A stretch of 64,000 nucleotides of DNA from Psilocybe cubensis (lineage: Eukaryota): assembly GCA_017499595.2 (NCBI GenBank), contig CM039007.1, positions 496,001-560,000 of the forward strand, in the 5' to 3' direction. The translations under genes and the position numbers were made by a program. Under the pieces are notes generated by a model. That model searched no databases and had not been told where the DNA came from. It was given only the letters and a program-made list of their open reading frames with translations. The stretch's first letter is position 1. Every line of letters begins with the position of its first letter. Positions 1-64,000 of the stretch are shown piece by piece.

Positions 1-146
1 ATATCAAATTAAAACGAGAGGCTGTATCTCCACAAGCAGAGACGGAAGCTCCACAGGTAGAAGCGGAAGCCTCTCAACCAACCAAGCGGAAAAAAGCCGT
101 AGCTCCTCGTCGTCCTTCAAAAAAGGCAAAGCAGGATGAATTATGA
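1..146 (+). CDS. 3' end of tyrosine recombinase A (partial)
   Basis: Reads ...IKLKREAVSPQAETEAPQVEAEASQPTKRKKAVAPRRPSKKAKQDEL* (TGA 144-146); same as the end of the complete copy at 12840-16540. Confidence 0.85.
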   Translation, partial: IKLKREAVSPQAETEAPQVEAEASQPTKRKKAVAPRRPSKKAKQDEL

Positions 147-400
147 CTATTAATTGGTATTTTTGACGCTCTTCCTTATGTACTTGACTGTACTAGTTTA
201 TCTTTCATAGTTTGTGTATATTTATGCAGACAGAGTAGCCGCAGACAACCATGATTGTAAAGTTTCAAATAACAAGATAATAATGAATACTTAATGCCGC
301 AGCAGCTATGCAACTTGCTTTCGTTTAAACTCTCCTTTAACTCGTCTTGATTTCAAACACACATCTTGCAATCCAACACAACAATTGCTGCATTTTCAAC

Positions 401-2254
401 ATGGGAATAAATGGACTTTCAAAGGTGCGTACAACGGAATAATGTTAGGTATAGTCTTACAGTGTCAAGATAGGCGATTAAACCCATTGAGGAAAGAGCA
501 TCTCTATACGAGAGTGCCTCTAAGGTTTCTATGGTGGTCCTCTACGAATTCTTTTCATGAAGCTGTGTTACTTTTTAAAGTATCCTGCTATCATGGTCTT
601 TGTGTACGATGGACCGGGACGTCCAGCACTCAAGCGTGGTCGTCGTGTCCAAAATTCTCCACCATTCTGGACAGCTCCCTCTATGGACATAGTACAAGCG
701 TTTGGATATTATGTCCACCAGGTATGCCATAATTTATTCTATTGAATAACACTAGTAGCTAAGTTTTGACGTTGCCTTGTTTAGGCACCCGGTGAGGCTG
801 AGGCCGAGCTTGCTATGCTCAATCAACACGGCCTCCTTGATGCAGTCATCACAAGTGACAGTGATGTTTTTGTGTTTGGAGCGACTACAGTCTATCGCAC
901 GTATGTAGACAATGTTATCAAATTGATTGAATTGGGATTGAAATCATGATAATAGCATCCCGGCCAAAACAAGACGTTTTGAAGATGAAATTGCTGTATA
1001 CACGGCTGAAAACATATCAAATGTTATAGGACTAACAAAGAAAGGTCTCATTTTAGTGGCACTACTTTGTGGAGGAGACTATGACGCAGTAGGACTCGAC
1101 GGATGCGGTCCAGCTACTGCTCTTGGCCTCGCAAAATGCGGATACGGTGAAAGTCTGATTCAAATAGTTCAAACTTTTCACGGAGAGCGATTGACTGCTG
1201 CCATTGCTCAATGGCGTTTGGACCTTCAAAAGGAACTTTTCTCAAACTCCAGTGGACATCTGAGAGGAAAGGAGCGATCACTGGCCAAAAGCATTCCTGA
1301 TTCTTTTCCCAGCCTTGATACACTCTCACTCTACTTGGAACCTGTAGTATCTGCCGGTGCTTCGTCCCATCTTGCTCCTGTTTATGACTTTAGGCACAGA
1401 GAACCATCTTTGAATCGTCTTGTTATGGTGTCATCGACTCATCTGGGGTGGAATACAGAAGAAATTATAAAGGACAAGTTCAAGAGAAATGTATGGGAAG
1501 GTGTCTTTCTGCAGATGCTATACTCGGTGAGTTGTCTATACTACGTTTAAATGCAATCGTAGCTGTTATTCATTGATCTGGCATATTACAGAAGTTTATT
1601 CTTTACGACCACACCCAGCAGATCCTTGCCACACCCAATATTCAAGCACGTTTATTCAACCGTAAAATTGCTAATCGAGCTGGTCGTATGGCACCAAATA
1701 CTTCTAGATACCAAGCCAGATTATTGGTATCGGCACAAAACTTCATCGCATTGATGAACCCCTCATTTCAGTCGTCTACTAATTCGGACACATTTCGAGC
1801 TTGGGTCCATATAGATGCCTTACCGGAAAGATTGCTTCAAGGTTAGTTTTGAGACAAATGGTATTTTCAGCGCTTACATTGACCTCTAGAGCTATCTGGG
1901 GATACTAAAACCACACAAAAAGCTGACAAGTCTCGGGTCATGTTTGTTGAAGGATCTTCTGGAGATAGCAGCCAACAAGCAGCTGCATTTCCAGAGCCAA
2001 CCAAGCATCATCGGGGCGGAATTCTTGAAGCCTTGGACCATATGATGGTAGACCTTGAACATATCAAATTATTGCAGGATATTAATCAATAACGGACTGC
2101 TCAGAAGGGAGAATATGCATCCTCAACTACAAGATCCCTGTTGATTGATCCCAATGTCATCGACTTGACAGAAGATTCTGACCATGAGAAGAGATCTATA
2201 TCTATCCCATCTTCGCTGCCTGAAACTGAATGCTCAATAATTGATTTGACTTAG
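401..2254 (+). pseudogene. XPG/Rad2-family (GEN1/Yen1-like) nuclease of element A, with N-terminal deletion/frameshift
   Basis: Motifs MGINGL, VFVYDGPGRP..KRG, APGEAEAELAMLN, VITSDSDVFVFGA and LLCGGDYD..GLDGCGP (H3TH). Relative to paralogue B, ~154 nt including GVDIS are missing at ~525 and the frame shifts. Ends NVIDLTEDSD...SIIDLT*. Confidence 0.75.
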
Positions 2255-2336
2255 TTATGCTTCCAATATGAAGACACGGACATCATCTTTGCTTGTACCT
2301 AGTCAAAGTAGTATGCATTGACTAATCTACCGTATT

Positions 2337-2400
2337 ACTCTACTGTCTGGTATGCAACTCATGACTTGACTCTACTGTCTGGTATGCAACTCATGACTTG
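2337..2400 (+). repeat. Perfect 32-bp tandem duplication downstream of XPG-A
   Basis: actctactgtctggtatgcaactcatgacttg x2 (2337-2368, 2369-2400). Confidence 0.95.
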
Positions 2401-3957
2401 ATGGTCGGGAAAGGCTTTGATCATATTAATCTGCTTCACTAATCTGCTTTGTTTCGATGAGACTCAATAATCGATGGGCACATTGCAGGGTGCAGGGCAG
2501 AGTGCACAGAAGCAGATGATGATGGAAATGGGATGTGCACACACGGGGTATACTTGCACGACAGAAAAAAGTGGTCCTGCACATAAAGACGGCATTGTAC
2601 AGTACGACTCAACTTAGAATGAGGCCGGTGGGGTATAGCAGTGTAGGAAAGGAAGAGGGTGAAAAACTATGGGCAATCCCAGTGTATTTCCATGCCTGAA
2701 AATTCCTGGGCCACCCATGCGAATTGAGGCACAGTATACCGCAATCTCTCCATCACCAGTCTCCCAGGCATTGATGCCTGAGGGCAGCAATGTATGCGAT
2801 AATATGCGGGGCGGAGCCAACAGTGGGCAGGATGGAGATGTGACAGCGGACGGGGCAGGACGGGGCAGAGGTGATGAGGGGGATACACCACAGAGGAGAA
2901 GAAGGCAGGGGGATCCAACTTGGGTGATAAGAGAAATCGACATACGCACCTAGTGTGTCGATTCCATCAACTGCGCCTTACACCTTGCATGGATCCATCC
3001 CAGCAAAAAAAATTAGAGAGTAGTTAGCACATAAGAAAGGATGAAAGAGAGCCTGCCGGCAACGGTGTATGACCATGCCTGAGGATTCCCAGTGTGCCGG
3101 CAGGCAGAAATAAAAAGAGAGGAAAGAGTGCTCACAGACCTGTATGCTCCCAGCGCGAGCTAAGACCCACGCAATCAAATGTATCTCGCGGGAGGCCACT
3201 GGGATAAACACGGGGGGAAAGTGCAATACAATCACCCATCGCGTGGACATATGTCAGGAAGAACAAAGGAAGAGACTGGACGAGTTTCTGCTTACCTTAC
3301 TCACACACGCAACGCCACCATGCAATGCGGGAGCAAAGTGCGACGCGACACGACGTGATTTGGATGTCGAGTCTCTACCCACAAATACTAGTAAGTTGCT
3401 CACCTTATTTTCTCTTCCTTACCCCACCACCATAGCGCGGGAGATAAGGCCAATATGTACGACGCGACACGACGTGCCGGCCTTCGGGGTGCGTGTTTGG
3501 ATGTCAAGGGCGCCGTGTCGCACTATTTGACGCCCTGCCGCGCGACTTGTGACGCAAGACTGCAGAAACTCCAAAAACAAGGTAGAGTGGCAGAAATAAA
3601 CAAAGAAAATAGATTACTCACGATTGGAGAAGTGTGACGCAAGGGAGAAACACGAATCAACGCGCATTGCATAGAGCTCGCCCCATGCTGAATCGCCTGG
3701 TTGAATCGCATGGTGCCATAATGTCTCTCTCAGCGGTGTCAAATGTACACTCGTACACTCACCTTATTGTCACATTCTATTTCCACCTCTCCTCCACACA
3801 CAATGCCCTTCCTGCAACGCGAAGCGACGCGCAGTCGCGAGAACTCCGCCATCCAAGCGATGCCATGCAAATCGGGTTCGGATGTTCGGATTGGGTCGAG
3901 GGCGGCCGTTCAAGCTACCTATTGAGGCAAAGGACGGCGTCGGGGGTCGAAATTCTT

Positions 3958-4273
3958 GTGACCTGAGCGGTCGAAGTCGCGCCAAACATTGGTGACCTGG
4001 GAGTGACGAGCGGCGAGCGATCGAGGGGCGGGTCCCAGCGAGCGGAATGGAGGTGAAGGGACGAGTAAGAAAACGAAAGGGAAAGTCAACAAAAGCCGCG
4101 GCTGACTCAGCTTAGCTAATCATTCCCGGTGACCCAAAGCGGGTGACCGGGTCCCCAGGTCACAGGGAGTTCGCTATAGAACGAGGAGACCCCAGTGGCC
4201 TTTCTAAGGGTCCGGTCACAAGGGTTTTGTGACCGCCTGCCAAAATTGGCGGGCAGTCACCAGAGTTGGTGAC
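3958..4273. other. Putative recombination (att-like) junction A|B
   Basis: Core GTTC-gctata-GAAC at 4169-4182. GTGAC/GTCAC boxes at 3958, 3992, 4003, 4129, 4143, 4159, 4215, 4229, 4256, 4269. Inverted repeat cggtcacaa-N5-ttgtgaccg at 4213-4235. Confidence 0.8.
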
Positions 4274-5432
4274 TTCGCTAGGGACTCAAAGTGAGCTTTA
4301 TGCCGGTTCGGCGATTGTAAATCAGCCGTGCCTCGCCCTATCTCTACACAAGCTCTGTCAGCGACCACCGCCATCACCATGCCTGTCCCCCCAAACCGTC
4401 CAAGCTCACGTACACAACTGGATTTCTTCGATAAACCGCCGCTCATCAACCCTCAGTTGGCAAGACTCAAGCCAACACCATCTAGACCAACTGCAACACC
4501 GTCTAAACCAACAAGACTGCCAATTCAAACACTAACACGCTTTCAAACGCTAACACGCTCGCCATGCACTCTCAATTCCTATATACCTTCGTTGCTCACA
4601 AGCCCCGCTATAGAGGTGGAGGGTTTGAAACTGCTCACAACGGTGGTCTGAATATAATCAAGTCAGGTACGTTATTCAATATTATGTCGATCCTTCACTT
4701 ATTGATTGTGGAAGCAGCGCAGGCAGCAGTGCTCTTCTTGCACGGCCCTCACTGTCCCACGGACAATCACCGCCCTCTGTGTTTGAGTTGCCATTGCGCA
4801 AACACTGTCTTTTTGGGCATCAGACCCACGGGTGTTCTACTACCCTCGTTCTTGCATCTCAACCATCACATTGTCTTTCCTTGCGCATCTCAAGTCTCAC
4901 GCGCGCTGTGGTGTCTATTTTCTCTCACAAAAGCACACAATCCTGTTGTCGCCATCTTACTGTCTTGTTCAAAGTCGGTTTGGATCACACGTTGGAAAAC
5001 CAGAATTGTCATTGTGAGTATTTCAAGATTCCTCTATTTTTTGACACAGATGCTCAAATGCGACACCAATTAACACCAATAGTTCAGATTGATCACAGCA
5101 CAGATTGCGCGCAGTGTCAATTGAGTACTGCACAGCAGGAACTAGTGGGAATTGAAGGCGGTTGGCATTTTTGGGACGGTCTTGGTTTCTTTTCGTAAAT
5201 CATGTTGCTTTCATTGTATTCTCTACTCACGGGGACCAAATACAACATTTACATCGAATTATAGCTCGGGAATCCAACACAGGCCTCAATTACCATTCAG
5301 GGCATTTGTAATCAACATTCTATGTGCCTTTATTCAACAATGAAACTTGGGCCACCCGTTGAAGCATATAACTTGCATTTTATGTTTTCGCTCTTTCTTA
5401 TTTTTCCTCGCTAACAGCCTGTCTACATACTC

Positions 5433-8400
5433 ATGGATGGTACTTCTTTTGAGCCTGATCCCCTACTTTCTGAACACAATGATTTGCTTTATCCATCCCG
5501 GACCTTGGATGGCACAGTTGTCTCAACTCTTGAAGAGTACTCTGCAGCACTGTATGGTTTCTTTTTCTCAACCAAATTTGACTTGTTGATGTTTCTTTTA
5601 GTGACACTATACGACGGAAAGAGCGTTTGAGGGAAGCATGCAGCAACCTCCATCTTTCAGTCCCTAAAAGTGCTAATTTAGAGCGCCTTCGTTCAGCTCT
5701 CAAATTATACTGGTCGGTATATTTTTCAGTTTGTGGTAGTTGATCCTTTTTATTGACTTCTGTTTGATAGGTTTCCGCTGGATAGCAGTGCCGATACTGC
5801 ACCTACTACTATCAATACTGTGAATGAAGCCACCGAAAATCAAGCTGACATTGAAGATCAACATCTTTCCGCACAATCCCACAATATCATTGACGATGGA
5901 GCTCTTATTTCACACTTTTCGGTTGAAGGTGCAGCAGCTGATGAAATACTAGGATACGACGAGGACAATGAGTTACTTGATGAGGATGATGAATTTGGAG
6001 AAGATCTCGACAACAATGAAGACGACATCATGGATACTAGCGATGACTTTGAACAATTTGTTACTCAGACACGGGTTGACGAGGCTAAAAGATCGGAGAA
6101 AAATCGACGAGCAGGTGGCGTAAAAACACAGTCGGCAGTTGTAAGAGACTGGAAGGTATGGTATCATGTTTTGCTAAAGCTGTACTCAGCTCATGTATTC
6201 TAGATGTTTTGTCGCCAAGCATTGGACAAGGGTGAAATTCAAGATGACATAGTTGACTGTCATCATCTGCTCCTGTATATTCGACATTCAGCAGAGCGTC
6301 CAAAGCGTACTCGCAAGGGTCTTGATATTCCGGGTACTTATCTTGGTGCTGTAAGTTTCACCAGTAACAGATCGTGAACTGTCACTCATACTATCTAGTC
6401 CCAGTTGAAGAAACTCTACTTTGGTGCATTACGGATTCGAAAAATGCAAGAGGCCCTCGATCCAACACTTGAAAAAACTCGGCCCGCTAAGTCTATTCAC
6501 GTTTGGGACTGTATAAAAGGAAGGATGAATGAAGCCTTAAATCGTAGTCGAAAGTGAGTGTTATTTTTTGTATAATCTTGACAGAGTTCTTATCCAGGAA
6601 TCAGTGGCTTAATTCCAGGAGAGGATGCTCCTGATATTGTTGCCAACACGTTTCTGGCAAGTGTAACCGAAGAGCAAATGGCCAAAATAGGTGGAGGGTT
6701 TTTGATGCATCGGGAATGTGAGTTTTTCCATCCAAGACAATTCACTTTGGGTTGAGCTTGATGAGATCTTCCAAGTGCGATCTGTCATTAATGGACATCT
6801 TGCATGGGCAGCCCAAAATGCTTCTGGGAATCGAGGAGACGACTTTCGTGCACTCAAACTTGCGGAACTACAACCATATGTTTTTCTTCACCCCAATAAA
6901 GAAACTGCAGTTGAATGTGTCCTGGGACTTCAAGGCGAAGAGAAAGCTGCTGCTAACCGTGGATTGCGTACAAAAGTTAATCCGGTTTACACAGTATTTA
7001 TTGCACATAAAGATCCAACAATATGCCCGCTTGGTGCCTTTGCGTTTTATCATCATTTCATCCATGATGTAAAGAAGCTTACCGAAGAACTTGATGTTGA
7101 TTGGTCAATCAACAAAAGTTGGAGACAAGTCCGTGTTTTGCATGGCAAGACTTCTCCAACAACCCCTTACCACGAACAGAGTTTGTATAACCTTTACGTC
7201 AAGGCCTTCTCACAGGCCAATTTTATTTCAAAAATCAAGGCTCACCTTCCTCGCCATATTCTTGGTTATAGCCAAGAGAAGATGGGGTAGGTGAACTTGG
7301 TTGAACGTATATCTCAAATCATGATTGTTAACTTGTCAAATCAATTAGCGTCGATGGGGTACACACATCAAGATTGGGATGGGTTCGTGGTGAAACATAC
7401 TTTGATACATACGCTCCAGCAATTCCAAAAGAGGTATTTTTGTTATGACATGTTATGGTTTTTTCTCTTACACCGTTTTCTAGGCCGTTCTCGGTGCTCA
7501 TGGATACAAAACACATGAAGTATATGACCCTCTGTGGCGACGTGTCCATGTTCCAGAGGCATTTTTAAACTTGGTATGCCCTATCGCCGAGGATATTCAT
7601 GCCAAAATTGTGGGAAGAGCCAATTTGTCGGGTGCAGCCAATTATTGGGCAATGGTAATATCGCTCCGCCCATATTTATTCCAGGTTTGCTCTTTGTTAT
7701 CTTTGCTACTCATCACTCATATATATTGTAGTGTGGTGCTGCAATTTACCAGAAGTATCCTGAATCCGCATTATTTCGGCTTCCAGCTTTAGCAAATCCC
7801 CAGGTCCAACACTGGATGAAAACCGAGTATCCAACAAGCCTTGCTCACTTACAAGCTAACGCAGGAAGTACAGTGGATTTGGAACGTATACAAAACAACC
7901 TTCTTCGCCTATCTCTTGAAGAAATGAGGGCGCTTTTAGCAACCCAGGCAGCAGAATTGAAGGAAATGCGTCTTTTAATTCAGCGCCGTACTGATGTTCT
8001 TTCTCCAACCAAGGGATTCTCAAATTTGTCATATCAACATAGTTTAAACGTCTCCAAAGGTATCTTGACTTAACTTGCTATTGATATATTTCTGTGAATT
8101 GATTTTTCAACTATAGTCCCGCAACCTGTATTTACGCTAGCTGTGCCAGAGAGTCCACTGGCTAACAAATCTGCCGGTCATAGTGCTACTAAAAATAGCG
8201 ATGATACGGGAATTTATGTTTTGAATGCTCCAAATGATAGCAAACAACCGGGAAGCCCACTTCGCGCCTTTGCAAATGGATCACCAAAGGTTTCTTCTGA
8301 ATCCCGTTCGCGGACACAAGTTGATCTTGTATTGCCCCATGTTGACGCTTTCTCAAACCCTGGTGTGCCGTCTTATGTTTCTAACACTACTATTGTCTGA

Positions 8401-9150
8401 ATGCTAATAAATCTATGGCCACACATTAGGTGGACCACAACTGTTTTGGCCGCCTGTTCTTGGTCAGAAATCAGTGACGTGGGAGCAAGTCTTTAGACTT
8501 ATCAAGCGACCCGAACTGTTATGGGATGCATGGTGTCCATCAAAGACCCTTAACAAATATACACTCAATGAACAGTGGACATGTTACAATTCTGGCGAGC
8601 CGGTTTTTAATGCTTCGGGTACTCAGACAGGTATCAAGCCTCCACTTCAGCAAGTTGAGCTGCACTTTCAGTCAGCATGGCGAACTAAACCAGCAGTATG
8701 GTTTAATTATCTTTTTCGAGCTGTATACATGGTTTAATCCTTTCCTTTTGTATACTAGGCACGTAAGGCGTGGCAGCGCTTTCGCGAAATTCCGGAGTTT
8801 ATTCATTCCGAGTCTACTTTACGTGGTGTATCCCCACAAATTGTAATCGAAGAGCTTGAAAAATCTGCTACAGGGGGCAATGGCAGAGTGAAGGGACTCT
8901 CAGCAATCACTGATGAAATCTATGCACAACGCATAGCAAAGGCGCAAGCATCAAAAGATGTACGCATATTTTAAAACAAACTTCTGACCACCTCTAAATT
9001 CAATTTTAGGTAATATCTGCTAGTGTTCAAAGCACAAACTCCAATAGCACTCAAAGTGTATCTACAGAGCCGCCCATCGGTAGAAAAAAACGGCAAGCAC
9101 CAGTTGCTCCAAGGAGGCGCACAAAAAATTTAGTTGAACCATCAGCATAG
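5433..9150 (+). CDS. Crypton-type (Ndc10-like) tyrosine recombinase B with C-terminal GCR1_C-like domain, multi-exon
   Basis: GNRGDDFRALKL (R 6832), QGEEKA, CPLGAFAFY, AHLPRH (H 7243, R 7252), SRLGW (W 7380), YFDTYAP (Y 7410). C-terminal TLNEQW...KPPLQQVELHFQSAWR...WQRFREIPEFI...IVIEELE. Short GT-AG introns (e.g. 5552-5601); stop TAG 9148-9150. The start codon is the best guess. Confidence 0.85.
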
Positions 9151-9332
9151 TGTAATCGATGACAGTGTAACCTTACTTAGTAGTATTGAGCCCGCACGTA
9201 ACTTAGTTTGAGAAGTCTCATAATACAATGGTCATACTCTTATATCAACAATCCAATCTGAGTTATTTGACATCTCTTTTATCCATACACACAACACAGC
9301 GGCAAATCACATTGACAAGTTGATAATTGACA

Positions 9333-11148
9333 ATGGGAATTAATGGGTTATGGCCAGTAAGAACCATTCAATGTCATGTCTGAGTCTTGGTGTGCTGAGT
9401 TGGCTACTACAGACAATCAAAGAAGCGGAAAGCAGGATCTCAATTCTCTCTACTGCTCTTGACCATCGAGAGAGTTCCGGAAAAATTGCGATGAAGCTTG
9501 GGGTTGATATAAGGTATTTCATGGTTTAAAATTTTGATCTATTAGTCTTAATTAGAATCAAAAGCACACTTATGAGCGAGTGTGTTGCAGCACTACAGGG
9601 ACCAACAATCAGTGGCCAATTCTATGGCGGTGCACTGCACATTCTATTCATGAAAATGTGTGAATTCATCAAATATCCCTTGACTCTAGTATTTGTTTAT
9701 GATGGCCCTGGTCGACCTCTCATAAAACGCGGGACTAATGTTCGTGTAAACCAAAGCCCATTTTGGACCAATCCATCTAAAGATATCATTCGGGCATTCG
9801 GATATCACATACACCAGGTATTGCATGCTGTCTGTGTAATTGTATTTAATATTAACTCCAAAATAGGCGCCCGGAGAGGCTGAAGCGGAATTAGCTATGC
9901 TAAACCGTAGAGGATTGATTGATGGAATCATCACTAACGATAGTGATGTTTTTGTCTTTGGCGCACAAACAGTATACCGCACGTAAGAACATTCTTCAAA
10001 CTTGCTCAGTATACTGGATATTGAACATCAAATTTTATTAGCATTCCAACCAAGGAAAGACATTTTGAAGATGAAATGATTGCCTACACGTACTCGCATC
10101 TTTTGGATTTAGGATTAACATCCGGTGGACTTGTTTTATTTGCCCTAGTCTGTGGTGGCGATTACGATTGCGCGGGTCTCAAAGGATTTGGGCCGTCCCA
10201 TGCACATGCTCTTGCATCGTGCGGATTTGGGGATCAGCTTGTCAAAGCATTCCAGACGTTAAGCGGTGTTGCTCTTCAGGATTTTCTCAACCACTGGCGC
10301 ACAGAAATCAAGCATGAATTATTGACAAATTCCCATGGCCATCTACATAGCCGTTCACCTGTCCTGTCCGAACGTCTCACAGAATCTTTCCCCGACCTTG
10401 ACATTCTTGATCTTTACTTGAATCCACTAACTTCTGCCCCAGGTCAAAAATTTCAACCGTGGATTTTACAAGAGCCATCAGTTCCCGGCCTAATTGATGT
10501 TTCGTCGACACACTTGGGATGGCGATCCGAGGATGTACTCAGGAAAAGGTTCAAAGCCAAGGTTTGGGAGGGTATTTTTCTTCAAATGCTTTATTCTGTA
10601 AGTCATCTATTCACATTTACGAGTGCAAAACAAGGTCTCATGCTGCTTCTAGCCCCTCATATTATACGACTCTTCCCGGAAACTTTTCGCTACGCCAAAT
10701 ACCCAAGCTTTGGTTCTGACCTGTAAATTGCTCAAGCGCAAAGGCTGTGTACAACCCAACGCTTCAGAGTTACATGCCCGATTGCTTGTGTCGGCTCAGA
10801 ACTTCGTCACATTGATGGGTTTCCACTCAAACCAATCCAATGAGGTTGACCAATTTCGAGTCTGGGTTCCTCGGAGTATTTTGCCCCAGGAGTTACATAC
10901 TACAGTCGAAGGTAGTTTTATCTAACTGACCTACACATTGTATACTACTAACCACTTGCTCAGGTTCTCAATCCGTAACAAGAATGAAGATAAATCCCAG
11001 TCGAAGGCGCAGACCCAGCAGCAGCAGCTCCACGATGGAAGAACAAAACAATTCCATTCGGCATTTTGAGGTCATTGATTTGACTGACGAGACCGAGGTC
11101 TCGAACATTCAATCTACATCCAATGTTATTGATCTGACTCAGGATTAA
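9333..11148 (+). CDS. XPG/Rad2-family PIN + H3TH nuclease (GEN1/Yen1-like) of element B, multi-exon, apparently intact
   Basis: MGINGLWP, LGVDIS, VFVYDGPGRPLIKRG, APGEAEAELAMLN, IITNDSDVFVFGA, LVCGGDYDCAGLKGFGP; ends FEVIDLTDETEVSNIQSTSNVIDLTQD*. Confidence 0.88.
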
Positions 11149-12202
11149 TTCTGGCTTCAACAGACGTAGCAAGTATGTAACAGCGTAGAAAAGTAACAAA
11201 GAGTAGTGATTAATGTACACAAGGAATTATTTGATTATTTGAAAGCGAGGTCTGCAGTGGTACAGCACAGAATTTCTACCAGATAAACGCTAGCGGTGAA
11301 CGTCTGAGCATTGGGGAGGGGAAGGGGGTGTAGGACTGTTAACTCACAAAAACAATATGCCACTCTACTGCTCAGAAACAACGCCACACCTAAAAGCTAA
11401 CCTCACCGCCAATCACGGTTGATGGCTGGTAACAACTGGCGTGCAGGCATTATAGAGTCTTCTTTCAGGGATAGACAAATGTGACTCCTCCGCATCCATG
11501 ATGGCGGCAGCGTTGGAGTTGTTCAGCATCTCGTGTAGGAGCACAAGCTGGCGATGGCAGAGATTGTGGCGATCCGTGGACGCGCGCCACGACGTAGATC
11601 TCTCTAAGTGGCAACAAAATTCTTCAACTATATTAAACCAGAAAAAGAAAGAAAAACGAACGCACGCTCAACATTGTTCGCAAACTCTCGCACCATACCC
11701 AAATCCCTCCATAGCCACACAAACACACCACCCAGAAACATAAAGAATTTGAAAGCAAGGTCTTCTGTAACACATGGATATGATAAATGTTAGCGGCACA
11801 TGGGAGGAAGAGGAAACTCACAAAAAATAATACAAACAATGCCGCCCAAAAGCTAACCCCCACAAACATCCTTGGGGTCAAGCCTACAATGCAGCGGAGG
11901 CGTACATTAGCCAGTGGGCGAGAAGATATGGGATTAACATCGTTAGATTGTCAGCAGCATTAGTAAAAAGTATACAGTGGAGTTAAAAGAACACCGGGTG
12001 GTAGGCAGTGAGTGTATGACCATGCCTGATCATTCCTCAGCTCCCATCCACCAGTGCACGGAGAAGGGGGGTAGAGCGAGCAAAAAAATGAACAGAGAAC
12101 ACTCACGTTTTGCGCAGATCGGCCGCTCGAATCCAACAAGGAAAGCGGGTGCCCGTGAGCACACGTATTTGGGAATTGACGGCGTTGGGGGACGAAATTG
12201 TT

Positions 12203-12540
12203 GTGACCGGAGCGGAGGTCGACCAGCGAAAAGCTGGTGACCGGAGAGTGACGAGCGGCGAGCGATCGAGGGCGGGTCCCAGCGCGATGAGTTAGCAGGA
12301 GGCGGGAATGAAGGGGAGTGAGGCAGAATGAAGGTGGAGGTCAACGAAAGATCAGATTCGCGGGAGTATTACATAATCATTATCTAAGCAGTCCGGTGAC
12401 TCGCCGCGGTGACGGCGTCCCCAAGTCACAGGGAGTTCGCTATAGAACAAGGAGACCCCCGTGGCATTCCTTGGGGGTAGGTCACAGACGTTCTGTGACC
12501 TACCGCACAAATTTGGCCCTGGGTCACAGAGCTGGGTGAC
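12203..12540. other. Putative recombination (att-like) junction B|A
   Basis: Core at 12435-12448. Boxes at 12203, 12237, 12248, 12396, 12409, 12425, 12481, 12495, 12523, 12536. Perfect 13-bp-arm inverted repeat ggtaggtcacaga-cgt-tctgtgacctacc at 12476-12504. Confidence 0.8.
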
Positions 12541-12839
12541 TTTCACTGAGGCATTCAGTGAGCATCGCGACCTGCACCGGACAACTGCGGGTATGTGCCG
12601 CCATTGATTTTTGTCTGTGGCCTCTAGTGGCACTGGCCAATATGCGCACAACACCGGTCAAACTCATGAGTGCCATTCAACGTGAAATGACCGGTTATTT
12701 TCTTTTGGTGAGTGTCCATTCTCCATCGCTCCAGTGGCCCATCGTTGAAATCACCTAGTACAACATAATAAAAGAATGTACTCTATAAGATGTCTTATGA
12801 ATATACATTTTCCCCCACCAAATTTTTCTGAGTAAACCA

Positions 12840-15800
12840 ATGCAGTCTCGCATACTATCTCGCACCGAGTCTTCTGAGCAAGCTCAACATGCTGAAATTA
12901 TGATCCCTACGACCGACGCCAATGGTATTATCAACATATCCCGCGCTCAGTACATGTCTAGGCTAGCTGCTATACGACGGAAAGAGCCACTTCGCGAAGC
13001 ATGTATTGATGCTAATTTGGCACCACCTAAGAGTGCAAATTTAGAGCGTCTTCGAACGATGTTGACGGACTACTGGTATGTGGCACACTTTATACACTCT
13101 TATTTCTATATGCTTAGTGTGTTTTTTGGGTCGCGTTAACAGGTATCCTCCAATTGTCATGGAGGAATCAATTTCTAATGAAGTTTCTGAGCTACAATCT
13201 TCTAGCTCGCAACATGCTAGCACATCAGTTTCCGTGTTGAGAGATAATAACGACGAAATCCTTGTTCAAGAATTTGGGGTTGAAGGTGCTGCTGCTGAAG
13301 AGGTTCTTGGGTACGATGATGATAGTGATAGTGACCCTGAGGATGAATTTCGAGAGGTTCTTGAGATCAACGATGAGCTCCTAGACCACACAGCCCTCGA
13401 AGACGACGATGAATCTGACTTGGAGACTCAAATGCAAGGTGGACCATTTCCAGGCGAAAGTTACACCAAATTTCAAACTCGGATCCGGCTCGAGGAGACA
13501 AGACGTGCAGAGAATAATCGACGAGCAGGTGGAGTTAAGACTCAAAGTGCGGTTATCAAAGATTGGAAGGTCATTCATTGGCTGTCTCTATGTATACACA
13601 TTCCAAATCTAACTTGAATATCTTTCAGATCTTTTGTGGTCATGCCTTGAAGACGGGTCAAATCAAAGATGAAATTGTTGATGCCCACCATCTATTATTG
13701 TATATTCGGTACTGTTCCGAGCGACCAAAGCGAACACGCAAAGGCATTGACATACCTGGTACATTTATTGGCGCGGTAAGTCCTGATATTAGTGTATCAG
13801 ATGACGTATAAAACTTACATTGATTCTCAGTCACACATTAAGAAACTATATTTTGGTGCTCTTCGTATCCGTAAAGAGCAAGAAGCCAAAGACCCCAGTC
13901 TTTCCCAGCGGCGCCCAGCAACCAATGTCCATGTTTGGGATGCACTTAAAGGTCGTATGAATGAAGCTCTTCGACGGGCTCGAGAGTCTGTTTCTTTTTA
14001 ATCTGCTACACTGATTATAAGTTGCTAATTCCATGTCATCAGAGGCCTCATACCCGAAGAGGACGCGCCGGACATTGTGGCCAATACATTTCTCTCCGGA
14101 ATCACAGAAGCGCAGATGAACAGTGTTGGAAAAGGCTTTCTTATGCATCGAGAGTGTGAGTAACTTTTTGAATACTTTGGTGTAATAATTTGACAATGTT
14201 TTCTAGTACGTTCGGTTATCAATGGTCATTTGAGCTGGACTGCACAAAATGCATCAGGAAACCGTGGGGATGATTTCCGAGCGCTTCGACTGGCTGAGCT
14301 GCAGCCATATGTCTTTCTTCATCCAAATAAAGAGACGGCCATTCCGTGTGTTCTCGGATGTCAAGGAGAGGAGAAGGCAGGTGCTAGCAGAGGAATGAGA
14401 ACGGTAAATTTAAGCTCTCAATTCACTTGTTCCTATCTGATATATTATCTACACTATTCAGAAAGTTAATCCGGTGTATAGTGTATTTATTGCCCACCTG
14501 GATCCAGTTAAATGCCCACTGGGAGCATTTGCTTTTTATCATCATTTCCTTCACGACGTCATTGATATCACCTCAGCATTAGATATCAACTGGTCGATCA
14601 ATAAAACCTGGCGACAAGTACGTGTTCTACATGGCAAAAAGTCATATGCGACTCCATACCATGAGCAAAGCCTGTACAATCTCTATGTTAAGGCATTTTC
14701 CTCTGCTGCATTCACATCACATTTGAAAGCACATCTACCACGTCATATCCTTGGATATAATCAAGAGCGCATGGGGTAAGCTCAAATGTATTTAGTTAAA
14801 TGCTTAATGACTTATTTCAATTCAGTGTTGATCCCTCTGTAACATCTCGGATGGGATGGGTACGAGGAGAGACTTATTATGATACCTATGCACCGGCACT
14901 TCCAAAAGAGGTAAACTTTCCCCTTCATTATCCCAAAACCTACTAACTGACTGTGCACGTATTAGGCTGTACTCGGTGCACATGGATATAAATCTCATGA
15001 GGTGTATGACCCCATTTGGCGTCATGTTCACATCCCCGAGGTATTTCTGTGTCTTGTATGCCCAATGGCTGAAACAATCTATTCAGATGTTGTTGGACGA
15101 CAAAATCTGTCTGGTGCCGCAAACTACTGGTCAATGGTTATGGAGCTACGTCCCTATCTGTTCCAGGTAAGAACTTTGTTAATTGTACAGTGTTGTATTA
15201 ATGTTATACTTTAGTGTGGTGCTGCCATCTTTCAAGAAGTACCAGAATCAGCATTATTTCGGCTTCCGGCCTTTGCTCATCAAGATGTCCAGAATTGGAT
15301 GAAGCACCAGTTTCCAAACGATTTTTCTTTGTTGAAAGCGAGTGCAGGAAGCAGGGTTGATCTCCAGCGGATCCAGAATCAGCTCCTTCAGCTTGCCCTT
15401 GAAGAAACCCGATCATTACTTGCATCACAAAGTGTTCAATTAGCTGAAGTTGCTCGAATTCAGAAGATAGTTGAGCAGCGTACTCAAGTGTTATCACCGG
15501 CAAAGGGATATTCAGCAGTCCACTACTCGTCTAGAGTGTCTACAGCATCATCGGGTGTGTCACATAGCTGTTTCATGTCGTGTTTAATATTTATTGACCT
15601 CTTTTCTTAGCTGCAGTTCATGAGCCACTTCCTGCTCTGCAGCTCACAACAGCCAATCATGACACATTTGAAAGTGCTAACTGTGAAAACGACGACACCG
15701 GTGTGTATATGGCTGAAAATGGGGATTTCCGAGCATTTGCAAATGGATCTCCAAAAACCCCAACACATACCATTCGCCGGAAGCGTTCACAGGTTGATTT

Positions 15801-16540
15801 AGTGCTACCGAGTGCGTCTGCTTTCACAGAACAGGGTAGGTTATCACCTTTACCATATATATGTTTGCTAAATACAAATTTGTGAATACAGGTCAGCCAC
15901 AATTCTTTTGGCCTCCGGTCTTTGGACAGAAATCTGTGACATGGGACCAAGTATTTGCTCTTATCAAGCAACCCGAGCATTTATGGGACTGCTGGAAGCC
16001 ATCAAAGACACTTGATAAATATGATCTTCACGATCAATGGGCGTGCTGGAGTGTTGGTGAGGGGGTAAATGATGCAGATGGTAATCAGACATCTGTCAAG
16101 CCGCCTCTACGTGAGGTGGAACGTCATTTCGGATCATTCAATCCGGAGGGTAAGCATCTCAAAAGTTGGCGAAGCGGAATTTCATCCAAAGTAAGGAAAT
16201 TTGACATTTATATCAATTCAAGGACTTACAGAAAGCATAGGACCGCAAATTCTGGCAGCGGTTTCGAGAAATTCCTGAGTTTATTGACTCAGAAGCTCAT
16301 AACCGCAAGGTCTCTCCACTCTCAATTATTGATGAACTTGAGATTCTAGGCCAGCAAGACAGACGATTAAAGGGACTTTCAGCACTTACAAAGCATATCA
16401 AATTAAAACGAGAGGCTGTATCTCCACAAGCAGAGACGGAAGCTCCACAGGTAGAAGCGGAAGCCTCTCAACCAACCAAGCGGAAAAAAGCCGTAGCTCC
16501 TCGTCGTCCTTCAAAAAAGGCAAAGCAGGATGAATTATGA
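12840..16540 (+). CDS. Crypton-type tyrosine recombinase A with GCR1_C-like domain, multi-exon
   Basis: WTAQNASGNRGDDFRALRLAELQ, QGEEKA, CPLGAFAFY, AHLPRH, SRMGW, YYDTYAPALPK. C-terminal LHDQW...KPPLREVERHFG...WR...WQRFREIPEFI. Exons through the catalytic domain splice in frame with GT-AG introns. Confidence 0.87.
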
Positions 16541-16794
16541 CTATTAATTGGTATTTTTGACGCTCTTCCTTATGTACTTGACTGTACTAGTTTATCTTTC
16601 ATAGTTTGTGTATATTTATGCAGACAGAGTAGCCGCAGACAACCATGATTGTAAAGTTTCAAATAACAAGATAATAATGAATACTTAATGCCGCAGCAGC
16701 TATGCAACTTGCTTTCGTTTAAACTCTCCTTTAACTCGTCTTGATTTCAAACACACATCTTGCAATCCAACACAACAATTGCTGCATTTTCAAC

Positions 16795-18648
16795 ATGGGA
16801 ATAAATGGACTTTCAAAGGTGCGTACAACGGAATAATGTTAGGTATAGTCTTACAGTGTCAAGATAGGCGATTAAACCCATTGAGGAAAGAGCATCTCTA
16901 TACGAGAGTGCCTCTAAGGTTTCTATGGTGGTCCTCTACGAATTCTTTTCATGAAGCTGTGTTACTTTTTAAAGTATCCTGCTATCATGGTCTTTGTGTA
17001 CGATGGACCGGGACGTCCAGCACTCAAGCGTGGTCGTCGTGTCCAAAATTCTCCACCATTCTGGACAGCTCCCTCTATGGACATAGTACAAGCGTTTGGA
17101 TATTATGTCCACCAGGTATGCCATAATTTATTCTATTGAATAACACTAGTAGCTAAGTTTTGACGTTGCCTTGTTTAGGCACCCGGTGAGGCTGAGGCCG
17201 AGCTTGCTATGCTCAATCAACACGGCCTCCTTGATGCAGTCATCACAAGTGACAGTGATGTTTTTGTGTTTGGAGCGACTACAGTCTATCGCACGTATGT
17301 AGACAATGTTATCAAATTGATTGAATTGGGATTGAAATCATGATAATAGCATCCCGGCCAAAACAAGACGTTTTGAAGATGAAATTGCTGTATACACGGC
17401 TGAAAACATATCAAATGTTATAGGACTAACAAAGAAAGGTCTCATTTTAGTGGCACTACTTTGTGGAGGAGACTATGACGCAGTAGGACTCGACGGATGC
17501 GGTCCAGCTACTGCTCTTGGCCTCGCAAAATGCGGATACGGTGAAAGTCTGATTCAAATAGTTCAAACTTTTCACGGAGAGCGATTGACTGCTGCCATTG
17601 CTCAATGGCGTTTGGACCTTCAAAAGGAACTTTTCTCAAACTCCAGTGGACATCTGAGAGGAAAGGAGCGATCACTGGCCAAAAGCATTCCTGATTCTTT
17701 TCCCAGCCTTGATACACTCTCACTCTACTTGGAACCTGTAGTATCTGCCGGTGCTTCGTCCCATCTTGCTCCTGTTTATGACTTTAGGCACAGAGAACCA
17801 TCTTTGAATCGTCTTGTTATGGTGTCATCGACTCATCTGGGGTGGAATACAGAAGAAATTATAAAGGACAAGTTCAAGAGAAATGTATGGGAAGGTGTCT
17901 TTCTGCAGATGCTATACTCGGTGAGTTGTCTATACTACGTTTAAATGCAATCGTAGCTGTTATTCATTGATCTGGCATATTACAGAAGTTTATTCTTTAC
18001 GACCACACCCAGCAGATCCTTGCCACACCCAATATTCAAGCACGTTTATTCAACCGTAAAATTGCTAATCGAGCTGGTCGTATGGCACCAAATACTTCTA
18101 GATACCAAGCCAGATTATTGGTATCGGCACAAAACTTCATCGCATTGATGAACCCCTCATTTCAGTCGTCTACTAATTCGGACACATTTCGAGCTTGGGT
18201 CCATATAGATGCCTTACCGGAAAGATTGCTTCAAGGTTAGTTTTGAGACAAATGGTATTTTCAGCGCTTACATTGACCTCTAGAGCTATCTGGGGATACT
18301 AAAACCACACAAAAAGCTGACAAGTCTCGGGTCATGTTTGTTGAAGGATCTTCTGGAGATAGCAGCCAACAAGCAGCTGCATTTCCAGAGCCAACCAAGC
18401 ATCATCGGGGCGGAATTCTTGAAGCCTTGGACCATATGATGGTAGACCTTGAACATATCAAATTATTGCAGGATATTAATCAATAACGGACTGCTCAGAA
18501 GGGAGAATATGCATCCTCAACTACAAGATCCCTGTTGATTGATCCCAATGTCATCGACTTGACAGAAGATTCTGACCATGAGAAGAGATCTATATCTATC
18601 CCATCTTCGCTGCCTGAAACTGAATGCTCAATAATTGATTTGACTTAG
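16795..18648 (+). pseudogene. XPG/GEN1-like nuclease of element A copy 2 (same lesion as 401-2254)
   Basis: Repeat of 401-2254 at +16394. Confidence 0.75.
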
Positions 18649-18730
18649 TTATGCTTCCAATATGAAGACACGGACATCATCTTTGCTTGTACCTAGTCAA
18701 AGTAGTATGCATTGACTAATCTACCGTATT

Positions 18731-18794
18731 ACTCTACTGTCTGGTATGCAACTCATGACTTGACTCTACTGTCTGGTATGCAACTCATGACTTG
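18731..18794 (+). repeat. 32-bp tandem duplication (second copy)
   Basis: Repeat of 2337-2400 at +16394. Confidence 0.95.
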
Positions 18795-20351
18795 ATGGTC
18801 GGGAAAGGCTTTGATCATATTAATCTGCTTCACTAATCTGCTTTGTTTCGATGAGACTCAATAATCGATGGGCACATTGCAGGGTGCAGGGCAGAGTGCA
18901 CAGAAGCAGATGATGATGGAAATGGGATGTGCACACACGGGGTATACTTGCACGACAGAAAAAAGTGGTCCTGCACATAAAGACGGCATTGTACAGTACG
19001 ACTCAACTTAGAATGAGGCCGGTGGGGTATAGCAGTGTAGGAAAGGAAGAGGGTGAAAAACTATGGGCAATCCCAGTGTATTTCCATGCCTGAAAATTCC
19101 TGGGCCACCCATGCGAATTGAGGCACAGTATACCGCAATCTCTCCATCACCAGTCTCCCAGGCATTGATGCCTGAGGGCAGCAATGTATGCGATAATATG
19201 CGGGGCGGAGCCAACAGTGGGCAGGATGGAGATGTGACAGCGGACGGGGCAGGACGGGGCAGAGGTGATGAGGGGGATACACCACAGAGGAGAAGAAGGC
19301 AGGGGGATCCAACTTGGGTGATAAGAGAAATCGACATACGCACCTAGTGTGTCGATTCCATCAACTGCGCCTTACACCTTGCATGGATCCATCCCAGCAA
19401 AAAAAATTAGAGAGTAGTTAGCACATAAGAAAGGATGAAAGAGAGCCTGCCGGCAACGGTGTATGACCATGCCTGAGGATTCCCAGTGTGCCGGCAGGCA
19501 GAAATAAAAAGAGAGGAAAGAGTGCTCACAGACCTGTATGCTCCCAGCGCGAGCTAAGACCCACGCAATCAAATGTATCTCGCGGGAGGCCACTGGGATA
19601 AACACGGGGGGAAAGTGCAATACAATCACCCATCGCGTGGACATATGTCAGGAAGAACAAAGGAAGAGACTGGACGAGTTTCTGCTTACCTTACTCACAC
19701 ACGCAACGCCACCATGCAATGCGGGAGCAAAGTGCGACGCGACACGACGTGATTTGGATGTCGAGTCTCTACCCACAAATACTAGTAAGTTGCTCACCTT
19801 ATTTTCTCTTCCTTACCCCACCACCATAGCGCGGGAGATAAGGCCAATATGTACGACGCGACACGACGTGCCGGCCTTCGGGGTGCGTGTTTGGATGTCA
19901 AGGGCGCCGTGTCGCACTATTTGACGCCCTGCCGCGCGACTTGTGACGCAAGACTGCAGAAACTCCAAAAACAAGGTAGAGTGGCAGAAATAAACAAAGA
20001 AAATAGATTACTCACGATTGGAGAAGTGTGACGCAAGGGAGAAACACGAATCAACGCGCATTGCATAGAGCTCGCCCCATGCTGAATCGCCTGGTTGAAT
20101 CGCATGGTGCCATAATGTCTCTCTCAGCGGTGTCAAATGTACACTCGTACACTCACCTTATTGTCACATTCTATTTCCACCTCTCCTCCACACACAATGC
20201 CCTTCCTGCAACGCGAAGCGACGCGCAGTCGCGAGAACTCCGCCATCCAAGCGATGCCATGCAAATCGGGTTCGGATGTTCGGATTGGGTCGAGGGCGGC
20301 CGTTCAAGCTACCTATTGAGGCAAAGGACGGCGTCGGGGGTCGAAATTCTT

Positions 20352-20667
20352 GTGACCTGAGCGGTCGAAGTCGCGCCAAACATTGGTGACCTGGGAGTGA
20401 CGAGCGGCGAGCGATCGAGGGGCGGGTCCCAGCGAGCGGAATGGAGGTGAAGGGACGAGTAAGAAAACGAAAGGGAAAGTCAACAAAAGCCGCGGCTGAC
20501 TCAGCTTAGCTAATCATTCCCGGTGACCCAAAGCGGGTGACCGGGTCCCCAGGTCACAGGGAGTTCGCTATAGAACGAGGAGACCCCAGTGGCCTTTCTA
20601 AGGGTCCGGTCACAAGGGTTTTGTGACCGCCTGCCAAAATTGGCGGGCAGTCACCAGAGTTGGTGAC
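20352..20667. other. Putative recombination junction A|B (second copy)
   Basis: Core GTTCGCTATAGAAC at 20563-20576; same as the 4169 junction. Confidence 0.8.
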
Positions 20668-21826
20668 TTCGCTAGGGACTCAAAGTGAGCTTTATGCCGG
20701 TTCGGCGATTGTAAATCAGCCGTGCCTCGCCCTATCTCTACACAAGCTCTGTCAGCGACCACCGCCATCACCATGCCTGTCCCCCCAAACCGTCCAAGCT
20801 CACGTACACAACTGGATTTCTTCGATAAACCGCCGCTCATCAACCCTCAGTTGGCAAGACTCAAGCCAACACCATCTAGACCAACTGCAACACCGTCTAA
20901 ACCAACAAGACTGCCAATTCAAACACTAACACGCTTTCAAACGCTAACACGCTCGCCATGCACTCTCAATTCCTATATACCTTCGTTGCTCACAAGCCCC
21001 GCTATAGAGGTGGAGGGTTTGAAACTGCTCACAACGGTGGTCTGAATATAATCAAGTCAGGTACGTTATTCAATATTATGTCGATCCTTCACTTATTGAT
21101 TGTGGAAGCAGCGCAGGCAGCAGTGCTCTTCTTGCACGGCCCTCACTGTCCCACGGACAATCACCGCCCTCTGTGTTTGAGTTGCCATTGCGCAAACACT
21201 GTCTTTTTGGGCATCAGACCCACGGGTGTTCTACTACCCTCGTTCTTGCATCTCAACCATCACATTGTCTTTCCTTGCGCATCTCAAGTCTCACGCGCGC
21301 TGTGGTGTCTATTTTCTCTCACAAAAGCACACAATCCTGTTGTCGCCATCTTACTGTCTTGTTCAAAGTCGGTTTGGATCACACGTTGGAAAACCAGAAT
21401 TGTCATTGTGAGTATTTCAAGATTCCTCTATTTTTTGACACAGATGCTCAAATGCGACACCAATTAACACCAATAGTTCAGATTGATCACAGCACAGATT
21501 GCGCGCAGTGTCAATTGAGTACTGCACAGCAGGAACTAGTGGGAATTGAAGGCGGTTGGCATTTTTGGGACGGTCTTGGTTTCTTTTCGTAAATCATGTT
21601 GCTTTCATTGTATTCTCTACTCACGGGGACCAAATACAACATTTACATCGAATTATAGCTCGGGAATCCAACACAGGCCTCAATTACCATTCAGGGCATT
21701 TGTAATCAACATTCTATGTGCCTTTATTCAACAATGAAACTTGGGCCACCCGTTGAAGCATATAACTTGCATTTTATGTTTTCGCTCTTTCTTATTTTTC
21801 CTCGCTAACAGCCTGTCTACATACTC

Positions 21827-24800
21827 ATGGATGGTACTTCTTTTGAGCCTGATCCCCTACTTTCTGAACACAATGATTTGCTTTATCCATCCCGGACCTT
21901 GGATGGCACAGTTGTCTCAACTCTTGAAGAGTACTCTGCAGCACTGTATGGTTTCTTTTTCTCAACCAAATTTGACTTGTTGATGTTTCTTTTAGTGACA
22001 CTATACGACGGAAAGAGCGTTTGAGGGAAGCATGCAGCAACCTCCATCTTTCAGTCCCTAAAAGTGCTAATTTAGAGCGCCTTCGTTCAGCTCTCAAATT
22101 ATACTGGTCGGTATATTTTTCAGTTTGTGGTAGTTGATCCTTTTTATTGACTTCTGTTTGATAGGTTTCCGCTGGATAGCAGTGCCGATACTGCACCTAC
22201 TACTATCAATACTGTGAATGAAGCCACCGAAAATCAAGCTGACATTGAAGATCAACATCTTTCCGCACAATCCCACAATATCATTGACGATGGAGCTCTT
22301 ATTTCACACTTTTCGGTTGAAGGTGCAGCAGCTGATGAAATACTAGGATACGACGAGGACAATGAGTTACTTGATGAGGATGATGAATTTGGAGAAGATC
22401 TCGACAACAATGAAGACGACATCATGGATACTAGCGATGACTTTGAACAATTTGTTACTCAGACACGGGTTGACGAGGCTAAAAGATCGGAGAAAAATCG
22501 ACGAGCAGGTGGCGTAAAAACACAGTCGGCAGTTGTAAGAGACTGGAAGGTATGGTATCATGTTTTGCTAAAGCTGTACTCAGCTCATGTATTCTAGATG
22601 TTTTGTCGCCAAGCATTGGACAAGGGTGAAATTCAAGATGACATAGTTGACTGTCATCATCTGCTCCTGTATATTCGACATTCAGCAGAGCGTCCAAAGC
22701 GTACTCGCAAGGGTCTTGATATTCCGGGTACTTATCTTGGTGCTGTAAGTTTCACCAGTAACAGATCGTGAACTGTCACTCATACTATCTAGTCCCAGTT
22801 GAAGAAACTCTACTTTGGTGCATTACGGATTCGAAAAATGCAAGAGGCCCTCGATCCAACACTTGAAAAAACTCGGCCCGCTAAGTCTATTCACGTTTGG
22901 GACTGTATAAAAGGAAGGATGAATGAAGCCTTAAATCGTAGTCGAAAGTGAGTGTTATTTTTTGTATAATCTTGACAGAGTTCTTATCCAGGAATCAGTG
23001 GCTTAATTCCAGGAGAGGATGCTCCTGATATTGTTGCCAACACGTTTCTGGCAAGTGTAACCGAAGAGCAAATGGCCAAAATAGGTGGAGGGTTTTTGAT
23101 GCATCGGGAATGTGAGTTTTTCCATCCAAGACAATTCACTTTGGGTTGAGCTTGATGAGATCTTCCAAGTGCGATCTGTCATTAATGGACATCTTGCATG
23201 GGCAGCCCAAAATGCTTCTGGGAATCGAGGAGACGACTTTCGTGCACTCAAACTTGCGGAACTACAACCATATGTTTTTCTTCACCCCAATAAAGAAACT
23301 GCAGTTGAATGTGTCCTGGGACTTCAAGGCGAAGAGAAAGCTGCTGCTAACCGTGGATTGCGTACAAAAGTTAATCCGGTTTACACAGTATTTATTGCAC
23401 ATAAAGATCCAACAATATGCCCGCTTGGTGCCTTTGCGTTTTATCATCATTTCATCCATGATGTAAAGAAGCTTACCGAAGAACTTGATGTTGATTGGTC
23501 AATCAACAAAAGTTGGAGACAAGTCCGTGTTTTGCATGGCAAGACTTCTCCAACAACCCCTTACCACGAACAGAGTTTGTATAACCTTTACGTCAAGGCC
23601 TTCTCACAGGCCAATTTTATTTCAAAAATCAAGGCTCACCTTCCTCGCCATATTCTTGGTTATAGCCAAGAGAAGATGGGGTAGGTGAACTTGGTTGAAC
23701 GTATATCTCAAATCATGATTGTTAACTTGTCAAATCAATTAGCGTCGATGGGGTACACACATCAAGATTGGGATGGGTTCGTGGTGAAACATACTTTGAT
23801 ACATACGCTCCAGCAATTCCAAAAGAGGTATTTTTGTTATGACATGTTATGGTTTTTTCTCTTACACCGTTTTCTAGGCCGTTCTCGGTGCTCATGGATA
23901 CAAAACACATGAAGTATATGACCCTCTGTGGCGACGTGTCCATGTTCCAGAGGCATTTTTAAACTTGGTATGCCCTATCGCCGAGGATATTCATGCCAAA
24001 ATTGTGGGAAGAGCCAATTTGTCGGGTGCAGCCAATTATTGGGCAATGGTAATATCGCTCCGCCCATATTTATTCCAGGTTTGCTCTTTGTTATCTTTGC
24101 TACTCATCACTCATATATATTGTAGTGTGGTGCTGCAATTTACCAGAAGTATCCTGAATCCGCATTATTTCGGCTTCCAGCTTTAGCAAATCCCCAGGTC
24201 CAACACTGGATGAAAACCGAGTATCCAACAAGCCTTGCTCACTTACAAGCTAACGCAGGAAGTACAGTGGATTTGGAACGTATACAAAACAACCTTCTTC
24301 GCCTATCTCTTGAAGAAATGAGGGCGCTTTTAGCAACCCAGGCAGCAGAATTGAAGGAAATGCGTCTTTTAATTCAGCGCCGTACTGATGTTCTTTCTCC
24401 AACCAAGGGATTCTCAAATTTGTCATATCAACATAGTTTAAACGTCTCCAAAGGTATCTTGACTTAACTTGCTATTGATATATTTCTGTGAATTGATTTT
24501 TCAACTATAGTCCCGCAACCTGTATTTACGCTAGCTGTGCCAGAGAGTCCACTGGCTAACAAATCTGCCGGTCATAGTGCTACTAAAAATAGCGATGATA
24601 CGGGAATTTATGTTTTGAATGCTCCAAATGATAGCAAACAACCGGGAAGCCCACTTCGCGCCTTTGCAAATGGATCACCAAAGGTTTCTTCTGAATCCCG
24701 TTCGCGGACACAAGTTGATCTTGTATTGCCCCATGTTGACGCTTTCTCAAACCCTGGTGTGCCGTCTTATGTTTCTAACACTACTATTGTCTGAATGCTA

Positions 24801-25544
24801 ATAAATCTATGGCCACACATTAGGTGGACCACAACTGTTTTGGCCGCCTGTTCTTGGTCAGAAATCAGTGACGTGGGAGCAAGTCTTTAGACTTATCAAG
24901 CGACCCGAACTGTTATGGGATGCATGGTGTCCATCAAAGACCCTTAACAAATATACACTCAATGAACAGTGGACATGTTACAATTCTGGCGAGCCGGTTT
25001 TTAATGCTTCGGGTACTCAGACAGGTATCAAGCCTCCACTTCAGCAAGTTGAGCTGCACTTTCAGTCAGCATGGCGAACTAAACCAGCAGTATGGTTTAA
25101 TTATCTTTTTCGAGCTGTATACATGGTTTAATCCTTTCCTTTTGTATACTAGGCACGTAAGGCGTGGCAGCGCTTTCGCGAAATTCCGGAGTTTATTCAT
25201 TCCGAGTCTACTTTACGTGGTGTATCCCCACAAATTGTAATCGAAGAGCTTGAAAAATCTGCTACAGGGGGCAATGGCAGAGTGAAGGGACTCTCAGCAA
25301 TCACTGATGAAATCTATGCACAACGCATAGCAAAGGCGCAAGCATCAAAAGATGTACGCATATTTTAAAACAAACTTCTGACCACCTCTAAATTCAATTT
25401 TAGGTAATATCTGCTAGTGTTCAAAGCACAAACTCCAATAGCACTCAAAGTGTATCTACAGAGCCGCCCATCGGTAGAAAAAAACGGCAAGCACCAGTTG
25501 CTCCAAGGAGGCGCACAAAAAATTTAGTTGAACCATCAGCATAG
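21827..25544 (+). CDS. Crypton-type tyrosine recombinase B, copy 2
   Basis: Repeat of 5433-9150 at +16394. Confidence 0.85.
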
Positions 25545-25726
25545 TGTAATCGATGACAGTGTAACCTTACTTAGTAGTATTGAGCCCGCACGTAACTTAG
25601 TTTGAGAAGTCTCATAATACAATGGTCATACTCTTATATCAACAATCCAATCTGAGTTATTTGACATCTCTTTTATCCATACACACAACACAGCGGCAAA
25701 TCACATTGACAAGTTGATAATTGACA

Positions 25727-27542
25727 ATGGGAATTAATGGGTTATGGCCAGTAAGAACCATTCAATGTCATGTCTGAGTCTTGGTGTGCTGAGTTGGCTA
25801 CTACAGACAATCAAAGAAGCGGAAAGCAGGATCTCAATTCTCTCTACTGCTCTTGACCATCGAGAGAGTTCCGGAAAAATTGCGATGAAGCTTGGGGTTG
25901 ATATAAGGTATTTCATGGTTTAAAATTTTGATCTATTAGTCTTAATTAGAATCAAAAGCACACTTATGAGCGAGTGTGTTGCAGCACTACAGGGACCAAC
26001 AATCAGTGGCCAATTCTATGGCGGTGCACTGCACATTCTATTCATGAAAATGTGTGAATTCATCAAATATCCCTTGACTCTAGTATTTGTTTATGATGGC
26101 CCTGGTCGACCTCTCATAAAACGCGGGACTAATGTTCGTGTAAACCAAAGCCCATTTTGGACCAATCCATCTAAAGATATCATTCGGGCATTCGGATATC
26201 ACATACACCAGGTATTGCATGCTGTCTGTGTAATTGTATTTAATATTAACTCCAAAATAGGCGCCCGGAGAGGCTGAAGCGGAATTAGCTATGCTAAACC
26301 GTAGAGGATTGATTGATGGAATCATCACTAACGATAGTGATGTTTTTGTCTTTGGCGCACAAACAGTATACCGCACGTAAGAACATTCTTCAAACTTGCT
26401 CAGTATACTGGATATTGAACATCAAATTTTATTAGCATTCCAACCAAGGAAAGACATTTTGAAGATGAAATGATTGCCTACACGTACTCGCATCTTTTGG
26501 ATTTAGGATTAACATCCGGTGGACTTGTTTTATTTGCCCTAGTCTGTGGTGGCGATTACGATTGCGCGGGTCTCAAAGGATTTGGGCCGTCCCATGCACA
26601 TGCTCTTGCATCGTGCGGATTTGGGGATCAGCTTGTCAAAGCATTCCAGACGTTAAGCGGTGTTGCTCTTCAGGATTTTCTCAACCACTGGCGCACAGAA
26701 ATCAAGCATGAATTATTGACAAATTCCCATGGCCATCTACATAGCCGTTCACCTGTCCTGTCCGAACGTCTCACAGAATCTTTCCCCGACCTTGACATTC
26801 TTGATCTTTACTTGAATCCACTAACTTCTGCCCCAGGTCAAAAATTTCAACCGTGGATTTTACAAGAGCCATCAGTTCCCGGCCTAATTGATGTTTCGTC
26901 GACACACTTGGGATGGCGATCCGAGGATGTACTCAGGAAAAGGTTCAAAGCCAAGGTTTGGGAGGGTATTTTTCTTCAAATGCTTTATTCTGTAAGTCAT
27001 CTATTCACATTTACGAGTGCAAAACAAGGTCTCATGCTGCTTCTAGCCCCTCATATTATACGACTCTTCCCGGAAACTTTTCGCTACGCCAAATACCCAA
27101 GCTTTGGTTCTGACCTGTAAATTGCTCAAGCGCAAAGGCTGTGTACAACCCAACGCTTCAGAGTTACATGCCCGATTGCTTGTGTCGGCTCAGAACTTCG
27201 TCACATTGATGGGTTTCCACTCAAACCAATCCAATGAGGTTGACCAATTTCGAGTCTGGGTTCCTCGGAGTATTTTGCCCCAGGAGTTACATACTACAGT
27301 CGAAGGTAGTTTTATCTAACTGACCTACACATTGTATACTACTAACCACTTGCTCAGGTTCTCAATCCGTAACAAGAATGAAGATAAATCCCAGTCGAAG
27401 GCGCAGACCCAGCAGCAGCAGCTCCACGATGGAAGAACAAAACAATTCCATTCGGCATTTTGAGGTCATTGATTTGACTGACGAGACCGAGGTCTCGAAC
27501 ATTCAATCTACATCCAATGTTATTGATCTGACTCAGGATTAA
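25727..27542 (+). CDS. XPG/GEN1-like nuclease B, copy 2
   Basis: Repeat of 9333-11148 at +16394. Confidence 0.88.
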
Positions 27543-28596
27543 TTCTGGCTTCAACAGACGTAGCAAGTATGTAACAGCGTAGAAAAGTAACAAAGAGTAG
27601 TGATTAATGTACACAAGGAATTATTTGATTATTTGAAAGCGAGGTCTGCAGTGGTACAGCACAGAATTTCTACCAGATAAACGCTAGCGGTGAACGTCTG
27701 AGCATTGGGGAGGGGAAGGGGGTGTAGGACTGTTAACTCACAAAAACAATATGCCACTCTACTGCTCAGAAACAACGCCACACCTAAAAGCTAACCTCAC
27801 CGCCAATCACGGTTGATGGCTGGTAACAACTGGCGTGCAGGCATTATAGAGTCTTCTTTCAGGGATAGACAAATGTGACTCCTCCGCATCCATGATGGCG
27901 GCAGCGTTGGAGTTGTTCAGCATCTCGTGTAGGAGCACAAGCTGGCGATGGCAGAGATTGTGGCGATCCGTGGACGCGCGCCACGACGTAGATCTCTCTA
28001 AGTGGCAACAAAATTCTTCAACTATATTAAACCAGAAAAAGAAAGAAAAACGAACGCACGCTCAACATTGTTCGCAAACTCTCGCACCATACCCAAATCC
28101 CTCCATAGCCACACAAACACACCACCCAGAAACATAAAGAATTTGAAAGCAAGGTCTTCTGTAACACATGGATATGATAAATGTTAGCGGCACATGGGAG
28201 GAAGAGGAAACTCACAAAAAATAATACAAACAATGCCGCCCAAAAGCTAACCCCCACAAACATCCTTGGGGTCAAGCCTACAATGCAGCGGAGGCGTACA
28301 TTAGCCAGTGGGCGAGAAGATATGGGATTAACATCGTTAGATTGTCAGCAGCATTAGTAAAAAGTATACAGTGGAGTTAAAAGAACACCGGGTGGTAGGC
28401 AGTGAGTGTATGACCATGCCTGATCATTCCTCAGCTCCCATCCACCAGTGCACGGAGAAGGGGGGTAGAGCGAGCAAAAAAATGAACAGAGAACACTCAC
28501 GTTTTGCGCAGATCGGCCGCTCGAATCCAACAAGGAAAGCGGGTGCCCGTGAGCACACGTATTTGGGAATTGACGGCGTTGGGGGACGAAATTGTT

Positions 28597-28845
28597 GTGA
28601 CCGGAGCGGAGGTCGACCAGCGAAAAGCTGGTGACCGGAGAGTGACGAGCGGCGAGCGATCGAGGGCGGGTCCCAGCGCGATGAGTTAGCAGGAGGCGGG
28701 AATGAAGGGGAGTGAGGCAGAATGAAGGTGGAGGTCAACGAAAGATCAGATTCGCGGGAGTATTACATAATCATTATCTAAGCAGTCCGGTGACTCGCCG
28801 CGGTGACGGCGTCCCCAAGTCACAGGGAGTTCGCTATAGAACAAG
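28597..28845. other. Right border of the array (attR-like half junction with host DNA)
   Basis: Left-hand boxes and core are present. After gaacaag the sequence is agagaaaatg rather than gagacccc, and the right-hand GTCAC/GTGAC palindromes are absent. Confidence 0.85.
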
Positions 28846-29702
28846 AGAGAAAATGAAAAGTATGGTACTCGAATTATTAGGCCATATTGGTGTGAGAGCC
28901 TCGCCCGCTTCTAATACCATTACGACGATGAACTATGCTAATTGCACAATGAACGAGAGGAATAAAATGGAAAACTACCAATACACATTATTTCAAGCGA
29001 CGTATTGCACTCACACACGTATAAAGGCGCCAAAGAGGCCCCGAATAAAAAGCGGATTGTTTTTTGCTTTATTCTCTTCTTGGCTTTGTTATCTATGCTT
29101 TGTGTCACTTGTGCTCTTTGCTTTATATTTCTTTTGCGAAGAAACGGGGACATGAACAGCGCTGACAACTTTGTTTGTATCTAATGCTGTCATGCTTCAC
29201 GTAACAGCAAGGACAAATACAGCGCCGAGCTGATCACATCACGGCATTACGGCAATAAGCGTTCCAGAGGAACTTGGACCCGACGACGCAACTCGTGCGC
29301 CTGACACGTCGTAAGTTGCAAAAAACGCCTAACACCAACGCTCCACCCAAAAAAAAAAAAAAAAGTTGCAAAAAACGACCACACAGTTCTTCCAAGATGC
29401 TACTTTACGAATTTGAAAACGAATCAGACTCTATACCTTCCAAAAGTTACATCAGCGGCGTTGGTACTGGTATACTTTACCCAAGGCCACTCGAAATAGT
29501 CTCGCGCTCAGTATTCTCAGAGCACCGGGCAGACATACCATGCACACAGAGACCCGGTATATTTACGCCCCTAACACTCTGCAATCAAATGATGTTGTTG
29601 CAGCTTGAAAACCTGTACACAACAATGGAAAAACATGGACAAATTGTAAACTGATTCTCGGATTGAGTTGAAAAAAAGAAGTTTGAAGCCAAAATACATT
29701 CG

Positions 29703-30548
29703 TTAGTCTGGCATTGGCACAACTTCCCATCCAACTCCAACCCCCCGTTTGCCCTCCAAACTTTTCAATGGCGCATTCAGAGAATTTAACAAAGGCTCTT
29801 TCCACGGCTGTGCACGTTCCCAATTGACAATCTCCTTGGGGAACCCCATTGGGCAAACGTTTCCTGCCCCAGAAGGACGGTCAATGACAATCACAAAAAA
29901 ACCGCCCATATTTCCGGACCGTCTCGAGTCTTCGTCAAACAACTTCATCTGTAGCTTCAATTCATGTCTCTGCTCCGGTGGAAATCCGTCAACACTTTCA
30001 ACCCTTGCTTCAAAGGCCAAGAAGAGCCTGCTGGACTTCGAATTCCCTTCTTCATCCACAACGGGGATCACGTCAATGGCGAGGATATTGCGCAGCCGTC
30101 GGTCAGGGTCGTTTGCCAAATCCAGCGCTTGGATCCCGTATTTGAGTAATGAGGGCCGGTGCCTCGCGCAAAAGGCGCTCAGCTTCTTCATCACATCCTG
30201 TGCATCCGGGTGTTGTTTGCTATTCTCCACGTTGATCCTGCATGCAATCTTGTGAGTCGGCCACGCTGCCTTTTGGCACTCTTTGCTCTAAGAGGGATGT
30301 GCAGATAGCTTGAGTAAAGCATCCATTACAAGCTAGCGTATACTGACACAGTACCAGGCGCGTTTACAACCCCCGCAGTTAGACAGGATGACTCCGGGTT
30401 CCTGACGCGACTTATAGCACCATTGACATTGGGAGAGATCCTTCCGAGTGACGTTAGGGAATTGTGATGTCCCCTGACCACTCGTTGGACAAACCAGTCG
30501 TTGTTGGTCGGTTTGAGTATGGGATTCTTGAACCCCGATTTGATTCAT
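29703..30548 (-). CDS. MYND-type zinc finger protein (paralogue 1), 2 exons
   Basis: CQWC...CGGCKRAWYC|SKECQKAAWPTHKIAC; intron 30288-30347. Confidence 0.88.
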
Positions 30549-31201
30549 GGTGGTGGTTAGAAACTGAGTTTCAGAGTCGGTGCCAGATCTAGCCCGCATA
30601 ATACCGGAAGGCCAATAGTCAGATACAAGACACAACCGGTACATCTGGGCAATTATGACGTAGTCTTAGCCTGTTTGAGTCCTTTTGCATCAGCCTCGTC
30701 AAAACTGCCTTTTAATATGCTCAAAATCTAATACCATATTTGCAAGGAAAACTTGGATATGAGAAAAACTGATCGAGTGATATCTGCACGCTATCTCCTT
30801 TAACCTGAGAAGCGAAAATACTACAAAGCTCACACTTGTAATGTTTCAGATATTTCATCATGTCCCAAAGCGCATTTGCCATTCCGATTGACCGACCGCC
30901 AGGTTGTGAAGGTCTCCAAATCGTAGGTAGTCTGACCACCGAAGTGGAAATCCAAGCGCTCTGTATGACACTTTTTCCAGGCACATAGAGGTGGGAATGC
31001 ACTGAATCGCCTTTGAATCGTTGAAGCAGCTCCGACACGACAGATCAGTGTTTGATTCCTGCCCCAAAGCTAACCCTCTTCAACTCACTCATTTTGCCAG
31101 TAATCGATCTTGAGACTTATAAACATCAACAATAAAATGAATACATTGTACAAGCATTTGCAATCTGAGTAGAAAGAAGTTTAAACATAAACATACACTC
31201 G

Positions 31202-32050
31202 CTATTCTGGCATAGGTACTGCTTCACATGCAATTTTAAATCCCCGTTGTTTTTTCTCAAGTCGTGTCAATGGCGCATTCAGGGCGTCTAACAAGGGCTC
31301 TTTCCACGGTAGCCCACGTTCCCACTTCAGAATATCCTTTGGGAACCCCATTGGGCAAACGTTCGCCACCCCAGAAGGACGATCAAAGACCATCACTAAG
31401 AAACCGCCCATACCTCCAGTCCGTCTCTGGTCTTCTTCAAACAACTTCATCTGTAGCTTCATTTCATCTCTCCGCTCCGGTGGAAATGATTCAATACTTT
31501 TAACCCTCGCTTCAAATGCATGAAAGAGCCTGCTGGACTTCGAATTCCCTTCTTCGTGTACAACGGGGATCACGTCAATGACGAGGATATTGCGCAGCCG
31601 CCTCTCAGGGTCGTTGGCTAAATCCAGTGCTTGAATACCGTGCTTGAAGAAGGAGGGCCGGTGTCTCGCGCAGAAGGTACTCAGCTTCTTCCACACATCC
31701 TGTGCATTTGGAAGTCGTTTACTCGCCTCCATGTTGACCCTGCACCTAATCTTGTGGGTTGGCCACGCCGCCTTTTGGCACGCTTTGCTCTAAGTGGGAT
31801 GTGCAGATAACTCGAGTGCCACGTCTGTTACTAGCCAGCATGTACTCACACAGAACCTTGCCCGTTGACAACCCGCACATCTAGACAAGGTGATGCCGGG
31901 TTCTTGAGCTGACTTGTAGCACCATTGACACTGAGTGAGGTCCTTTCGAGTGACGTGAGGGAATTGTGATGCCTCTTGGCCACTCGCAGGACGTGTCAAT
32001 GTTGGTTGGTTGGTTTGAGTGCAGTATTTGTCGACCTCAAATTGGCTCAT
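31202..32050 (-). CDS. MYND-type zinc finger protein (paralogue 2), 2 exons
   Basis: CQWC...CAGCQRARFC|SKACQKAAWPTHKIRC; closely similar to paralogue 1 over the whole length, same intron position. Confidence 0.88.
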
Positions 32051-32908
32051 GGTGGTGGTTAGAGACTGAGCATAACCAGCGCCAAATTTCATATCTATAT
32101 AAGGAGGAGACACGGTGGCACGTCCTTGGCAGTATGGCCATTGACATAGCTTGTTTGTGTCCTGTTGATGGCCTGAAAGGGCCTGAATCTTGAGTTGAAC
32201 ATCATTTATGCGCTTTGATATGTCCAAAGGGCTGTCGATATTTTTGCAAGCTAGATCCAATGCTCACCTCTAATGTCCAGGGCATCGTCCCTTTGGTTTA
32301 CCAAACATATCCGGATCCCTGATCAATACTGGGGGGGAGGCTAGAAAGCACAATTTCCATCTAACAAGTAAATCTTCGGAATGGTGAATAAGATTATTAG
32401 TAGTTCTTGAGGGAATTCTGAGGAAAGGGCTTTACAAAGGGGATCAAGCAAGGTCGAAGGGAGGTGCGTCTTTCAAGTTGTTCAGATCCTTCAGATGAAC
32501 ACGGCTGATCGTATCACGGCACTGAGTCGGCAAGCGGACATATCCGACTATAAGTACAACTTTAAGAAGAGTCGTTGGCAAGAACTTGCAAGAAGGGTGT
32601 ATGTATTATAGAAGTGCATTTTTTATCAGCCAATCTTTTAACTTTAATAGTACTGCTCTACTGAAATTGGGGTATGATCCCCCAAAGCTGCAACCGGACG
32701 ACTATCTCGTGCCGACCAACCGATAACGCTCGCGGCTCCACCACAAAAAAAAATCTTATGAGAATTATAGTAACCTTGACTTTTGCTGCTAAAGTAAAAA
32801 AAATCTATTAGCAAGGCCTGAACCTGAAGGCGACCCACGGTGATGCAGTAATATATTCATGTTTGGTGATGAATATTAGCATAGTTCGATTCTTAATGTG
32901 AATTAAAA

Positions 32909-33647
32909 TCAACCATTGAATACCATGCCATAGTTCAACTTGGTAATCAACGGTTCTCTCCAATCGTCCATATCGAGGCCTGGAGGGGTCGAAGGCAGAG
33001 CGTGAGTGAACGCAATTGGCCAGGTTATGGATATCATGCTCTCAACGTCTGTTGTTATGACCACCATTCCGCACAGTTGCTTATCTCGCTTCACTTCAGC
33101 CTTCAGCTTCTCCAACTCCAGTCGAAATCCCAATTCATGTGCTCCTCCGAGCTCGTCCATACGTCGGGGCTTTGCGTCAATCGCAAGGAATGCCTTTTCT
33201 GGGCGCAGCAACGATGCTCCAGGCGATGGACGGACTAAAATATGAAACACCTCGTTCTCCCATCTTTCGATGTTTCGATGCAAATCTAGACCCAGTATGC
33301 CGTAGCACATCATTAGCGGGCGTTGCTTCATGCAGTATGCACGTAGCATGTTGTGACGATCGTTGATAGAAGAGGTGGCCACAGATTTGAGGCCACGGAT
33401 GCCTTGGCATGTTGGCTTGTGACGTGGCCATGCTGCCTTTTGACACTCTTTGCTCTGCGTTCAGAAGTCAGTGAAGTGAGTATGATATATTGTCCATAAG
33501 ATAGTCAAACACTGAATAACGACGTACACAGTAATACGATGCTTGACAGCCTCCGCATTTGAAGAGAGTGACCCCATCATTTGTAGATTTCCAACAACCC
33601 TGACATTGCACGAGGTTTTTTCGAAGTCTTTTGTCTTCTCCAGGCAT
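32909..33647 (-). CDS. MYND-type zinc finger protein (diverged paralogue 3), 2 exons
   Basis: MPGEDKRLRKNLVQCQGC...CGGCQASYYC|SKECQKAAWPRHKPTC; C-terminal domain shares LDL and W(R/K)EPL..LN with the other two. Confidence 0.85.
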
Positions 33648-33761
33648 ATCTTCACACGAAATAGCAAGCGAGAAAGGCAAGTTGTTGGAGACAGTAGGAA
33701 CCTGAAATTTGCACAATCACGTGCACTTTTTGACTTCGACAAAAACTCAACGGGTGAATAT

Positions 33762-34443
33762 AGGACCCGGGAAGCTCCCCTATAAGCATGTCCGCCTGGG
33801 ATCCCAATTTTTGCCCTCAAATCCGCGAGATTTTGGGGCTCAAATCCGCGAAACCGGACAATGCCCGATAGGGGCTTTCCCGATTAGGAATTTTTTTTTC
33901 AGCCCTGCGGGGCGAGCTTGCAAAACCACTCGACGGCTCGACAACTCATTAATTGATTGCAAAAGAAACATATGGAGTAGATATTTAGGTGTTACAGGCC
34001 TCCATTACTAGTTATCAGGATAGTGAAGAAATATGTCAGGGTAGCAGAGAAAAGACATCTTCAAGTTTCACCAATATGCTGTATATAGGAAATGTAACCT
34101 TGCTTCGATTTACTACTGTGCGTTCCCGTTGATTTCCATCGTCTACCGCTCTTAGATAATAGACGCTGGCCAATCATTGCAATCTAAGAGGGATCCCGGC
34201 CCCAAATTTGGCCAACAATTAGCTGCAGCTGGGAAAAAATGGTTGCGGCATGCCGCCTTTGAACAATTACTACAGAAGTTTTTTAAAAATATGGGCCTCA
34301 AATCCGCCAAACCGGACTTTGTTTGGCCAAAATTTTGCCTGCGGCGCCCTCAAATCCGCGAGAACTGGACAAAGAAATTGCCATTTTTTGGCCTCAAATC
34401 CGCGAAAATCCGGACATGCCTGCACGGGAGCTTCCCGGGTCCT
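33762..34443. mobile_element. Non-autonomous TIR DNA transposon (MITE), 682 bp, 8-bp TSD
   Basis: TIR aggacccgggaagctccc (18 bp perfect, ~33 bp imperfect through gcatgtccg). TSD gtgaatat at 33754-33761 and 34444-34451. Five subterminal ctcaaatccgc motifs. Confidence 0.9.
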
Positions 34444-34722
34444 GTGAATATAAGACCGGCCGATGACATAGTGAAGAAATTTCATGAGAGCATTGCTTTT
34501 ATGGTGTACCGAATACATATCTCTGAATATGATAAATAACTTGAATAATATTTATAAACCTCATGGGAAGACTCGTACATGTAAAATTCATTGAAGTCAT
34601 GAAGTTCATCCGAACTTGGCATCAGCCTTTCCCGCGGGTGGACAACGCAGATCAGTGTGGGCGCCTAAGTGAAAAAAGCCCCAGCATTTACACAAGAGTG
34701 CGCTAGGAACTTGAGTCTTTCT

Positions 34723-34947
34723 TCAGCTAGTACTCCTCTTGAGGCGTCCCCCAGAAAACACCTTATCGAAGCGGTCCCAGATCCCATTCCAAAAATCCCA
34801 GAACCGCATAGGCTCATCGTTAGTGATGAAGAACACCTCTCCCGCAACGAGAGGACGTGCATAGGAATTGAGGCGGTCAGCAGCCAGAACATGTGCATCA
34901 GCGACATTCGCGACGTATGTCCGGTCGACCAAGTTAGTGTTGTGGCC
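34723..34947 (-). pseudogene. Fragment resembling the C-terminal part of C-3 sterol dehydrogenase (ERG26/NSDHL-type 3-beta-HSD)
   Basis: GHNTNLVDRTYVANVADAHVLAADRL...VAGEVFFITNDEPMRFWDF matches the family pattern TYV.NVA.AH.LA...G..FFITN.EP..FWDF. No N-terminal Rossmann motif upstream; early stop. Confidence 0.65.
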
Positions 34948-35216
34948 ATTTTGCGTTCTCCATTGACCAGTGTTGTAGTTTCATATAGATGATAGTGATT
35001 GTTGGTTGAACATGATTGTGCGGACCCGTGAACCCCATTTATATTCTTCATTTTGACGTGTGTATGCAATCATAGCCGGACAAATCAACACGAGCTCACA
35101 AAATAGTAAAAGGGTTGCGGTCTGAAGAATTCTTTCATTTGATTAAGCAGACTAGGAGGACAAGACGCCATGTCGGTAAAATCGGTTATTACGACACCTA
35201 GATGATTTCAAAACAC

Positions 35217-36561
35217 TCAAAATATTACAAAGCAAGACAACATCATGTACCATCGACTCCCCGAATTTGAAGTCCTGAAACAACCTGATCGTCCTTCTTC
35301 TCTCAAGGTCAAAGGAACACAAAGTTTGGTCATCGAATCCACAGCCATGCCATCAGCGCAAGTGGCATCAAAGGCCTCCAATACAGCACGCGACCAAGAA
35401 TCGTAATTTGTAGGGTTCCGAGATACGCTTGCCTGCTCGGCATGCAGAAATTCGCCTGTGGCCGTTTTGCTGGTGGCAGCCCTGTTACAGACACGTGGAA
35501 TATGAATTCCATTAATGTGCCTCCCCACAACGTTTTTGGTGGCTGTCAGAGGGCAATTGCTATCCGACGGAAGTGACACCCTCCAGGATGGAAAGCTCTG
35601 CTTCAATGTTCGCTGAAGTCTTTTTATTGGGCGATCGACATCATCGGTGTACCAAGCCTTGGATGACGATGAGTTTCCTGTAGGCAGTTGAACTTAGTCA
35701 CGACCCAACAAGCAGGATCTAAACTCACCGATTCCTGAAGAGAGGAAAATATGATCGGAGGGACACGTCAAAGATCCCTTTCCATGAAGTTGCAGAAAGC
35801 TGCAAGAAGATGGGGAGCATCCTGATTTTCGATGTTGCCATTGGTAGATAGCTACACTTGCATCAAAAAAAGGTTCTTCCTGATAAATTTAGTTCAATTT
35901 TAATTTAAGAAAAGAGAAAAGCGATAATCACGTCATTATGTGCAGGGTCCGTTCGATAGTAATCCTGGGTGGGCGAAACAGGGAGAATGCAATTTGAATT
36001 GTCTAGATAGGCAGTACGAGTCCGACCGGTCACAAGAAGACTTTTGGATCCTGTCGATTCGAAAATATGTGCTGCCTGCTGCACAGTACCCAGATCATAA
36101 CCTGGATGAGGGGCGGATATATGAAGATCTCTTGACGTCCGTGAGCGAGATGATGGAACAATCATGAAACCCCAGCCCTTGAGGTATGTTCCGCACCGGG
36201 ACGTTACTTCATACAGTAGACAAAAGTTCCCAAAAGGCTCAATAGCATACAATCCTTGGAGAGAATGGGGGACTGATGTCGTTGAACAATCCCCGTCAAC
36301 CGAGAGCAGCGATGCCACAGCAAGTCCCCAATCTCTTCGTTGATTTCCAACAGGCTGAGCCAAATTATACGTCGCAGCATCATAGAAAGCGTGAGGAACG
36401 GTAAAGGTGTCTAAACATGAAACCAGTGCGTTGAGAGTTGGCGATGTATGTAAACATGAACGTGGAGAAAGGTTGAGATTTGTTTGTAAGCCTGTAATCT
36501 TCAGAAAGGTGTAAAACACAGGCTGCAGTAGGTTGACCCAAAAGGCTAGTATGGTTTGCAT
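35217..36561 (-). CDS. Hypothetical, probably secreted protein; possible Zn-dependent hydrolase fold, 3 exons
   Basis: Hydrophobic N-terminus, several Cys, motifs HISAPHPGYDLGT, TDPAHN, LQLHGKG, GEFLHAEQ; introns ~35880-35932 and ~35679-35728. Confidence 0.7.
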
Positions 36562-37035
36562 AGTATATGTTTGTGGGCCTCGATCTTGTTATGCACGACG
36601 TTACCATAAACCTTAGACGTCAAGGTGGAGTTTCCAATACCCCATGGCTCGAGCCTGATACCCAATTTTTTCCACCACGACTCCGCTTTGCGAACCCGCA
36701 ATTCGAACGGGTTATACGATTATTTAGTCGAGTGATCTTGTGATTATCGATGTACAGGAGGGATCAATGTTGATGCAATGTCGATGTTTGAGGAAAAGAC
36801 AAGATATTTGAAGGTAAAAGAATGTCACCCTGAGTACTGGTTATCGAACACGTACATCGTCAACCCTATCCTAAGGCACGTGATTCAGGAAAAATAGTTT
36901 CGCGTTTCCAAAGCGCGAAAGGGAAGTATGGGCTTGACGATCCTTCCGAGTTATACACACAAATATATATATTTAAGACAACATCGCATCCAAATGAGCT
37001 ACTATTAGAACTATTCAAAATTTGAAAAACATAAA

Positions 37036-40000
37036 TCAAGCATTCGAACTAGCTTTAGCTTTCGCGGCCGATTCCAGCTCAGTGAAAGATCCGCTCTTCA
37101 TGCACATGTTTCTGAATATTCCATCCTCCTTGTTGATTAGATTCCAAGGGGTATCAAACTCGACGATCTGAAATCGTGGGTTAGTTCGTGAATTAAGTGG
37201 TTAGAAAACGGAGATGTCTCTACCTGTCCTTTGTCCAGAACGATTAAACGGTCATAGTCAATGACAGTACGAAGACGATGTGCGACTGGGGTATATGCCA
37301 TTAGTCACAAAGATAGAGTGTATAATCCAGAGTCAAATCACCTGTCAGAAGAAGAGAATTGGTAAACTCTTCACGAATGGTAGTTTGGATTTTGGCATCC
37401 GTCGCAAAATCGATGCTGCTGGTAGCCTCGTCCAATACAATAATGGAACTGCGACGAAGCAACGCCCGGGCCATCGCAATCAATTGTCTTTGACCCTGCG
37501 AGAAGTTAGTTCCCCCTGCAGATACCTTGGTATCAAGCGACACCGAAGCCTTGGAGTCAACATTGGTTGAAGCTGCTGACATGGTGTCAATGGTGCTTTC
37601 GCGATCGTGACCCGTTGGGGTTGAAGGTCTGGTTGGATTGCGCGATGATGATGCACTCTGATCTCTGGACGATTCGAGAGACAAATGTGGACTGTCCGTA
37701 ATCATATGCACTCTGCGCAACACGTCCAGGCATTCAGCATCAGTGTGGTCACCTAGCAAATGATTAGCCATGCGTAGAACTTAATTTGATGAGACGTACC
37801 AAATGGATCGAGGTTGTCTCGTAACGTCCCTGAGAATAGAGTGGCATCCTGTAATATATCAGATGTTGCTCTTCGCCATTCAAATAATGCTTACTTGAGG
37901 GATGAAGGTCTGTAGAAGTACATCGTAAGATCAAGTGGGCCAGGTATAAACAGAATGCTTACTAGTCGTGAGCGCAAGTCGTGAATTCCAATAGTAGATA
38001 TGTCAATTCCGTCAATCATGATTCGACCATTGGTGGGGTCAACAAATCTCAGAATACTCATAGCAAGTGTAGATTTTCCACTTCCTATAATGTATATTAG
38101 AATAGGTCGAGGCGAGGTTGCTAAAGGCGTACCAGTGCGACCTAAAAGGCCAACTCTTTCCCCAGCTTTCAGAGAGAACGACACGCCATGCAAAACGGCC
38201 GGCAGATCTGGGGCATATTTGATCTCCAAATCTTCGACGACAACGAGCGAGTCGTTATTAGAACTCGATGGCCAGTAAGCGGGTACGCGATTTGATTCAA
38301 TTATTGCGGGCGGTTCCTGAGGAAGATCAAGGCTTTGCGGTATGTCAGTCCAAATTCTGTGATGGAAGATGGGAAAACTGACTATTCAACGACACGTTCA
38401 ACAGAGCTATTGGAAATTGAGCACCAATCAGAGTCAGTATTATACACCACTTACTTCAGATCGAGCTCGAGACCTGCAGGCAAAGCATTAGACCATGCAT
38501 CGTATGACCGAAAGAGAAAGACTTACCAGTCCAGAATCGACACGCCCAATAAACTGCGATCACGTGATATGATTAACAAGCAAAATCGTACGAAGATAGC
38601 CAGCGTACCTGAAGATGTAAAGGCCATTGCGCTTGTAATACAGAGACCAGCGAGGCCGGCACCGTTTGCGAGCGTAGCTATAGAGAACAATGTGGTAACC
38701 AGTACAGAAAGTGCACCGAGAGCATCGAAATTGAGTAGCAGCCATCGGTTGGTCATCCAGAAAGTATACCACATCTTTATCGATCGTGTCATCAAGTAGT
38801 AAAGCAAATATTAACAATAAAATACATACCTTGGTGGTAACATCAATCTTCTTGTGCAAATTATCCAAGAATCTCCTTTCGGCAGAGAAAGCTCTGACGG
38901 TGACAATTCCTTCAAGGAGCTCTCCGAAGTCTGAAAAGATAGGGGACCTCGAATTAGATTCCATTCTTCGAAGGTCTCGGCCAGTGTTGAGATATCCGAT
39001 CGCCAACGAACGATAAGCAAAGCCTATGAAAATTGCTGGAATGATGAAGTAAGGGAAGACAACGCTGTTGGCCAAATATATGAGAGCAGAAATGAATTGA
39101 GTATTAAAGTTAAACTCACGCAACAGTGATGATGGCAGCAAAGAATCCCATCAGAGAGGAGTTGACGGCTTGCAAAGATCCAGCTAGGGAGGAGTCAATG
39201 GTTTCTACATCCTTCCCAAATCGATTAAGCATGCGGCCTAACAAAAGAATGAGACCGGCAAAACAAGCGAAAAGAATAGCAGCATACCCTGTGGGGTTGT
39301 ATCATGGAATCGGAAGGTCGCTCGTACAACAGTTACGAGAAGTTGCCTAGTATGACATTAGCCCTAAGGTCACGGAGATATGGAAAGAATCAAGTATTCA
39401 CGCACTTGAAAAGAATGCGGGAGGCTCGCAATGCACCCGTATACTGAATCATTACTGAAGTGATACTTGCTAGTGCAGTTGCCATACCAATGCCAGCGTA
39501 GATCCCGATGTAAAAGAGGGGATGTTCAGAGGCATTAGGCCATTGAATACCAAATATGCCTTTTGGGGGCGCTAGGCTCTGATAAGTATGGTAATGTTGA
39601 TGATTCATGGAAAGGCCATCCATAGATGCTTCGTGTTCAGCGGTGGCAAACGTGCGGAACTCGTAGAATGCTGGAGAAGTCTCGTTGCCGATCTTATACG
39701 CTTCACCCCAAGTCTATGAAATGATAAGCAAGGACATATTTTGAAACCAACATGCTGACCTTGATCCAAAGTTTCTCGGAAATGTTCAAAAATTGAATTA
39801 GGACAATGATCAAGGCTAGGAAAGCCCATGTCCAGTACGAGCTAGATCAACGTTGAATCAATGTCAGGAATTATCGCCCAAGAACAATAAAGACGTACGA
39901 GGCCTTGAGGTAACTCTTGTAGATAGACCACTTGACTCCCCCTGTCTCTCTATGCTCATCTTTGACAAGTTTCCTGGGCTTTTTGGTAGCGTCGGCCGTT

Positions 40001-43000
40001 TTAGAAGGATCTTCGAGGGTTTCTTCAATCGCAGCTGCATCCGCCTCAATAGCCTCTTCCTTGTGCGCGTCAACAGAGGCATCCAATTTAATTTCTTCTA
40101 GAACACCTTGTTCCCTGAGTTCCTTGACTGTTCCTTGGGTGTCGATGCGGCCATCAAGCATACGGATAAGATAATGGGCCCCAGGAAGCACAAGTTCGAC
40201 ATGATGTGTTACCAGTACCTAGACGGAGTGAGTGATTCACGCTTTACAAAGATAGACGACGAGGTATACTCACGACAGTTCTGTTAGCCAAAAGTGGGCC
40301 TCGCAAAAGCTTCTCATAAAGGAACCTTGAGGTATGACTGTCGACCGCACTGAGAGGGTCGTCCAGCAGCACATATTTGGTTCGAGCATAAACGGCTCGT
40401 GCCAGCGCAACTCTTGCTTTCTGTCCTCCTGATAAACTCACACCCCTGGTAGACAATGCTTCAATATCAAAGTGGAGAGCAATAGGGAAAAAAAAAAAAA
40501 CAACCGACCTTGCTCCAATCTCTGTTGCATCGCCGTCCTCTAACATCTTCAAATCGGGCCTGAGAGCACAGGAATCGATAACCATGTTATATCGTGCCTC
40601 ATCGTACGGGTACCCAAACAGGATGTTGTCCTTGATTGATTGGTGCCTTAACCATGGCGATTGGGCCGCGTAGGAGATACAGTGCATGAGTCCGTTCTCA
40701 TCGACGCGCGACGGCTCCTTGGACATAATTATACGTCCTTTTGTAAGGGTCAATTCACCAAGAACGGCGAGCTATATATGTGAGTTCAATGACTAGATCG
40801 TGCTCTAAAGATAATAGAACCTACGAGAAGTGCAGTTTTCCCAGAAGCGGTTGGTCCAGTAACAACAGTCAATTCACCCTGCGGGAAAACGACAGATATA
40901 TCTCTTAACTCGAACACTCGGTCTTGAGGTCCCGTAACACTCCTTTCAGAGGCGTTATCATCAACGGTTGTGCTGGCGTCGTCGGCAGTCAGGTCGGCAG
41001 TGGTAGTAGGTAAGGTAGTTTTCCCGTCACTCTTGCCTTTATCTTTATCCACTGCATCCGTTACCTCATTCCATTTGAAAGACGCATTCTCGAGCCCAAG
41101 TCCTTCATCGTCCGCACCAGGCAATAGGGGCTCCGAATAGTCCTTCTTGAGCGAAGAAACCTGATCTGTGACCTCTTCTTCGTCGAGATAGACAGAAATC
41201 CTATTGAGCGCGACACCAGTCTGAAGATCATATACAGGTTAGGGGACTCAAAAAAAATGGCGTCTGCCACTAACCTGCAAAATTTGGACGATCCAGGTTG
41301 GGATAACATTCAGTGGTGCTCTGGGTGCCATTATTAATTATAATGACCACCTGATAAGTTACGTCATACAAACTTACCTGACCATATTGAATAGAGCAAT
41401 TGCCTGTGATTTAACGCGTATATTAGGTGTGACAAAGGTGGGATGGCAAGATAACTAACCGTGAAAGCAGTACTAATGGTCAGCTCATTGCCCTGTAGAA
41501 CATAGGCCATAAACGAGATGATGGATACTAAGATCGGAGCAGTCGTCCAGAGAAGGCCAAACAAAACCGAGTTGATACGAGCTGAGAGTTTTGCGTTAGC
41601 ATGAACAATACAGGTAACATGATTCTAAATCACCTTTAACCATCCATTTCATTTCAAACTCTCGTGCGTCTAGGGCCTTGCCAATCCAACGCTCTTCCCA
41701 AGCAAAGAACTTGATGAATTTGACCTGGTTCGTGTTTGCAAGGTTATCGGGAGGTACAGACAATATATTAAGGAACGCACTGCGCCAATTAACTCATTAA
41801 GGACTCCCATACGCTTGTCTCGTGCAGCAAGCACGCCTTTCTGGATTCTGATACTTCGGCGAGCGATGAAGCTGTTGAGAGGCCATCCGACAAGCAATAC
41901 TACAAATCCTGCAAAAGCGCTGAGACCCAATAGTCTAAGAACGAAGGTAAGTATTCGTCGATGTTGAAAAAGTGGCGCGCTTAACTGATACAGGAATACA
42001 CCAGCGATGATAATCTCAAAGGGCGCTGTATCAAAGATGATTAGAACTCGTCGAAAGGGACCGTTTGATGAAGCATACCGCCATATATGAAGTACAAGGC
42101 TGAAATTGTCATAGAAATCTATGAACAACATGAGATTGTGGTTTGCATCGAATAATGGTGGCCTACCCTATTGGCGTCCCCAGCCATAAGGTTGACTATT
42201 TTTCCAACATCAGCTCCGGCTTTGGGGTCATCAGCTTTAGCTGCTTTTTCCTTTTCTTCTTTCTTCTTCGCTTTTGATTTGCCTTCGAGGGCGCATCAGC
42301 ATTATGACGAAAATCGTGTTGTAATTTATAGGAGACACACGTTTGGACTCTTTGGTCTCGACACCATTTGATGGGGATTCCTTAACTTCCTCCTCTTTTT
42401 TGTCTTTGTTGACGACGCCTGAGAAATCTTTGCGTTTCAATGCCTTGTCGTATATCGCCGCCATCAGCTCGGAGCGAATCCGCGTTGCTGCCCGTCGGCC
42501 AAACCATAGGTGCTGAACGTCAGCTTGTGCCTATAGAAATATCATGCCGGTGTCAACAAAGTTGATGGTGATTGGCCAAACCTTCAAAATGGAACATGTG
42601 AACGCGAGGAACGCATATATGTATGCTCGCGTGCGGCTTTCCGGCGTTGGCTCTTCCAAGTCAATTAAATCTAGGATCCGCCTTAAGATAAGTTAGAATT
42701 TTATTGGAGAATGCTAGACATGGCACATACTTTAGGAAAAAAGGACCTGCATAGTTAAACAACACGCTGACAAAAGTTAAGGAGAAATCCAAGCTAGATA
42801 GTCGTATGTGTGAGAATCTAACAATGCGAGCATATGCTCAACCAACTGACATGAGATCAAGGGAGTTGGCCGCCCATAGGCGACGGAGCAGGGTGGAACG
42901 TTTGATGGAGCTGAACTTGACAAAAATAGGCCTCGATTGCATTGTGGGACTCATATCCCATACGTCCTTTTCTTCAAGCGTAGTATTTGTTCCCTATTGT

Positions 43001-43849
43001 TCAGATGAGCTCCGAGTCAATAGAGAGAATATGGAATCAACGTACCCGTTTAACCAAGGGGTAAACCCACTTGAAAGTAATCCATCCCCACAGGTTAGTG
43101 TAGTCCTCCGGCGAGACAGAATGCCCCTATGGAAAGTTAGAGAAAGACACGCCTGCCACATATAAACCACGTACAATTTCCTTAGGATCAACGCGGTTGC
43201 TCGGGAGTGCCAAAGGTATTGTGACAACTACAGACAATAGGAGTATGAGGGAAAGTAAATTGGTGAGCATACCAAGCAGGGCAAGATTAGATGGAGGCGG
43301 GGCCCCTAAGACACGGTTATCGAATAAAGCTCCGCCAAATTGAAGGATTGAGGTGAATAGCAGGATTAAATACAATGTGAACATGTCGGCGGGGCCGGTC
43401 GCTGGCGGAATAACGATGGGTCGGACGACGGTGTACATCCAAGCAAAAGCTACAAGGAATGAAGCCACTCCTGCCCATATATCCGTTGTATCATTGTATA
43501 TGAGGAATGAGCCATGTGCGACCCAGCAGAAACACTGCACGATTCCTACGAATACAAATACCACAGTGCGCCAAAGGGGGGCGATATGGGACACTTCCAA
43601 CACAATCTCCGTGTCGTCTCCATCAAAACCTTTCTCTCCGGTGATATCAATGGCCTCCGCTTCATGTAACGTCAGGTAAGTCTTGAATGGCGCGCCTAGA
43701 AATCGTAGTATCCGTCGGGCAGGTTGTGGTAGGGGTATAGTCGATAAGCACAAAGCGAAAACGAAGACTGCTGGAAGAAATGCGCTCCATGATAGTCGTA
43801 CGCATTGACTGCTAAAGTCTAATGGGCCATGGTCCTCACAAAGGCCCAT
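37036..43849 (-). CDS. ABCC/MRP-type ABC transporter (paralogue 1), many exons
   Basis: NBD1 [35 protein letters not shown]2 [24 protein letters not shown]; transmembrane segments; stop TGA at 37036-37038. Confidence 0.93.
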
Positions 43850-43955
43850 ATCGCGTCGAAAACCCAAAGATATAGCTGTGGTAGACGGTTGCGAAGGATG
43901 CAATCGAATTGGGTTAGGTTAGCTTGGCAACTTACTTAGTGAAAAGATAAAACTA

Positions 43956-43978
43956 TTAATTAATTAATTAATTAATTA
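43956..43978. repeat. (TTAA)n microsatellite
   Basis: ttaattaattaattaattaatta upstream of ABC paralogue 1. Confidence 0.85.
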
Positions 43979-44288
43979 CATAAGTATATAGCAGTATTGT
44001 TGAATCGGAGATCAAAACTGGAATGAACAGTTACACGAATGGAACACAACCTTCAAAAGTTGTTCAAAAGCTCAACCACGGAACCTAAAGTTCTTGATCT
44101 TAAACTGCTGCTCGTTATTTCTTCGTTGAAATTAGACTCTTATCTAAACATATCTACGCGAAACGTGAGTAATGAGTATGTAAGTAGTAAAATTTCAAGC
44201 CAATTTGCTGCTGATGCTCTTGAAGTTCCAGATTGAAATGGATTGTTCACACAAGTCACTTGCTCACAAATACCAACGTTGAATGCAA

Positions 44289-46026
44289 CTAATTTCTGGT
44301 CACTGCCTCCTGTGGGTGTACCACAGCACCCCCTGCAACTTCGCCAGTGATCAACGGGAACCAGGAAGTCCAGTTATGGGATGGCATGTATTCCGGAAAT
44401 TCACGTCGAGCTTTCTCAAAATCCACAACAAAATCTTCCTTGGCCTGGTTTCTAGAGCTCCACCAGCTCCCTGTTCCTCTCTGCTTCGCCAGGACATCCA
44501 GTTCCATCATCACAATGCCCTCGTATTGAACAACGGCTGCGATACAAAAGTGGGGAGGAATTCCCGTCATAGCGCTCGCGTTTTCTTCCACGCTCCATTC
44601 GGCTGAATCTTGACTGTGTCCACGGATGGACCCAGTGATGGTCATGGCATGTGCGAGTTGTTTCCTCACTTGCCACTCGGCGTTGACCTCTGGGCCCGTG
44701 TTAAATCCACCCACGCTGAACTGAGCTGGGATACTGAAACTATACTTCCTGTGGTGGCTTTCTTCGTTTTTTGCGCCTATGGCATATTTGGGCGCGACGT
44801 CAATCATCTTGGATGGATGTACTCCGCGGACAGATTTCAGTTTCCACTTGATCCGCAGAGCGTTGAATCGGCGGGAAGGAGATGGATGGCACTGGAACTG
44901 AAGAATCACCAAGCACCTGTGTGGCTCCAAAACCTGCACAGTCGATAACGATGCTGATAGATACGACGTCGATGACAACTCCTCGCTTATAATGACCGTT
45001 GGGGACCTGATTGGTTTTGGTCGATGCAACCCAGGCAAGAACCTCCAATGGTCCGAACTGTGCGTTTCCGTGGTCTCCGTCGCCTTGTCTTGCTGTTGCA
45101 CAGCGTAACCTGGAGGCGGTCCCGGAGGCGGAGCGTATTGTGGTCCTCCAAATGTCGCAGGCTTGGACTCGTCAAACAAACCGGGATATCGATCTTGAAC
45201 AATGCTAATCTGAGAGGTATTCAATTTTACTCCTTCTAAACGTCGTGCCGCTCACCTCGTTGACATACGCCGCATACCGACTCCTATGCTCCTTCCATTT
45301 CTGCTCGAGAGACGTCAGCTGAAGGTTAGTAAATGCCTGCATGAGCATCTTCTCCCTCCGTAATTGTGAACTCGTTTCCATCGCCATTTCGTTCCACCAG
45401 GCAGCAAACTTTGTTAATATAATGCTGAACTGCTCCAAGTCCTGTACGCCCTTGGAAAGCAGTGTTTGCATCTCGGTAATACCGCAATCCCTTGTGGAAT
45501 CTTTTTCGGCCTTTATCTTATTCAGAAGCTGCCGTTCTCATGAGATCAGAAAGGCCGCCTTTCAGACAAATATTGTACTTGCCTCTTCCACCGTCGTACG
45601 AACGTGAATAAAACCCAACTTTGCCTCTACTGCCTTGTCGTATCCTTGCTGTGTCAAGTCCTTCACTCCTTTCAAAAACGCAATTCGGTCTTCGGGAGTT
45701 GAATGCGGAATGAATTTAATAAGCGCTAAAGCATCATCGCAGATCGTGAATCCAACATGAGCAGCATCGACACTGGAACGAATGGCTTTGGAATAAATGA
45801 TGGCTTGGTTTTGCACATCTTTTACAATACCAAGTTGTGAGCTAAAGAAATAACATGTAATGTTGAGGTAACGATAGGTAATGAACCATGCTTACGGTTC
45901 CTTCATCTCGCACCATGGCATTATGATCTCTAAAGCCTTCTCCGTGCTTCGAGCTAGCGCCACGGTGTCGAAAAACTTGGCCGAATCGAGGAATGCGATG
46001 GCGGGGTCAGTCGAGTCTGTGCTCAT
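44289..46026 (-). CDS. Hypothetical two-domain protein (helical N-terminal domain, Pro-rich linker, beta-rich C-terminal domain), 4 exons
   Basis: MSTDSTDPAIAF...; exons join through ORFs 45562-45816, 45205-45471 and 44289-45224; C-terminal WSVEEN..MTGIP motif. Confidence 0.7.
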
Positions 46027-46311
46027 CGTCGTAACGCTCGTTGTATGCTAGGAACGTTTGGGAGACAATTTGAGATCATATAAGAATCAAATGTTCAAAT
46101 TCAAACGCCTCGCCTTCAGCATGAGGAATCCTCATGACGTTGGACATATCCATCTTATCTCAAGTCTTAATATATTCTCCAATCGATGGTAGATCAATAT
46201 AAACCTATCGAGCCGTGGAGGAAAAGAAGTAAGCTATCAATAAAGAGTGCACGTAACTACAGAACTAAGGGTTCGATTTTCAAATGATAAATAAAATGTA
46301 CGACTAGCTGA

Positions 46312-47403
46312 CTATTTCGAATGAGAGAAAAACCGACAAATCTTCTTCCACCACGAATACAGGCCCTCATCGCTACGATTAGCCTTATCTGCACCAGCCG
46401 GATACGAGCGTCTGTCGTTCAACGGGAGTTTGCCGCCGTCAGCACGGGCCTGAGGGTATGTGTTCCTTCGCCTGGTCTTTCCGTTCGTCTGCACAATAGC
46501 TGGATCGATAGTCATAGCGTCTGCAGACTGTGCTATAGAGCTGCTGGCCTGCAAAAGGGCAGCCTGGTATTTGATCCAGATCTCGACCGTTGCCTTCGTT
46601 TCATCCCCAGGTGACGGAAAGTTACTTTGCCGATTCACGATCAGGGTAAGGAACGCGGCATGGTTCTCCCAGAACGCAAGAATGTCCCATAGAGAAGATC
46701 TCACATCCTCCAGTGCAGAGAATAGCGTCGTCACCGTGAGTTCCGGGTGCGCATCCTTCGGGGTTTGCTGTTGTTGTGAGTCGAGTGTCGATGATCGAGA
46801 TTGACCTTTGTAAAGTTAGGAATAAGAAACACGACATTAAACGCACACACACAAAACGCAGGCCACTTACCACTTTTCTTGTTCTTCTCGGTCAGTTGGT
46901 CTTTCAAATCTTTCTCCTGAGTCCGAAAGCTCTGCAAATCTCTATCGTAAACTCTATTGACCTCTTGCAGATCTCGGAGAACACTCTTTCCTGACAGTTG
47001 ACATCTTTTCGCAGAGATATGACGGTCATTTGGAGCACGTTGACATGAGGAAGTGAAGTCTACTGCGTGACGGTATCCACTCTGTAGAACCTGTCGAAGG
47101 CTCTCGCATTCAGTTCTAAACAGGTGTTTAGCCTCTTTGAATCGCTCGATCGTCCCTTTGTGTAGACCTTTGCGGGCTATAAGAGCCTTGTGGACATCGT
47201 AGAATGCTCCCATGACCTTTTGCACATTCTCCGCCAGCGAGGAAACAGGTCTTTCCAAACCTTGCAGCCTCTGCCCGAAAACGAGTCAAGGTAAGTCTTG
47301 TGGGTGTAAGAAAATAACGTACCACAATGGGTGGAGGGTCCTTGTTGACTACGACGAGAGCGGTCCCGATGGGTGGGCCCTGGCGTACGTTGAGAGTGGC
47401 CAT
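46312..47403 (-). CDS. Hypothetical alpha-helical/coiled-coil protein, 3 exons
   Basis: MATLNVRQGPP...|RLQGLERPVSSLAENVQK...|...LWDILAFWENHAAFL...FFSHSK*, joined by GT-AG introns. Confidence 0.7.
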
Positions 47404-49239
47404 TTTTTGTGAGTTCGTCTAGAGAGATGTGGTAAGATGCCTGAAATTTAGGACCTGAAAAACGACTATACTCACGTATTATGTAGTCCTCCGCCGACGT
47501 CTGGGCTGTAGACAGCGAGTTGAAGAAGGGGGAAAGAATGATCGCCTTGCACAGTCGCTGCGAGTAGGCATGCTGCAGGCAGGGAAACACGAGGATGATA
47601 TATATAAAATTTATAGTGTTAATGGTCCTAATTCAACGTCATCGACACAAAGATAGCGTTTGGTACAAATCGTTTTCGAAATAGTGAAATCAGTAGAAAC
47701 CATATTGGCTTATTGAGGAAGAAACAGCACTCTGAATCAGCCATAAGTTGTGATGAGAGCATTAAGAAGTCCCTGTTACTAGTCGCAGGTTGAAGCCCTT
47801 CGGCTCAAATGTAGTCCTTGAAACGACGTTTTCAACAACCGCTGCTCGTGTCACCTGGCCGAAAGAGGCCGTATCAGGTGTTAGGAATCATTTGCCAGTA
47901 GCCGCATGGTAAACCATGCCTTATATGAGTCTGGCAAGGCGGTAGTAACTCTGGCCGGGTGCTCTGTTAGAGCCAATAGTCTCAGCCGAAGATCATTCAT
48001 GAGCAATATTGTTTGAAATGGATACTCACGTTGAAACTTGCAATCGCACTCCAAACCCCAGATACTACGCCACTGTGTCAAAGCCTCGTCTCAAACGTCC
48101 TTAGAGCCTAGTGCAATCGATAGGATCCCCATAGTCAACCCATTAAACCAGAAATCCAGCATGACGTCTTGAACTCAGAGATTCGGTAGCGTTGAACCGG
48201 CCATGCAAAAGCCAAAAGGTTTTGATCTCATACACCTTGCTGCCATTGAATCGAGTATGATTGCGGAGTGATGATGACGATAGAGCAAGCCGATGATGAG
48301 GGAGTAATAATATACGATCAGCTAGTCATCACAGCTCAGCGACGTAGATGAGGTTTAGATTGTGATACTCACAAGCACAGAAAGATATAACACCTATTTT
48401 GTTCGGCCGTCACCCCTACAATTTCAACGACGCCTGCGTGTTTGTACCCACACAACCGTTAACCACCATTCAAACGAGTTTCGTCAATGCCGACAATGAA
48501 TAGATTCGTCGCTGGGAAGGGAACCTAGGGTTTGAATGCGACAACGCGGAGCTAAGTACTTGTGTCAGAGGGCGTCATTAAAGCACAGGGCGTGTGGCAA
48601 CGCACAAATCGATGAGCATATGCCATATGGTCTCGCAGCTGCCTGAAGGCTGGCAGCGTCGTTAAAGACGACATGAGCGAGATTGTTGATGTTGTGGGGA
48701 ACAAATGCGGCTCTTCACAGCACATGGTGGGCACTCTAGACGATCATGGCGGCCCCGATCTGGCATTGCTAGGGTGGATGGGGACCTAGTTGATGAACAT
48801 CAAGCAGGACTGCTGCTGAAACAGATAGCCTGCTCACCATGGGAAGAATTACTCTCGACTTTTCGCATTGAGCATCCAATGGCCGCCCGTTCAAGAACCC
48901 TATCTCCTCGTCGCTGTCTGCGTTCCCATCAACCCCCCGGTCAGCGTTGAGCATGGGACCTCAACCCAGCCATCGGATATCCGAACATCGTGGGCCGTCG
49001 TCTCGGCAGACAAGGTAGTCGCAGTTGAACTGTTTAGACGTCGTATAAATAAGTCTGGAGGTGGATAACGCCCTTGGTGGCTACTCGCGTCAGGTGGCCA
49101 TGGTGGATGCCGGCAAAGCTCGACGTGATGGGTGTTCGTGCGTGCGACACTGCCTCGAGCAACATAAAAAAGTATTGTCGGACATGTCAAACTGCAACGC
49201 AGCCCACTGCAGCGCCCGCTCAGCAAGCTTGAAAGGCAG

Positions 49240-52200
49240 ATGAGTATCTGCAATAACAGAAGTGTTTTCGAGTTCAATGACCCGTGCATTCGTGCATCGT
49301 GGTCTGCATTACTCCCTTTCGGACTTGTCGGCCTGTTGTGTCTATCCAAACTTCCCAAACCACGACCAGTACAACGACTTTGTCGTTTTTTGCAATCACC
49401 TTTGCACAACTTCCTCACTCTTCGTGAAGCTGAAGCTCTTGACAACAAATCTGCAATAGGACGCGCCTTTGAGAATGACAATATCGAAGAGCTACCAAAA
49501 TCCCACGTTCGTCGACACCATGTCGCGTTCGCCTTCATCGGTGCCGCAGAAGGACTCTGCTGGATAGTCAGTGGGTCTTTCCAACTTTACGATTCGCACA
49601 ACAACGTAGACGGCATCCTTTGCTACGCTCTCGCGTTTTCATGGATCTATACCGCCATTCGCCCTTTGGTACCATCAACATCCAAGTCTGCCCCCTACGA
49701 CGTCGTTGTCATCTACCTGCTTTTCTTCGTTGGTGCTATTGTAGATATCGGAGGGATTATCTACGATTACGCTGTCTTGCTTTCCCCTCTACCTTCGCAA
49801 CTCTCCTTACTGTTGCGAAGTGTCAACCTTCTTGCGATCGTGTCTTCGTTGATCATCATCTTCAATATACCATCGGAATTACCCAGCGCGAAGGTCGATC
49901 CACAAGAAATTGTGAGTAAAAACATCAACCATCATCCTACGTCGCTGATTGATATAAGGGCCACACTCTAACCACGGAGGATTATGCTACCTTGTGGCAG
50001 TGGGTGTCCTTCTCCTGGATTTACCCTCTTATCCGATCAGTGAGTCCGATCCATTTATCTTTCCCTTGCTGGCTCACACGCACACTATAGGGTCGATATG
50101 CTACCCTCCATGAAAAGGACGTTTGGAATATCAGTCCAACCATGCAATCGCGCCCCCTGTTCGCAAAATTCAGTGCTTTGCGGTTTGTGTATACGTTATT
50201 AATGCTGTGTCGTGGCTTATGAAAACAAATTGATAGGCAAACGAGTTTATTTCGTCGCATATGGGCCGCGAATTCGCTGGATATCATGTATGGAACCGTG
50301 ACTAAAATAATGGTTTTTGCTGATATTTGACCGTAGAATTGACCTTACTCTGACCATTGTGAGCGTGGTACTGCAATACACCGGCCCATATTTTTTGAAG
50401 TATGTGTCAACTTCAAGCCACGCGAAATACTTAGTTGGCTGATATTGTCCGTTTGGTCTTGTAGAAAAATCCTCGATACAATTGACGTTGAAGTAATTAC
50501 CCCTGAAAAAAAGGTGGAGGCTTACACATATGGCTTTTTGGCATTCTTTTGCACTATACTGAAGGTTTGGGAATCACCATTACCTTGGTTGACAAATCAA
50601 ATTGACATGCAATATGAATCAGACTCAATCCGACCTTCAACATCTCTGGTTCGCTCGTCGAGCATCAACCAGGATACGTTCGGAACTCATGACATCCATA
50701 TATGCGAAAGCATTGAAAAGAAAGGATTTCTCCGCTATCGTCGACCAATCAAAGGTGACAGATTCCATGTCGCAAGCTCCTCCGACCTCCGGGCGTAAAG
50801 GTACGCCCATCTTATATTAAAAAAGTCGACATTCGGTCTAACTGTCTGAGAAGGAAAAGCGGGTAGCAAAGGAAAGTCCGACACTTCTGATGATCCCAAG
50901 CCAGGCGCCAGTACGGGTAAAATTGTTAATCTTATGTCCAGTGACTCTAACAGAGTAAGTCTTTTCTTTTCTAATGGCGGACATTTTATCCACTCCACCT
51001 CAGATATCAAGAATGGTCACAATCATATTCAACCTTTACGGAGGTATGTTGCACAAATCTTACGTTCTGAGAATAAAACTACCCCTGTCTTTCTGCAGCT
51101 CCTTTCGAGATCATCATTGCATGCACATTTCTCTACCAGTCAGTATGACGTTCTCAAGAGCAAAATCCTCGTCCCTAATATTTTTTTCAGACTTCTCGGC
51201 ATTAGTGCATTCGCCGGTTTCTTGGTCCTGGTAGTAGGCTGGCCCCTGAACAATTTCCTCGCCCGTCGAAATGTCCGAATCAATAAAGGTATCATGAGTG
51301 CCCAAGATAAACGTATGGGTGTGCTAAACGAGTTGATCAGGGCCGTAAGTCCTCTAAACTTTGGTGTACACTAACACGCCTTCAATGCTCTTTGTTAGAT
51401 CAAATTCATTAAACTTTTTGCGTGGGAGGAACGATGGATTGCGAGAGCAATGGAAGCAAGAGAATTGGAACTGAAGTGGATCAGAAAAGGTGAATAACAT
51501 CTCAAGCGCATAGTAGCATTAGTTTAAAGGCCTTACCCATTTCAGCCCGGATCAACCAGATACTGTTCCATTTACTTACCAACAGTGCCCCGATACTGGT
51601 GTCTATCATATCGTTTTTTGCCTATGTGATGAGCGGTAACGAGTTGACTATAAGCACAGCGTTCACGGTAAGTTTCGACAAATTTCCTGTCACAAGTTTA
51701 CTCATTCAGTCGAAAATTCGCCTCCAACAGGCGATTGCTTTGTTCAGCATGGTCAGGTATGGGACTCTAATATTTAGTTATTTTCTTTGGCACTGATCGT
51801 ATGATGAATTTTTGGTAGAGCCCCTCTCAAAGTGCTTCCCACTTACTTGGTCCAGATTCTTCAGGTTCCTCATAGTCATCGTTCTTTGAGGAATAAAATA
51901 CTAATCTCTAAGCAACTCAGGCCCAGGTTGCACTGGAACGGATTTCTGTCTACCTCGATGAAGAAGAAGTCACCGAACAGGTGTCAACGCTGAAGAGAAA
52001 TTCTCAACCATCTAATGCAATCGTCGATGAAGGCTTGGGACTCAGCAACGCTACCCTGCGGTGGAACGAAGTGACTGTCGTTGAAAAGAAGGATAAAGCT
52101 AGGACTTCTTCAATAAGTCACCCTCCTGCTACTACAAGTGTTCCAGAGATCGCGGTTGTGGCAAACGAGGGAAGTTCATCTGACAGCACTACGTTGGAAA

Positions 52201-55200
52201 GTAACGAAGTACATAAGTTTGAGCTGAGCGACATATCTGTCAAGTTCCCGGAAGGCAAATTGACCGTCGTGACTGGACCAACTGCCTCGGGGAAAACTGC
52301 TCTTCTTGCAAGTGTCCTTTGTATGATTCAACGTTACGTGTACGCTAACATTCTTTTGGCTTAGATGGCGATATTAGGCGAAATGACCTTGGTTTCGGGA
52401 AGAATCCTGTTGTCTAAAGATCCAAATCGTGTCGACGAGAATGGCCTCATGTATTGCATCTCATACGCTGCTCAACTGCCGTGGTTGCTCCATAGATCTA
52501 TCAAAGAGAACATTATTTTCGGGTATCCATTCGACGAGGAGAGATATAATGCGGTTGTCGAGTGCTGTGCTCTCCTTCCCGACCTCCAAATGCTAGAAGA
52601 TGGGGATGCCACCGAAATTGGTGCCCGGTACGCCTTTGATTTACAATGAATAATGTCCTTCTTAACCACTTTACCGCATTTCTTCGGGTTGAAACAGTGG
52701 CGTCAACCTATCAGGAGGGCAAAAAGCAAGAGTCGCTCTCGCGCGAGCAGTCTATGCCCGGACAAAATTCGTACTTCTAGATGACCCCCTGAGCGCAGTA
52801 GATAGCCACACGGCCAGATTTCTCTTCGATCGACTACTCTGTGGTCCTCTGTTGGCAAACAGGACAGTCGTATGTATTTCCGCCCATTCCGAATTCTTCA
52901 TTTACATATCGATATGTCTTAGGTTCTCGTGACACATCATGTAAACCTGGTACTTCCAGCCGCTCATTATCTTGTACGTATGCTGGACGGTCGTATTGAC
53001 ACTCAAGGTGGGGTTCACGAGTTGAGGGAGCAAGGTGTACTCAGCGATATTGTTGTTGAATCTTCAATCCGAGTGCATGAGGAGGTCAAAGTTGAGGTCG
53101 AGCAACCTGAAGCTAAGGCCGCTCTCGAAGACCAACTGGAGCCCAAGATAGAGGTCAAGAAACCTCGAAAATTGGTATCGGATGAATTTAGGGAGACAGG
53201 TGGTGTAAAGTGGTCCATCTACAACACCTACCTGAAGGCGTCGTATGTCCTAACGTTCCATCGCTTTCAGCAAATCTTAATCCTTTTTTTCAGTTCGTAT
53301 CGAATCTGGTTTATCTTGGCTGTCATAGTATTTGTTAACCAATTTTTGGGCATCGCTGAGAAATTATGGATCAGGGTATGTTGAACTAATTCAACAATCT
53401 CTTTAGCTCGTAGCTGATCGACTACCTCTAGACATGGGGAGAAGCATATAGAAATGAGACCAGTAGTACACCGTATGGTGTACAATATCCGACTATTTTA
53501 ACTATCAATTTGAATGCGGCCAACGACCAGACCAACTTCGGAATCCAGCAATTTGGACAGGCGGTAGGTCTTGACTCAAGAACCCCCGGTCCTTTTGGTA
53601 TCGTTTGGCCTAGTGCCATGGAACATCCACTTTTGTACATTGGAATATACGCTGCCATCGGGATGATAACTACTTTGGTCAGTGTACTGTCCGTCACAGC
53701 ACAATACACAGGCGCGCTGCGCGCCTCTCGCATTTTGTTCAAGTGTGTGATGTCCTGTCCATTTTTCTCTCTTTCCTTCTTATCAATGTCATAATAGGAG
53801 GCTCCTCGTGGCCATTGTTCACGCAACTTTCAGATTTCACGATATCACACCCCAGGGTAAGTGATATTTTATTTTTTATGTCATTCAAATAACATTTCGT
53901 TTCCCCTAAGGTCGCATTCTGAATCGTTTTGGAAAGGTTAGTTACAACCCACAGTAAGTGCGTGTTATGTAATAAATACTGACGGGCGAGAAGGATATGG
54001 ACACCATCGATTCTTCCCTCGCTGGGACCCTCCAGGCCGTCAATTCAGCATTGGCGGGATTTCTTGTAGCCATTCTTACTGTTGCGTACGTCCACAACTA
54101 AAATATTGACATGGCGGTGTAGTAACTTTAATTTTCAAACAGCGTGGTTTTACCATACTTTTGCATACCGGCATTCTTCATTGGATTAATTTACCGCGAA
54201 CTTGCTTTAGGGTATTTGAACACAGGCAGGGATCTCCGACGAATGGAGGCCACGACAAGATCACCGATTTACTCCCATTTTGGGGAAATGTTGGAGGGAA
54301 TTGTGACAGTCAGAGCTTTTTGCGCTGAGAGACGCTTCCTTGATGGCCTCTATGTTAAGATCGACACTACTACAAAGGCAGCGTACTATTTTCCTTCTGT
54401 GTCTCCACGTTGAGCTTATTCTTTTATTTGGCTAGATGTGGTATATGTTCTGGATGACTAATCGCTGGTTACTGGTCAACTTTGATACCCTTGGGGCATT
54501 GATCGTTCTCCTAACCACATTGTTCTCCATCTCGATCCTCAAGAACGACGCCGGGCTGGCAGCCCTATGTATCACCAGCGCCATGGCATTTACGTTGTCA
54601 GGTATCTAGATATATTACACCTATGATGAAGTGTATCTAACGGTATGGGACCTACAGTCTATTGGACATGTAGATACTGGACAAGTACGCGGTTGATAGT
54701 TATGACGGCTTTACAATGCTAATGGAGTATGTTAGCACTGGAGCTGGACCTTAAGTATGTCAATTTTTGATCTGGAACAACATATTTGTACTCAATTTGC
54801 GAAGCTCTGTCGAGAGACTAATTGAGTAGTAAGCCTAGCTTATTCTCCTTGCTTAATATGATCAGAACTAACTAGACCACAGTCTCGATGTCCCGCAGGA
54901 ACCTCCAGCGATTATAGAAACAAAAAGGGCTCCTGCATATTGGCCGTCGAGCTCCAGCAACACTGACCTACTTGTTGTAGAGAACTTAGAAGTCAAATAT
55001 GCACCAGAGCTTCCCTCTGTGATTAATGATGTATCCTTCTCGTTGAAAGCCGGTGAACGTATTGGCTTGCTTGGGAGAACCGGTACGTTTTCAACAATCT
55101 TGATGTGTGTTCTGGTCTCACACTTGAATCAGGTAGTGGAAAGTCGACTTTGGCTACCAGCCTTATGAGATTTGTATGTTATGATGTACCTCTGGTCGTT

Positions 55201-56222
55201 CTTTGTTTGGTAATAACTACTATACTATACGAAGGTTGAACCTACTAATGGCAGGATTACAATCGACGGAATTGACATTTCGACTATTGGTGTCTACGAT
55301 CTACGTTCCAAAATTGTCAGTGTAAACGCATTTAGTCCTTTTGTCTAAACCTGACTTGGTACTAGACCTTCATCCCACAAGTAGAGAATATACATTTTAT
55401 TGATGGACAATATACTGACTGATTTATAGGACGCGACACTTTTCTCAGGGACCTTGAGAGAAAACCTTGATCCATTTGGTGCGTCGTGTGTGATGTGTGA
55501 GATCATCATGTCCTGACGCTCATATCTACTGCTAGGTGACCATAGTGACGGGGAATGTACAGAGGCACTGCGTCGTGTGCGCATGTTTGCCGACGACACA
55601 CCTCCAACTCAAAGTATCAGACCGTCTCGTACCCCCTCCAGGGCATCTTCAATGCACAGCGAACACTTCTCCACCGCGACTACTAACATCGACAGCAAAC
55701 CGAGCATCTCTCTTGACGCTCAGGTGTCGGCGGGAGGAACTAATTTCTCTCAGGGTCAAAGACAGCTAATTGCAATGGCCCGGGCACTTATTCGTCGAAG
55801 CCCAATCATCATCTTCGATGAGGCAACGAGCAGTATAGATTTTGAGACAGATTCGATCATACAAGCTACGATCAGAGAAGAGTTTTCGGGATCCCTTCTT
55901 CTCACAGGTATGGGCGCCTTCATACTCAGAGCAATGCGTCTAAGAGAACATTTGCTTTTCAGTTGCTCATCGCCTTCGGACAATCATAGATTACGACAGA
56001 CTCATCATATTAGATAAGGGAAAGGTAGAGAAGCATGTAGCTTTCTAATCTTAATTGGACTGATGTCATGCTACCTTTCAGATCGTCGAATTCGACACTC
56101 CTTGGAATTTGATACAAAAGGAAGATGGCGTATTCAGAAGCATGTGCATGAAAACTGGTACTTTCTCTGAGCTAGAAGATGCTGCCAAGGCTGCCTCGCT
56201 AACTCAATCACTCCAAACTTGA
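49240..56222 (+). CDS. ABCC/MRP-type ABC transporter (paralogue 2), many exons
   Basis: [56 protein letters not shown]; colinear with paralogue 1. Confidence 0.93.
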
Positions 56223-56356
56223 TTGTAACGTTTCGCGAATGTTCGAGGAAAATAGATGTTCTATACAGGTAACTTTATAGTCCTTCGAGTACAGCTACAG
56301 ATATAAAGTGTGTGTGTGTGAGGTGTAGCTTCGTCAAAATGGTCAATCAATGTTGC

Positions 56357-58534
56357 TCAGACATGGACGGTATACTTTGATCTAGCCCGAAGTCTGCCAC
56401 CGTACTTGTAGAAGATGAATAATCCGGGAATTAATGCAATTGAAAGTCCAGCTAACAGGGAGCACCCGCCCCCAATGGTGAGCTTGCGGTAAAGAACGGT
56501 CCCAAAGAGCCTGAGATATCGGATTAGTCAGGTTCAAGCAAGTATACAAATGACACAAACTGGAAACAACCGGCTACTGTGGATCGAAAGAGACTATTTC
56601 CAGCGAGTATAGATGCTGCGTATATTGGGTATGACGAAGGCAGGTAGACGAGAACGCTCTGGAATAGCAAGAACAAGCTGTTCAACAACTAAGGTTAGAT
56701 CATTGGGTTGACTAATTGGCAAAGAGGCCTACCCTGGGATATACAAAGCTGCGCCTATAGTTGGGACAATCCAGTGCACATCCGGCCGGGAAGACCATCC
56801 TATTTGAAAAAGGTAAGTCTGGGATTTGTGTAGGACAAGATAAGATCAACTTTCCAAATATAAGGAGAGACGCTGGAACAAATCCAGAGGCAACAAGAGC
56901 CACTGCAAGGCGTGACTCTGGGACAATATATCCGGTTTTCCTGAATATGGGCTCAACATGGTAGTAGTTCCAACACACATAGACGGAACTGGCAAGGATA
57001 CAGGTAACCAACAAACCCGTAAACGGAAGACCGGAGAGGCCGAGATTGAAGTGATAGATGTCGCCGTAGACCAGTGGGAAGGCTTCAAACCACACTATAA
57101 AAAGAGAGAGTCGTTAAGCAGCACATATAACTTGGTGGGAGTCATACTTACAGTAGAAGATAGCGTAGGTTAATCCGAGGTAAACATTGGCGTACAGGAC
57201 AGCGGGCTCGATCATGAGCTGGAACGGGCGTAAGAGCGATTCGAACAACACTTCAGAAGGCTTTAGTTTCGATTGCTTGATCTCGCTCTTGCTGAACAGG
57301 TTGGGGTTTCCGGTCAGTTTTCGTAGGCGTTGGGCGCGCTTTAAGAGGATGGTCTCGGCGTTGGTCTCAGGCAGCCAGAATAGGAGGACAATGAAAGCAA
57401 ACACGCCAATATAGAATAGTTCCCAGAGCGGCCATGTCCAGTTTCTGTTCTGTGCTGCAAATCCGCCGATTATAGGGCCGAGAATAGCTGAAGTGGAATG
57501 AACAATGCGATACCAGAAAATTAAAAGAGGAAGATTCCTTACGTCCACATGAAGCAGTAACACTCCAAACGATGAGTGCGTAAGGTAATTTGATAATTGG
57601 GAACCTAAAAAGACAGAGTAAAGTAAATTCCTCGATTTTATTAACAATTCCCTGACGAAACGTACATGTCCTGAATGGAAGCCCCGCCAGTTGCAAGGGC
57701 AGGTGAACCAAAGAATCCGGTGAAGAACCGCATTGCGAGTAGAGTTTGGATGTTTGGGGCATATATTATGGGAAGCTGCAGGAGTACAAAGATCAAGAGA
57801 GTTGCCATATACACGGGAGTCCTTCCAATTGAAGGAATTTCCGACAATGGACTGAATATTAGAGGACCAACACCATATCCAATAATATATAGCGATAGAC
57901 CAAGTGTTGCGATCGTTCTTGACACGTTGAACTTTTCTATGATCCCGGGTATTGAGGGTGTACTAAGATTGACTCAGAAAAACCATACCCTCAAGCAACT
58001 AATTACTCACTAGATTGCAGAACCTATATAAACTCCGAATGTAAGAAGAGATACCAGCCCAAGGACGAATATGCGTTTTCCCAAGCTCCAATTTCTAAAA
58101 CAAAGTCTATGAGCCTGGTCCTGGTCGAGATGAGGGTAGACGTACTGTGGATTTTCTTGATCATGTTCGTCATACCAATTTACAATCGTCTCTGACACTG
58201 TTTCATGAACGGGTTTCATGTTGAGGTCGACCTGTGCCTTTTCAATGGATGACAACGACTTGCGGTATGAGTTAATTGACGAATGAAATGCATTCGCAGA
58301 CGTGCGATTGGATATCGTCTCTTCCAAATCATTTCTTGCCAACGTAGGCTGGAAGGATACCGATTCACTGGTTTCGTGTACTTTGGAATCGGGGGGTGAA
58401 GAAGCTGCCCTTGCGAGCTGAAGATTAGCAGGTAATTGCCATCCAAGCCGTTGTTCAGGGAAAGGAAGGAATCGACCATCCGAAATTGTGTTGATAAAAA
58501 GTCCAACGATTGAGTTTCTCAAGGTGTCTGTCAT
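56357..58534 (-). CDS. MFS drug:H+ antiporter (DHA1 family), paralogue 1
   Basis: WYDEHDQENPQ|NWS, GPLIFSPLSEIPSIGRTPVY, GFFGSPALATGG, LPET, LRARSKY C-terminus. Confidence 0.92.
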
Positions 58535-59691
58535 CGCTTATTAAGAAGAAAGGGTGGGGAATTCTGTGTTTTCCAATGCCCAGCTTCAGGTGCAATCGTC
58601 TTTTATACCTCTGTCATGTACCTTGCTCTCGTTCAGAATGGCTTATAAATTCATAGAGATAAACTAATTGACTAGTGGGGTGGATGAGGTAAATCTGAGG
58701 AGTATCCAACGCTGTCTACAACGCAGGCGCTTGCACATGCCACCCAAATTCTCACATCGTGCCCTGATTTGGAAGGGATTCCCAAAGCCAGGCTGTAGCA
58801 AAAATAGACTCATCCAGTTATACGGAAGCATAACCGATCCCTGTCACTGGAGCTCGTCCGTCATTGTAAATTAAAATGAAAGAAATATATTTTCTTCTTT
58901 GTGATTCAATTTTTTGTTAATGCCGCTCAGATGAGCATGGTCTACAAAGAACTCCAGGATAATTTTTCGTCTGAAAAAAAAATCAACAAAACTCCCTAGA
59001 ATAATACACACACAACGAATTCCCAATCCACTTCATGGGCGCTAGCAGTGGTATCGTTCAAGGGTGTGCTAAAAATGGATTTCTGTTATCCGACGGATAC
59101 TCAGCCGGTGCGCTATTAATAGATTCCCCAGAATGCTGCCGAACAGTTGACGCGTTCCACGGCCAGAATTTTTGAAAGGGAGAGAAAAAGAACAAAGCTT
59201 CTTTTACTGTCAGCCTAGGACACTAACTATTACTAGTATTGCAGAACTCATAATTTCTGCTTGACCTGCCGGACATTAACCGATATTTGAACAGCGAGGC
59301 CTATCACCGCCGTTGAACAACTAATAGGTCACAGCATGATGTCCTACAGTTTCTGAGTGATTGATTTTCAACTCCAGCATCACAAGCCTAATGGCTGTTC
59401 AGAACTTTAGAAGTTGGATAAACATCCTAGGTTCAGTGAAGACTTCCTTTATGGATTTCGAGTTTGTGTGGTGAAAGAAATATACGTGTTCATTTGATTT
59501 GTTTGATCTGCTTGACCTTCAGGCTGAATATTATAGTGTGTCCGCCACAAATATTATTATAAGATATTTGACATTTGCTCTACATAAAAATTGCTACCGC
59601 TACAGTATTGATTATCATGAAAATGAAAGGCGTGAGGTATAGCTTCATAATGTCATAAATTACCAGTTATCTATGATATATTCTATGTTGC

Positions 59692-61890
59692 TCAGAGATC
59701 AGAGGTGTACTTCGATCTAGCCCGAAGTTTACCACCGTATTTGTAGAGAATAAAAAGTCCGGGAATCAATGCAATGGAAAGACCGGCCAGTAGGGAGCAC
59801 CCGCCGCCAATGGTGAGCCTGTGATAGAGAGGCGTACCGAAGAGACTGTGATGGTGGTTGTGTCAGATTAAAAAAACATGGGTTATCGGAGAACGGATAC
59901 GTACGGGAAGCAGCCAGCTACTGTCGACCGGAAGAGATCATTTCCCGCGAGAATTGAAGCAGCGTATTTTGGGTATGATGAAGGGAGATAGACAAGAATG
60001 CTCTGGAAGAGGAGAAATAGTCTGTTTGACGAGCAGTTTAGATCGCATGTGTGATGAGTAAAAATTGTAAAAACATACCCTGGGAGGTACAGAGCGGCAC
60101 CGATGGTAGGGACAATCCAGTGAACATCTGCACGAGAAGACCATCCTATTCAATGGGGAGTAAGTCCAGCAATTTAGTTGATGCACTCAAATCAACTTAC
60201 CAAAGATGAGGAGAGAGGCTGGGATGAATCCAGACGCAACAAGAGCCACAGCAAGGCGTGACTCGGGGACGATGTACCCGGTTCGTTTGAATTCGGGTTC
60301 GACGCGATAATAGTTCCAGCACACATAAGCAAAGCTCGTGAAGAAACACGTAACCAAGAGACCCATGAACGGAAGACCAGAGAGGCCGAGGTTGAAGTGA
60401 TAGATGTCGTTGTACACAAGCGGGAACGCTTCGAACCACACTGTAGGAGACAGAATTAGCCAGCATTCATAAGAAAAGGAGAGCCTTACGTACGATAGAA
60501 GATGGCGTAGGCCAATCCGAGGTAAACATTGGCGTACAGGACCGCGGGCTCAATCATGAGCTGGAAAGGACGTAAGAGTGCCTCAAACAATACATCGGAA
60601 GGCTTCATTTGCGACTGCTTAATTTCGCTTTCACTGAACAGGTTGGGGTTACCAGTCAACTTTCGTAGGCGGCGGGCGCGCTTCAAGAGAATGGTCTCGG
60701 CATTGGTCTCGGGGAGCCAGAGCATGAGGACAATGAAAGCAAACACGCCAATATAAAATAGCTCCCAAAGTGGCCATGTCCAGTTTCTGTTCTGCGCTGC
60801 GAATCCACCGATTGTGGGTCCGAGAACGGCTAAGGGAAATGAAATAAGATTCTAGCCAAGGACCACAAGGAAAGAATGCACGTACGTCCACACAAAGCGC
60901 CAACACTCCAAGCGATGAGAGCGTAAGGTAACTTGACAATCGGGAACCTAGAAAGAAATAATAAGTTCCTTGAATTATGTCCAACTGTCAGAGGAAGCGT
61001 ACATGTCTTGGATAGAAGCTCCTCCTGTCGCAAGAGCTGGTGAGCCAAAGAATCCAGCAAAAAATCTCATCGCGAGCAGAGTCTGGATATTAGGGGCGTA
61101 GATCGTTGGAAGCTGAAGGACCACGAATATCAAGAGCGTCGCCATATACACAGGTGTCCTGCCAATAGAGGGAACTTCCGACAGTGGACTGAATATCAGA
61201 GGGCCGACACCGTATCCAATCACATATAACGATAGACCAAGTGTGGCTGTCGTTTTTGACACATTGAACTTTTCAATCACCCCTGGTATTGAGGGTGTGC
61301 TACAGAAGATATCAAAAAAAAAAAGTCATTTCTCCAGAGCGCAGCCACTTACTAGATAGCAGAACCTATGTATACACTAAATGTAAGGAGAGACACCAGC
61401 CCAAGGACAAATATCCGTTTCCTCAGACTCCAGTTCCTAAAAATAAATCGATGAACCTGGTTCCAACATGAGTTGTCATAATCATGTTGACTTACTGTGG
61501 GTTCTCCTGGTCATGCTCATCATACCAGTCCACAATCGTCCCCGATACAGGTTCTTGAATGGTGTCTTCTCTAAGCATGTCGACTCTCACATCAACCTGG
61601 CCCTTCTCAACGAACGACAACGACTTTTGCTCTGACTCGGATGACTGGAATGCATTGGTGGACGTGCGAGTAGAGTCCGTCACATCATTCAAATGATCCT
61701 TTGACGGTGAAGCTATGGAATCCCGCTTCTCAGAGACGATGGTATCGGACGACGAAGAAATCGCTTTCGAGAGCTGGAGGTTTGCTGGTAGTTGCCATCC
61801 CGGCCGTTGTTCTGGGAAAGGGAGGAATCGACCACCGGAAGCAGCGTTGATAAAAAGCCCTACAGTCGAATCTCGGAAGGTGTCAATCAT
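59692..61890 (-). CDS. MFS drug:H+ antiporter (DHA1 family), paralogue 2
   Basis: Same motifs and intron layout as paralogue 1 (WYDEHDQENPQ, SPLSEVPSIGRTPVY, GSPALATGG, LPET). Confidence 0.92.
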
Positions 61891-62293
61891 CGCGTTTCGA
61901 ATGGAGAGGTGGGGGAACTGGAGTGGAGGGGGGGATTTTTGAAATTTTGCAATGTGCACCCTCCAGGTGCACTGGACTTATATACCATGCTCATTAACCT
62001 CGTCCTCCTTGAAGATTGCTTATAAACATAGATACGAAACGATAGCCTCCAGTTGTGAGTCAGGTTAAGCTGAGAATTGCCCAATGCTGCCCCATCGCAG
62101 GCGCTTGCAAATCACTGGATCGGTCATACCACGATTTCTAAGCATCGAGGCTTGGCTTTGAAGGTTTGAAGCTTGGCTTGGTAAGGATTTCAAAACCCAC
62201 GGTGTGCTAAAAATGGAATCAGGAGCTGCACCTGCGCACCTACCGGATCGATATATTCGATACGTGAATAGAGCCAAAGTAGAGCTGTGAGTA

Positions 62294-62357
62294 TGAGGGT
62301 AGAAAGGCTAACTGAGTACGAGGGTTGAAGCTGAGTGTGAGGGTAGAAAGGCTAACT
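62294..62357 (+). repeat. Short direct repeat, 20 bp x2, period 44
   Basis: tgagggtagaaaggctaact at 62294-62313 and 62338-62357. Confidence 0.8.
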
Positions 62358-62891
62358 TTCGACTCACTTAGTGAGGGCTGGTATGCGAGGGTTCGTTAGC
62401 ATAAAGTTTAAGTTATAACGTTGAACGTTGAGTATTCGCAGAGCCGTTGACACGAGTATAGTATCACAGTTTCAAGTTGCAACGCTTTGTTTCAACCCTT
62501 GTTGAAATGGAAAAGAAAAGGAGAGAGGGTTCAGGCAGTGGCATCATTGATGGCCGCGTGCATCCACGCCATGCATGGTGCCTGACGAGATTAATTGCGG
62601 ACCCGATCGTTCAGATCACACATAGCGCATTACGTCAAGCTAGGCGCCTGTGCGTCGTCCTTTTTTGAGAAGCGTTGGGTTAACGTAGACAACTGCTGGG
62701 TGACGACAATCGATATATTTATGCCCTTATAATCAATAGAACAACGACAATGGTGAATATGATTTGAACCAATGTAACTACAGAGTTGGTGAAAGATTGG
62801 TACACAAACAACTGCAGTATGAAGAGTGGAAAGTCAGAGTTACGGTTCCTTCCCATCCTTCGCAACAAATTTGGGTTATGTATGAAAAAAA

Positions 62892-63321
62892 TCAAAGGTT
62901 GAGATTGATCGGGGTGCAGCCAAGGGCAACAACGCCATCTACGAATTGGCTAAGTATTCGTCGCAAAACAAATAGTGAGGCAACTTACTGAACGAGTTGT
63001 TGGTGCAGCAAACGGGTTGAGCAGTGCTATTTAAGAGCAAATAAGCATATACTGAAAAACCCGGAGCAAACTTTGTGCTTACCAGGAGTCACCTCCAGCG
63101 CCGATGACGGTGATGGGGGTGCAGTTGACGCCGACGAGGGCGGTGACGTCTTGAACGACGATGCCCAAAAGGCCAAGGAGCTTGGAGATCGCTCCGTCGC
63201 TTGCGGTTCCGGTGCTGTTGCAGCACTGAAGGCTACCAGTGTCGCACTGGTTGGAGGGGGAACCTGTGGCAGCAGCAAGGGTAGCACCGAGTGCGAGGGT
63301 GGCGAGAACTTTGAATTGCAT
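62892..63321 (-). CDS. Class I hydrophobin, 3 exons
   Basis: Signal peptide plus 8-Cys pattern: QCDTGSLQCC...VGVNCTPITVIGAGGDSC|TAQPVCCTNNSF|NGVVALGCTPINLNL*. Confidence 0.95.
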
Positions 63322-64000
63322 GTTTGAAGAGCTGGTTTACTGAACTGTTTGAGCCTGTTCGAGTGAAGAATATGAGATGAACATACCTAGCTTTTATACG
63401 CGTTCACGAATCTTTGCGCGTTGTGGTTGATTTTCTTGTTTTGTCAGAAGTTATGTTTTCGCAGCAGAAAGAACAAAAACTAGACAATACTTCCCATGTC
63501 AAGGTGGAGTTTTATGATTCTTGGTGGAGCATCAGTTTATCACTCCATACACAGTAGCTATTGAACTTGGGAGTGCTCATGCGCTGAAATGACAGGTCTG
63601 AGAAAACGTGGTCAACAATCAATACATGCATCGTCATAGGTTATCCAGAATAAGTTCGGAAGAATTACAATCGGACAGCCTGTCCACACATCAAAGTTTT
63701 TGACGTCGATTAGAGGTGTCCCGAGGCAGGTAAATGAACAACAGTAGTGAAGTGTTCTGATTATGAACTGATTCAATAAACGCCAATATAATGCCCGTTG
63801 GAGCGCCTAAATGTATGAGCAGGACGTGGAAGTCACATCTAAGGATATTCAACTTGATCAAGAGCGCTTGAGAGGCCAAGCGGGAGACGGGCAGTCTCAC
63901 AGAACAAGACACAAAGATATAGTACAGGACAGGTCCAGGAGTATCATTATGGGCAAGAACAGGGAAGGGCCGCAGCATTGACAAAAATACCCTAAATCCA

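Follow-up and report, generated by a model that had tools for sequence, protein, structure and literature searches.

The window, a 64,000-nucleotide stretch of Psilocybe cubensis DNA, begins with an array in which two element families, A and B, alternate head-to-tail, and each junction holds one copy of a 24-nt core. To judge from their sequences, A and B belong to one CryptonF-type lineage of this agaric mushroom, within which they are families that parted long ago. Each adds to its recombinase gene a second gene for an XPG-family nuclease. The A-B hetero-array reads as real, and its copy number is uncertain.

Structure of the array and its junctions

Direct comparison of window positions 1–12451 with 16395–28845 gave 12,451 identical bases, the first mismatch falling at offset 12451, and a repeat period of 16,394. 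Self-BLAST of 1–12455 against 16395–28850 returned 99.992% identity with a single gap. The sequence-only reading had described an A+B dimer of 16,394 bp repeated without differences, and this alignment, which matches base for base, bears it out. The core, GTCACAGGGAGTTCGCTATAGAAC, was found four times in the window when up to three mismatches were allowed, and not once in any of 100 shuffled controls (0 occurrences in 100/100). Its core-to-core distances of 8266, 8128 and 8266 uphold the claim of two families alternating head-to-tail with one core per junction (Table 1). Because the window begins within A, it leaves out the left end of the array and shows no more than about 1.76 dimer units.

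Table 1. Features of the array in the window. Each element is taken to start just behind one AGAAC and to include the AGAAC that follows; counted from core start to core start, A is 12425–20552 and B is 4159–12424. The limits of B were set by analogy with solitary metagenome relatives.
Feature	Position	Strand	Basis or remark
Partial element A (3' 4.2 kb)	1–4182	+	identical to 16395–20576
Last 47 codons of A recombinase gene, in partial A	3–143	+	
A XPG-nuclease gene in partial A, conserved exons	about 527–1834	+	
Element B, copy 1 (8266 bp)	4183–12448	+	
Element A, full copy (8128 bp)	12449–20576	+	
Element B, copy 2	20577–28842	+	identical to copy 1
B recombinase gene with introns	5433–8962; copy 2, 21827–25356	+	tblastn with P0001 residues 1–960; Pfam
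B XPG-family nuclease gene, GEN1/Yen1-like	9413–11145; copy 2, 25807–27539	+	tblastn with P0001 residues 960–1448
A recombinase gene, product P0003 (1012 aa)	12840–16540	+	NDC10_II at residues 378–650
A XPG-family nuclease gene, conserved exons	16921–18228	+	protein segments 47–82% identical to B nuclease exons; true start probably somewhat upstream of 16921
Conserved non-coding end region	3933–4275; 12178–12542; 20327–20669; left half only, 28572–28842	+	GTGAC/GTCAC clusters
24-nt core	4159–4182; 12425–12448; 20553–20576; 28819–28842	+	19 nt of right end plus AGAAC pentamer (4178–4182 in the first)
Right flank of array	28843–29150	.	no relation to A or B; ordinary genes beyond

The boundaries were compared with relatives at 45 soil-metagenome loci. 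Six loci carry a recombinase gene followed by an XPG gene on the same strand. The right-end motif ...CGC..AGAAC is followed by unrelated DNA in six metagenome relatives, so that AGAAC closes these six as well as A and B at the four junctions. The left end starts directly after GGAAC in three loci and after GGACC in one, and the solitary relatives are units of 6.6–9.7 kb with the same ends. It follows that each array junction has the full right end of one element and the full left end of the next, with a single AGAAC between them. A circle junction should have just this sequence, which supports recombinase-driven insertion into the end of a resident element. The earlier statement that the junctions show no target-site duplication needs a gloss: one AGAAC stands at each junction and at the right end, and the ends of the solitary relatives mark it as a short terminal direct repeat typical of Cryptons. 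An Rfam search of the entire 64-kb window gave no match and a tRNA scan of it no tRNA gene; the core therefore lies neither within a known RNA gene nor in a tRNA att site.

Arrays do not seem to be the rule in this lineage, as a head-to-tail neighbour was present at none of the eight usable flanks. Three of the loci extend 4.5 kb or more downstream past the XPG gene (0/3) and five extend 4.8 kb or more upstream (0/5), a weak result given that metagenome contigs break at repeats.

About 250 nt of the right end carry direct GTGAC motifs and close in ...GTCACAGGGAGTTCGCTAT-AGAAC, and about 120 nt of the left end carry GTCACA/TGTGAC palindromes. Of the 21 plus-strand GGTGAC sites in the 64 kb, 15 fall within 300 nt of the four junctions. 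These GTGAC/GTCAC clusters are likely to be binding sites of the recombinase. Inverted repeats at the ends of A and B are short ones only, and there are neither TIRs nor LTRs.

Encoded proteins and divergence of the two families

A and B each encode a tyrosine recombinase and an XPG nuclease on the same strand, and the best protein matches of the elements are from Psilocybe cubensis. Protein P0001, 99% identical to the B product over a 194-aa query exon, served as a stand-in for that product. NDC10_II was found above the Pfam cut-off on ORFs of the window (E 3.5e-9 and 1.6e-6) and on P0001 and P0003. GCR1_C, the DNA-binding domain that a CryptonF would carry C-terminal to the recombinase, is a weak match in P0001 (E 4.3e-4, 21 bits against a Pfam cut-off of 23), and precomputed annotation places PF12550 in 7 of the 120 listed relatives. 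In a 20-sequence alignment of relatives, the candidate catalytic residue R43 (NRGDD) is invariant, and H180 and R183 (HLPRH), a W and a Y are at least 90% conserved; the R-H-R-Y set would supply the catalytic residues of the recombinase. By domain content and motifs, both recombinases are assigned to the CryptonF type. Hemagglutinin matches of a recombinase exon in the PDB were at chance level (E of at least 0.07) and were discarded.

XPG_I was recognised in full-length P0001 (E 8e-19). The best solved match of the element nuclease is to PDB entries 5cnq and 6grb, titled 'Nuclease-like protein', which we take to be Chaetomium GEN1 (E 7e-33 across 274 residues). The acidic motifs VFDGP, APGEAEAE, DSD and GGDY align with these entries. 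Single nuclease exons gave no Pfam match, and the family surfaced only with full P0001 and with the PDB sequences. The element nuclease thus resembles the GEN1/Yen1 resolvases, but its gene sits inside a transposon. PF00867 and PF16787 are fused in one model in 10 of the 120 listed relatives, and the element-type XPG nuclease gene is present in many copies across Agaricales.

In the Pfam scans of 27 A/B ORF pieces, P0001 and P0003, only NDC10_II, XPG_I and GCR1_C reached E < 0.001, the remaining matches having E 0.0087 or weaker. The non-conserved parts of A and B hold no Pfam family at E < 0.001 that could be cargo, and these scans gave no match to reverse transcriptase or RNase H. A DIRS or Ngaro retrotransposon was discarded on the latter result and on the lack of split or inverted terminal repeats. 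In Pezizomycotina, the giant Starships carry cargo of tens to hundreds of kb, and their captain recombinase, at the 5' end, is of the DUF3435 type. Such an identity is ruled out by NDC10_II in place of DUF3435, by the size of 8.1–8.3 kb and by the absence of any further Pfam domain; unlike Starships, A and B reside in an agaric, and no cargo was found in them.

A and B are colinear yet diverged, sharing 13 BLASTN segments of 66–92% identity and protein segments of 38–83% identity. Over 544 codons, pS is 0.785, which is saturated, and pN is 0.172, a pattern by which codon comparison shows both families to be under purifying selection. Despite saturated synonymous sites, the non-coding ends are 73–83% identical and the core agrees at 24 of 24 positions.

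Copy number and competing explanations

Four short-read runs (X1, X5, X9 and X10) represent related material and not the window's own strain. The word depth in X1 is about 10.9 for A, 17–20 for B and 8.4–10.7 for the flank, giving A:B:flank of about 1:2:1, and in a 3596-nt contig of this run the left neighbour of B, meeting it at 20572, is 806 nt of different DNA. For the strain of X1, this depth and second left neighbour suit B-A-B better than a pair of A+B units. The sequence-only reading had proposed a very recent amplification of the heterodimer, which these data do not bear out; the strain of the window may differ from X1, or the second unit may be an over-extension of the assembly. At 95% likeness, A has depth 0 in X9, X10 and X5, where B has depth 46, 56 and 24, respectively, and the flank is present. 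A and B are therefore separable, and insertion polymorphism across the runs points to their mobility. B differs from the window by 0–1 positions in all four runs, and the flank at about 1% of sites. Alternative left contexts in the reads end before 20572 and alternative right contexts begin after 20576, which brackets AGAAC. Among the listed joints in X9 and X10 there was neither a B|B nor an A|A joint, as monomer circles or homo-arrays would give.

Among the other explanations, the one with most weight, though improbable, is that the assembler circled the repeat once more than it should have and that the genome holds fewer units, either flank-B-A-B-flank or one A+B. Zero differences across 12,451 bases are what such an artefact would give, and X1, whose depths and 3596-nt contig agree with it, is one of the two runs in which the stretch is best represented. 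However, a 1535-nt contig of the X1 flank departs from the window by 14 letters and 11 gaps, so X1 may be another strain. The contig on record for P0003 is 3.08 Mb long, a length that suggests assembly from long reads. Long-read assemblers collapse exact repeats more often than they expand them. Even if the second unit were artificial, the A|B and B|A junctions would stand. Slightly less credit is given to the view that the recombinase made the hetero-junctions and host homologous recombination, by unequal sister-chromatid exchange, doubled the dimer without a dimer circle. Unequal exchange works well between identical 8-kb copies that lie in direct orientation, and its product is the same in sequence as a recombinase-made amplification. 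This route requires a prior B-A-B or A-B-A, that is, two insertions; the data are otherwise not against it.

It is very unlikely that A+B is one composite 16.4-kb transposon inserted beside itself. In X9 and X10, the left junction of B with the most support (47 and 53 reads) is indeed the one in which an A-like end meets the start of B, but these two runs and X5 have B at zero depth of A, the relatives are solitary units with the same ends, and the internal junction has complete ends. Still less credible is a tandemly duplicated, immobile host gene cluster of Crypton origin, even though Crypton-derived host genes such as Ndc10/Cbf2 and Gcr1 are on record in the cited part of Kojima and Jurka, 2011 (PMC3212892). 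Against it stand the presence/absence variation among the runs, the many different contexts that break at the same two bases, the ends conserved across relatives with unrelated flanks and the retained candidate catalytic residues.

Relation to known systems and proposed mechanism

In bacteria, the circle of an integrative element can insert at the att site flanking a resident relative, which produces direct arrays with a site at each junction, and single or composite circles can excise from such accretion arrays. A and B differ in being eukaryotic, in having no tRNA gene as a target, in crossing over at a pentamer and in carrying genes with introns. CryptonF elements were reportedly described as DNA transposons by Goodwin et al. 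in 2003. The cited sections of Kojima and Jurka, 2011 (PMC3212892) give CryptonF a tyrosine recombinase and a GCR1_C-type domain in one protein, and Cryptons no terminal inverted or long direct repeats but 4–6 bp terminal direct repeats as recombination substrates. The tyrosine recombinase, the short terminal repeats and the fungal host are shared by A and B, and the recombinase may share the GCR1_C-type part as well, to which the match here is below the cut-off. They differ in the added GEN1/Yen1-like XPG nuclease gene, the accessory genes named for Cryptons in the cited part of PMC13465315 being DDE, C48 peptidase and HTH, and in conserved ends of about 370 nt, GTGAC clusters and the two-family head-to-tail array. 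CryptonF-1_cRei of Chlamydomonas ends in CACCG and targets the near-identical CAYCG, much as AGAAC here compares with GGAAC/GGACC; direct observation in mutation-accumulation lines established its activity, that of A and B being presumed, and the cited part of its description mentions neither arrays nor a nuclease gene (PMC9977147). Self-targeting tandem hetero-arrays were said to be unusual for a eukaryotic DNA transposon. This holds, but the nested and tandem insertions reported, in the part cited, for Starships, whose tyrosine recombinase is related to that of Cryptons, form a eukaryotic parallel (PMC11162782).

The preferred explanation, held with some confidence, is that a circle of one Crypton family joined the end pentamer of the resident other and that further exchange led to the A-B-A-B array. 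It builds on the established identity of the elements, their exact boundaries, the common pentamer and the separability of A and B. Strand exchange would take place within the pentamer (A/G)GAAC, and the circular copy of one family would recombine with the pentamer at the end of the other, yielding a junction identical to that of a circle. The suggestion that one element's circle entered the other's att site gains from the exact coincidence of the solitary relatives' ends with the array junctions, from which we infer the circle intermediate. Since internal junctions hold both half-sites, the recombinase may prefer them to ordinary GGAAC targets. Further insertion would then be favoured at these junctions, as would unequal exchange and the release of circles, monomeric or dimeric, and A-B-A-B may have arisen in this way. 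The nuclease may resolve the Holliday junction made by the recombinase.

The literature search returned no XPG accessory gene in Cryptons, nothing that links a recombinase transposon with a GEN1 resolvase and, judged from the listing, nothing related on Cryptons of Agaricomycetes. Judged likewise from the listing, it returned no head-to-tail Crypton arrays, a point on which the supplementary data on element termini of Kojima and Jurka, 2011 may bear. Within the literature searched, both the XPG accessory gene and the head-to-tail arrays are new for Cryptons.

Few DNA transposons of eukaryotes are as poorly understood as Cryptons, whose activity was first seen in 2023, as stated in the cited part of PMC9977147. 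At this locus and in its relatives the ends can be placed to the base, a target pentamer is defined and a candidate motif for binding is at hand. They also reveal a conserved accessory nuclease, resembling the resolvases of Holliday junctions, in many genera of agarics and in soil metagenomes. Should the second unit be an artefact of assembly, the locus is a useful warning to those who annotate repeats. The array illustrates how Cryptons can accumulate at each other's ends, and the complete junctions of two presumably cross-compatible families are a natural substrate on which circle excision, re-insertion at the element's own ends and amplification, all known from bacterial integrative elements, can be tested for a eukaryotic recombinase transposon. 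A more speculative and rather doubtful extension is that head-to-tail junctions have become full recombination sites in this lineage, making arrays into launch pads. Monomer circles and mixed-family multimers would be cut out and put back by the recombinase, and the nuclease carried by the element would cut the Holliday junction so that a copy remains, amounting to replicative transposition. If true, this would account for the rise in Crypton copy number in spite of clean excision, and for differences in array length among strains.

Array layout and element boundaries

Four copies of a 24-nt core, GTCACAGGGAGTTCGCTATAGAAC, lie at 4159, 12425, 20553 and 28819 of the window, and two units follow from the distances between them (8266, 8128 and 8266). 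Even at up to three mismatches the core has no further site in the 64 kb, and 100 shuffled sequences contained no match. The alternating head-to-tail order of A and B with one shared core per junction, proposed in the sequence-only reading, is borne out by these four sites. The claim that the A+B dimer is repeated without differences holds as well: at a period of 16,394, base-by-base comparison finds 12,451 identical bases, with the first difference at offset 12451, so that 1-12451 and 16395-28845 are identical throughout. When the window is compared with itself, 1-12455 and 16395-28850 align at 99.992% identity with one gap. Because the window starts within A, it does not reach the array's left end, and only about 1.76 dimers are visible. 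The sequence right of 28845 is unrelated to A or B. Just right of the array, direct copies at 29675-30568 and 31173-32070 are 80% identical over about 900 nt; their ORFs have no Pfam match, and read joints step back about 1.45 kb there, from 32000/31997 to 30545.

Features of the array, its surroundings and its metagenome relatives
Feature	Position in window	Strand	Sequence or remark
Unit B	4159-12424 and 20553-28818		core-to-core frame of the sequence-only reading
Unit A	12425-20552; its 3' 4.2 kb again at 1-4158		core-to-core frame of the sequence-only reading
Start of B			AGAAC then GAGGAGACCCC
Start of A			AGAAC then AAGGAGACCCC
Recombinase gene of A	12840-16540		product P0003, 1012 aa, annotated in window
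ABC transporter (ABC_tran, ABC_membrane exons)	37304-41238 and 55517-56014	minus and plus	ordinary host genes near array
Two MFS transporter paralogues, tandem	56347-58209 and 59682-61559	minus	76% identical
Left start of homology, L034			...GGAAC then AGGGAGACCCC; pairwise comparison of relatives
Left start of homology, L008			...GGAAC then AAGCAGACCCC; pairwise comparison of relatives
Left start of homology, L017			...GGAAC then GAGCAGACCCC; pairwise comparison of relatives
Left start of homology, L040			...GGACC then ATGGAGACCCC; pairwise comparison of relatives

The ends of the two elements are conserved. About 250 nt before and 120 nt after the core, A and B are 73-83% identical despite saturated synonymous sites. 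Direct GTGAC copies precede the core and GTCACA/TGTGAC palindromes follow it, those after the core in A including a perfect 13-nt inverted repeat; of the window's 21 GGTGAC sites on the plus strand, 15 are no more than 300 nt from one of the four junctions. A 34-nt subrepeat with the GTGAC motif occurs twice in the right end of B (12193-12246, equal to 28587-28640). Nine reads of run X9 and ten of run X10 joint back by 34 nt there (28630 to 28597), implying a third subrepeat unit in some B copies.

A right-end motif, GGTCAC..CGC..(G/T)AGAAC, lies downstream of the recombinase/XPG genes in six metagenome loci (L008, L017, L027, L028, L034, L040), each time with unrelated DNA after it; that of L008 matches the window core at 18 of 24 positions (manual count). 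Together with the left starts of homology, these motifs delimit solitary elements, 6.6-9.7 kb long, with an imperfect direct repeat of 5 nt, (A/G)GAAC, at their two ends. In all four sequencing runs compared, foreign left contexts end before 20572 and foreign right ones start after 20576, bracketing AGAAC. Each window junction thus consists of an entire right end, a single pentamer and an entire left end, exactly as a circle junction would read, which supports the earlier proposal that one element integrated at the other's site.

A recombinase and an XPG nuclease

On the plus strand, the two units are colinear yet strongly diverged, with 13 BLASTN segments at 66-92% identity and translated segments at 38-83%. 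Both carry an intron-bearing recombinase gene whose product matches Pfam NDC10_II (E 3.5e-9 and 1.6e-6 for the window ORFs, and again on the full proteins), a fold passed from CryptonF recombinases to Ndc10/Cbf2. The B coding regions are covered in tblastn by P0001, a public Psilocybe cubensis protein of 1448 aa that is 99% identical to the B product over a 194-aa query exon. P0001 also has a strong XPG_I domain (E 8e-19). Its nuclease part aligns to PDB 5cnq/6grb, the Chaetomium thermophilum Holliday-junction resolvase GEN1, over 274 residues (E 7e-33) with the acidic motifs aligned, and these chains are better matches than those of Rad2, XPG, FEN1 or EXO1. Among the candidate catalytic residues, the NRGDD arginine is invariant in an alignment of 20 relatives, and conservation is at least 90% for the HLPRH histidine and arginine and for a W and a Y further on. 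Pfam scans of A and B found no additional domain, reverse transcriptase or cargo. Synonymous differences between A and B are saturated, at 78.5% of sites over 544 ungapped codons, against 17.2% of non-synonymous sites; the two families are therefore old, and purifying selection acts on both.

The recombinase exon retrieved 131 proteins at E <=0.001 among 618 candidates. The best 120 are nearly all from Agaricales, in genera including Mycena, Favolaschia, Panaeolus, Gymnopilus, Pleurotus, Lentinula and Schizophyllum, and 11 of these 120 have XPG_I within the same gene model. Alignment-based scanning of JGI metagenomes gave 45 loci; in 6 of the 16 of at least 5 kb (L008, L040, L034, L002, L027, L017), the XPG gene follows the recombinase gene on the same strand, which marks the two-gene module as a conserved element type rather than a local accident. 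Compared with L034, L040 has about 3 kb extra between the two genes (6607-9609), perhaps cargo or a nested insertion.

Copy number and origin of the dimer

The stretch is present in 7 of 10 runs, these seven coming from three studies. Window positions 12425-32000 were compared with raw Illumina runs X9 and X10 and contig sets X1 and X5. A and B are separable. At 95% likeness, A has zero depth in X9 and X10 except for a 30-nt repeat, and it is absent from X5, where B has a word depth of 24.3. The 30-nt piece, in non-coding A (19073-19104), has loose ends at either side in each of the four runs and is probably a fragment of another dispersed repeat. Mean B depth is about 46 in X9 and 56 in X10, against about 34 and 29 for the flank; because diverged flank reads may drop out, the resulting ratios of 1.35 and 1.9 (manual arithmetic) are maximum values. 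In these runs, the left neighbour of B with the most read support is the end of an A-like third relative (47 reads in X9 and 53 in X10), and hetero-junctions thus recur; the joints listed for X9 and X10 include no B|B joint. In each of the four runs, B has 0-1 differences from the window, against about 1% of sites in the flank, a sign of recent spread of B or of its repeated site-specific insertion. The right flank differs structurally between strains 150-300 nt from the array: after 29151, 27 X9 reads and X1 contigs continue into other sequence, as does one X1 contig after 28988.

For the source strain, recent amplification of the A+B dimer is only somewhat more likely real than not, and an assembly artefact is the less likely alternative. 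In X1, depth is about 10.9 for A, 17-20 for B and 8.4-10.7 for the flank, and in a contig of 3596 nt B is preceded at 20572 by 806 nt of other DNA. The pattern agrees with flank-B-A-B-flank, or with A-B and a further B elsewhere, but not with two A+B units. Over 1535 nt, the X1 flank departs from the window by 14 other letters and 11 gaps, so X1 may be another strain.

Tandem accretion is classic among bacterial integrative elements. In the proposed mechanism, a circular copy of one family would have recombined with the pentamer at the end of a resident element; the resulting internal junction, carrying both half-sites, would then be a preferred substrate. The dimer could subsequently be duplicated by the recombinase, through a dimer circle or sister-chromatid exchange between junctions, or by host unequal crossover, routes that are indistinguishable from sequence. 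One speculative role for the nuclease is to resolve the Holliday junction formed by the recombinase.

Arrays in relatives and known systems

No head-to-tail neighbour was found in the eight usable flanks of metagenome relatives. At locus L023, a recombinase gene (3059-6188, plus) has a reversed XPG gene (4-817, minus) 2.2 kb upstream, the elements being head to head with a GTCACA..TGTGAC palindrome at 2209. P0021 and P0022, fused recombinase-XPG proteins with consecutive Mycena venus locus tags, are 87-100% identical over aligned segments, and their adjacency hints at copies side by side in another genus. Arrays in this lineage are occasional, not obligatory.

Apart from GCR1_C, where the match of P0001 is weak and under the cut-off (E 4.3e-4), A and B agree with Cryptons in the features tested. 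The defining features of Starships, and those of DIRS/Ngaro elements, are not found in them. A short terminal direct repeat such as (A/G)GAAC is a Crypton hallmark: Cryptons have terminal repeats of 4-6 bp (PMC3212892), and an active Chlamydomonas Crypton has the pentamers CACCG/CAYCG (PMC9977147). The second genes of Cryptons listed in the background of a recent paper (PMC13465315) are a DDE transposase, a C48 peptidase and HTH genes, in contrast to the XPG nuclease of A and B, and the literature searched yielded no report of an XPG nuclease gene in Cryptons. Nor was a head-to-tail Crypton array reported in the literature covered, which included passages of PMC3212892 and PMC8969392. Tandem insertions of Starships, as reported in PMC11162782, parallel the array.

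Follow-up and report, generated by a model that had tools for sequence, protein, structure and literature searches.

A Crypton-like element family of gilled mushrooms in which a GEN1-like nuclease gene accompanies the tyrosine recombinase gene

The stretch of DNA analyzed here (the window) comprises 64,000 nucleotides of Psilocybe cubensis and opens inside a tandem array, B-A-B-A, built of two diverged units of ~8.2 kb each. In a self-BLAST of the window, positions 16395-28850 repeated positions 1-12455 at 99.992% over 12456 columns, and the order is therefore the tail of B, then A, B and A', followed by unrelated DNA. The repeat alignment begins at base 1, and the array extends leftward beyond the window. 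The boundary of each unit is the exact 15-mer AGTTCGCTATAGAAC, which occurs four times in the window (4168, 12434, 20562 and 28828), always on the plus strand; all features described below are also on the plus strand unless stated otherwise. Exact matches and junction alignments located core site 1 at the B-to-A junction (4168..4182), core site 2 at the A-to-B junction (12434..12448) and core site 4 at the right end of the array (28828..28842), and core site 3 at the B-to-A' junction (20562..20576) was located by its exact match and by breakpoints at 20572 and 20576, inside the core, in reads of another strain (run X13). The array ends at most 8 bp past the fourth core: similarity to the A-to-B junction stops at 28850 and unrelated flank comes next.

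Four pieces are thus delimited. The 3' part of an element B (nuclease gene and 3' region, 1..4182) is identical to 16395-20576 by self-BLAST. Element A is a complete unit of 8266 bp (4183..12448) bounded by cores 1 and 2, and its second copy, element A' (20577..28842), shows no difference to it over the shared length. Element B (12449..20576, 8128 bp) is diverged from A, as seen by tblastx, dN/dS comparison and read depth. The two units are collinear in tblastx, with the recombinase at 5600-8860 versus 12970-16340 and the nuclease at 9333-10895 versus 16795-18228. The co-oriented layout that an earlier note on this DNA had claimed for both units (core, recombinase, nuclease, core) was confirmed by these comparisons together with the exact cores. 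Synonymous divergence of A from B has reached saturation, with a dN of 0.22 in the recombinase and 0.37 in the nuclease, and purifying selection must therefore have acted on both genes since the A/B split.

The tyrosine recombinase gene of element A is multi-exon and spans 5433..8974, as placed by tblastn of P0001, Pfam and the stop at 8974; that of element B (12828..16540) has open exons according to tblastn of P0006 and segment translations, and stops at 16540. The exon at 6706-7290 matched NDC10_II at 3.5e-9 (Pfam). The Psilocybe cubensis gene model P0001 (98% identical) contains both NDC10_II (3.3e-8) and XPG_I (8.1e-19), and GCR1_C was detected in it at 4.3e-4 with 21 bits, below the 23-bit cutoff. 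On the other hand, GCR1_C was above the cutoff in a relative (P0131, 32.4 bits) and was present in nine precomputed rows. The predicted catalytic residues are R376, K413, H513, R516, W538 and Y544/Y548 (P0001 numbering), and this R-K-H-R-W-Y pattern is conserved in 72-81 of 83 aligned relatives. The closest folds to the AF2 model of the recombinase were Ndc10 (E 5e-7), followed by Flp (8e-4) and Cre (1e-3). NDC10_II, GCR1_C in P0131, the catalytic pattern and the microhomology ends described below all agree with the Crypton-type recombinase previously proposed. Among the domains expected beforehand, NDC10_II and XPG_I were found by Pfam, GCR1_C was sub-threshold in P0001, and XPG_N stayed below the Pfam threshold in the element nucleases.

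The GEN1-like nuclease gene of element A (9333..11148) has its own start, MGINGLWP, and a GTAAGA donor; it was delimited by tblastn, translations, a PDB match and the end of the P0001 model at 11148, and its stop would lie at 10925 if the last intron is unspliced. It retains all acidic motifs (GVD, FVYDG, GEAEAE, NDSD and GGDY). In element B, segment translations and the A/B comparison placed the corresponding gene at 16795..18240 with a 163-bp deletion relative to A, which removes the part encoding the first catalytic Asp. The sole open path there joins MGINGLSKVR to FYGG via an intron at 16823-16918, and the gene is open beyond the deletion with FVYDG, GEAEAE, SDSD and GGDY kept. Single nuclease exons alone gave no Pfam match. 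Damage was also observed in two related loci, one in which the first Glu of GEAEAE is replaced by K (L015) and one with a broken XPG_I region (L001), and an intact nuclease is therefore not required in every copy; we assume trans-complementation of the copies whose nuclease is damaged.

The recombinase stop at 8974 and the nuclease ATG at 9333 of A are 358 bp apart, and the corresponding gap in B, between 16540 and 16795, measures 254 bp; these values replace the ~180-255 bp given in the earlier note. Could both genes encode a single fused protein, as the UniProt model P0001 and 19 others have it? The 20 gene models and the co-orientation of two genes only 254-358 bp apart would fit such a protein, but the recombinase is closed by in-frame stops at 8974 and 16540, and the B-like recombinase P0006 is annotated alone and ends at the latter stop. 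Moreover, the fused model skips an ATG that belongs to the nuclease itself, together with a family-typical N-terminus (MGI..LW), the spacing reaches 1929 bp at other loci, and stand-alone nucleases of 350-540 aa are common. We consider a fused protein very improbable.

With regard to transcripts, contigs of runs X7 and X8, placed on the A' copy at 27545-28668, revealed a spliced minus-strand transcript in the 3' region of A (11151..12274). Its four introns, three of 57-62 nt and a longer one of 223 nt, all have GT..AG boundaries when read on the minus strand, and its longest ORF is ~88 aa. A cross-family similarity search found no counterpart of it in B or in the related locus L037. Two probable RNA runs contained no recombinase contigs, and nuclease exon depth in them was below 10.

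The predicted nuclease is GEN1-like, with GEN1 as its best match both by sequence and by modeled fold, in agreement with the GEN1/Yen1 affinity suggested before. In phmmer searches against PDB, the GEN1 entries 5cnq/6grb were matched at E 7e-33 and Rad2 at E 5e-15. The fold was compared through a stand-in, P0002, which was placed by clade membership alone and is 34-41% identical to the A nuclease; its AF2 model (pLDDT 94) aligned with GEN1 6grd at Z 33.4 and rmsd 2.9 over 395 residues (model residues 2-457). Matches of this model to XPG, Rad2 and FEN1 had Z of 24-27, most of them reaching only about residue 360.

The element nucleases are also distinct from the GEN1 of their hosts. In the nuclease tree (FastTree only), 45 of 48 GEN1_C-bearing proteins formed one clade with support 98, and all 13 linked nucleases fell in a separate 68-row group, a key split with support of 86, within which no GEN1_C row was present. 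Pfam found no GEN1_C in the linked nucleases. Members of the element clade are mostly 350-560 aa long versus 800-1400 aa for host GEN1, and a canonical GEN1 occurs in addition to a fused element model in Galerina marginata as well as in Mycena sp. CBHHK59/15. The phylogeny therefore resolves the element nucleases as a short paralogue clade apart from host GEN1.

Each core sits within a junction of ~350 bp that is common to A and B at 73% identity. The attachment region around core 1 (3933..4275) is 73% identical to 12178-12542, includes the left end GAGACCCC and carries 10 GTGAC motifs arranged as GTGACC-N9-GGTCAC pairs, a density of 10 per 400 bp versus 1.7 per kb in the window. Metagenome relatives carry the same arm motifs, and GAGACCCC is conserved at the start of the left arm of the unit. 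In a related family, GCTATAGAAC was found 3' of the nuclease at four loci with four different right flanks (L037, L042, L044 and L046), and GAGACCCC formed the left end at five loci with five different left flanks (L037, L042, L038, L048 and L050), the flank before it ending in GGAAC or GGACC plus 3 nt. L037 is a complete relative of 9657 bp, and both recombinase and nuclease lie between its mapped ends. The ends of the relatives are short microhomology repeats, and only the arms, the recombinase and the nuclease are conserved between families.

Strain data point in the same direction. Raw reads of run X13 had a depth of ~41-49 over A and ~29-41 over the flank; across the body of B (12668-18670) the depth was 0, and the B 3' region had almost no reads. 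Thus, one sequenced strain has A and lacks B. A contig of run X11 matched the right flank from 28839 onward, without A. Distinct copies formed 10 clusters each in Mycena leptocephala and Favolaschia claudopus, plus P0194 of the latter species, and some copies of the element are decayed. Shared ends in different flanks together with strain polymorphism show that the element is mobile. A host tandem gene cluster, or a repeat created by the assembly, would be consistent with two 12.4 kb copies without difference and with a left array end outside the window, but the different flanks of relatives, the X13 reads and the many copies per genome contradict this for the element as such, and we give it hardly any credence.

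The recombinase-nuclease pairing is found across many gilled mushrooms. Recombinase followed by nuclease, fused, was present in the 20 gene models, which come from 7 genera, and at 11 of 16 informative metagenome loci the nuclease lies 3' of the recombinase on the same strand, 181-1929 bp away. It is on the opposite strand at two of these loci, and at the other three no nuclease was detected with an E limit as loose as 1. The recombinase tree and the nuclease tree agree for the most part. The homologues are linked, multi-copy and in different flanks. The literature searched returned no description of a recombinase/GEN1-nuclease pairing, as the earlier note had supposed, and an element family with a conserved GEN1-like second gene thus appears undescribed in those papers.

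It might be argued that the nuclease is long-lived cargo without a role in transposition, for example a host-beneficial or selfish DNA-repair paralogue that travels along. As far as the published account goes, known Cryptons function in the absence of a gene of this type (Kojima and Jurka, 2011; PMC3212892); the three loci without nuclease, and several copies that combine a damaged nuclease with an open recombinase, point the same way. However, the order, strand and close spacing are constant in the 7 genera and at the 11 loci, the trees agree, the nuclease has been under purifying selection since the A/B split, and it is the sole gene besides the recombinase that is conserved between families. 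Cargo is thus quite improbable, and the earlier view of the nuclease as a core component is upheld by the fused models, the metagenome loci, the tree congruence and the position of both genes within the ends of L037.

These units very probably represent a mobile element of Crypton-like type in which a GEN1-like gene is conserved. As a whole, we somewhat favor the reading that A and B diverged within one CryptonF-like DNA transposon family of gilled mushrooms, the nuclease of which resolves junctions. A unit consists of a left arm from GAGACCCC, the recombinase gene, a separate nuclease gene, a variable 3' region and a right arm to GCTATAGAAC. When the arms are joined end to end, an attachment site forms in which GTGACC-N9-GGTCAC pairs are abundant; these pairs are the putative binding sites of the recombinase. 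Movement would occur by site-specific recombination, in which the recombinase may excise the unit as a circle. This circle would insert either into short targets of the GGAAC/GGACC type or next to an element already in place, at its end, and insertion of the second kind would give tandem arrays such as B-A-B-A. Because donor and target share only ~4-5 bp, the recombinase would stall after the first pair of strand exchanges, with no branch migration through non-identical DNA. The element's own nuclease, probably a minimal GEN1 with nuclease core and chromodomain-like domain but lacking the long host-type tail, could then cut the resulting Holliday junction. This role at the GAAC microhomology is a tentative assignment, to which we give slightly less than even chances.

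GEN1-family enzymes also cut 5' flaps, and the fold therefore does not single out Holliday junctions. The nuclease might instead be a 5'-flap/fork endonuclease acting on intermediates that arise when the excised circle or the donor site is replicated or repaired, for instance during replicative amplification that yields tandem arrays. The fold common to FEN1, XPG and GEN1 (Z 24-27 above), the flap cutting of the family and the perfect B-A-B-A repeat, which could come from amplification, are in line with this. But GEN1 specifically is the top sequence and fold match, including a C-terminal domain missing from XPG, Rad2 and FEN1, integration at the end of a resident element also accounts for arrays, and the element yielded no replication gene. 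We regard the flap alternative as unlikely.

Fungal Cryptons, including CryptonF, reportedly go back to Goodwin et al. in 2003. By published description, CryptonF resembles the A/B family: it has an R-H-R-Y tyrosine recombinase with a GCR1_C-type C-terminal domain, short terminal direct repeats that equal target microhomology, a proposed circular intermediate, and no terminal inverted or long repeats in that description (PMC3212892). The A/B family differs in its conserved second gene for a GEN1-like nuclease, in its long attachment region (~350 bp in the window junctions) with repeated GTGACC motifs, and in its tandem arrays, in which one unit adjoins the end of another. For Cryptons, the second genes on record encode a DDE transposase (MarCry), a C48 peptidase and an HTH protein (PMC13465315). 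Starships have a DUF3435 tyrosine-recombinase captain with accessory and cargo genes. Their short direct repeats, too, equal target microhomology (PMC13465315). To that extent they are likewise fungal DNA elements moved by a tyrosine recombinase with extra genes aboard and microhomology repeats, whereas the A/B family has an NDC10_II/GCR1_C recombinase rather than DUF3435, is 7-10 kb versus tens to hundreds of kb, lives in Agaricomycetes and has one fixed accessory gene versus variable cargo.

GEN1/Yen1 (GEN1 structures 5cnq, 5co8 and 6grb-d; human GEN1 5t9j) are the best sequence and fold match of the nuclease; the A nuclease has the seven-acidic-residue core, and a clade member spans the whole structure including the chromodomain-like C-terminal part. 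Unlike host GEN1, the element nucleases have no tail of 400-900 aa and no GEN1_C that Pfam can detect; they are multi-copy and transposon-borne, coexisting with canonical host GEN1. Mobile genomes that encode their own Holliday-junction nuclease include lambdoid phages (RusA and Rap), which also have a tyrosine integrase, phage T4 (endonuclease VII) and poxviruses (A22). Their folds are unrelated to that of the element nuclease, they serve genome replication and packaging rather than integration, and we know of none among them that is a eukaryotic transposon. Some tyrosine-recombinase systems halt at a Holliday junction; CTX phage, for one, integrates by XerC alone and its junction is resolved by the host. 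By analogy, the proposed logic would be similar, a recombinase making one pair of strand exchanges and another activity finishing the junction; but whereas those bacterial systems rely on host replication, the A/B element would supply its own resolvase.

In a self-comparison of the window, positions 1-12455 and 16395-28850 proved to be copies of each other (99.992% identity, 12456 columns), the sole divergence between the two periods of ~12.4 kb lying at the very end of the repeat. Each period consists of two diverged units, A and B, which match each other only weakly at the DNA level (3933-4275 and 12178-12542 at 73%; 7481-7834 and 14963-15317 at 72%) and are collinear in tblastx across ~5 kb of coding sequence. 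Based on the repeat map and the presence of two diverged units per period, the window is ordered as the tail of a B unit (1-4182), A (4183-12448), B (12449-20576) and a second A copy, A' (20577-28842), all on the forward strand, followed by unrelated DNA with zf-MYND-like, ABC and MFS gene pieces. The limits of the tail were taken from the repeat map, and those of the other units from the repeat map and a 15-mer core, AGTTCGCTATAGAAC, which has exactly four copies in the window, one at each unit boundary and all on the forward strand; the array ends within 8 bp past the fourth copy. GTGAC motifs reach 10 per 400 bp at the junctions, compared with 1.7 per kb window-wide, and form GTGACC-N9-GGTCAC pairs there. 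Scans of the window for tRNA and Rfam families gave no match, at the junctions or elsewhere, which ruled out a known RNA gene as the identity of the core.

The flanking DNA has repeats of its own. Tandem diverged repeats occupy 29675-33460 (29675-30568 and 31173-32070 at 80%), with ORFs that weakly match zf-MYND; two sequencing runs (X13 and X11) contain a joint that goes back 1453-1456, from ~32000 to 30545, so that the repeat number differs between strains. In addition, there is a direct duplication that includes an MFS-transporter-like ORF (56347-58209 and 59682-61559, 76%) and an inverted repeat pair (37072-37527 and 55722-56177, 71%).

The first gene of each unit encodes a tyrosine recombinase. 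Exon 6706-7290 of A matched NDC10_II in Pfam (3.5e-9), and a 233-aa exon (10025-10726) used as query retrieved P0001, a 1448-aa Psilocybe cubensis model with 98% identity that is placed on A at 5433-11148 and contains NDC10_II (3.3e-8) and XPG_I (8.1e-19) in Pfam. Of the domains predicted for the gene pair in the earlier note, NDC10_II and XPG_I were recovered, while GCR1_C reached 21 bits (E 4.3e-4; cutoff 23 bits) in P0001, our stand-in for A, and XPG_N fell below the Pfam threshold in the element nuclease. GCR1_C scored 32.4 bits in one relative, P0131, and is assigned (PF12550) by precomputed annotation in 9 of 90 recombinase relatives. Catalytic positions are well conserved among 83 aligned relatives (R376 in 78, K413 in 78, H513 in 78, R516 in 79, W538 in 81 and Y544/Y548 in 72/73), and the R, K, H, R, W and Y residues are kept in both A and B. 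With P0001 as phmmer query and an E limit of 0.01, the recombinase part had no match in PDB, but structural relatives emerged from a fold search: for the AF2 model of P0006, a B-like recombinase (mean pLDDT 73, core confident), the closest folds were Ndc10 (E 5e-7), then Flp and Cre.

Since P0001 joins both genes in one model, it might be supposed that recombinase and nuclease are made as one fused protein. We read this model as an annotation artefact, judging from the gene structure: stop codons close the recombinase frame of A at 8974 and that of B at 16540, the latter also being where P0006, annotated by itself, ends, and the nuclease opens with a separate ATG (A, 9333; B, 16795) and the MGI..L(W) start of its family, followed by a GT donor. 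A single fused protein is therefore very improbable in our view. Two runs that we guessed to be RNA contained no recombinase contigs, and nuclease contigs only at low depth.

An abundant spliced transcript was observed on the minus strand of the A 3' region (11151-12274, with a copy at 27545-28668), where contigs from runs X7 and X8 have depths of 261-683. It starts inside the right arm, the GTGACC-rich region at the right end of the unit, and has introns of 58, 62, 57 and 223 nt, all GT..AG. Its longest ORF is ~88 aa and has no Pfam match, and neither B nor the metagenome locus L037 has a conserved counterpart of the transcript. Possibly this is a regulatory or non-coding RNA, transcribed towards the nuclease gene.

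For the nuclease part of P0001, the best PDB matches in phmmer were 5cnq and 6grb (E 7e-33), whose entry titles in the fold search read Holliday junction-resolving enzyme GEN1, followed by Rad2 (5e-15) and human GEN1 (4e-14). The AF2 model of P0002, a Pholiota member of the same nuclease clade (pLDDT 94), aligned to 6grd with Z 33.4 over 395 residues (model residues 2-457 on chain residues 2-465). XPG, Rad2 and FEN1 aligned with Z 24-27, and most of these rows ended at ~residue 360. Because P0002 aligns to residue 457, the predicted fold suggests that the GEN1 C-terminal (chromodomain-like) domain is present in this clade. Pfam GEN1_C matched 0 of 20 linked nucleases, and the C-terminus of A's nuclease matched P0002 residues 382-448 weakly (E 0.001). 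An action in flap or fork processing, for which the likeness to Rad2 and FEN1 might speak and the closer likeness to GEN1 might not, is a reading that we consider unlikely.

In A, the motifs GVD, FVYDG, GEAEAE, NDSD and GGDY are kept and aligned to their 5cnq counterparts, with certain of their acidic residues presumably binding metal. Single nuclease exons had no Pfam match by themselves, and the family became visible only in full-length relatives. The B nuclease has lost the GVD segment, and with it the first Asp, to a 163-bp deletion; the sole open path from its ATG skips ~47 residues, and the remainder is open with the other motifs retained. Decayed copies were also found among the metagenome loci, with a broken XPG_I region in L001 and K in place of the first Glu of GEAEAE in L015. 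Synonymous sites are saturated in the A/B comparison, so no dN/dS value could be given; together with dN of 0.22 for the recombinase (591 codons) and 0.37 for the nuclease (344 codons), this saturation indicates purifying selection on both genes for most of their separate history. That the nuclease is passive cargo, a reading to be set beside the lesions in B and the decayed copies on one side and beside this selection on the other, appears rather improbable. With its ~450-aa proteins, the element family would offer minimal GEN1 enzymes from nature for the study of junction resolution.

To what extent the two genes travel together was examined beyond the window. The recombinase part, used as query, recovered 90 relatives (796-2534 aa) from many Agaricales, with several per genome. 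The nuclease was also present in 18 of them by local phmmer, always C-terminal to the recombinase; with P0194 (local phmmer) and P0131 (Pfam) there were 20 such fused models from seven genera (Psilocybe, Gymnopilus, Galerina, Mycena, Favolaschia, Rhodocollybia and Ephemerocybe). Metagenome loci provided a linkage test independent of gene models. Among 74 recombinase loci, 16 were informative, that is, they reached the recombinase C-terminus and at least 1500 bp downstream. The nuclease lay 181-1929 bp downstream on the same strand in 11 of these and on the opposite strand in two, and it had no match even at E up to 1 in the remaining three (L009, L026 and L072). Four other loci (L039, L042, L056 and L073) have little downstream sequence or, for L042, a shortened recombinase and so lie outside the criteria, yet the nuclease is found downstream in each; the other 54 were uninformative for linkage. 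Domain trees of 13 linked pairs agreed on (A,B), (P0009,P0072), (P0026,P0047) and (P0033,P0080,P0194) with P0083 outside, while P0065 and P0071 were placed differently or unresolved between the two trees. As far as these sequences go, the pairing is general, with exceptions, and the earlier claim of a two-gene unit extends beyond this window. The element accounts for many proteins named 'XPG-I domain-containing' or 'PIN domain-like', and for fused models, in Agaricales annotations.

In the two opposite-strand loci, the nuclease is upstream of the recombinase in L032 (4-1060, minus strand) and downstream in L052 (2218-3036, minus strand). Either neighbouring elements or another layout of the two genes could account for them.

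When the full library was searched with P0002, 4415 proteins came within E 0.001, of which 471 came within E 1e-30. Eight of the long matches with an N-terminal nuclease were scanned, and five had XPG_N, XPG_I and GEN1_C; a local GEN1_C profile marked 50 such long proteins, none with a recombinase. In a tree of 159 nuclease domains (FastTree, SH-like supports only), 45 of 48 GEN1_C rows fell in a single clade (support 98). All 13 linked nucleases were in a separate group of 68 rows (support 86) alongside short 'PIN domain-like' proteins, with the A and B nucleases as sisters (support 98). Canonical GEN1 was found across Agaricomycetes, including Galerina marginata and Mycena sp. CBHHK59/15, both of which have fused element models besides. 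The separate clade and the canonical GEN1 in the same species rule out the element nuclease as the host GEN1/Yen1 ortholog and mark it as a GEN1-like paralogue, not the host gene; the phylogeny that had been put forward as a check thus came out in favour of the element. Agaricales genomes carry a large clade of transposon-borne GEN1 paralogues, which matters for counts of DNA-repair genes.

The sister group of the element nucleases contains P0237 (Crepidotus variabilis, 1357 aa), a gene model with N-terminal XPG_N and XPG_I, whose residues 953-1045 weakly match Phage_integrase (22.6 bits, below the cutoff). Here a nuclease and a tyrosine recombinase may be paired in another way, with their order reversed.

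The ends of the element were identified from related loci. The 10-mer GCTATAGAAC occurs on the forward strand 1.7-2.2 kb past the nuclease in L037, L042, L044 and L046, where an arm common to all four, GTGACC..GGTCAC..GGGAGCCC, comes before it and the four sequences after it are unrelated; L001 has a fifth match, armless and on the opposite strand. The right end of the element is ...TATAGAAC. The left end, GAGACCCC(G/A)(A/G)TGGTATTCCC..., was found in L037, L042, L038, L048 and L050, whose five unrelated left flanks end in GGAAC (three) or GGACC (two), plus three bases. L037 is a complete unit of 9657 bp with both genes inside, and L042 is a 6730-bp derivative with the shortened recombinase. 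A search for exact flanking direct repeats of at least 13 bp around the gene pair in nine long loci gave three 14-mers, and only that of L037 gave real ends. The recombinases of these loci share 43-57% identity with the query P0006 over the best segment; despite that divergence, the loci share their end and arm motifs with A and B. Conservation between families is limited to the arms and the two genes: tblastx of the 3' regions of L037, A and B matched only the arms, giving no conserved third gene, and Pfam found nothing credible in other ORFs of A and B.

Strains also differ in the units that they carry. Raw reads of X13 had depth 0 across the B body (12668-18670) and next to none in the B 3' region; depths of 41-49 were recorded for A and of 29-41 for the flank. 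Loose ends lay at 20531, 20572 and 20576, the latter two within the core at 20562-20576, and the breakpoints share AGAAC. Contigs of X11 covered the flank from 28839 and not A; contig-based absence is weak evidence, and absence was therefore scored on the X13 raw reads only. The element family is mobile.

Several other features of these runs were noted. In other strains, what comes after the right arm and core is ATCTGTTTCCCAAGAGAATTAGTGATACAT, a sequence distinct from A, from B and from the window flank (loose ends at 20576 in X7 and 28843 in X11), and in X13 112 reads over 20552 carry G>A, well above the depth of A. This core appears to be common to additional elements or sites. X13 reads (3 and 6) also contain a joint that goes back 34 between GTGACC motifs 34 bp apart in the right arm (12203-12237 and 28597-28631), a sign that a 34-bp repeat of the arm may vary in copy number. 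Two B 3' pieces (19073-19104 and 19512-19554) occur in two strains without B (X13 and X11), each flanked by loose ends (27-47 reads), and look like fragments of another dispersed repeat.

The array and the related loci demonstrate defined ends, a microhomology between element (...AGAAC) and target (GGAAC/GGACC), an attachment region and tandem accretion at resident ends. A unit would be excised as a circle, with its right arm joined to its left arm as at the B-to-A and A-to-B junctions, and would be inserted by the tyrosine recombinase. Element and target have ~4-5 bp in common and two of five targets are imperfect, so that branch migration across the crossover should stall after the first strand exchange; the tail-less GEN1 of the element is proposed to cut the stalled junction. 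The most far-reaching reading, which we consider less likely than not, is that these units form an unrecognised and widespread superfamily of two-enzyme mushroom transposons, in which the recombinase exchanges only one strand pair at 4-5 bp of GAAC and the GEN1, which being tail-less would be unregulated, cuts the Holliday junction and finishes excision or insertion. If true, a structure-selective resolvase encoded by a eukaryotic transposon would be seen here for the first time, and the ability of Cryptons to insert with so little homology would be explained. To our knowledge, no class of eukaryotic DNA transposons is less well understood than Cryptons, and how a tyrosine recombinase inserts at sites sharing only 4-6 bp with the element still awaits an answer. 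A conserved GEN1-type nuclease beside the recombinase makes this a bench-testable hypothesis with defined ends, target and attachment site.

In the literature searched, no paper pairs a Crypton or tyrosine recombinase with XPG, flap endonuclease or GEN1, and papers retrieved for Cryptons together with Holliday junctions or Agaricomycetes appeared unrelated to such a pairing. The second genes listed for Cryptons in the available portions of published accounts are only a DDE transposase, a C48 peptidase and HTH (Kojima and Jurka 2011, PMC3212892; a 2026 paper, PMC13465315). The suggestion that the pairing was undescribed has held to that extent, and on these grounds we rate a GEN1-like second gene as new for a Crypton-type element, a rating set against published descriptions and not against Repbase/Dfam entries.

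In the features compared, with Repbase references outside the comparison, the element agrees with CryptonF, except that GCR1_C is sub-threshold in A itself. The nuclease core with conserved acidic residues that is expected of the GEN1/Yen1 class is complete in A and not in B, where the segment with the first Asp is deleted. CryptonF differs from DIRS and Ngaro in lacking a reverse transcriptase, and none was detected here: Pfam scans of A and the B 3' region, covering ORFs of 70 aa or more, gave NDC10_II (6706-7290), with Sec2p and YqhR far under cutoff, and the fused models contain only NDC10_II, GCR1_C and XPG_I. Like CryptonF, A and B have a tyrosine recombinase with R-H-R-Y plus K and W/H, and the element has no TIRs or LTRs and short target-matching end repeats (4-6 bp in CryptonF; AGAAC with GGAAC/GGACC flanks here). 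CryptonF elements occur as multiple copies at different sites, and the same is seen here in the four right and five left flanks of the related family and in presence or absence between strains.

Follow-up and report, generated by a model that had tools for sequence, protein, structure and literature searches.

Organization of the Locus

The window analysed here, a stretch of 64,000 nt of the Psilocybe cubensis genome (assembly GCA_017499595.2, contig CM039007.1, positions 496,001-560,000 of the forward strand; all positions given below refer to the window), is occupied over its first 28845 bases by a head-to-tail array in which two diverged elements, X and Y, each about 8.2 kb long, alternate as X-Y-X-Y (see Table 1). 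Comparison of the window with itself shows that bases 1-12451 recur at 16395-28845 with 0 mismatches over 12451 bp; given this repeat and the alternation of X and Y, the window opens inside the array, which runs past its left edge, so that the right junction, at 28845/28846, is the only array end that is visible. That the two X-Y units are identical throughout may mean that the unit was duplicated very recently, that a dimer circle of X and Y was integrated, or that the repeat is an artefact of the assembly.

Each element contains a recombinase gene and, downstream of it, an XPG-like nuclease gene; these are the only genes conserved between X and Y, and in the same self-comparison the resemblance of the two elements is confined to the coding exons and to the joints. 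No reverse transcriptase or LTRs were recognised in the elements, and none of eight reading frames taken from their non-conserved parts was matched by Pfam. Terminal inverted repeats were not found either, the similarity of the left end to the reverse-complemented right end being within the range of shuffled sequences (36 and 142 of 300 shuffles reach the score). Judged by the sequence of its tyrosine recombinase, which places it with the Crypton kind, each element is a large CryptonF-like transposon; what is new here, with respect to known Cryptons, is the nuclease gene and the presence of many sites at the ends, both described below.

Outside the conserved parts, the two elements show features of their own. 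Compared with X, element Y carries about 900 bp of extra DNA between the left-end boxes and the recombinase gene (4276-5432 in Y), where the reading frames, none longer than 189 aa, are absent from X and give no match to Pfam. Element X, for its part, has a perfect 33-bp tandem duplication in its 3' non-coding DNA, seen at 2337-2401 and at 18731-18795. Past the boundary at 28845/28846, the window holds ordinary host genes, among them ABC and MFS transporters; neither relics of the recombinase or of the nuclease (in 28851-64000) nor a further copy of the core (in the window) were found. The host flank has repeats of its own, namely an inverted pair of diverged ABC-transporter genes (37072-41201 on the minus strand and 51940-56177 on the plus strand, with stretches about 71-84% identical), two MFS-transporter-like genes in tandem (56347-58209 and 59682-61559, 76% identical), and a direct repeat of 0.9 kb (29675-30568 and 31173-32070, 80% identical).

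Table 1: Position of the elements, of their junctions, and of the features of junction 1 in the window. A slash between two positions, or within the core sequence, marks the boundary between elements or between the array and host DNA.
Feature	Position	Strand	Description
Element Y	4186-12451	+	8266 bp; recombinase gene ~5433-8962, GEN1/XPG-like nuclease gene ~9413-11145
Element X	12452-20579	+	8128 bp; recombinase gene ~12828-16537, XPG-like gene ~16921-18228
Junction 1 (X right end, core, Y left end)	3958-4273 (boxes)		Boundary 4185/4186; GTGAC (+) at 3958, 3992, 4003, 4129, 4143, 4229, 4269; GTCAC at 4159, 4215, 4256; start-to-start spacings 34, 11, 126, 14, 16, 56, 14, 27, 13
Junction 2 (Y right end, core, X left end)	12203-12540		Boundary 12451/12452; same ten boxes, orientations as in junction 1; spacings 34, 11, 148, 13, 16, 56, 14, 28, 13
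Junction 3	20352-20667		Identical copy of junction 1
Right end of last Y copy (half junction)	28597-28845		Six boxes (28597-28823) and left part of core, then host DNA at 28845/28846
Distal triplet R1-R3, right end of X	3958-4007	+	Direct GTGAC at 3958, 3992, 4003; 34/11 spacing in X and Y
GC-rich block overlapping R3	4001-4040 (Y: 12246-12284)		GAGTGACGAGCGGCGAGCGATCGA.GGGCGGGTCCCAGCG; X and Y agree without mismatch over runs of 24 and 15 nt
Purine-rich spacer	4041-4116		Poorly conserved; length unequal between X and Y
Proximal trio R4 (+), R5 (+), R6 (-), right end of X	4129-4163		R5/R6 form GTGAC-N11-GTCAC adjoining the core
Core	4164-4193		AGGGAGTTCGCTATAGAACGAG/GAGACCCC; boundary 4185/4186; dyad GTTC-GCTATA-GAAC inside
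Palindrome L1/L2, left end of Y	4213-4235		CGGTCACAA-N5-TTGTGACCG
Palindrome L3/L4, left end of Y	4255-4274		AGTCACCA-N4-TGGTGACT

The Recombinase Gene

On the exons present in the window, the first gene of each element is recognised by the Pfam family NDC10_II (36.6 and 27.9 bits, cut-off 26.3); the closest public protein, again from Psilocybe cubensis, is 99% identical, and 131 relatives at E <= 0.001, out of 618 candidates, are spread across the Agaricales, in genera that include Psilocybe, Panaeolus, Gymnopilus, Mycena, Favolaschia, Pleurotus, and Lentinula. When 22 homologues are compared, R419 and Y591 are invariant, while H556 and R559 (the H-x-x-R motif) and W581 are at least 90% conserved; the AlphaFold model of the protein matches Ndc10 (E = 8.6e-7), the Crypton-derived QRICH1, Cre, and Flp. 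As far as can be judged from its sequence, the recombinase looks active.

The same model contains extra folded domains at about residues 55-120 and 850-1030, connected to the core of the protein by long linkers that are predicted to be disordered, with a pLDDT below 50; two additional domains tethered as in this model are what a binder of two kinds of sites (core and arm) would need. The identity of the C-terminal one is a guess: GCR1_C reaches 21.0 bits in the public protein that is 99% identical (Pfam cut-off 23) and 31.0 bits in a homologue from Pluteus, PF12550 is carried by at least seven homologues among the 120 matches listed, and the exon of the window, when searched alone, gave no GCR1_C hit at E <= 0.1. 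The GCR1_C-like domain is modelled with a pLDDT of 76.5 and has no relative among solved structures (best E = 2.0); look-ups of the domains in a protein atlas stayed at chance level (0.75-0.77 for a likeness of the N-terminal domain to SAP/HeH, 0.81 for the GCR1_C cluster). The motif of yeast Gcr1 is CTTCC, and it has 0 occurrences in both junctions, 0.79 being expected per 376 bp.

The GEN1/XPG-Like Nuclease Gene

The second gene of each element, downstream of the recombinase gene, is recognised by XPG_I with 68.3 bits (cut-off 24.9). Its best relatives among solved structures are 5cnq and 6grb, both entitled "Nuclease-like protein" (E = 6.9e-33 over residues 966-1251), the former of which we take to be Chaetomium GEN1; the matches to Rad2 (4.9e-15) and to human GEN1 (3.8e-14) are both weaker. 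By similarity, the gene would encode the core of an XPG/Rad2 nuclease of the GEN1/Yen1 branch.

The association of the two genes is apparently not limited to this locus. Among the 120 matches listed, XPG_I occurs within one predicted protein for at least 11 homologues, from several Agaricales genera, and in nine of the 11 it is accompanied by the recombinase domain, so that the two genes seem to be inherited as a pair. Recombinase and nuclease are joined, across a gap of about 450 bp (8962-9413), in the nearest gene model among public records (1448 aa); since the recombinase frame of X ends at 16537 and matches a separate public protein of 1053 aa, this fusion is probably a merge introduced by annotation. 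The GEN1-like protein might resolve Holliday junctions where the target mismatches the core. In the literature collection searched, no paper mentions both Crypton and XPG, and no such elements were described among the 15 best matches listed for Cryptons with GEN1, Yen1, or a resolvase, nor among the 15 listed for Cryptons in tandem arrays.

The Core and the Spacers

The joints between the elements are defined to the base. The X-Y, Y-X, and Y-host joints all align to one same position, immediately after GGGAGTTCGCTATAGAACAAG, and the breakpoint between the array and the host DNA lies at the place homologous to the boundary of junction 1; all joints and the array end thus fall on one fixed position, which is a signature of conservative site-specific recombination and would be expected if the tyrosine recombinase of the element carried it out. 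Around it lies a block of 30 bp in which 29 positions are identical between X and Y and which, the array ending precisely inside it, should contain the crossover site; the 18-mer GGGAGTTCGCTATAGAAC is found in the window at the four junctions only. No GTGAC occurs within the core, and the boxes described below are therefore a second class of sites, flanking the crossover region.

The initial annotation had proposed an architecture like that of an attP site, in which a core is accompanied by arm-type sites. A real core is indeed present, free of boxes and flanked by a second class of conserved sites, and this part of the proposal stands; clear inverted core-type sites are missing from it, the only candidate seen being GTTC-N6-GAAC, with arms of 4 bp, and the visible breakpoint falls 7 bp to the right of this dyad. 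That breakpoint bounds the crossover on one side only, and, provided that the target was similar to the element at that point, the dyad GTTC-GCTATA-GAAC could be the true region of exchange.

The boxes alone do not account for the conservation of the junctions, the GC-rich block that overlaps R3 (4001-4040) being as conserved as the core; this block contains GAGCG twice, CGATCG, and GGGCGGG. The region 4028-4123, which includes the adjoining spacer, aligns with 60 of 96 columns identical, plus 13 gap columns; in the interval between distal and proximal boxes (4041-4128 in junction 1, 12285-12395 in junction 2), GAATGAAGG is repeated in Y. The distal triplet is placed at -225.5 from the boundary in X and at -246.5 in Y, that is, 21 bp farther in Y; a shift of 21 bp corresponds to two helical turns and would therefore keep the rotational phase of the triplet, which taken alone is weak evidence.

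The GTGAC/GTCAC Boxes

The claim that each full junction carries ten GTGAC or GTCAC boxes within about 320-340 bp was borne out, both in their positions and in their orientations. Six boxes lie at a distance of at most 226 bp from the right end, five of them as direct and one as an inverted copy, and four lie at most 90 bp from the left end, as two palindromic modules 42 bp apart. From X to Y the orientation of every box is identical, and the spacings are equal within 1 bp, with the exception of a single indel of 21/22 bp; the details of geometry given in the initial annotation (the N11, N9, and N8 pairs, the 34/11 triplet, the distance of 56 bp, and the offset of +97/+98) are all recovered. 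So are the self-complementary palindrome arms, cggtcacaa/ttgtgaccg and ggtaggtcacaga/tctgtgacctacc: the arms of L1/L2, of 9 nt in Y, have changed in X and are still complementary, over 13 nt, at 12476-12504. R1 and R2 belong to longer repeats, with GTGACCTG present twice in X and two 20-nt repeats 80% alike in Y, and the 11-mer TTGTGACCGGA occurs both at the far right end and at the left end of Y. Over the 20 sites of the two junctions an extended motif, yKGTGACy, can be read, position -1 being G or T in 18 of the 20 and position +1 never being A. At position +2 of R1, R2, L1, and L2, there is T in X and G in Y; a co-variation of box flanks specific to each element, which would have hinted at co-evolution with a cognate protein, was considered at this position and dropped as not significant (1461 of 20000 permutations reach it).

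The density of boxes is a property of the junctions and not of the window, which holds 109 of them (118.8 +/- 10.3 in dinucleotide shuffles), 36 in the four clusters and at most four in any other stretch of 340 bp. At the background rate of 0.42 boxes per 340 bp, the Poisson probability of ten or more is 3e-11; in first-order Markov simulations with the composition of each junction, ten boxes were reached in 0 of 20000 runs (means of 0.79 and 1.02, maxima of 6 and 7). Overall, about 0.4-1 boxes would be expected by chance, where the initial annotation had put about 0.6. In both junctions no 5-mer is more enriched than GTGAC/GTCAC (ten, with 0.47 expected), and the 7-mer TGTGACC occurs four times in each of them (0.03 expected). 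Outside the clusters only 73 boxes are present, as compared with about 119 in the shuffles of the whole window, so the pentamer is seemingly under-represented elsewhere. In a search for relatives in bacterial and archaeal DNA, 65 pattern matches were obtained, none of which encodes one.

Junctions 1 and 2 are homologous and cannot be counted as independent draws; what counts is the survival of the boxes through the divergence of X and Y. In the alignment of these two lineages, in which the aligner anchors on conserved words and the boxes themselves act as anchors, the box columns are identical in 50 of 50 cases, and the other non-core columns of the junction in 187 of 293 (64%), plus 27 gap columns; in the arm of the left end, 47 of the 90 non-box columns are identical (52%). 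Only 72 of the 306 other 5-mers of the junction are conserved, and the survival of ten boxes out of ten has therefore a probability of about 5e-7, to be read with the same two lineages and the same anchoring in mind. The similarity between X and Y spans 3933-4275, beginning 25 bp before the first box and ending 2 bp past the tenth, and no alignment between X and Y was obtained in the adjoining non-coding DNA (approximately 4276-5600 and 10900-12085).

Possible Role of the Boxes

From the array, the core, and the constraint on the boxes, we infer a role in recombination: the boxes may be subterminal recognition sites, bound by a domain that the element encodes, which would organise its ends into a complex competent for recombination. 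This proposal is given roughly even credence here. A sequence-specific domain of the element would bind the yKGTGACy sites, the candidates being the small N-terminal domain of the recombinase, its C-terminal GCR1_C-like domain, or a further factor; binding would fold the two ends, or the junction of a circle or tandem, into a higher-order complex that would bring the catalytic domains to the core and govern both excision and integration. A more elaborate version may be imagined, in which a lambda-like complex is assembled on ten GTGAC sites, on both sides of the core, through an element-encoded domain, the element's own GEN1-type Holliday-junction resolvase finishes those exchanges that are beyond the recombinase because the target matches imperfectly, and the full site, formed only in a circle or in a tandem junction, possibly switches on the expression of the recombinase after excision; we consider it unlikely that all of this holds together.

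The position of the boxes also suggests a role in transcription, as a promoter or operator of the junction in which the boxes and a TATA-like core (GCTATAGAAC) would control the downstream recombinase gene, bound by a host factor or, in autoregulation, by the GCR1_C-like domain, the full set again existing only in a circle or tandem junction. All boxes do precede the recombinase gene and lie on its strand side, the last of them in X being about 290 bp ahead of the point where the mapped coding residues begin; CTATAG is present in the core, and GCR1_C is called, in the excerpted text of PMC3212892, a DNA-binding domain common to yeast transcription activators. However, the coding region of Y begins about 1160 bp past the last box, the interval before the second gene is devoid of boxes, and the upstream element contributes six of the ten boxes from its 3' end; moreover, an array that ends exactly in the core is predicted by recombination and not by a promoter. 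Such a role, the foremost alternative, would account for the same data and is on balance held to be unlikely. A more distinctly improbable explanation relies on structure in DNA or RNA: the inverted pairs would act by folding into hairpins or cruciforms, and not as sequence-specific protein sites, and the GEN1/XPG-like nuclease, for instance, could use them as substrates or as places to load. It would be in keeping with the presence in each element of a nuclease related to GEN1-type enzymes, and with the stem of L1/L2, which is perfect in both elements (z = -2.9 and -6.6) despite changes on both arms; matching changes on both arms are, however, equally expected of a site for a dimeric protein, and R1-R5, half of the ten boxes, are repeated in direct orientation. 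L3/L4 folds in Y (z = -4.5) and not in X (z = +0.55), although its boxes are kept in both; the complementarity around R5/R6 is not conserved between X and Y beyond the 5-mers, and no known RNA family of Rfam was detected in the window at gathering scores or in 3800-4400 at E <= 1. Hairpins were rejected as a general explanation, only one of the three inverted pairs keeping its stem in both elements.

Short pentanucleotide boxes in direct and inverted pairs are reminiscent of the iterons of origins and partition loci, and the recombinase is homologous to Ndc10, a centromere-binding protein; the boxes could accordingly be thought to tether or segregate an excised circle through the Ndc10-like protein, in the manner of plasmid partition sites and point centromeres. 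We regard this as very unlikely: the element was not found to encode any protein of replication or partition, its other reading frames being without a family match, and nothing points to a stable episome. Finally, the boxes might have no function at all and derive from old local duplications, kept by chance or through recent shared ancestry. L1/L2 and L3/L4 do resemble a duplicated module of 42 bp, and R1/R2 a duplication of 34 bp, and the comparison is one of two lineages; it is nevertheless scarcely credible that all ten boxes should have stayed intact in this way, at the surrounding identity and with the probability reported above, while the non-coding DNA on either side has become too divergent to align.

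Of all classes of eukaryotic DNA transposon, Cryptons are understood least, and the present locus supplies base-precise ends, a candidate crossover core, and a set of cis sites that can be tested, in a family that is abundant among mushroom-forming fungi and widespread in the Agaricales. Should the boxes be recognition sites for recombination, they would help in detecting these elements and drawing their limits, would provide a defined substrate on which a Crypton recombinase could be studied biochemically for the first time, and might yield a new eukaryotic tool for site-specific recombination; the linked GEN1-like gene, in turn, raises the question of how such elements resolve recombination intermediates.

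Comparison with Known Systems

CryptonF DNA transposons were reportedly described by Goodwin et al. in 2003. According to the excerpted text of Kojima and Jurka 2011 (PMC3212892), the CryptonF elements listed measure 1775-5999 bp and are described with terminal direct repeats of 6 bp (8/9 bp in one case) or, in two cases, with terminal inverted repeats; the same excerpts state that Crypton boundaries are hard to define, as is restated in those of a 2026 paper, and in both sources the ends are described as repeats of 4-6 bp only. No internal or subterminal arrays of sites in CryptonF are described in the excerpts of PMC3212892. The fixed-site joints of the present array fit the model proposed for Cryptons (PMC3212892) and the behaviour of an active CryptonF of Chlamydomonas (PMC9977147), as both are presented in the excerpted texts. 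The elements of P. cubensis share with CryptonF the Ndc10/Crypton-type tyrosine recombinase, whose C-terminal region is a borderline match to GCR1_C, and the lack of reverse transcriptase and of terminal inverted repeats, and their precise joints are consistent with a circular intermediate and with recombination at a short sequence; unlike the CryptonF elements listed, they are 8.1-8.3 kb long, carry a second gene (GEN1/XPG-like), and have structured ends of about 320 bp.

The likeness to attP of phage lambda, with its arm-type sites for Int, consists in a core that has, to its left and to its right and over about 240-320 bp, several copies of a second motif, fixed in orientation and spacing, and in a recombinase that is modelled, like Int, with additional tethered domains. 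Unlike attP, the junctions do not show a 7-bp overlap clearly framed by inverted core-type sites, and their second motif also forms palindromes; the system is eukaryotic, its arm-binding domain is a candidate only, and we know of no counterparts of IHF, Xis, or Fis for these elements. The N-domain of lambda Int is a beta-sheet domain, whereas the N-terminal domain is helical in the model of the present recombinase. In the Xer systems, whose cer and psi sites include accessory sequences, and in FRT, which has a third Flp-binding element, extra protein-binding DNA shapes the topology or the directionality of the synapse, and here too extra candidate sites adjoin the core of a tyrosine recombinase; those sites, however, stand on one side and are served by ArgR, PepA, or ArcA, or amount to a single extra element, whereas ten repeats flank both sides of the core in P. 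cubensis.

Subterminal arrays bound by an element-encoded protein that joins the ends are known from the plant transposons Ac/Ds (AAACGG) and En/Spm (the 12-bp TnpA motif), which resemble the present elements in having many copies of a short motif, in both orientations, in the 100-300 bp next to each end, distributed differently at the two. The likeness is one of architecture only, Ac/Ds and En/Spm having a DDE transposase, terminal inverted repeats, and target-site duplications, unlike the present elements with their tyrosine recombinase and no terminal inverted repeats; as an analogy, and on these architectural terms, the subterminal arrays of Ac/Ds and En/Spm would nonetheless serve as well as lambda attP.

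Follow-up and report, generated by a model that had tools for sequence, protein, structure and literature searches.

The repeat array of the 64,000-nucleotide window of Psilocybe cubensis analyzed here (contig CM039007.1, "the window" below) is most probably a head-to-tail series of two diverged CryptonF-type members of one lineage, X and Y, in the order (Y)-X-Y-X, with a 24-bp core as their right terminus, the last exchange at the GAAC in 28839-28842 and host DNA from 28843 onwards. The 24-bp core is a conserved right terminus, the elements are flanked by GAAC and their relatives end at the same position. We infer from these ends that GAAC would serve at once as exchange sequence, as target and as a terminal direct repeat of 4 bp. 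The array would stop at the boundary between element and host because the core is the right-hand recombination end.

Organization of the repeat array

The 24-mer GTCACAGGGAGTTCGCTATAGAAC was found in four exact copies on the + strand of the window, at positions 4159, 12425, 20553 and 28819, as a previous reading made from the sequence alone (hereafter, the sequence-only reading) had reported. No copy was found in 100 dinucleotide shuffles with two mismatches allowed. The spacings between consecutive cores are 8266, 8128 and 8266, with a period of 16394. Self-comparison of the window showed a single long repeat, in which positions 1-12451 and 16395-28845 are 100% identical, base for base. The same reading had placed the stop of this 16.4-kb identity 3 bp past the last core, and the self-comparison agrees: the core ends at 12448/28842, and the two copies first differ at 12452/28846, 3 nt further on. 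After the core, the internal joint reads TATAGAACAAG followed by GAGACC, versus TATAGAACAAG followed by AGAGAA at the end of the array.

Two elements, X (8266 bp) and Y (8128 bp), which are collinear and diverged from each other, make up the 16.4-kb unit, and the resulting order is (Y)-X-Y-X and then host (Table 1). Translated ORFs of X match Y in the same order over ~5 kb, with 40-83% amino-acid identity. Their non-coding DNA can be aligned at the two ends only, at 78% in the left end (4159-4275 versus 12425-12542) and 73% in the right end (12178-12448 versus 20327-20576), and the similar sequence at each joint amounts to ~370 bp. Around the core, the alignment extends to both sides at each of the three full junctions, and to the left side only at the fourth (28819). 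From core to core, positions 4159-12448 and 20553-28842 are identical. An array of rDNA or other RNA genes was ruled out, with no match to Rfam families, rRNA or tRNA in the window.

Table 1. Features of the array and its right flank (window coordinates).
Feature	Position	Strand	Remarks
Partial further Y copy, 3' 4.2 kb	1..4182	+	Cut by the window edge; equals 16395-20576; the nuclease gene of Y begins inside it, at 401
Core c1, tandem junction of Y right end and X left end	4159..4182	+	Exact 24-mer
Element X, copy 1	4183..12448	+	8266 bp per period; left end GAG-GAGACCCC..., right end ...GCTATAGAAC
X left-end site	4183..4300	+	GAGACCCC, then inverted pairs GGTCAC-N9-GTGACC and GTCACC-N8-GGTGAC; nhmmer E 7e-26
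X gene 1, multi-exon, predicted tyrosine recombinase (NDC10_II) with GCR1_C-like C-terminal part	5433..9150	+	Last intron 8960-9009; TAG stop 9148-9150
X gene 2, predicted GEN1-like XPG-family nuclease	9333..11148	+	Start MGINGLWP, GT donor; intron ~9358-9412 (~55 bp); TAA stop 11146-11148
X right-end site	12178..12448	+	Five direct GTGAC motifs, then core (GTCAC-N14-AGAAC)
Core c2, junction of X right end and Y left end	12425..12448	+	Exact 24-mer
Element Y, diverged relative of X	12449..20576	+	8128 bp; gene 1 ~12828-16540; nuclease gene 16795 (MGINGLSK) to ~18230
Core c3, Y-to-X junction, copy of c1	20553..20576	+	Exact 24-mer
Element X, copy 2	20577..28842	+	Identical to copy 1 by self-comparison
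Core c4, terminal right end of the array	28819..28842	+	Exact 24-mer; stop of the identity
GAAC, putative crossover tetranucleotide, terminal direct repeat and target	28839..28842	+	From strains and metagenome ends
Host flank	28843..29151		Found in a strain run without either element; loose ends past 29151 show renewed divergence in other strains

The tyrosine recombinase gene

The Pfam domain NDC10_II scored above the cutoff in two of the 45 ORFs of at least 110 aa, one in X (6706-7287) and the other in Y (14441-14776). P0001, a UniRef protein of 1448 aa from Psilocybe cubensis, shares 99% identity with the X exon; it maps to X at 5433-11145 and carries NDC10_II, a GCR1_C match and XPG_I. As a single fused recombinase-nuclease protein, P0001 was rejected as an annotation artefact, because gene 1 has its own stop after a 50-bp intron and gene 2 opens with a separate ATG at 9333, which encodes MGINGLW, an N-terminus characteristic of this family of nucleases. 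The GCR1_C match in residues 871-927 of P0001 (21.0 bits, E 4e-4) is below the Pfam cutoff of 23; the same domain reaches 31 bits in the homologue P0023, and PF12550 is carried by five of the 120 homologues among the matches listed. The search found 131 relatives in total. Among the matches listed, XPG_I is also present in 11 of 120, and the names of all 120 are mushroom genera which we take to be Agaricales.

Alignment of 91 homologues shows that the candidate catalytic residues are kept in most of them (P0001 numbering): R376 in 89, K413 in 85, H513 in 84, R516 in 85, W538 in 87 and Y548 in 83. Their roles were assigned by the spacing in Cre, rather than by a residue-level structural alignment: R516, W538 and Y548 are 22 and 10 residues apart, close to the 23 and 9 of Cre. 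The tertiary structure of P0001 residues 190-640 was modeled with AlphaFold from 41 aligned sequences (pLDDT 77, pTM 0.69). The best match of this model among solved structures is Ndc10 (4aco, E 1e-6), followed by the Holliday-junction complexes of Flp and Cre (E 7e-3, with TM 0.50 on Cre), and then by QRICH1, XerH and a phage integrase. According to residues and model, X and Y are each predicted to encode a CryptonF-type tyrosine recombinase, with the R-K-HxxR-W-Y set and a two-domain fold.

The GEN1-like nuclease gene

The XPG_I domain has a Pfam score of 68 bits, and residues 966-1251 of P0001 (286 residues) match the PDB chains 5cnq and 6grb with E 7e-33. In excerpts of the literature, the code 5CNQ belongs to the GEN1 crystal structure paper (PMC4695337). 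The motifs VF(V/Y)DGP, APGEAEAE, (E/N)D(V/S)D and GGDY align with 5cnq (acidic DG, EAEAE and DSD), and weaker matches were obtained with Rad2/XPG, human GEN1, FEN1 and EXO1. Word matching with the nuclease exon as query gave only three proteins and was uninformative.

Beyond the end of the recombinase gene, X and 13 related loci alike carry a start of the form MG[IV]xGLW with a splice donor. Among the 11 metagenome loci with at least 3 kb past the recombinase domain, eight show the nuclease gene downstream and on the same strand; it is missing from L003, and from L014 and L024, where the available sequence only just reaches 3 kb. The nuclease of Y starts with MGINGLSK, in which W is changed to S, and no counterpart of P0001 966-1011 can be recognised in it; this copy may be defective.

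Structure of the ends

Pentamers GTGAC/GTCAC are concentrated at the full junctions, with 10 per 450 bp at each of them versus a window mean of 0.77. They are laid out as five direct copies on the left, one inverted copy that opens the core, and two inverted pairs on the right. Their offsets from the start of the core are matched in both junction types: -201/-222, -167/-188, -156/-177, -30/-29 and -16 upstream, and 0, +56, +70, +97/98 and +110/111 from the core onwards. The left end of the array elements reads RAG-GAGACCCC and is followed by the two GTCAC/GTGAC inverted pairs, which are kept in 5-11 relatives. This layout appears to be that of an attP-like complex site, with candidate arm motifs on both sides of the exchange point, and the GTGAC motifs would be the ones that bind protein.

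The sequence-only reading had proposed that the core is a binding palindrome, GTTC and GAAC, around a GCTATA overlap. The string GTTC-GCTATA-GAAC is literally present; as a binding palindrome it was rejected by comparison with the relatives, since GTTC is replaced in all five other core variants (GCCC, GTCC, ATCC, ATGC and GTCC); its arms are only 4 bp long. We place the exchange in GAAC and not in GCTATA because GAAC precedes eight of 11 left ends and terminates every right end, as described below. A core of the loxP/FRT type, with inverted arms of 11-13 bp and an overlap of 6-8 bp, was rejected, as conserved arms are absent in the relatives. A weaker dyad has AGAAC at its centre: CACAGGGAGTTC ... 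GAGACCCCAGTG, with eight of 12 bases complementary at a distance of 13 bp; this reading is statistically insecure.

Ends of the metagenome relatives

The exact 24-mer core had no match in the metagenome contigs, and a recombinase-guided scan of the metagenome provided 43 loci (232,966 bases). The right-end pattern GTCAC-N8-9-CGC-N3-AGAAC was found in eight of them (L008, L012, L018, L029, L030, L031, L035 and L042), in all cases on the recombinase strand and downstream of the recombinase; L041 repeats the L042 site and was left out of the count. In 200 shuffles the pattern averaged 0.015 occurrences and never exceeded 1. The sequence-only reading had suggested aligning the flanks of other copies as a check, and the eight right ends stop at the same motif with all eight flanks different, similarity being lost directly past GAAC. 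L012, L030 and L035, for instance, are similar upstream and unrelated from the first base after ...GCTATAGAAC. These eight independent loci with a homologous ...AGAAC end, together with the Crypton-type recombinase encoded by both units, support the former claim that the core is a recombination site of a tyrosine recombinase.

Left ends were found by pattern search and then by profile search in 11 loci (L004, L008, L009, L012, L013, L014, L018, L024, L033, L035 and L040). They read (A/G)NG-(G/C)A(G/C)ACC(C/T)C..., mostly GAGACCCC or CAGACCCC, and GTCAC/GTGAC pairs come next in 10 of the 11; L004 is unclear there, with a profile match in columns 1-58 only. The four bases preceding the left end are GAAC in eight loci and the one-mismatch variants GACC, TACC and GAGC in the other three, and GAAC terminates all right ends, eight from the metagenome and four from the window. 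Four elements of 6.6-9.7 kb are complete: L012 (9660 bp), L035 (6733 bp), L018 (6589 bp) and L008 (6628 bp). Each of these has GAAC on both sides, except L012, where the flanking tetranucleotides are GACC and GAAC. Single copies in the relatives have left and right ends that are unlike each other, without terminal repeats. None of the 19 metagenome termini (eight right and 11 left) is a tandem joint, therefore arrays are atypical of the lineage.

The left ends also bear on the bases that follow the last core. Since the ANG found before GAGACC at left ends never recurs after right ends, AAG at 28843-28845 is probably host DNA. The three bases before GAGACC are read as belonging to the element, and the match of AAG to the left end of Y would be due to chance, at about 1 in 30. 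It had previously been left ambiguous whether gaacaag was the end of the element or part of the host: GAAC appears to be common to target and element, and AAG to be host.

Strain comparison

A 2-kb probe across the terminal junction matched nine runs from four studies, and the best run contains only 0.84 of the sampled words. Four of the 11 listed runs were compared over positions 12400-31000, with word depth used as a hint and not as copy number. Run X1 (contigs) covers Y, X and the flank, with depths of 17-20 for X, ~11 for Y (exact-match contigs) and 8-10 for the right flank, so that X is at ~2x flank depth, and in one contig X begins at 20572 behind 806 unlike letters. Run X5 (contigs) shows X at a depth of 24, Y at 0 in 10 of 13 bins and the right flank present; in a 10.7-kb contig, X begins at 20575 behind 3428 unlike letters, and among the listed contigs of this run none bridges 28842. 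Run X10 (raw reads) has X at about flank depth, essentially no Y and the right flank present, with loose ends at 20572, 20576 and 20531: 32 reads before 20572 and 69 behind 20576, both with mixed flanks, and 88 reads before 20531 that carry a variant right end. Run X6 (contigs) has neither X nor Y, and its right flank is present in contigs in which the match opens at 28839, after 133 unlike letters, and at 28842, after 142.

The presence of X and Y is polymorphic among the four runs. Across runs, X (left end at 20572 in X1 and X10, at 20575 in X5) has at least three different left neighbours, and all breaks are within AGAAC. In run X6 the host flank occurs without X from GAAC on; this retention of the flank from 28839/28842 in a strain without the element supports the view that 28819-28845 joins element and host, as had been proposed for 28829-28845. 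By its position alone, the X6 locus would be an empty site.

Proposed mechanism

In the model that we favour, the recombinase would excise the element as a circle, whose joint would rebuild the right end plus the left end; for a single X, this joint would read ...TATAGAAC-RAG-GAGACC. The GAAC of the circle joint would then recombine with a genomic GAAC. The end of a resident element, which has GAAC plus half of the putative binding sites, would make a preferred target. All 24 core bases are common to X and Y, so the two could integrate side by side and in this way produce a mixed tandem array with precise heterologous joints. Positions 28839-28842 would be the last exchange point, and everything from 28843 would be host. 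In the data used here, a circle joint and a tandem junction look alike.

A more speculative extension, which we consider rather unlikely on present data, is a transposition with two enzymes. The recombinase would swap one strand pair at the GAAC microhomology, and the element's own GEN1-like nuclease would resolve the Holliday junction, which would be unable to branch-migrate through the unlike flanks. If true, this would explain the targeting of nearly any GAAC despite the elaborate sites on the element side, the co-travelling of the nuclease gene in most relatives, and the rise in copy number.

Alternative explanations

The repetition of X-Y could have another origin even if the Cryptons are real and the core is their end: unequal homologous exchange, replication slippage between the 8-kb repeats or expansion in the assembly, in which case the array would stop at the core only since the element ends there. 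We regard this as possible, with a probability well short of even. It is in line with the 100% identity of the 12,451-bp copies, with a word depth of the X1 Y tail (~11) nearer to the flank (8-10) than to X (17-20), and with the lack of tandem joints among the 19 termini of the relatives. However, the first X-Y and Y-X joints are precise fusions of right end, GAAC and left end that would call for a site-specific step in any case, since X and Y, only ~70% identical, are too diverged for homologous exchange; moreover, X1 independently has X at about twice the flank depth. Because the copies are 100% identical and the X1 Y tail is near flank depth, the partial Y at the left edge might be an expansion in the assembly or peculiar to the strain. 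That part of the array is an assembly artefact, and that the true locus has fewer units, is improbable. The perfect identity of the copies, the 0.84 of sampled words found in the best run and the ~1x depth of the X1 Y tail would fit such an artefact, but the contigs of X1, an independent data set, imply at least X-Y-X with both junction types, and the terminal junction c4 is independent of the number of units.

Two further explanations question the nature of the elements. The genes could be immobile, domesticated host genes (an Ndc10-like gene and a GEN1 paralogue) duplicated in tandem, with the core as a regulatory motif, since the best-known bearer of NDC10_II is a domesticated kinetochore protein and clusters of GTGAC could in principle be promoter elements; this is highly unlikely in view of the variable presence of X and Y between strains, their different left neighbours, and relatives that lie in unrelated flanks and share the motifs at which they start and stop. 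A tyrosine-recombinase retroelement (DIRS, Ngaro or VIPER) or an LTR-like array, with the core inside a shared terminal repeat, would also have a tyrosine recombinase gene, a head-to-tail order and ~370 bp of similarity per joint. Nevertheless, none of the 144 X/Y ORFs of at least 55 aa (45 + 99 scanned) matched a reverse transcriptase, RNase H, Gag or other transposase, the coding content being recombinase and nuclease only, and the single copies of the relatives have unlike ends and no terminal repeats; the chance that the array is of this kind is minimal.

Comparison with known systems

According to excerpts of two studies (PMC3212892, PMC9977147), in the Crypton model short terminal direct repeats serve as recombination substrates, and these repeats are of 6 bp in the fungal CryptonF. 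Excerpts of the second report a CACCG terminus, a CAYCG target and clean excisions for CryptonF-1_cRei of Chlamydomonas reinhardtii, and state that Crypton activity was first seen only in 2023 (PMC9977147); in those of the first, Kojima and Jurka describe the CryptonF make-up that the recombinase of X fits, and derive Ndc10 from CryptonF (PMC3212892). X and Y are like CryptonF (Crypton-Cn1, CryptonF-1_cRei) in the order of recombinase and putative GCR1_C-type domain (with an X match of 21 bits for a cutoff of 23), in the lack of reverse transcriptase and terminal inverted repeats, and in a short end repeat that matches the target, here GAAC. Unlike CryptonF, they show a second conserved gene, the GEN1-like nuclease, long ends with 10 GTGAC/GTCAC, and a mixed tandem array. 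Ndc10/Cbf2, the CBF3 kinetochore subunit of budding yeast, is the best fold match (4aco, Pfam PF16787) but differs in that 83-89 of the 91 homologues aligned here retain each of R, K, HxxR, W and Y, and the gene lies inside a mobile unit.

The ends also resemble integrase attP-type sites with arm sites and tandem integrative elements such as Salmonella genomic island 1 (PMC2297512), in a short exchange sequence amid repeated motifs on both sides and in a resident junction that would be the target for a second copy and lead to head-to-tail arrays; in contrast, the present elements are eukaryotic and nuclear, have a 4-bp target and include two different array members. Gene 2 shares its MGINGLW N-terminus and aligned acidic motifs with the GEN1/Yen1 resolvases of the XPG/FEN1 superfamily, but it is found inside a transposon beside a tyrosine recombinase, and its Y copy carries the change of W to S. 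Starship recombinases belong to the DUF3435 family, and Starship elements are far larger and carry cargo; the Pfam scan of this study found no DUF3435, only NDC10_II. The ascomycete Starships are similar in being fungal and having a tyrosine recombinase and a circular intermediate, as indicated in excerpts of bioRxiv 10.64898/2026.09.21.753150. Our literature search found no described Crypton with an XPG, GEN1/Yen1 or resolvase-type nuclease and no head-to-tail or tandem Crypton arrays, of which Goodwin et al. 2003 or Additional file 1 of PMC3212892 could hold earlier records, and, among the matches listed, none that joins Crypton with Mycena, Psilocybe or Agaricales. The elements are most probably Cryptons, a known class, with an added nuclease gene, GTGAC-rich ends and a mixed tandem array.

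No class of eukaryotic DNA transposons is less understood than the Cryptons, whose ends are usually difficult to delimit. The lineage described here offers a 4-bp exchange site, dense candidate binding motifs, two near-identical, active-looking copies, and natural strains with and without the element. Its ends are sharp and its strains vary naturally, therefore in vitro reconstitution and circle detection are directly testable. With a GEN1-like nuclease conserved beside the recombinase, transposition by tyrosine recombinases may involve an accessory function not reported so far. Finally, to judge from the mixed X-Y array, the ends of one family member may be recognised by another that has diverged from it, and this would lead to composite elements and local structural variation in mushroom genomes.

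Fused gene model in X

The public 1448-aa model of an 'XPG-I domain-containing protein' (UniRef entry P0001, window 5433-11148), which maps on the Crypton-type element X, is a fusion of two neighbouring genes. The recombinase gene ends at a stop codon in 9148-9150, and the nuclease gene that follows has an ATG of its own at 9333. Both domains are present in 11 of the 120 homologues among the matches listed, and these 11 may carry the same kind of fusion.

Host flank and neighbouring genes

Directly adjoining the array is a small duplicated gene family, whose repeats match the MYND zinc finger below threshold. Reads and contigs from related strains (runs X1, X6 and X10) depart from the window sequence at 29151, where 50 reads of X10 depart with one consensus, and X6 takes up the window sequence again at 29161. 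The interval 29151-29161 looks like a between-strain structural difference in the host flank. Transporter genes are found further along the window.

Features of the window to the right of the array
Feature	Position	Strand	Remark
Tandem repeats	29675-30568 and 31173-32070		80% identical; MYND zinc-finger matches, sub-threshold
ORFs of the MYND-repeat region	29706-33883	-	
ABC-transporter exons	37304-40771	-	
ABC-transporter exons	55517-56014	+	
MFS transporter gene duplication	56347-58209 and 59682-61559	-	76% identical

Related metagenome loci

At locus L012, a complete Crypton is bracketed by a 39-bp inverted repeat (95%; 3553-3591 and 13681-13719), with arms located approximately 260 and 160 bp outside its ends; this Crypton seems to be inserted within a small element bearing terminal inverted repeats. 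L024 shows an oppositely oriented nuclease gene (4-817, minus strand) upstream of its left end, which suggests a second element in inverted orientation, tail-to-head. The right-end-like sequence GGTCACGGCCAGTCCGCCTAATCAT lacks the final AGAAC in L003 (~4282-4327) and L005 (~5971-6016), and no nuclease gene was found for this family (5.3 kb downstream in L003). These loci may belong to a sub-lineage whose exchange sequence differs.

Nuclease gene and 3' non-coding part of Y

A piece of about 30 bp (19073-19103) within the 3' non-coding part of the second element, Y, is a short dispersed repeat. All four runs cover this piece, even the ones without Y, with loose ends flanking it on either side, and it shows a loose likeness to the left-end motif CCCAGTGGTATTCC. 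The Y nuclease gene starts with MGINGLSK (16795-16960, also 401-566), with W replaced by S in the N-terminal motif of the family, and the stretch of approximately 45 residues that follows the motif in X is not recognisable in Y. Y may need the nuclease of X.
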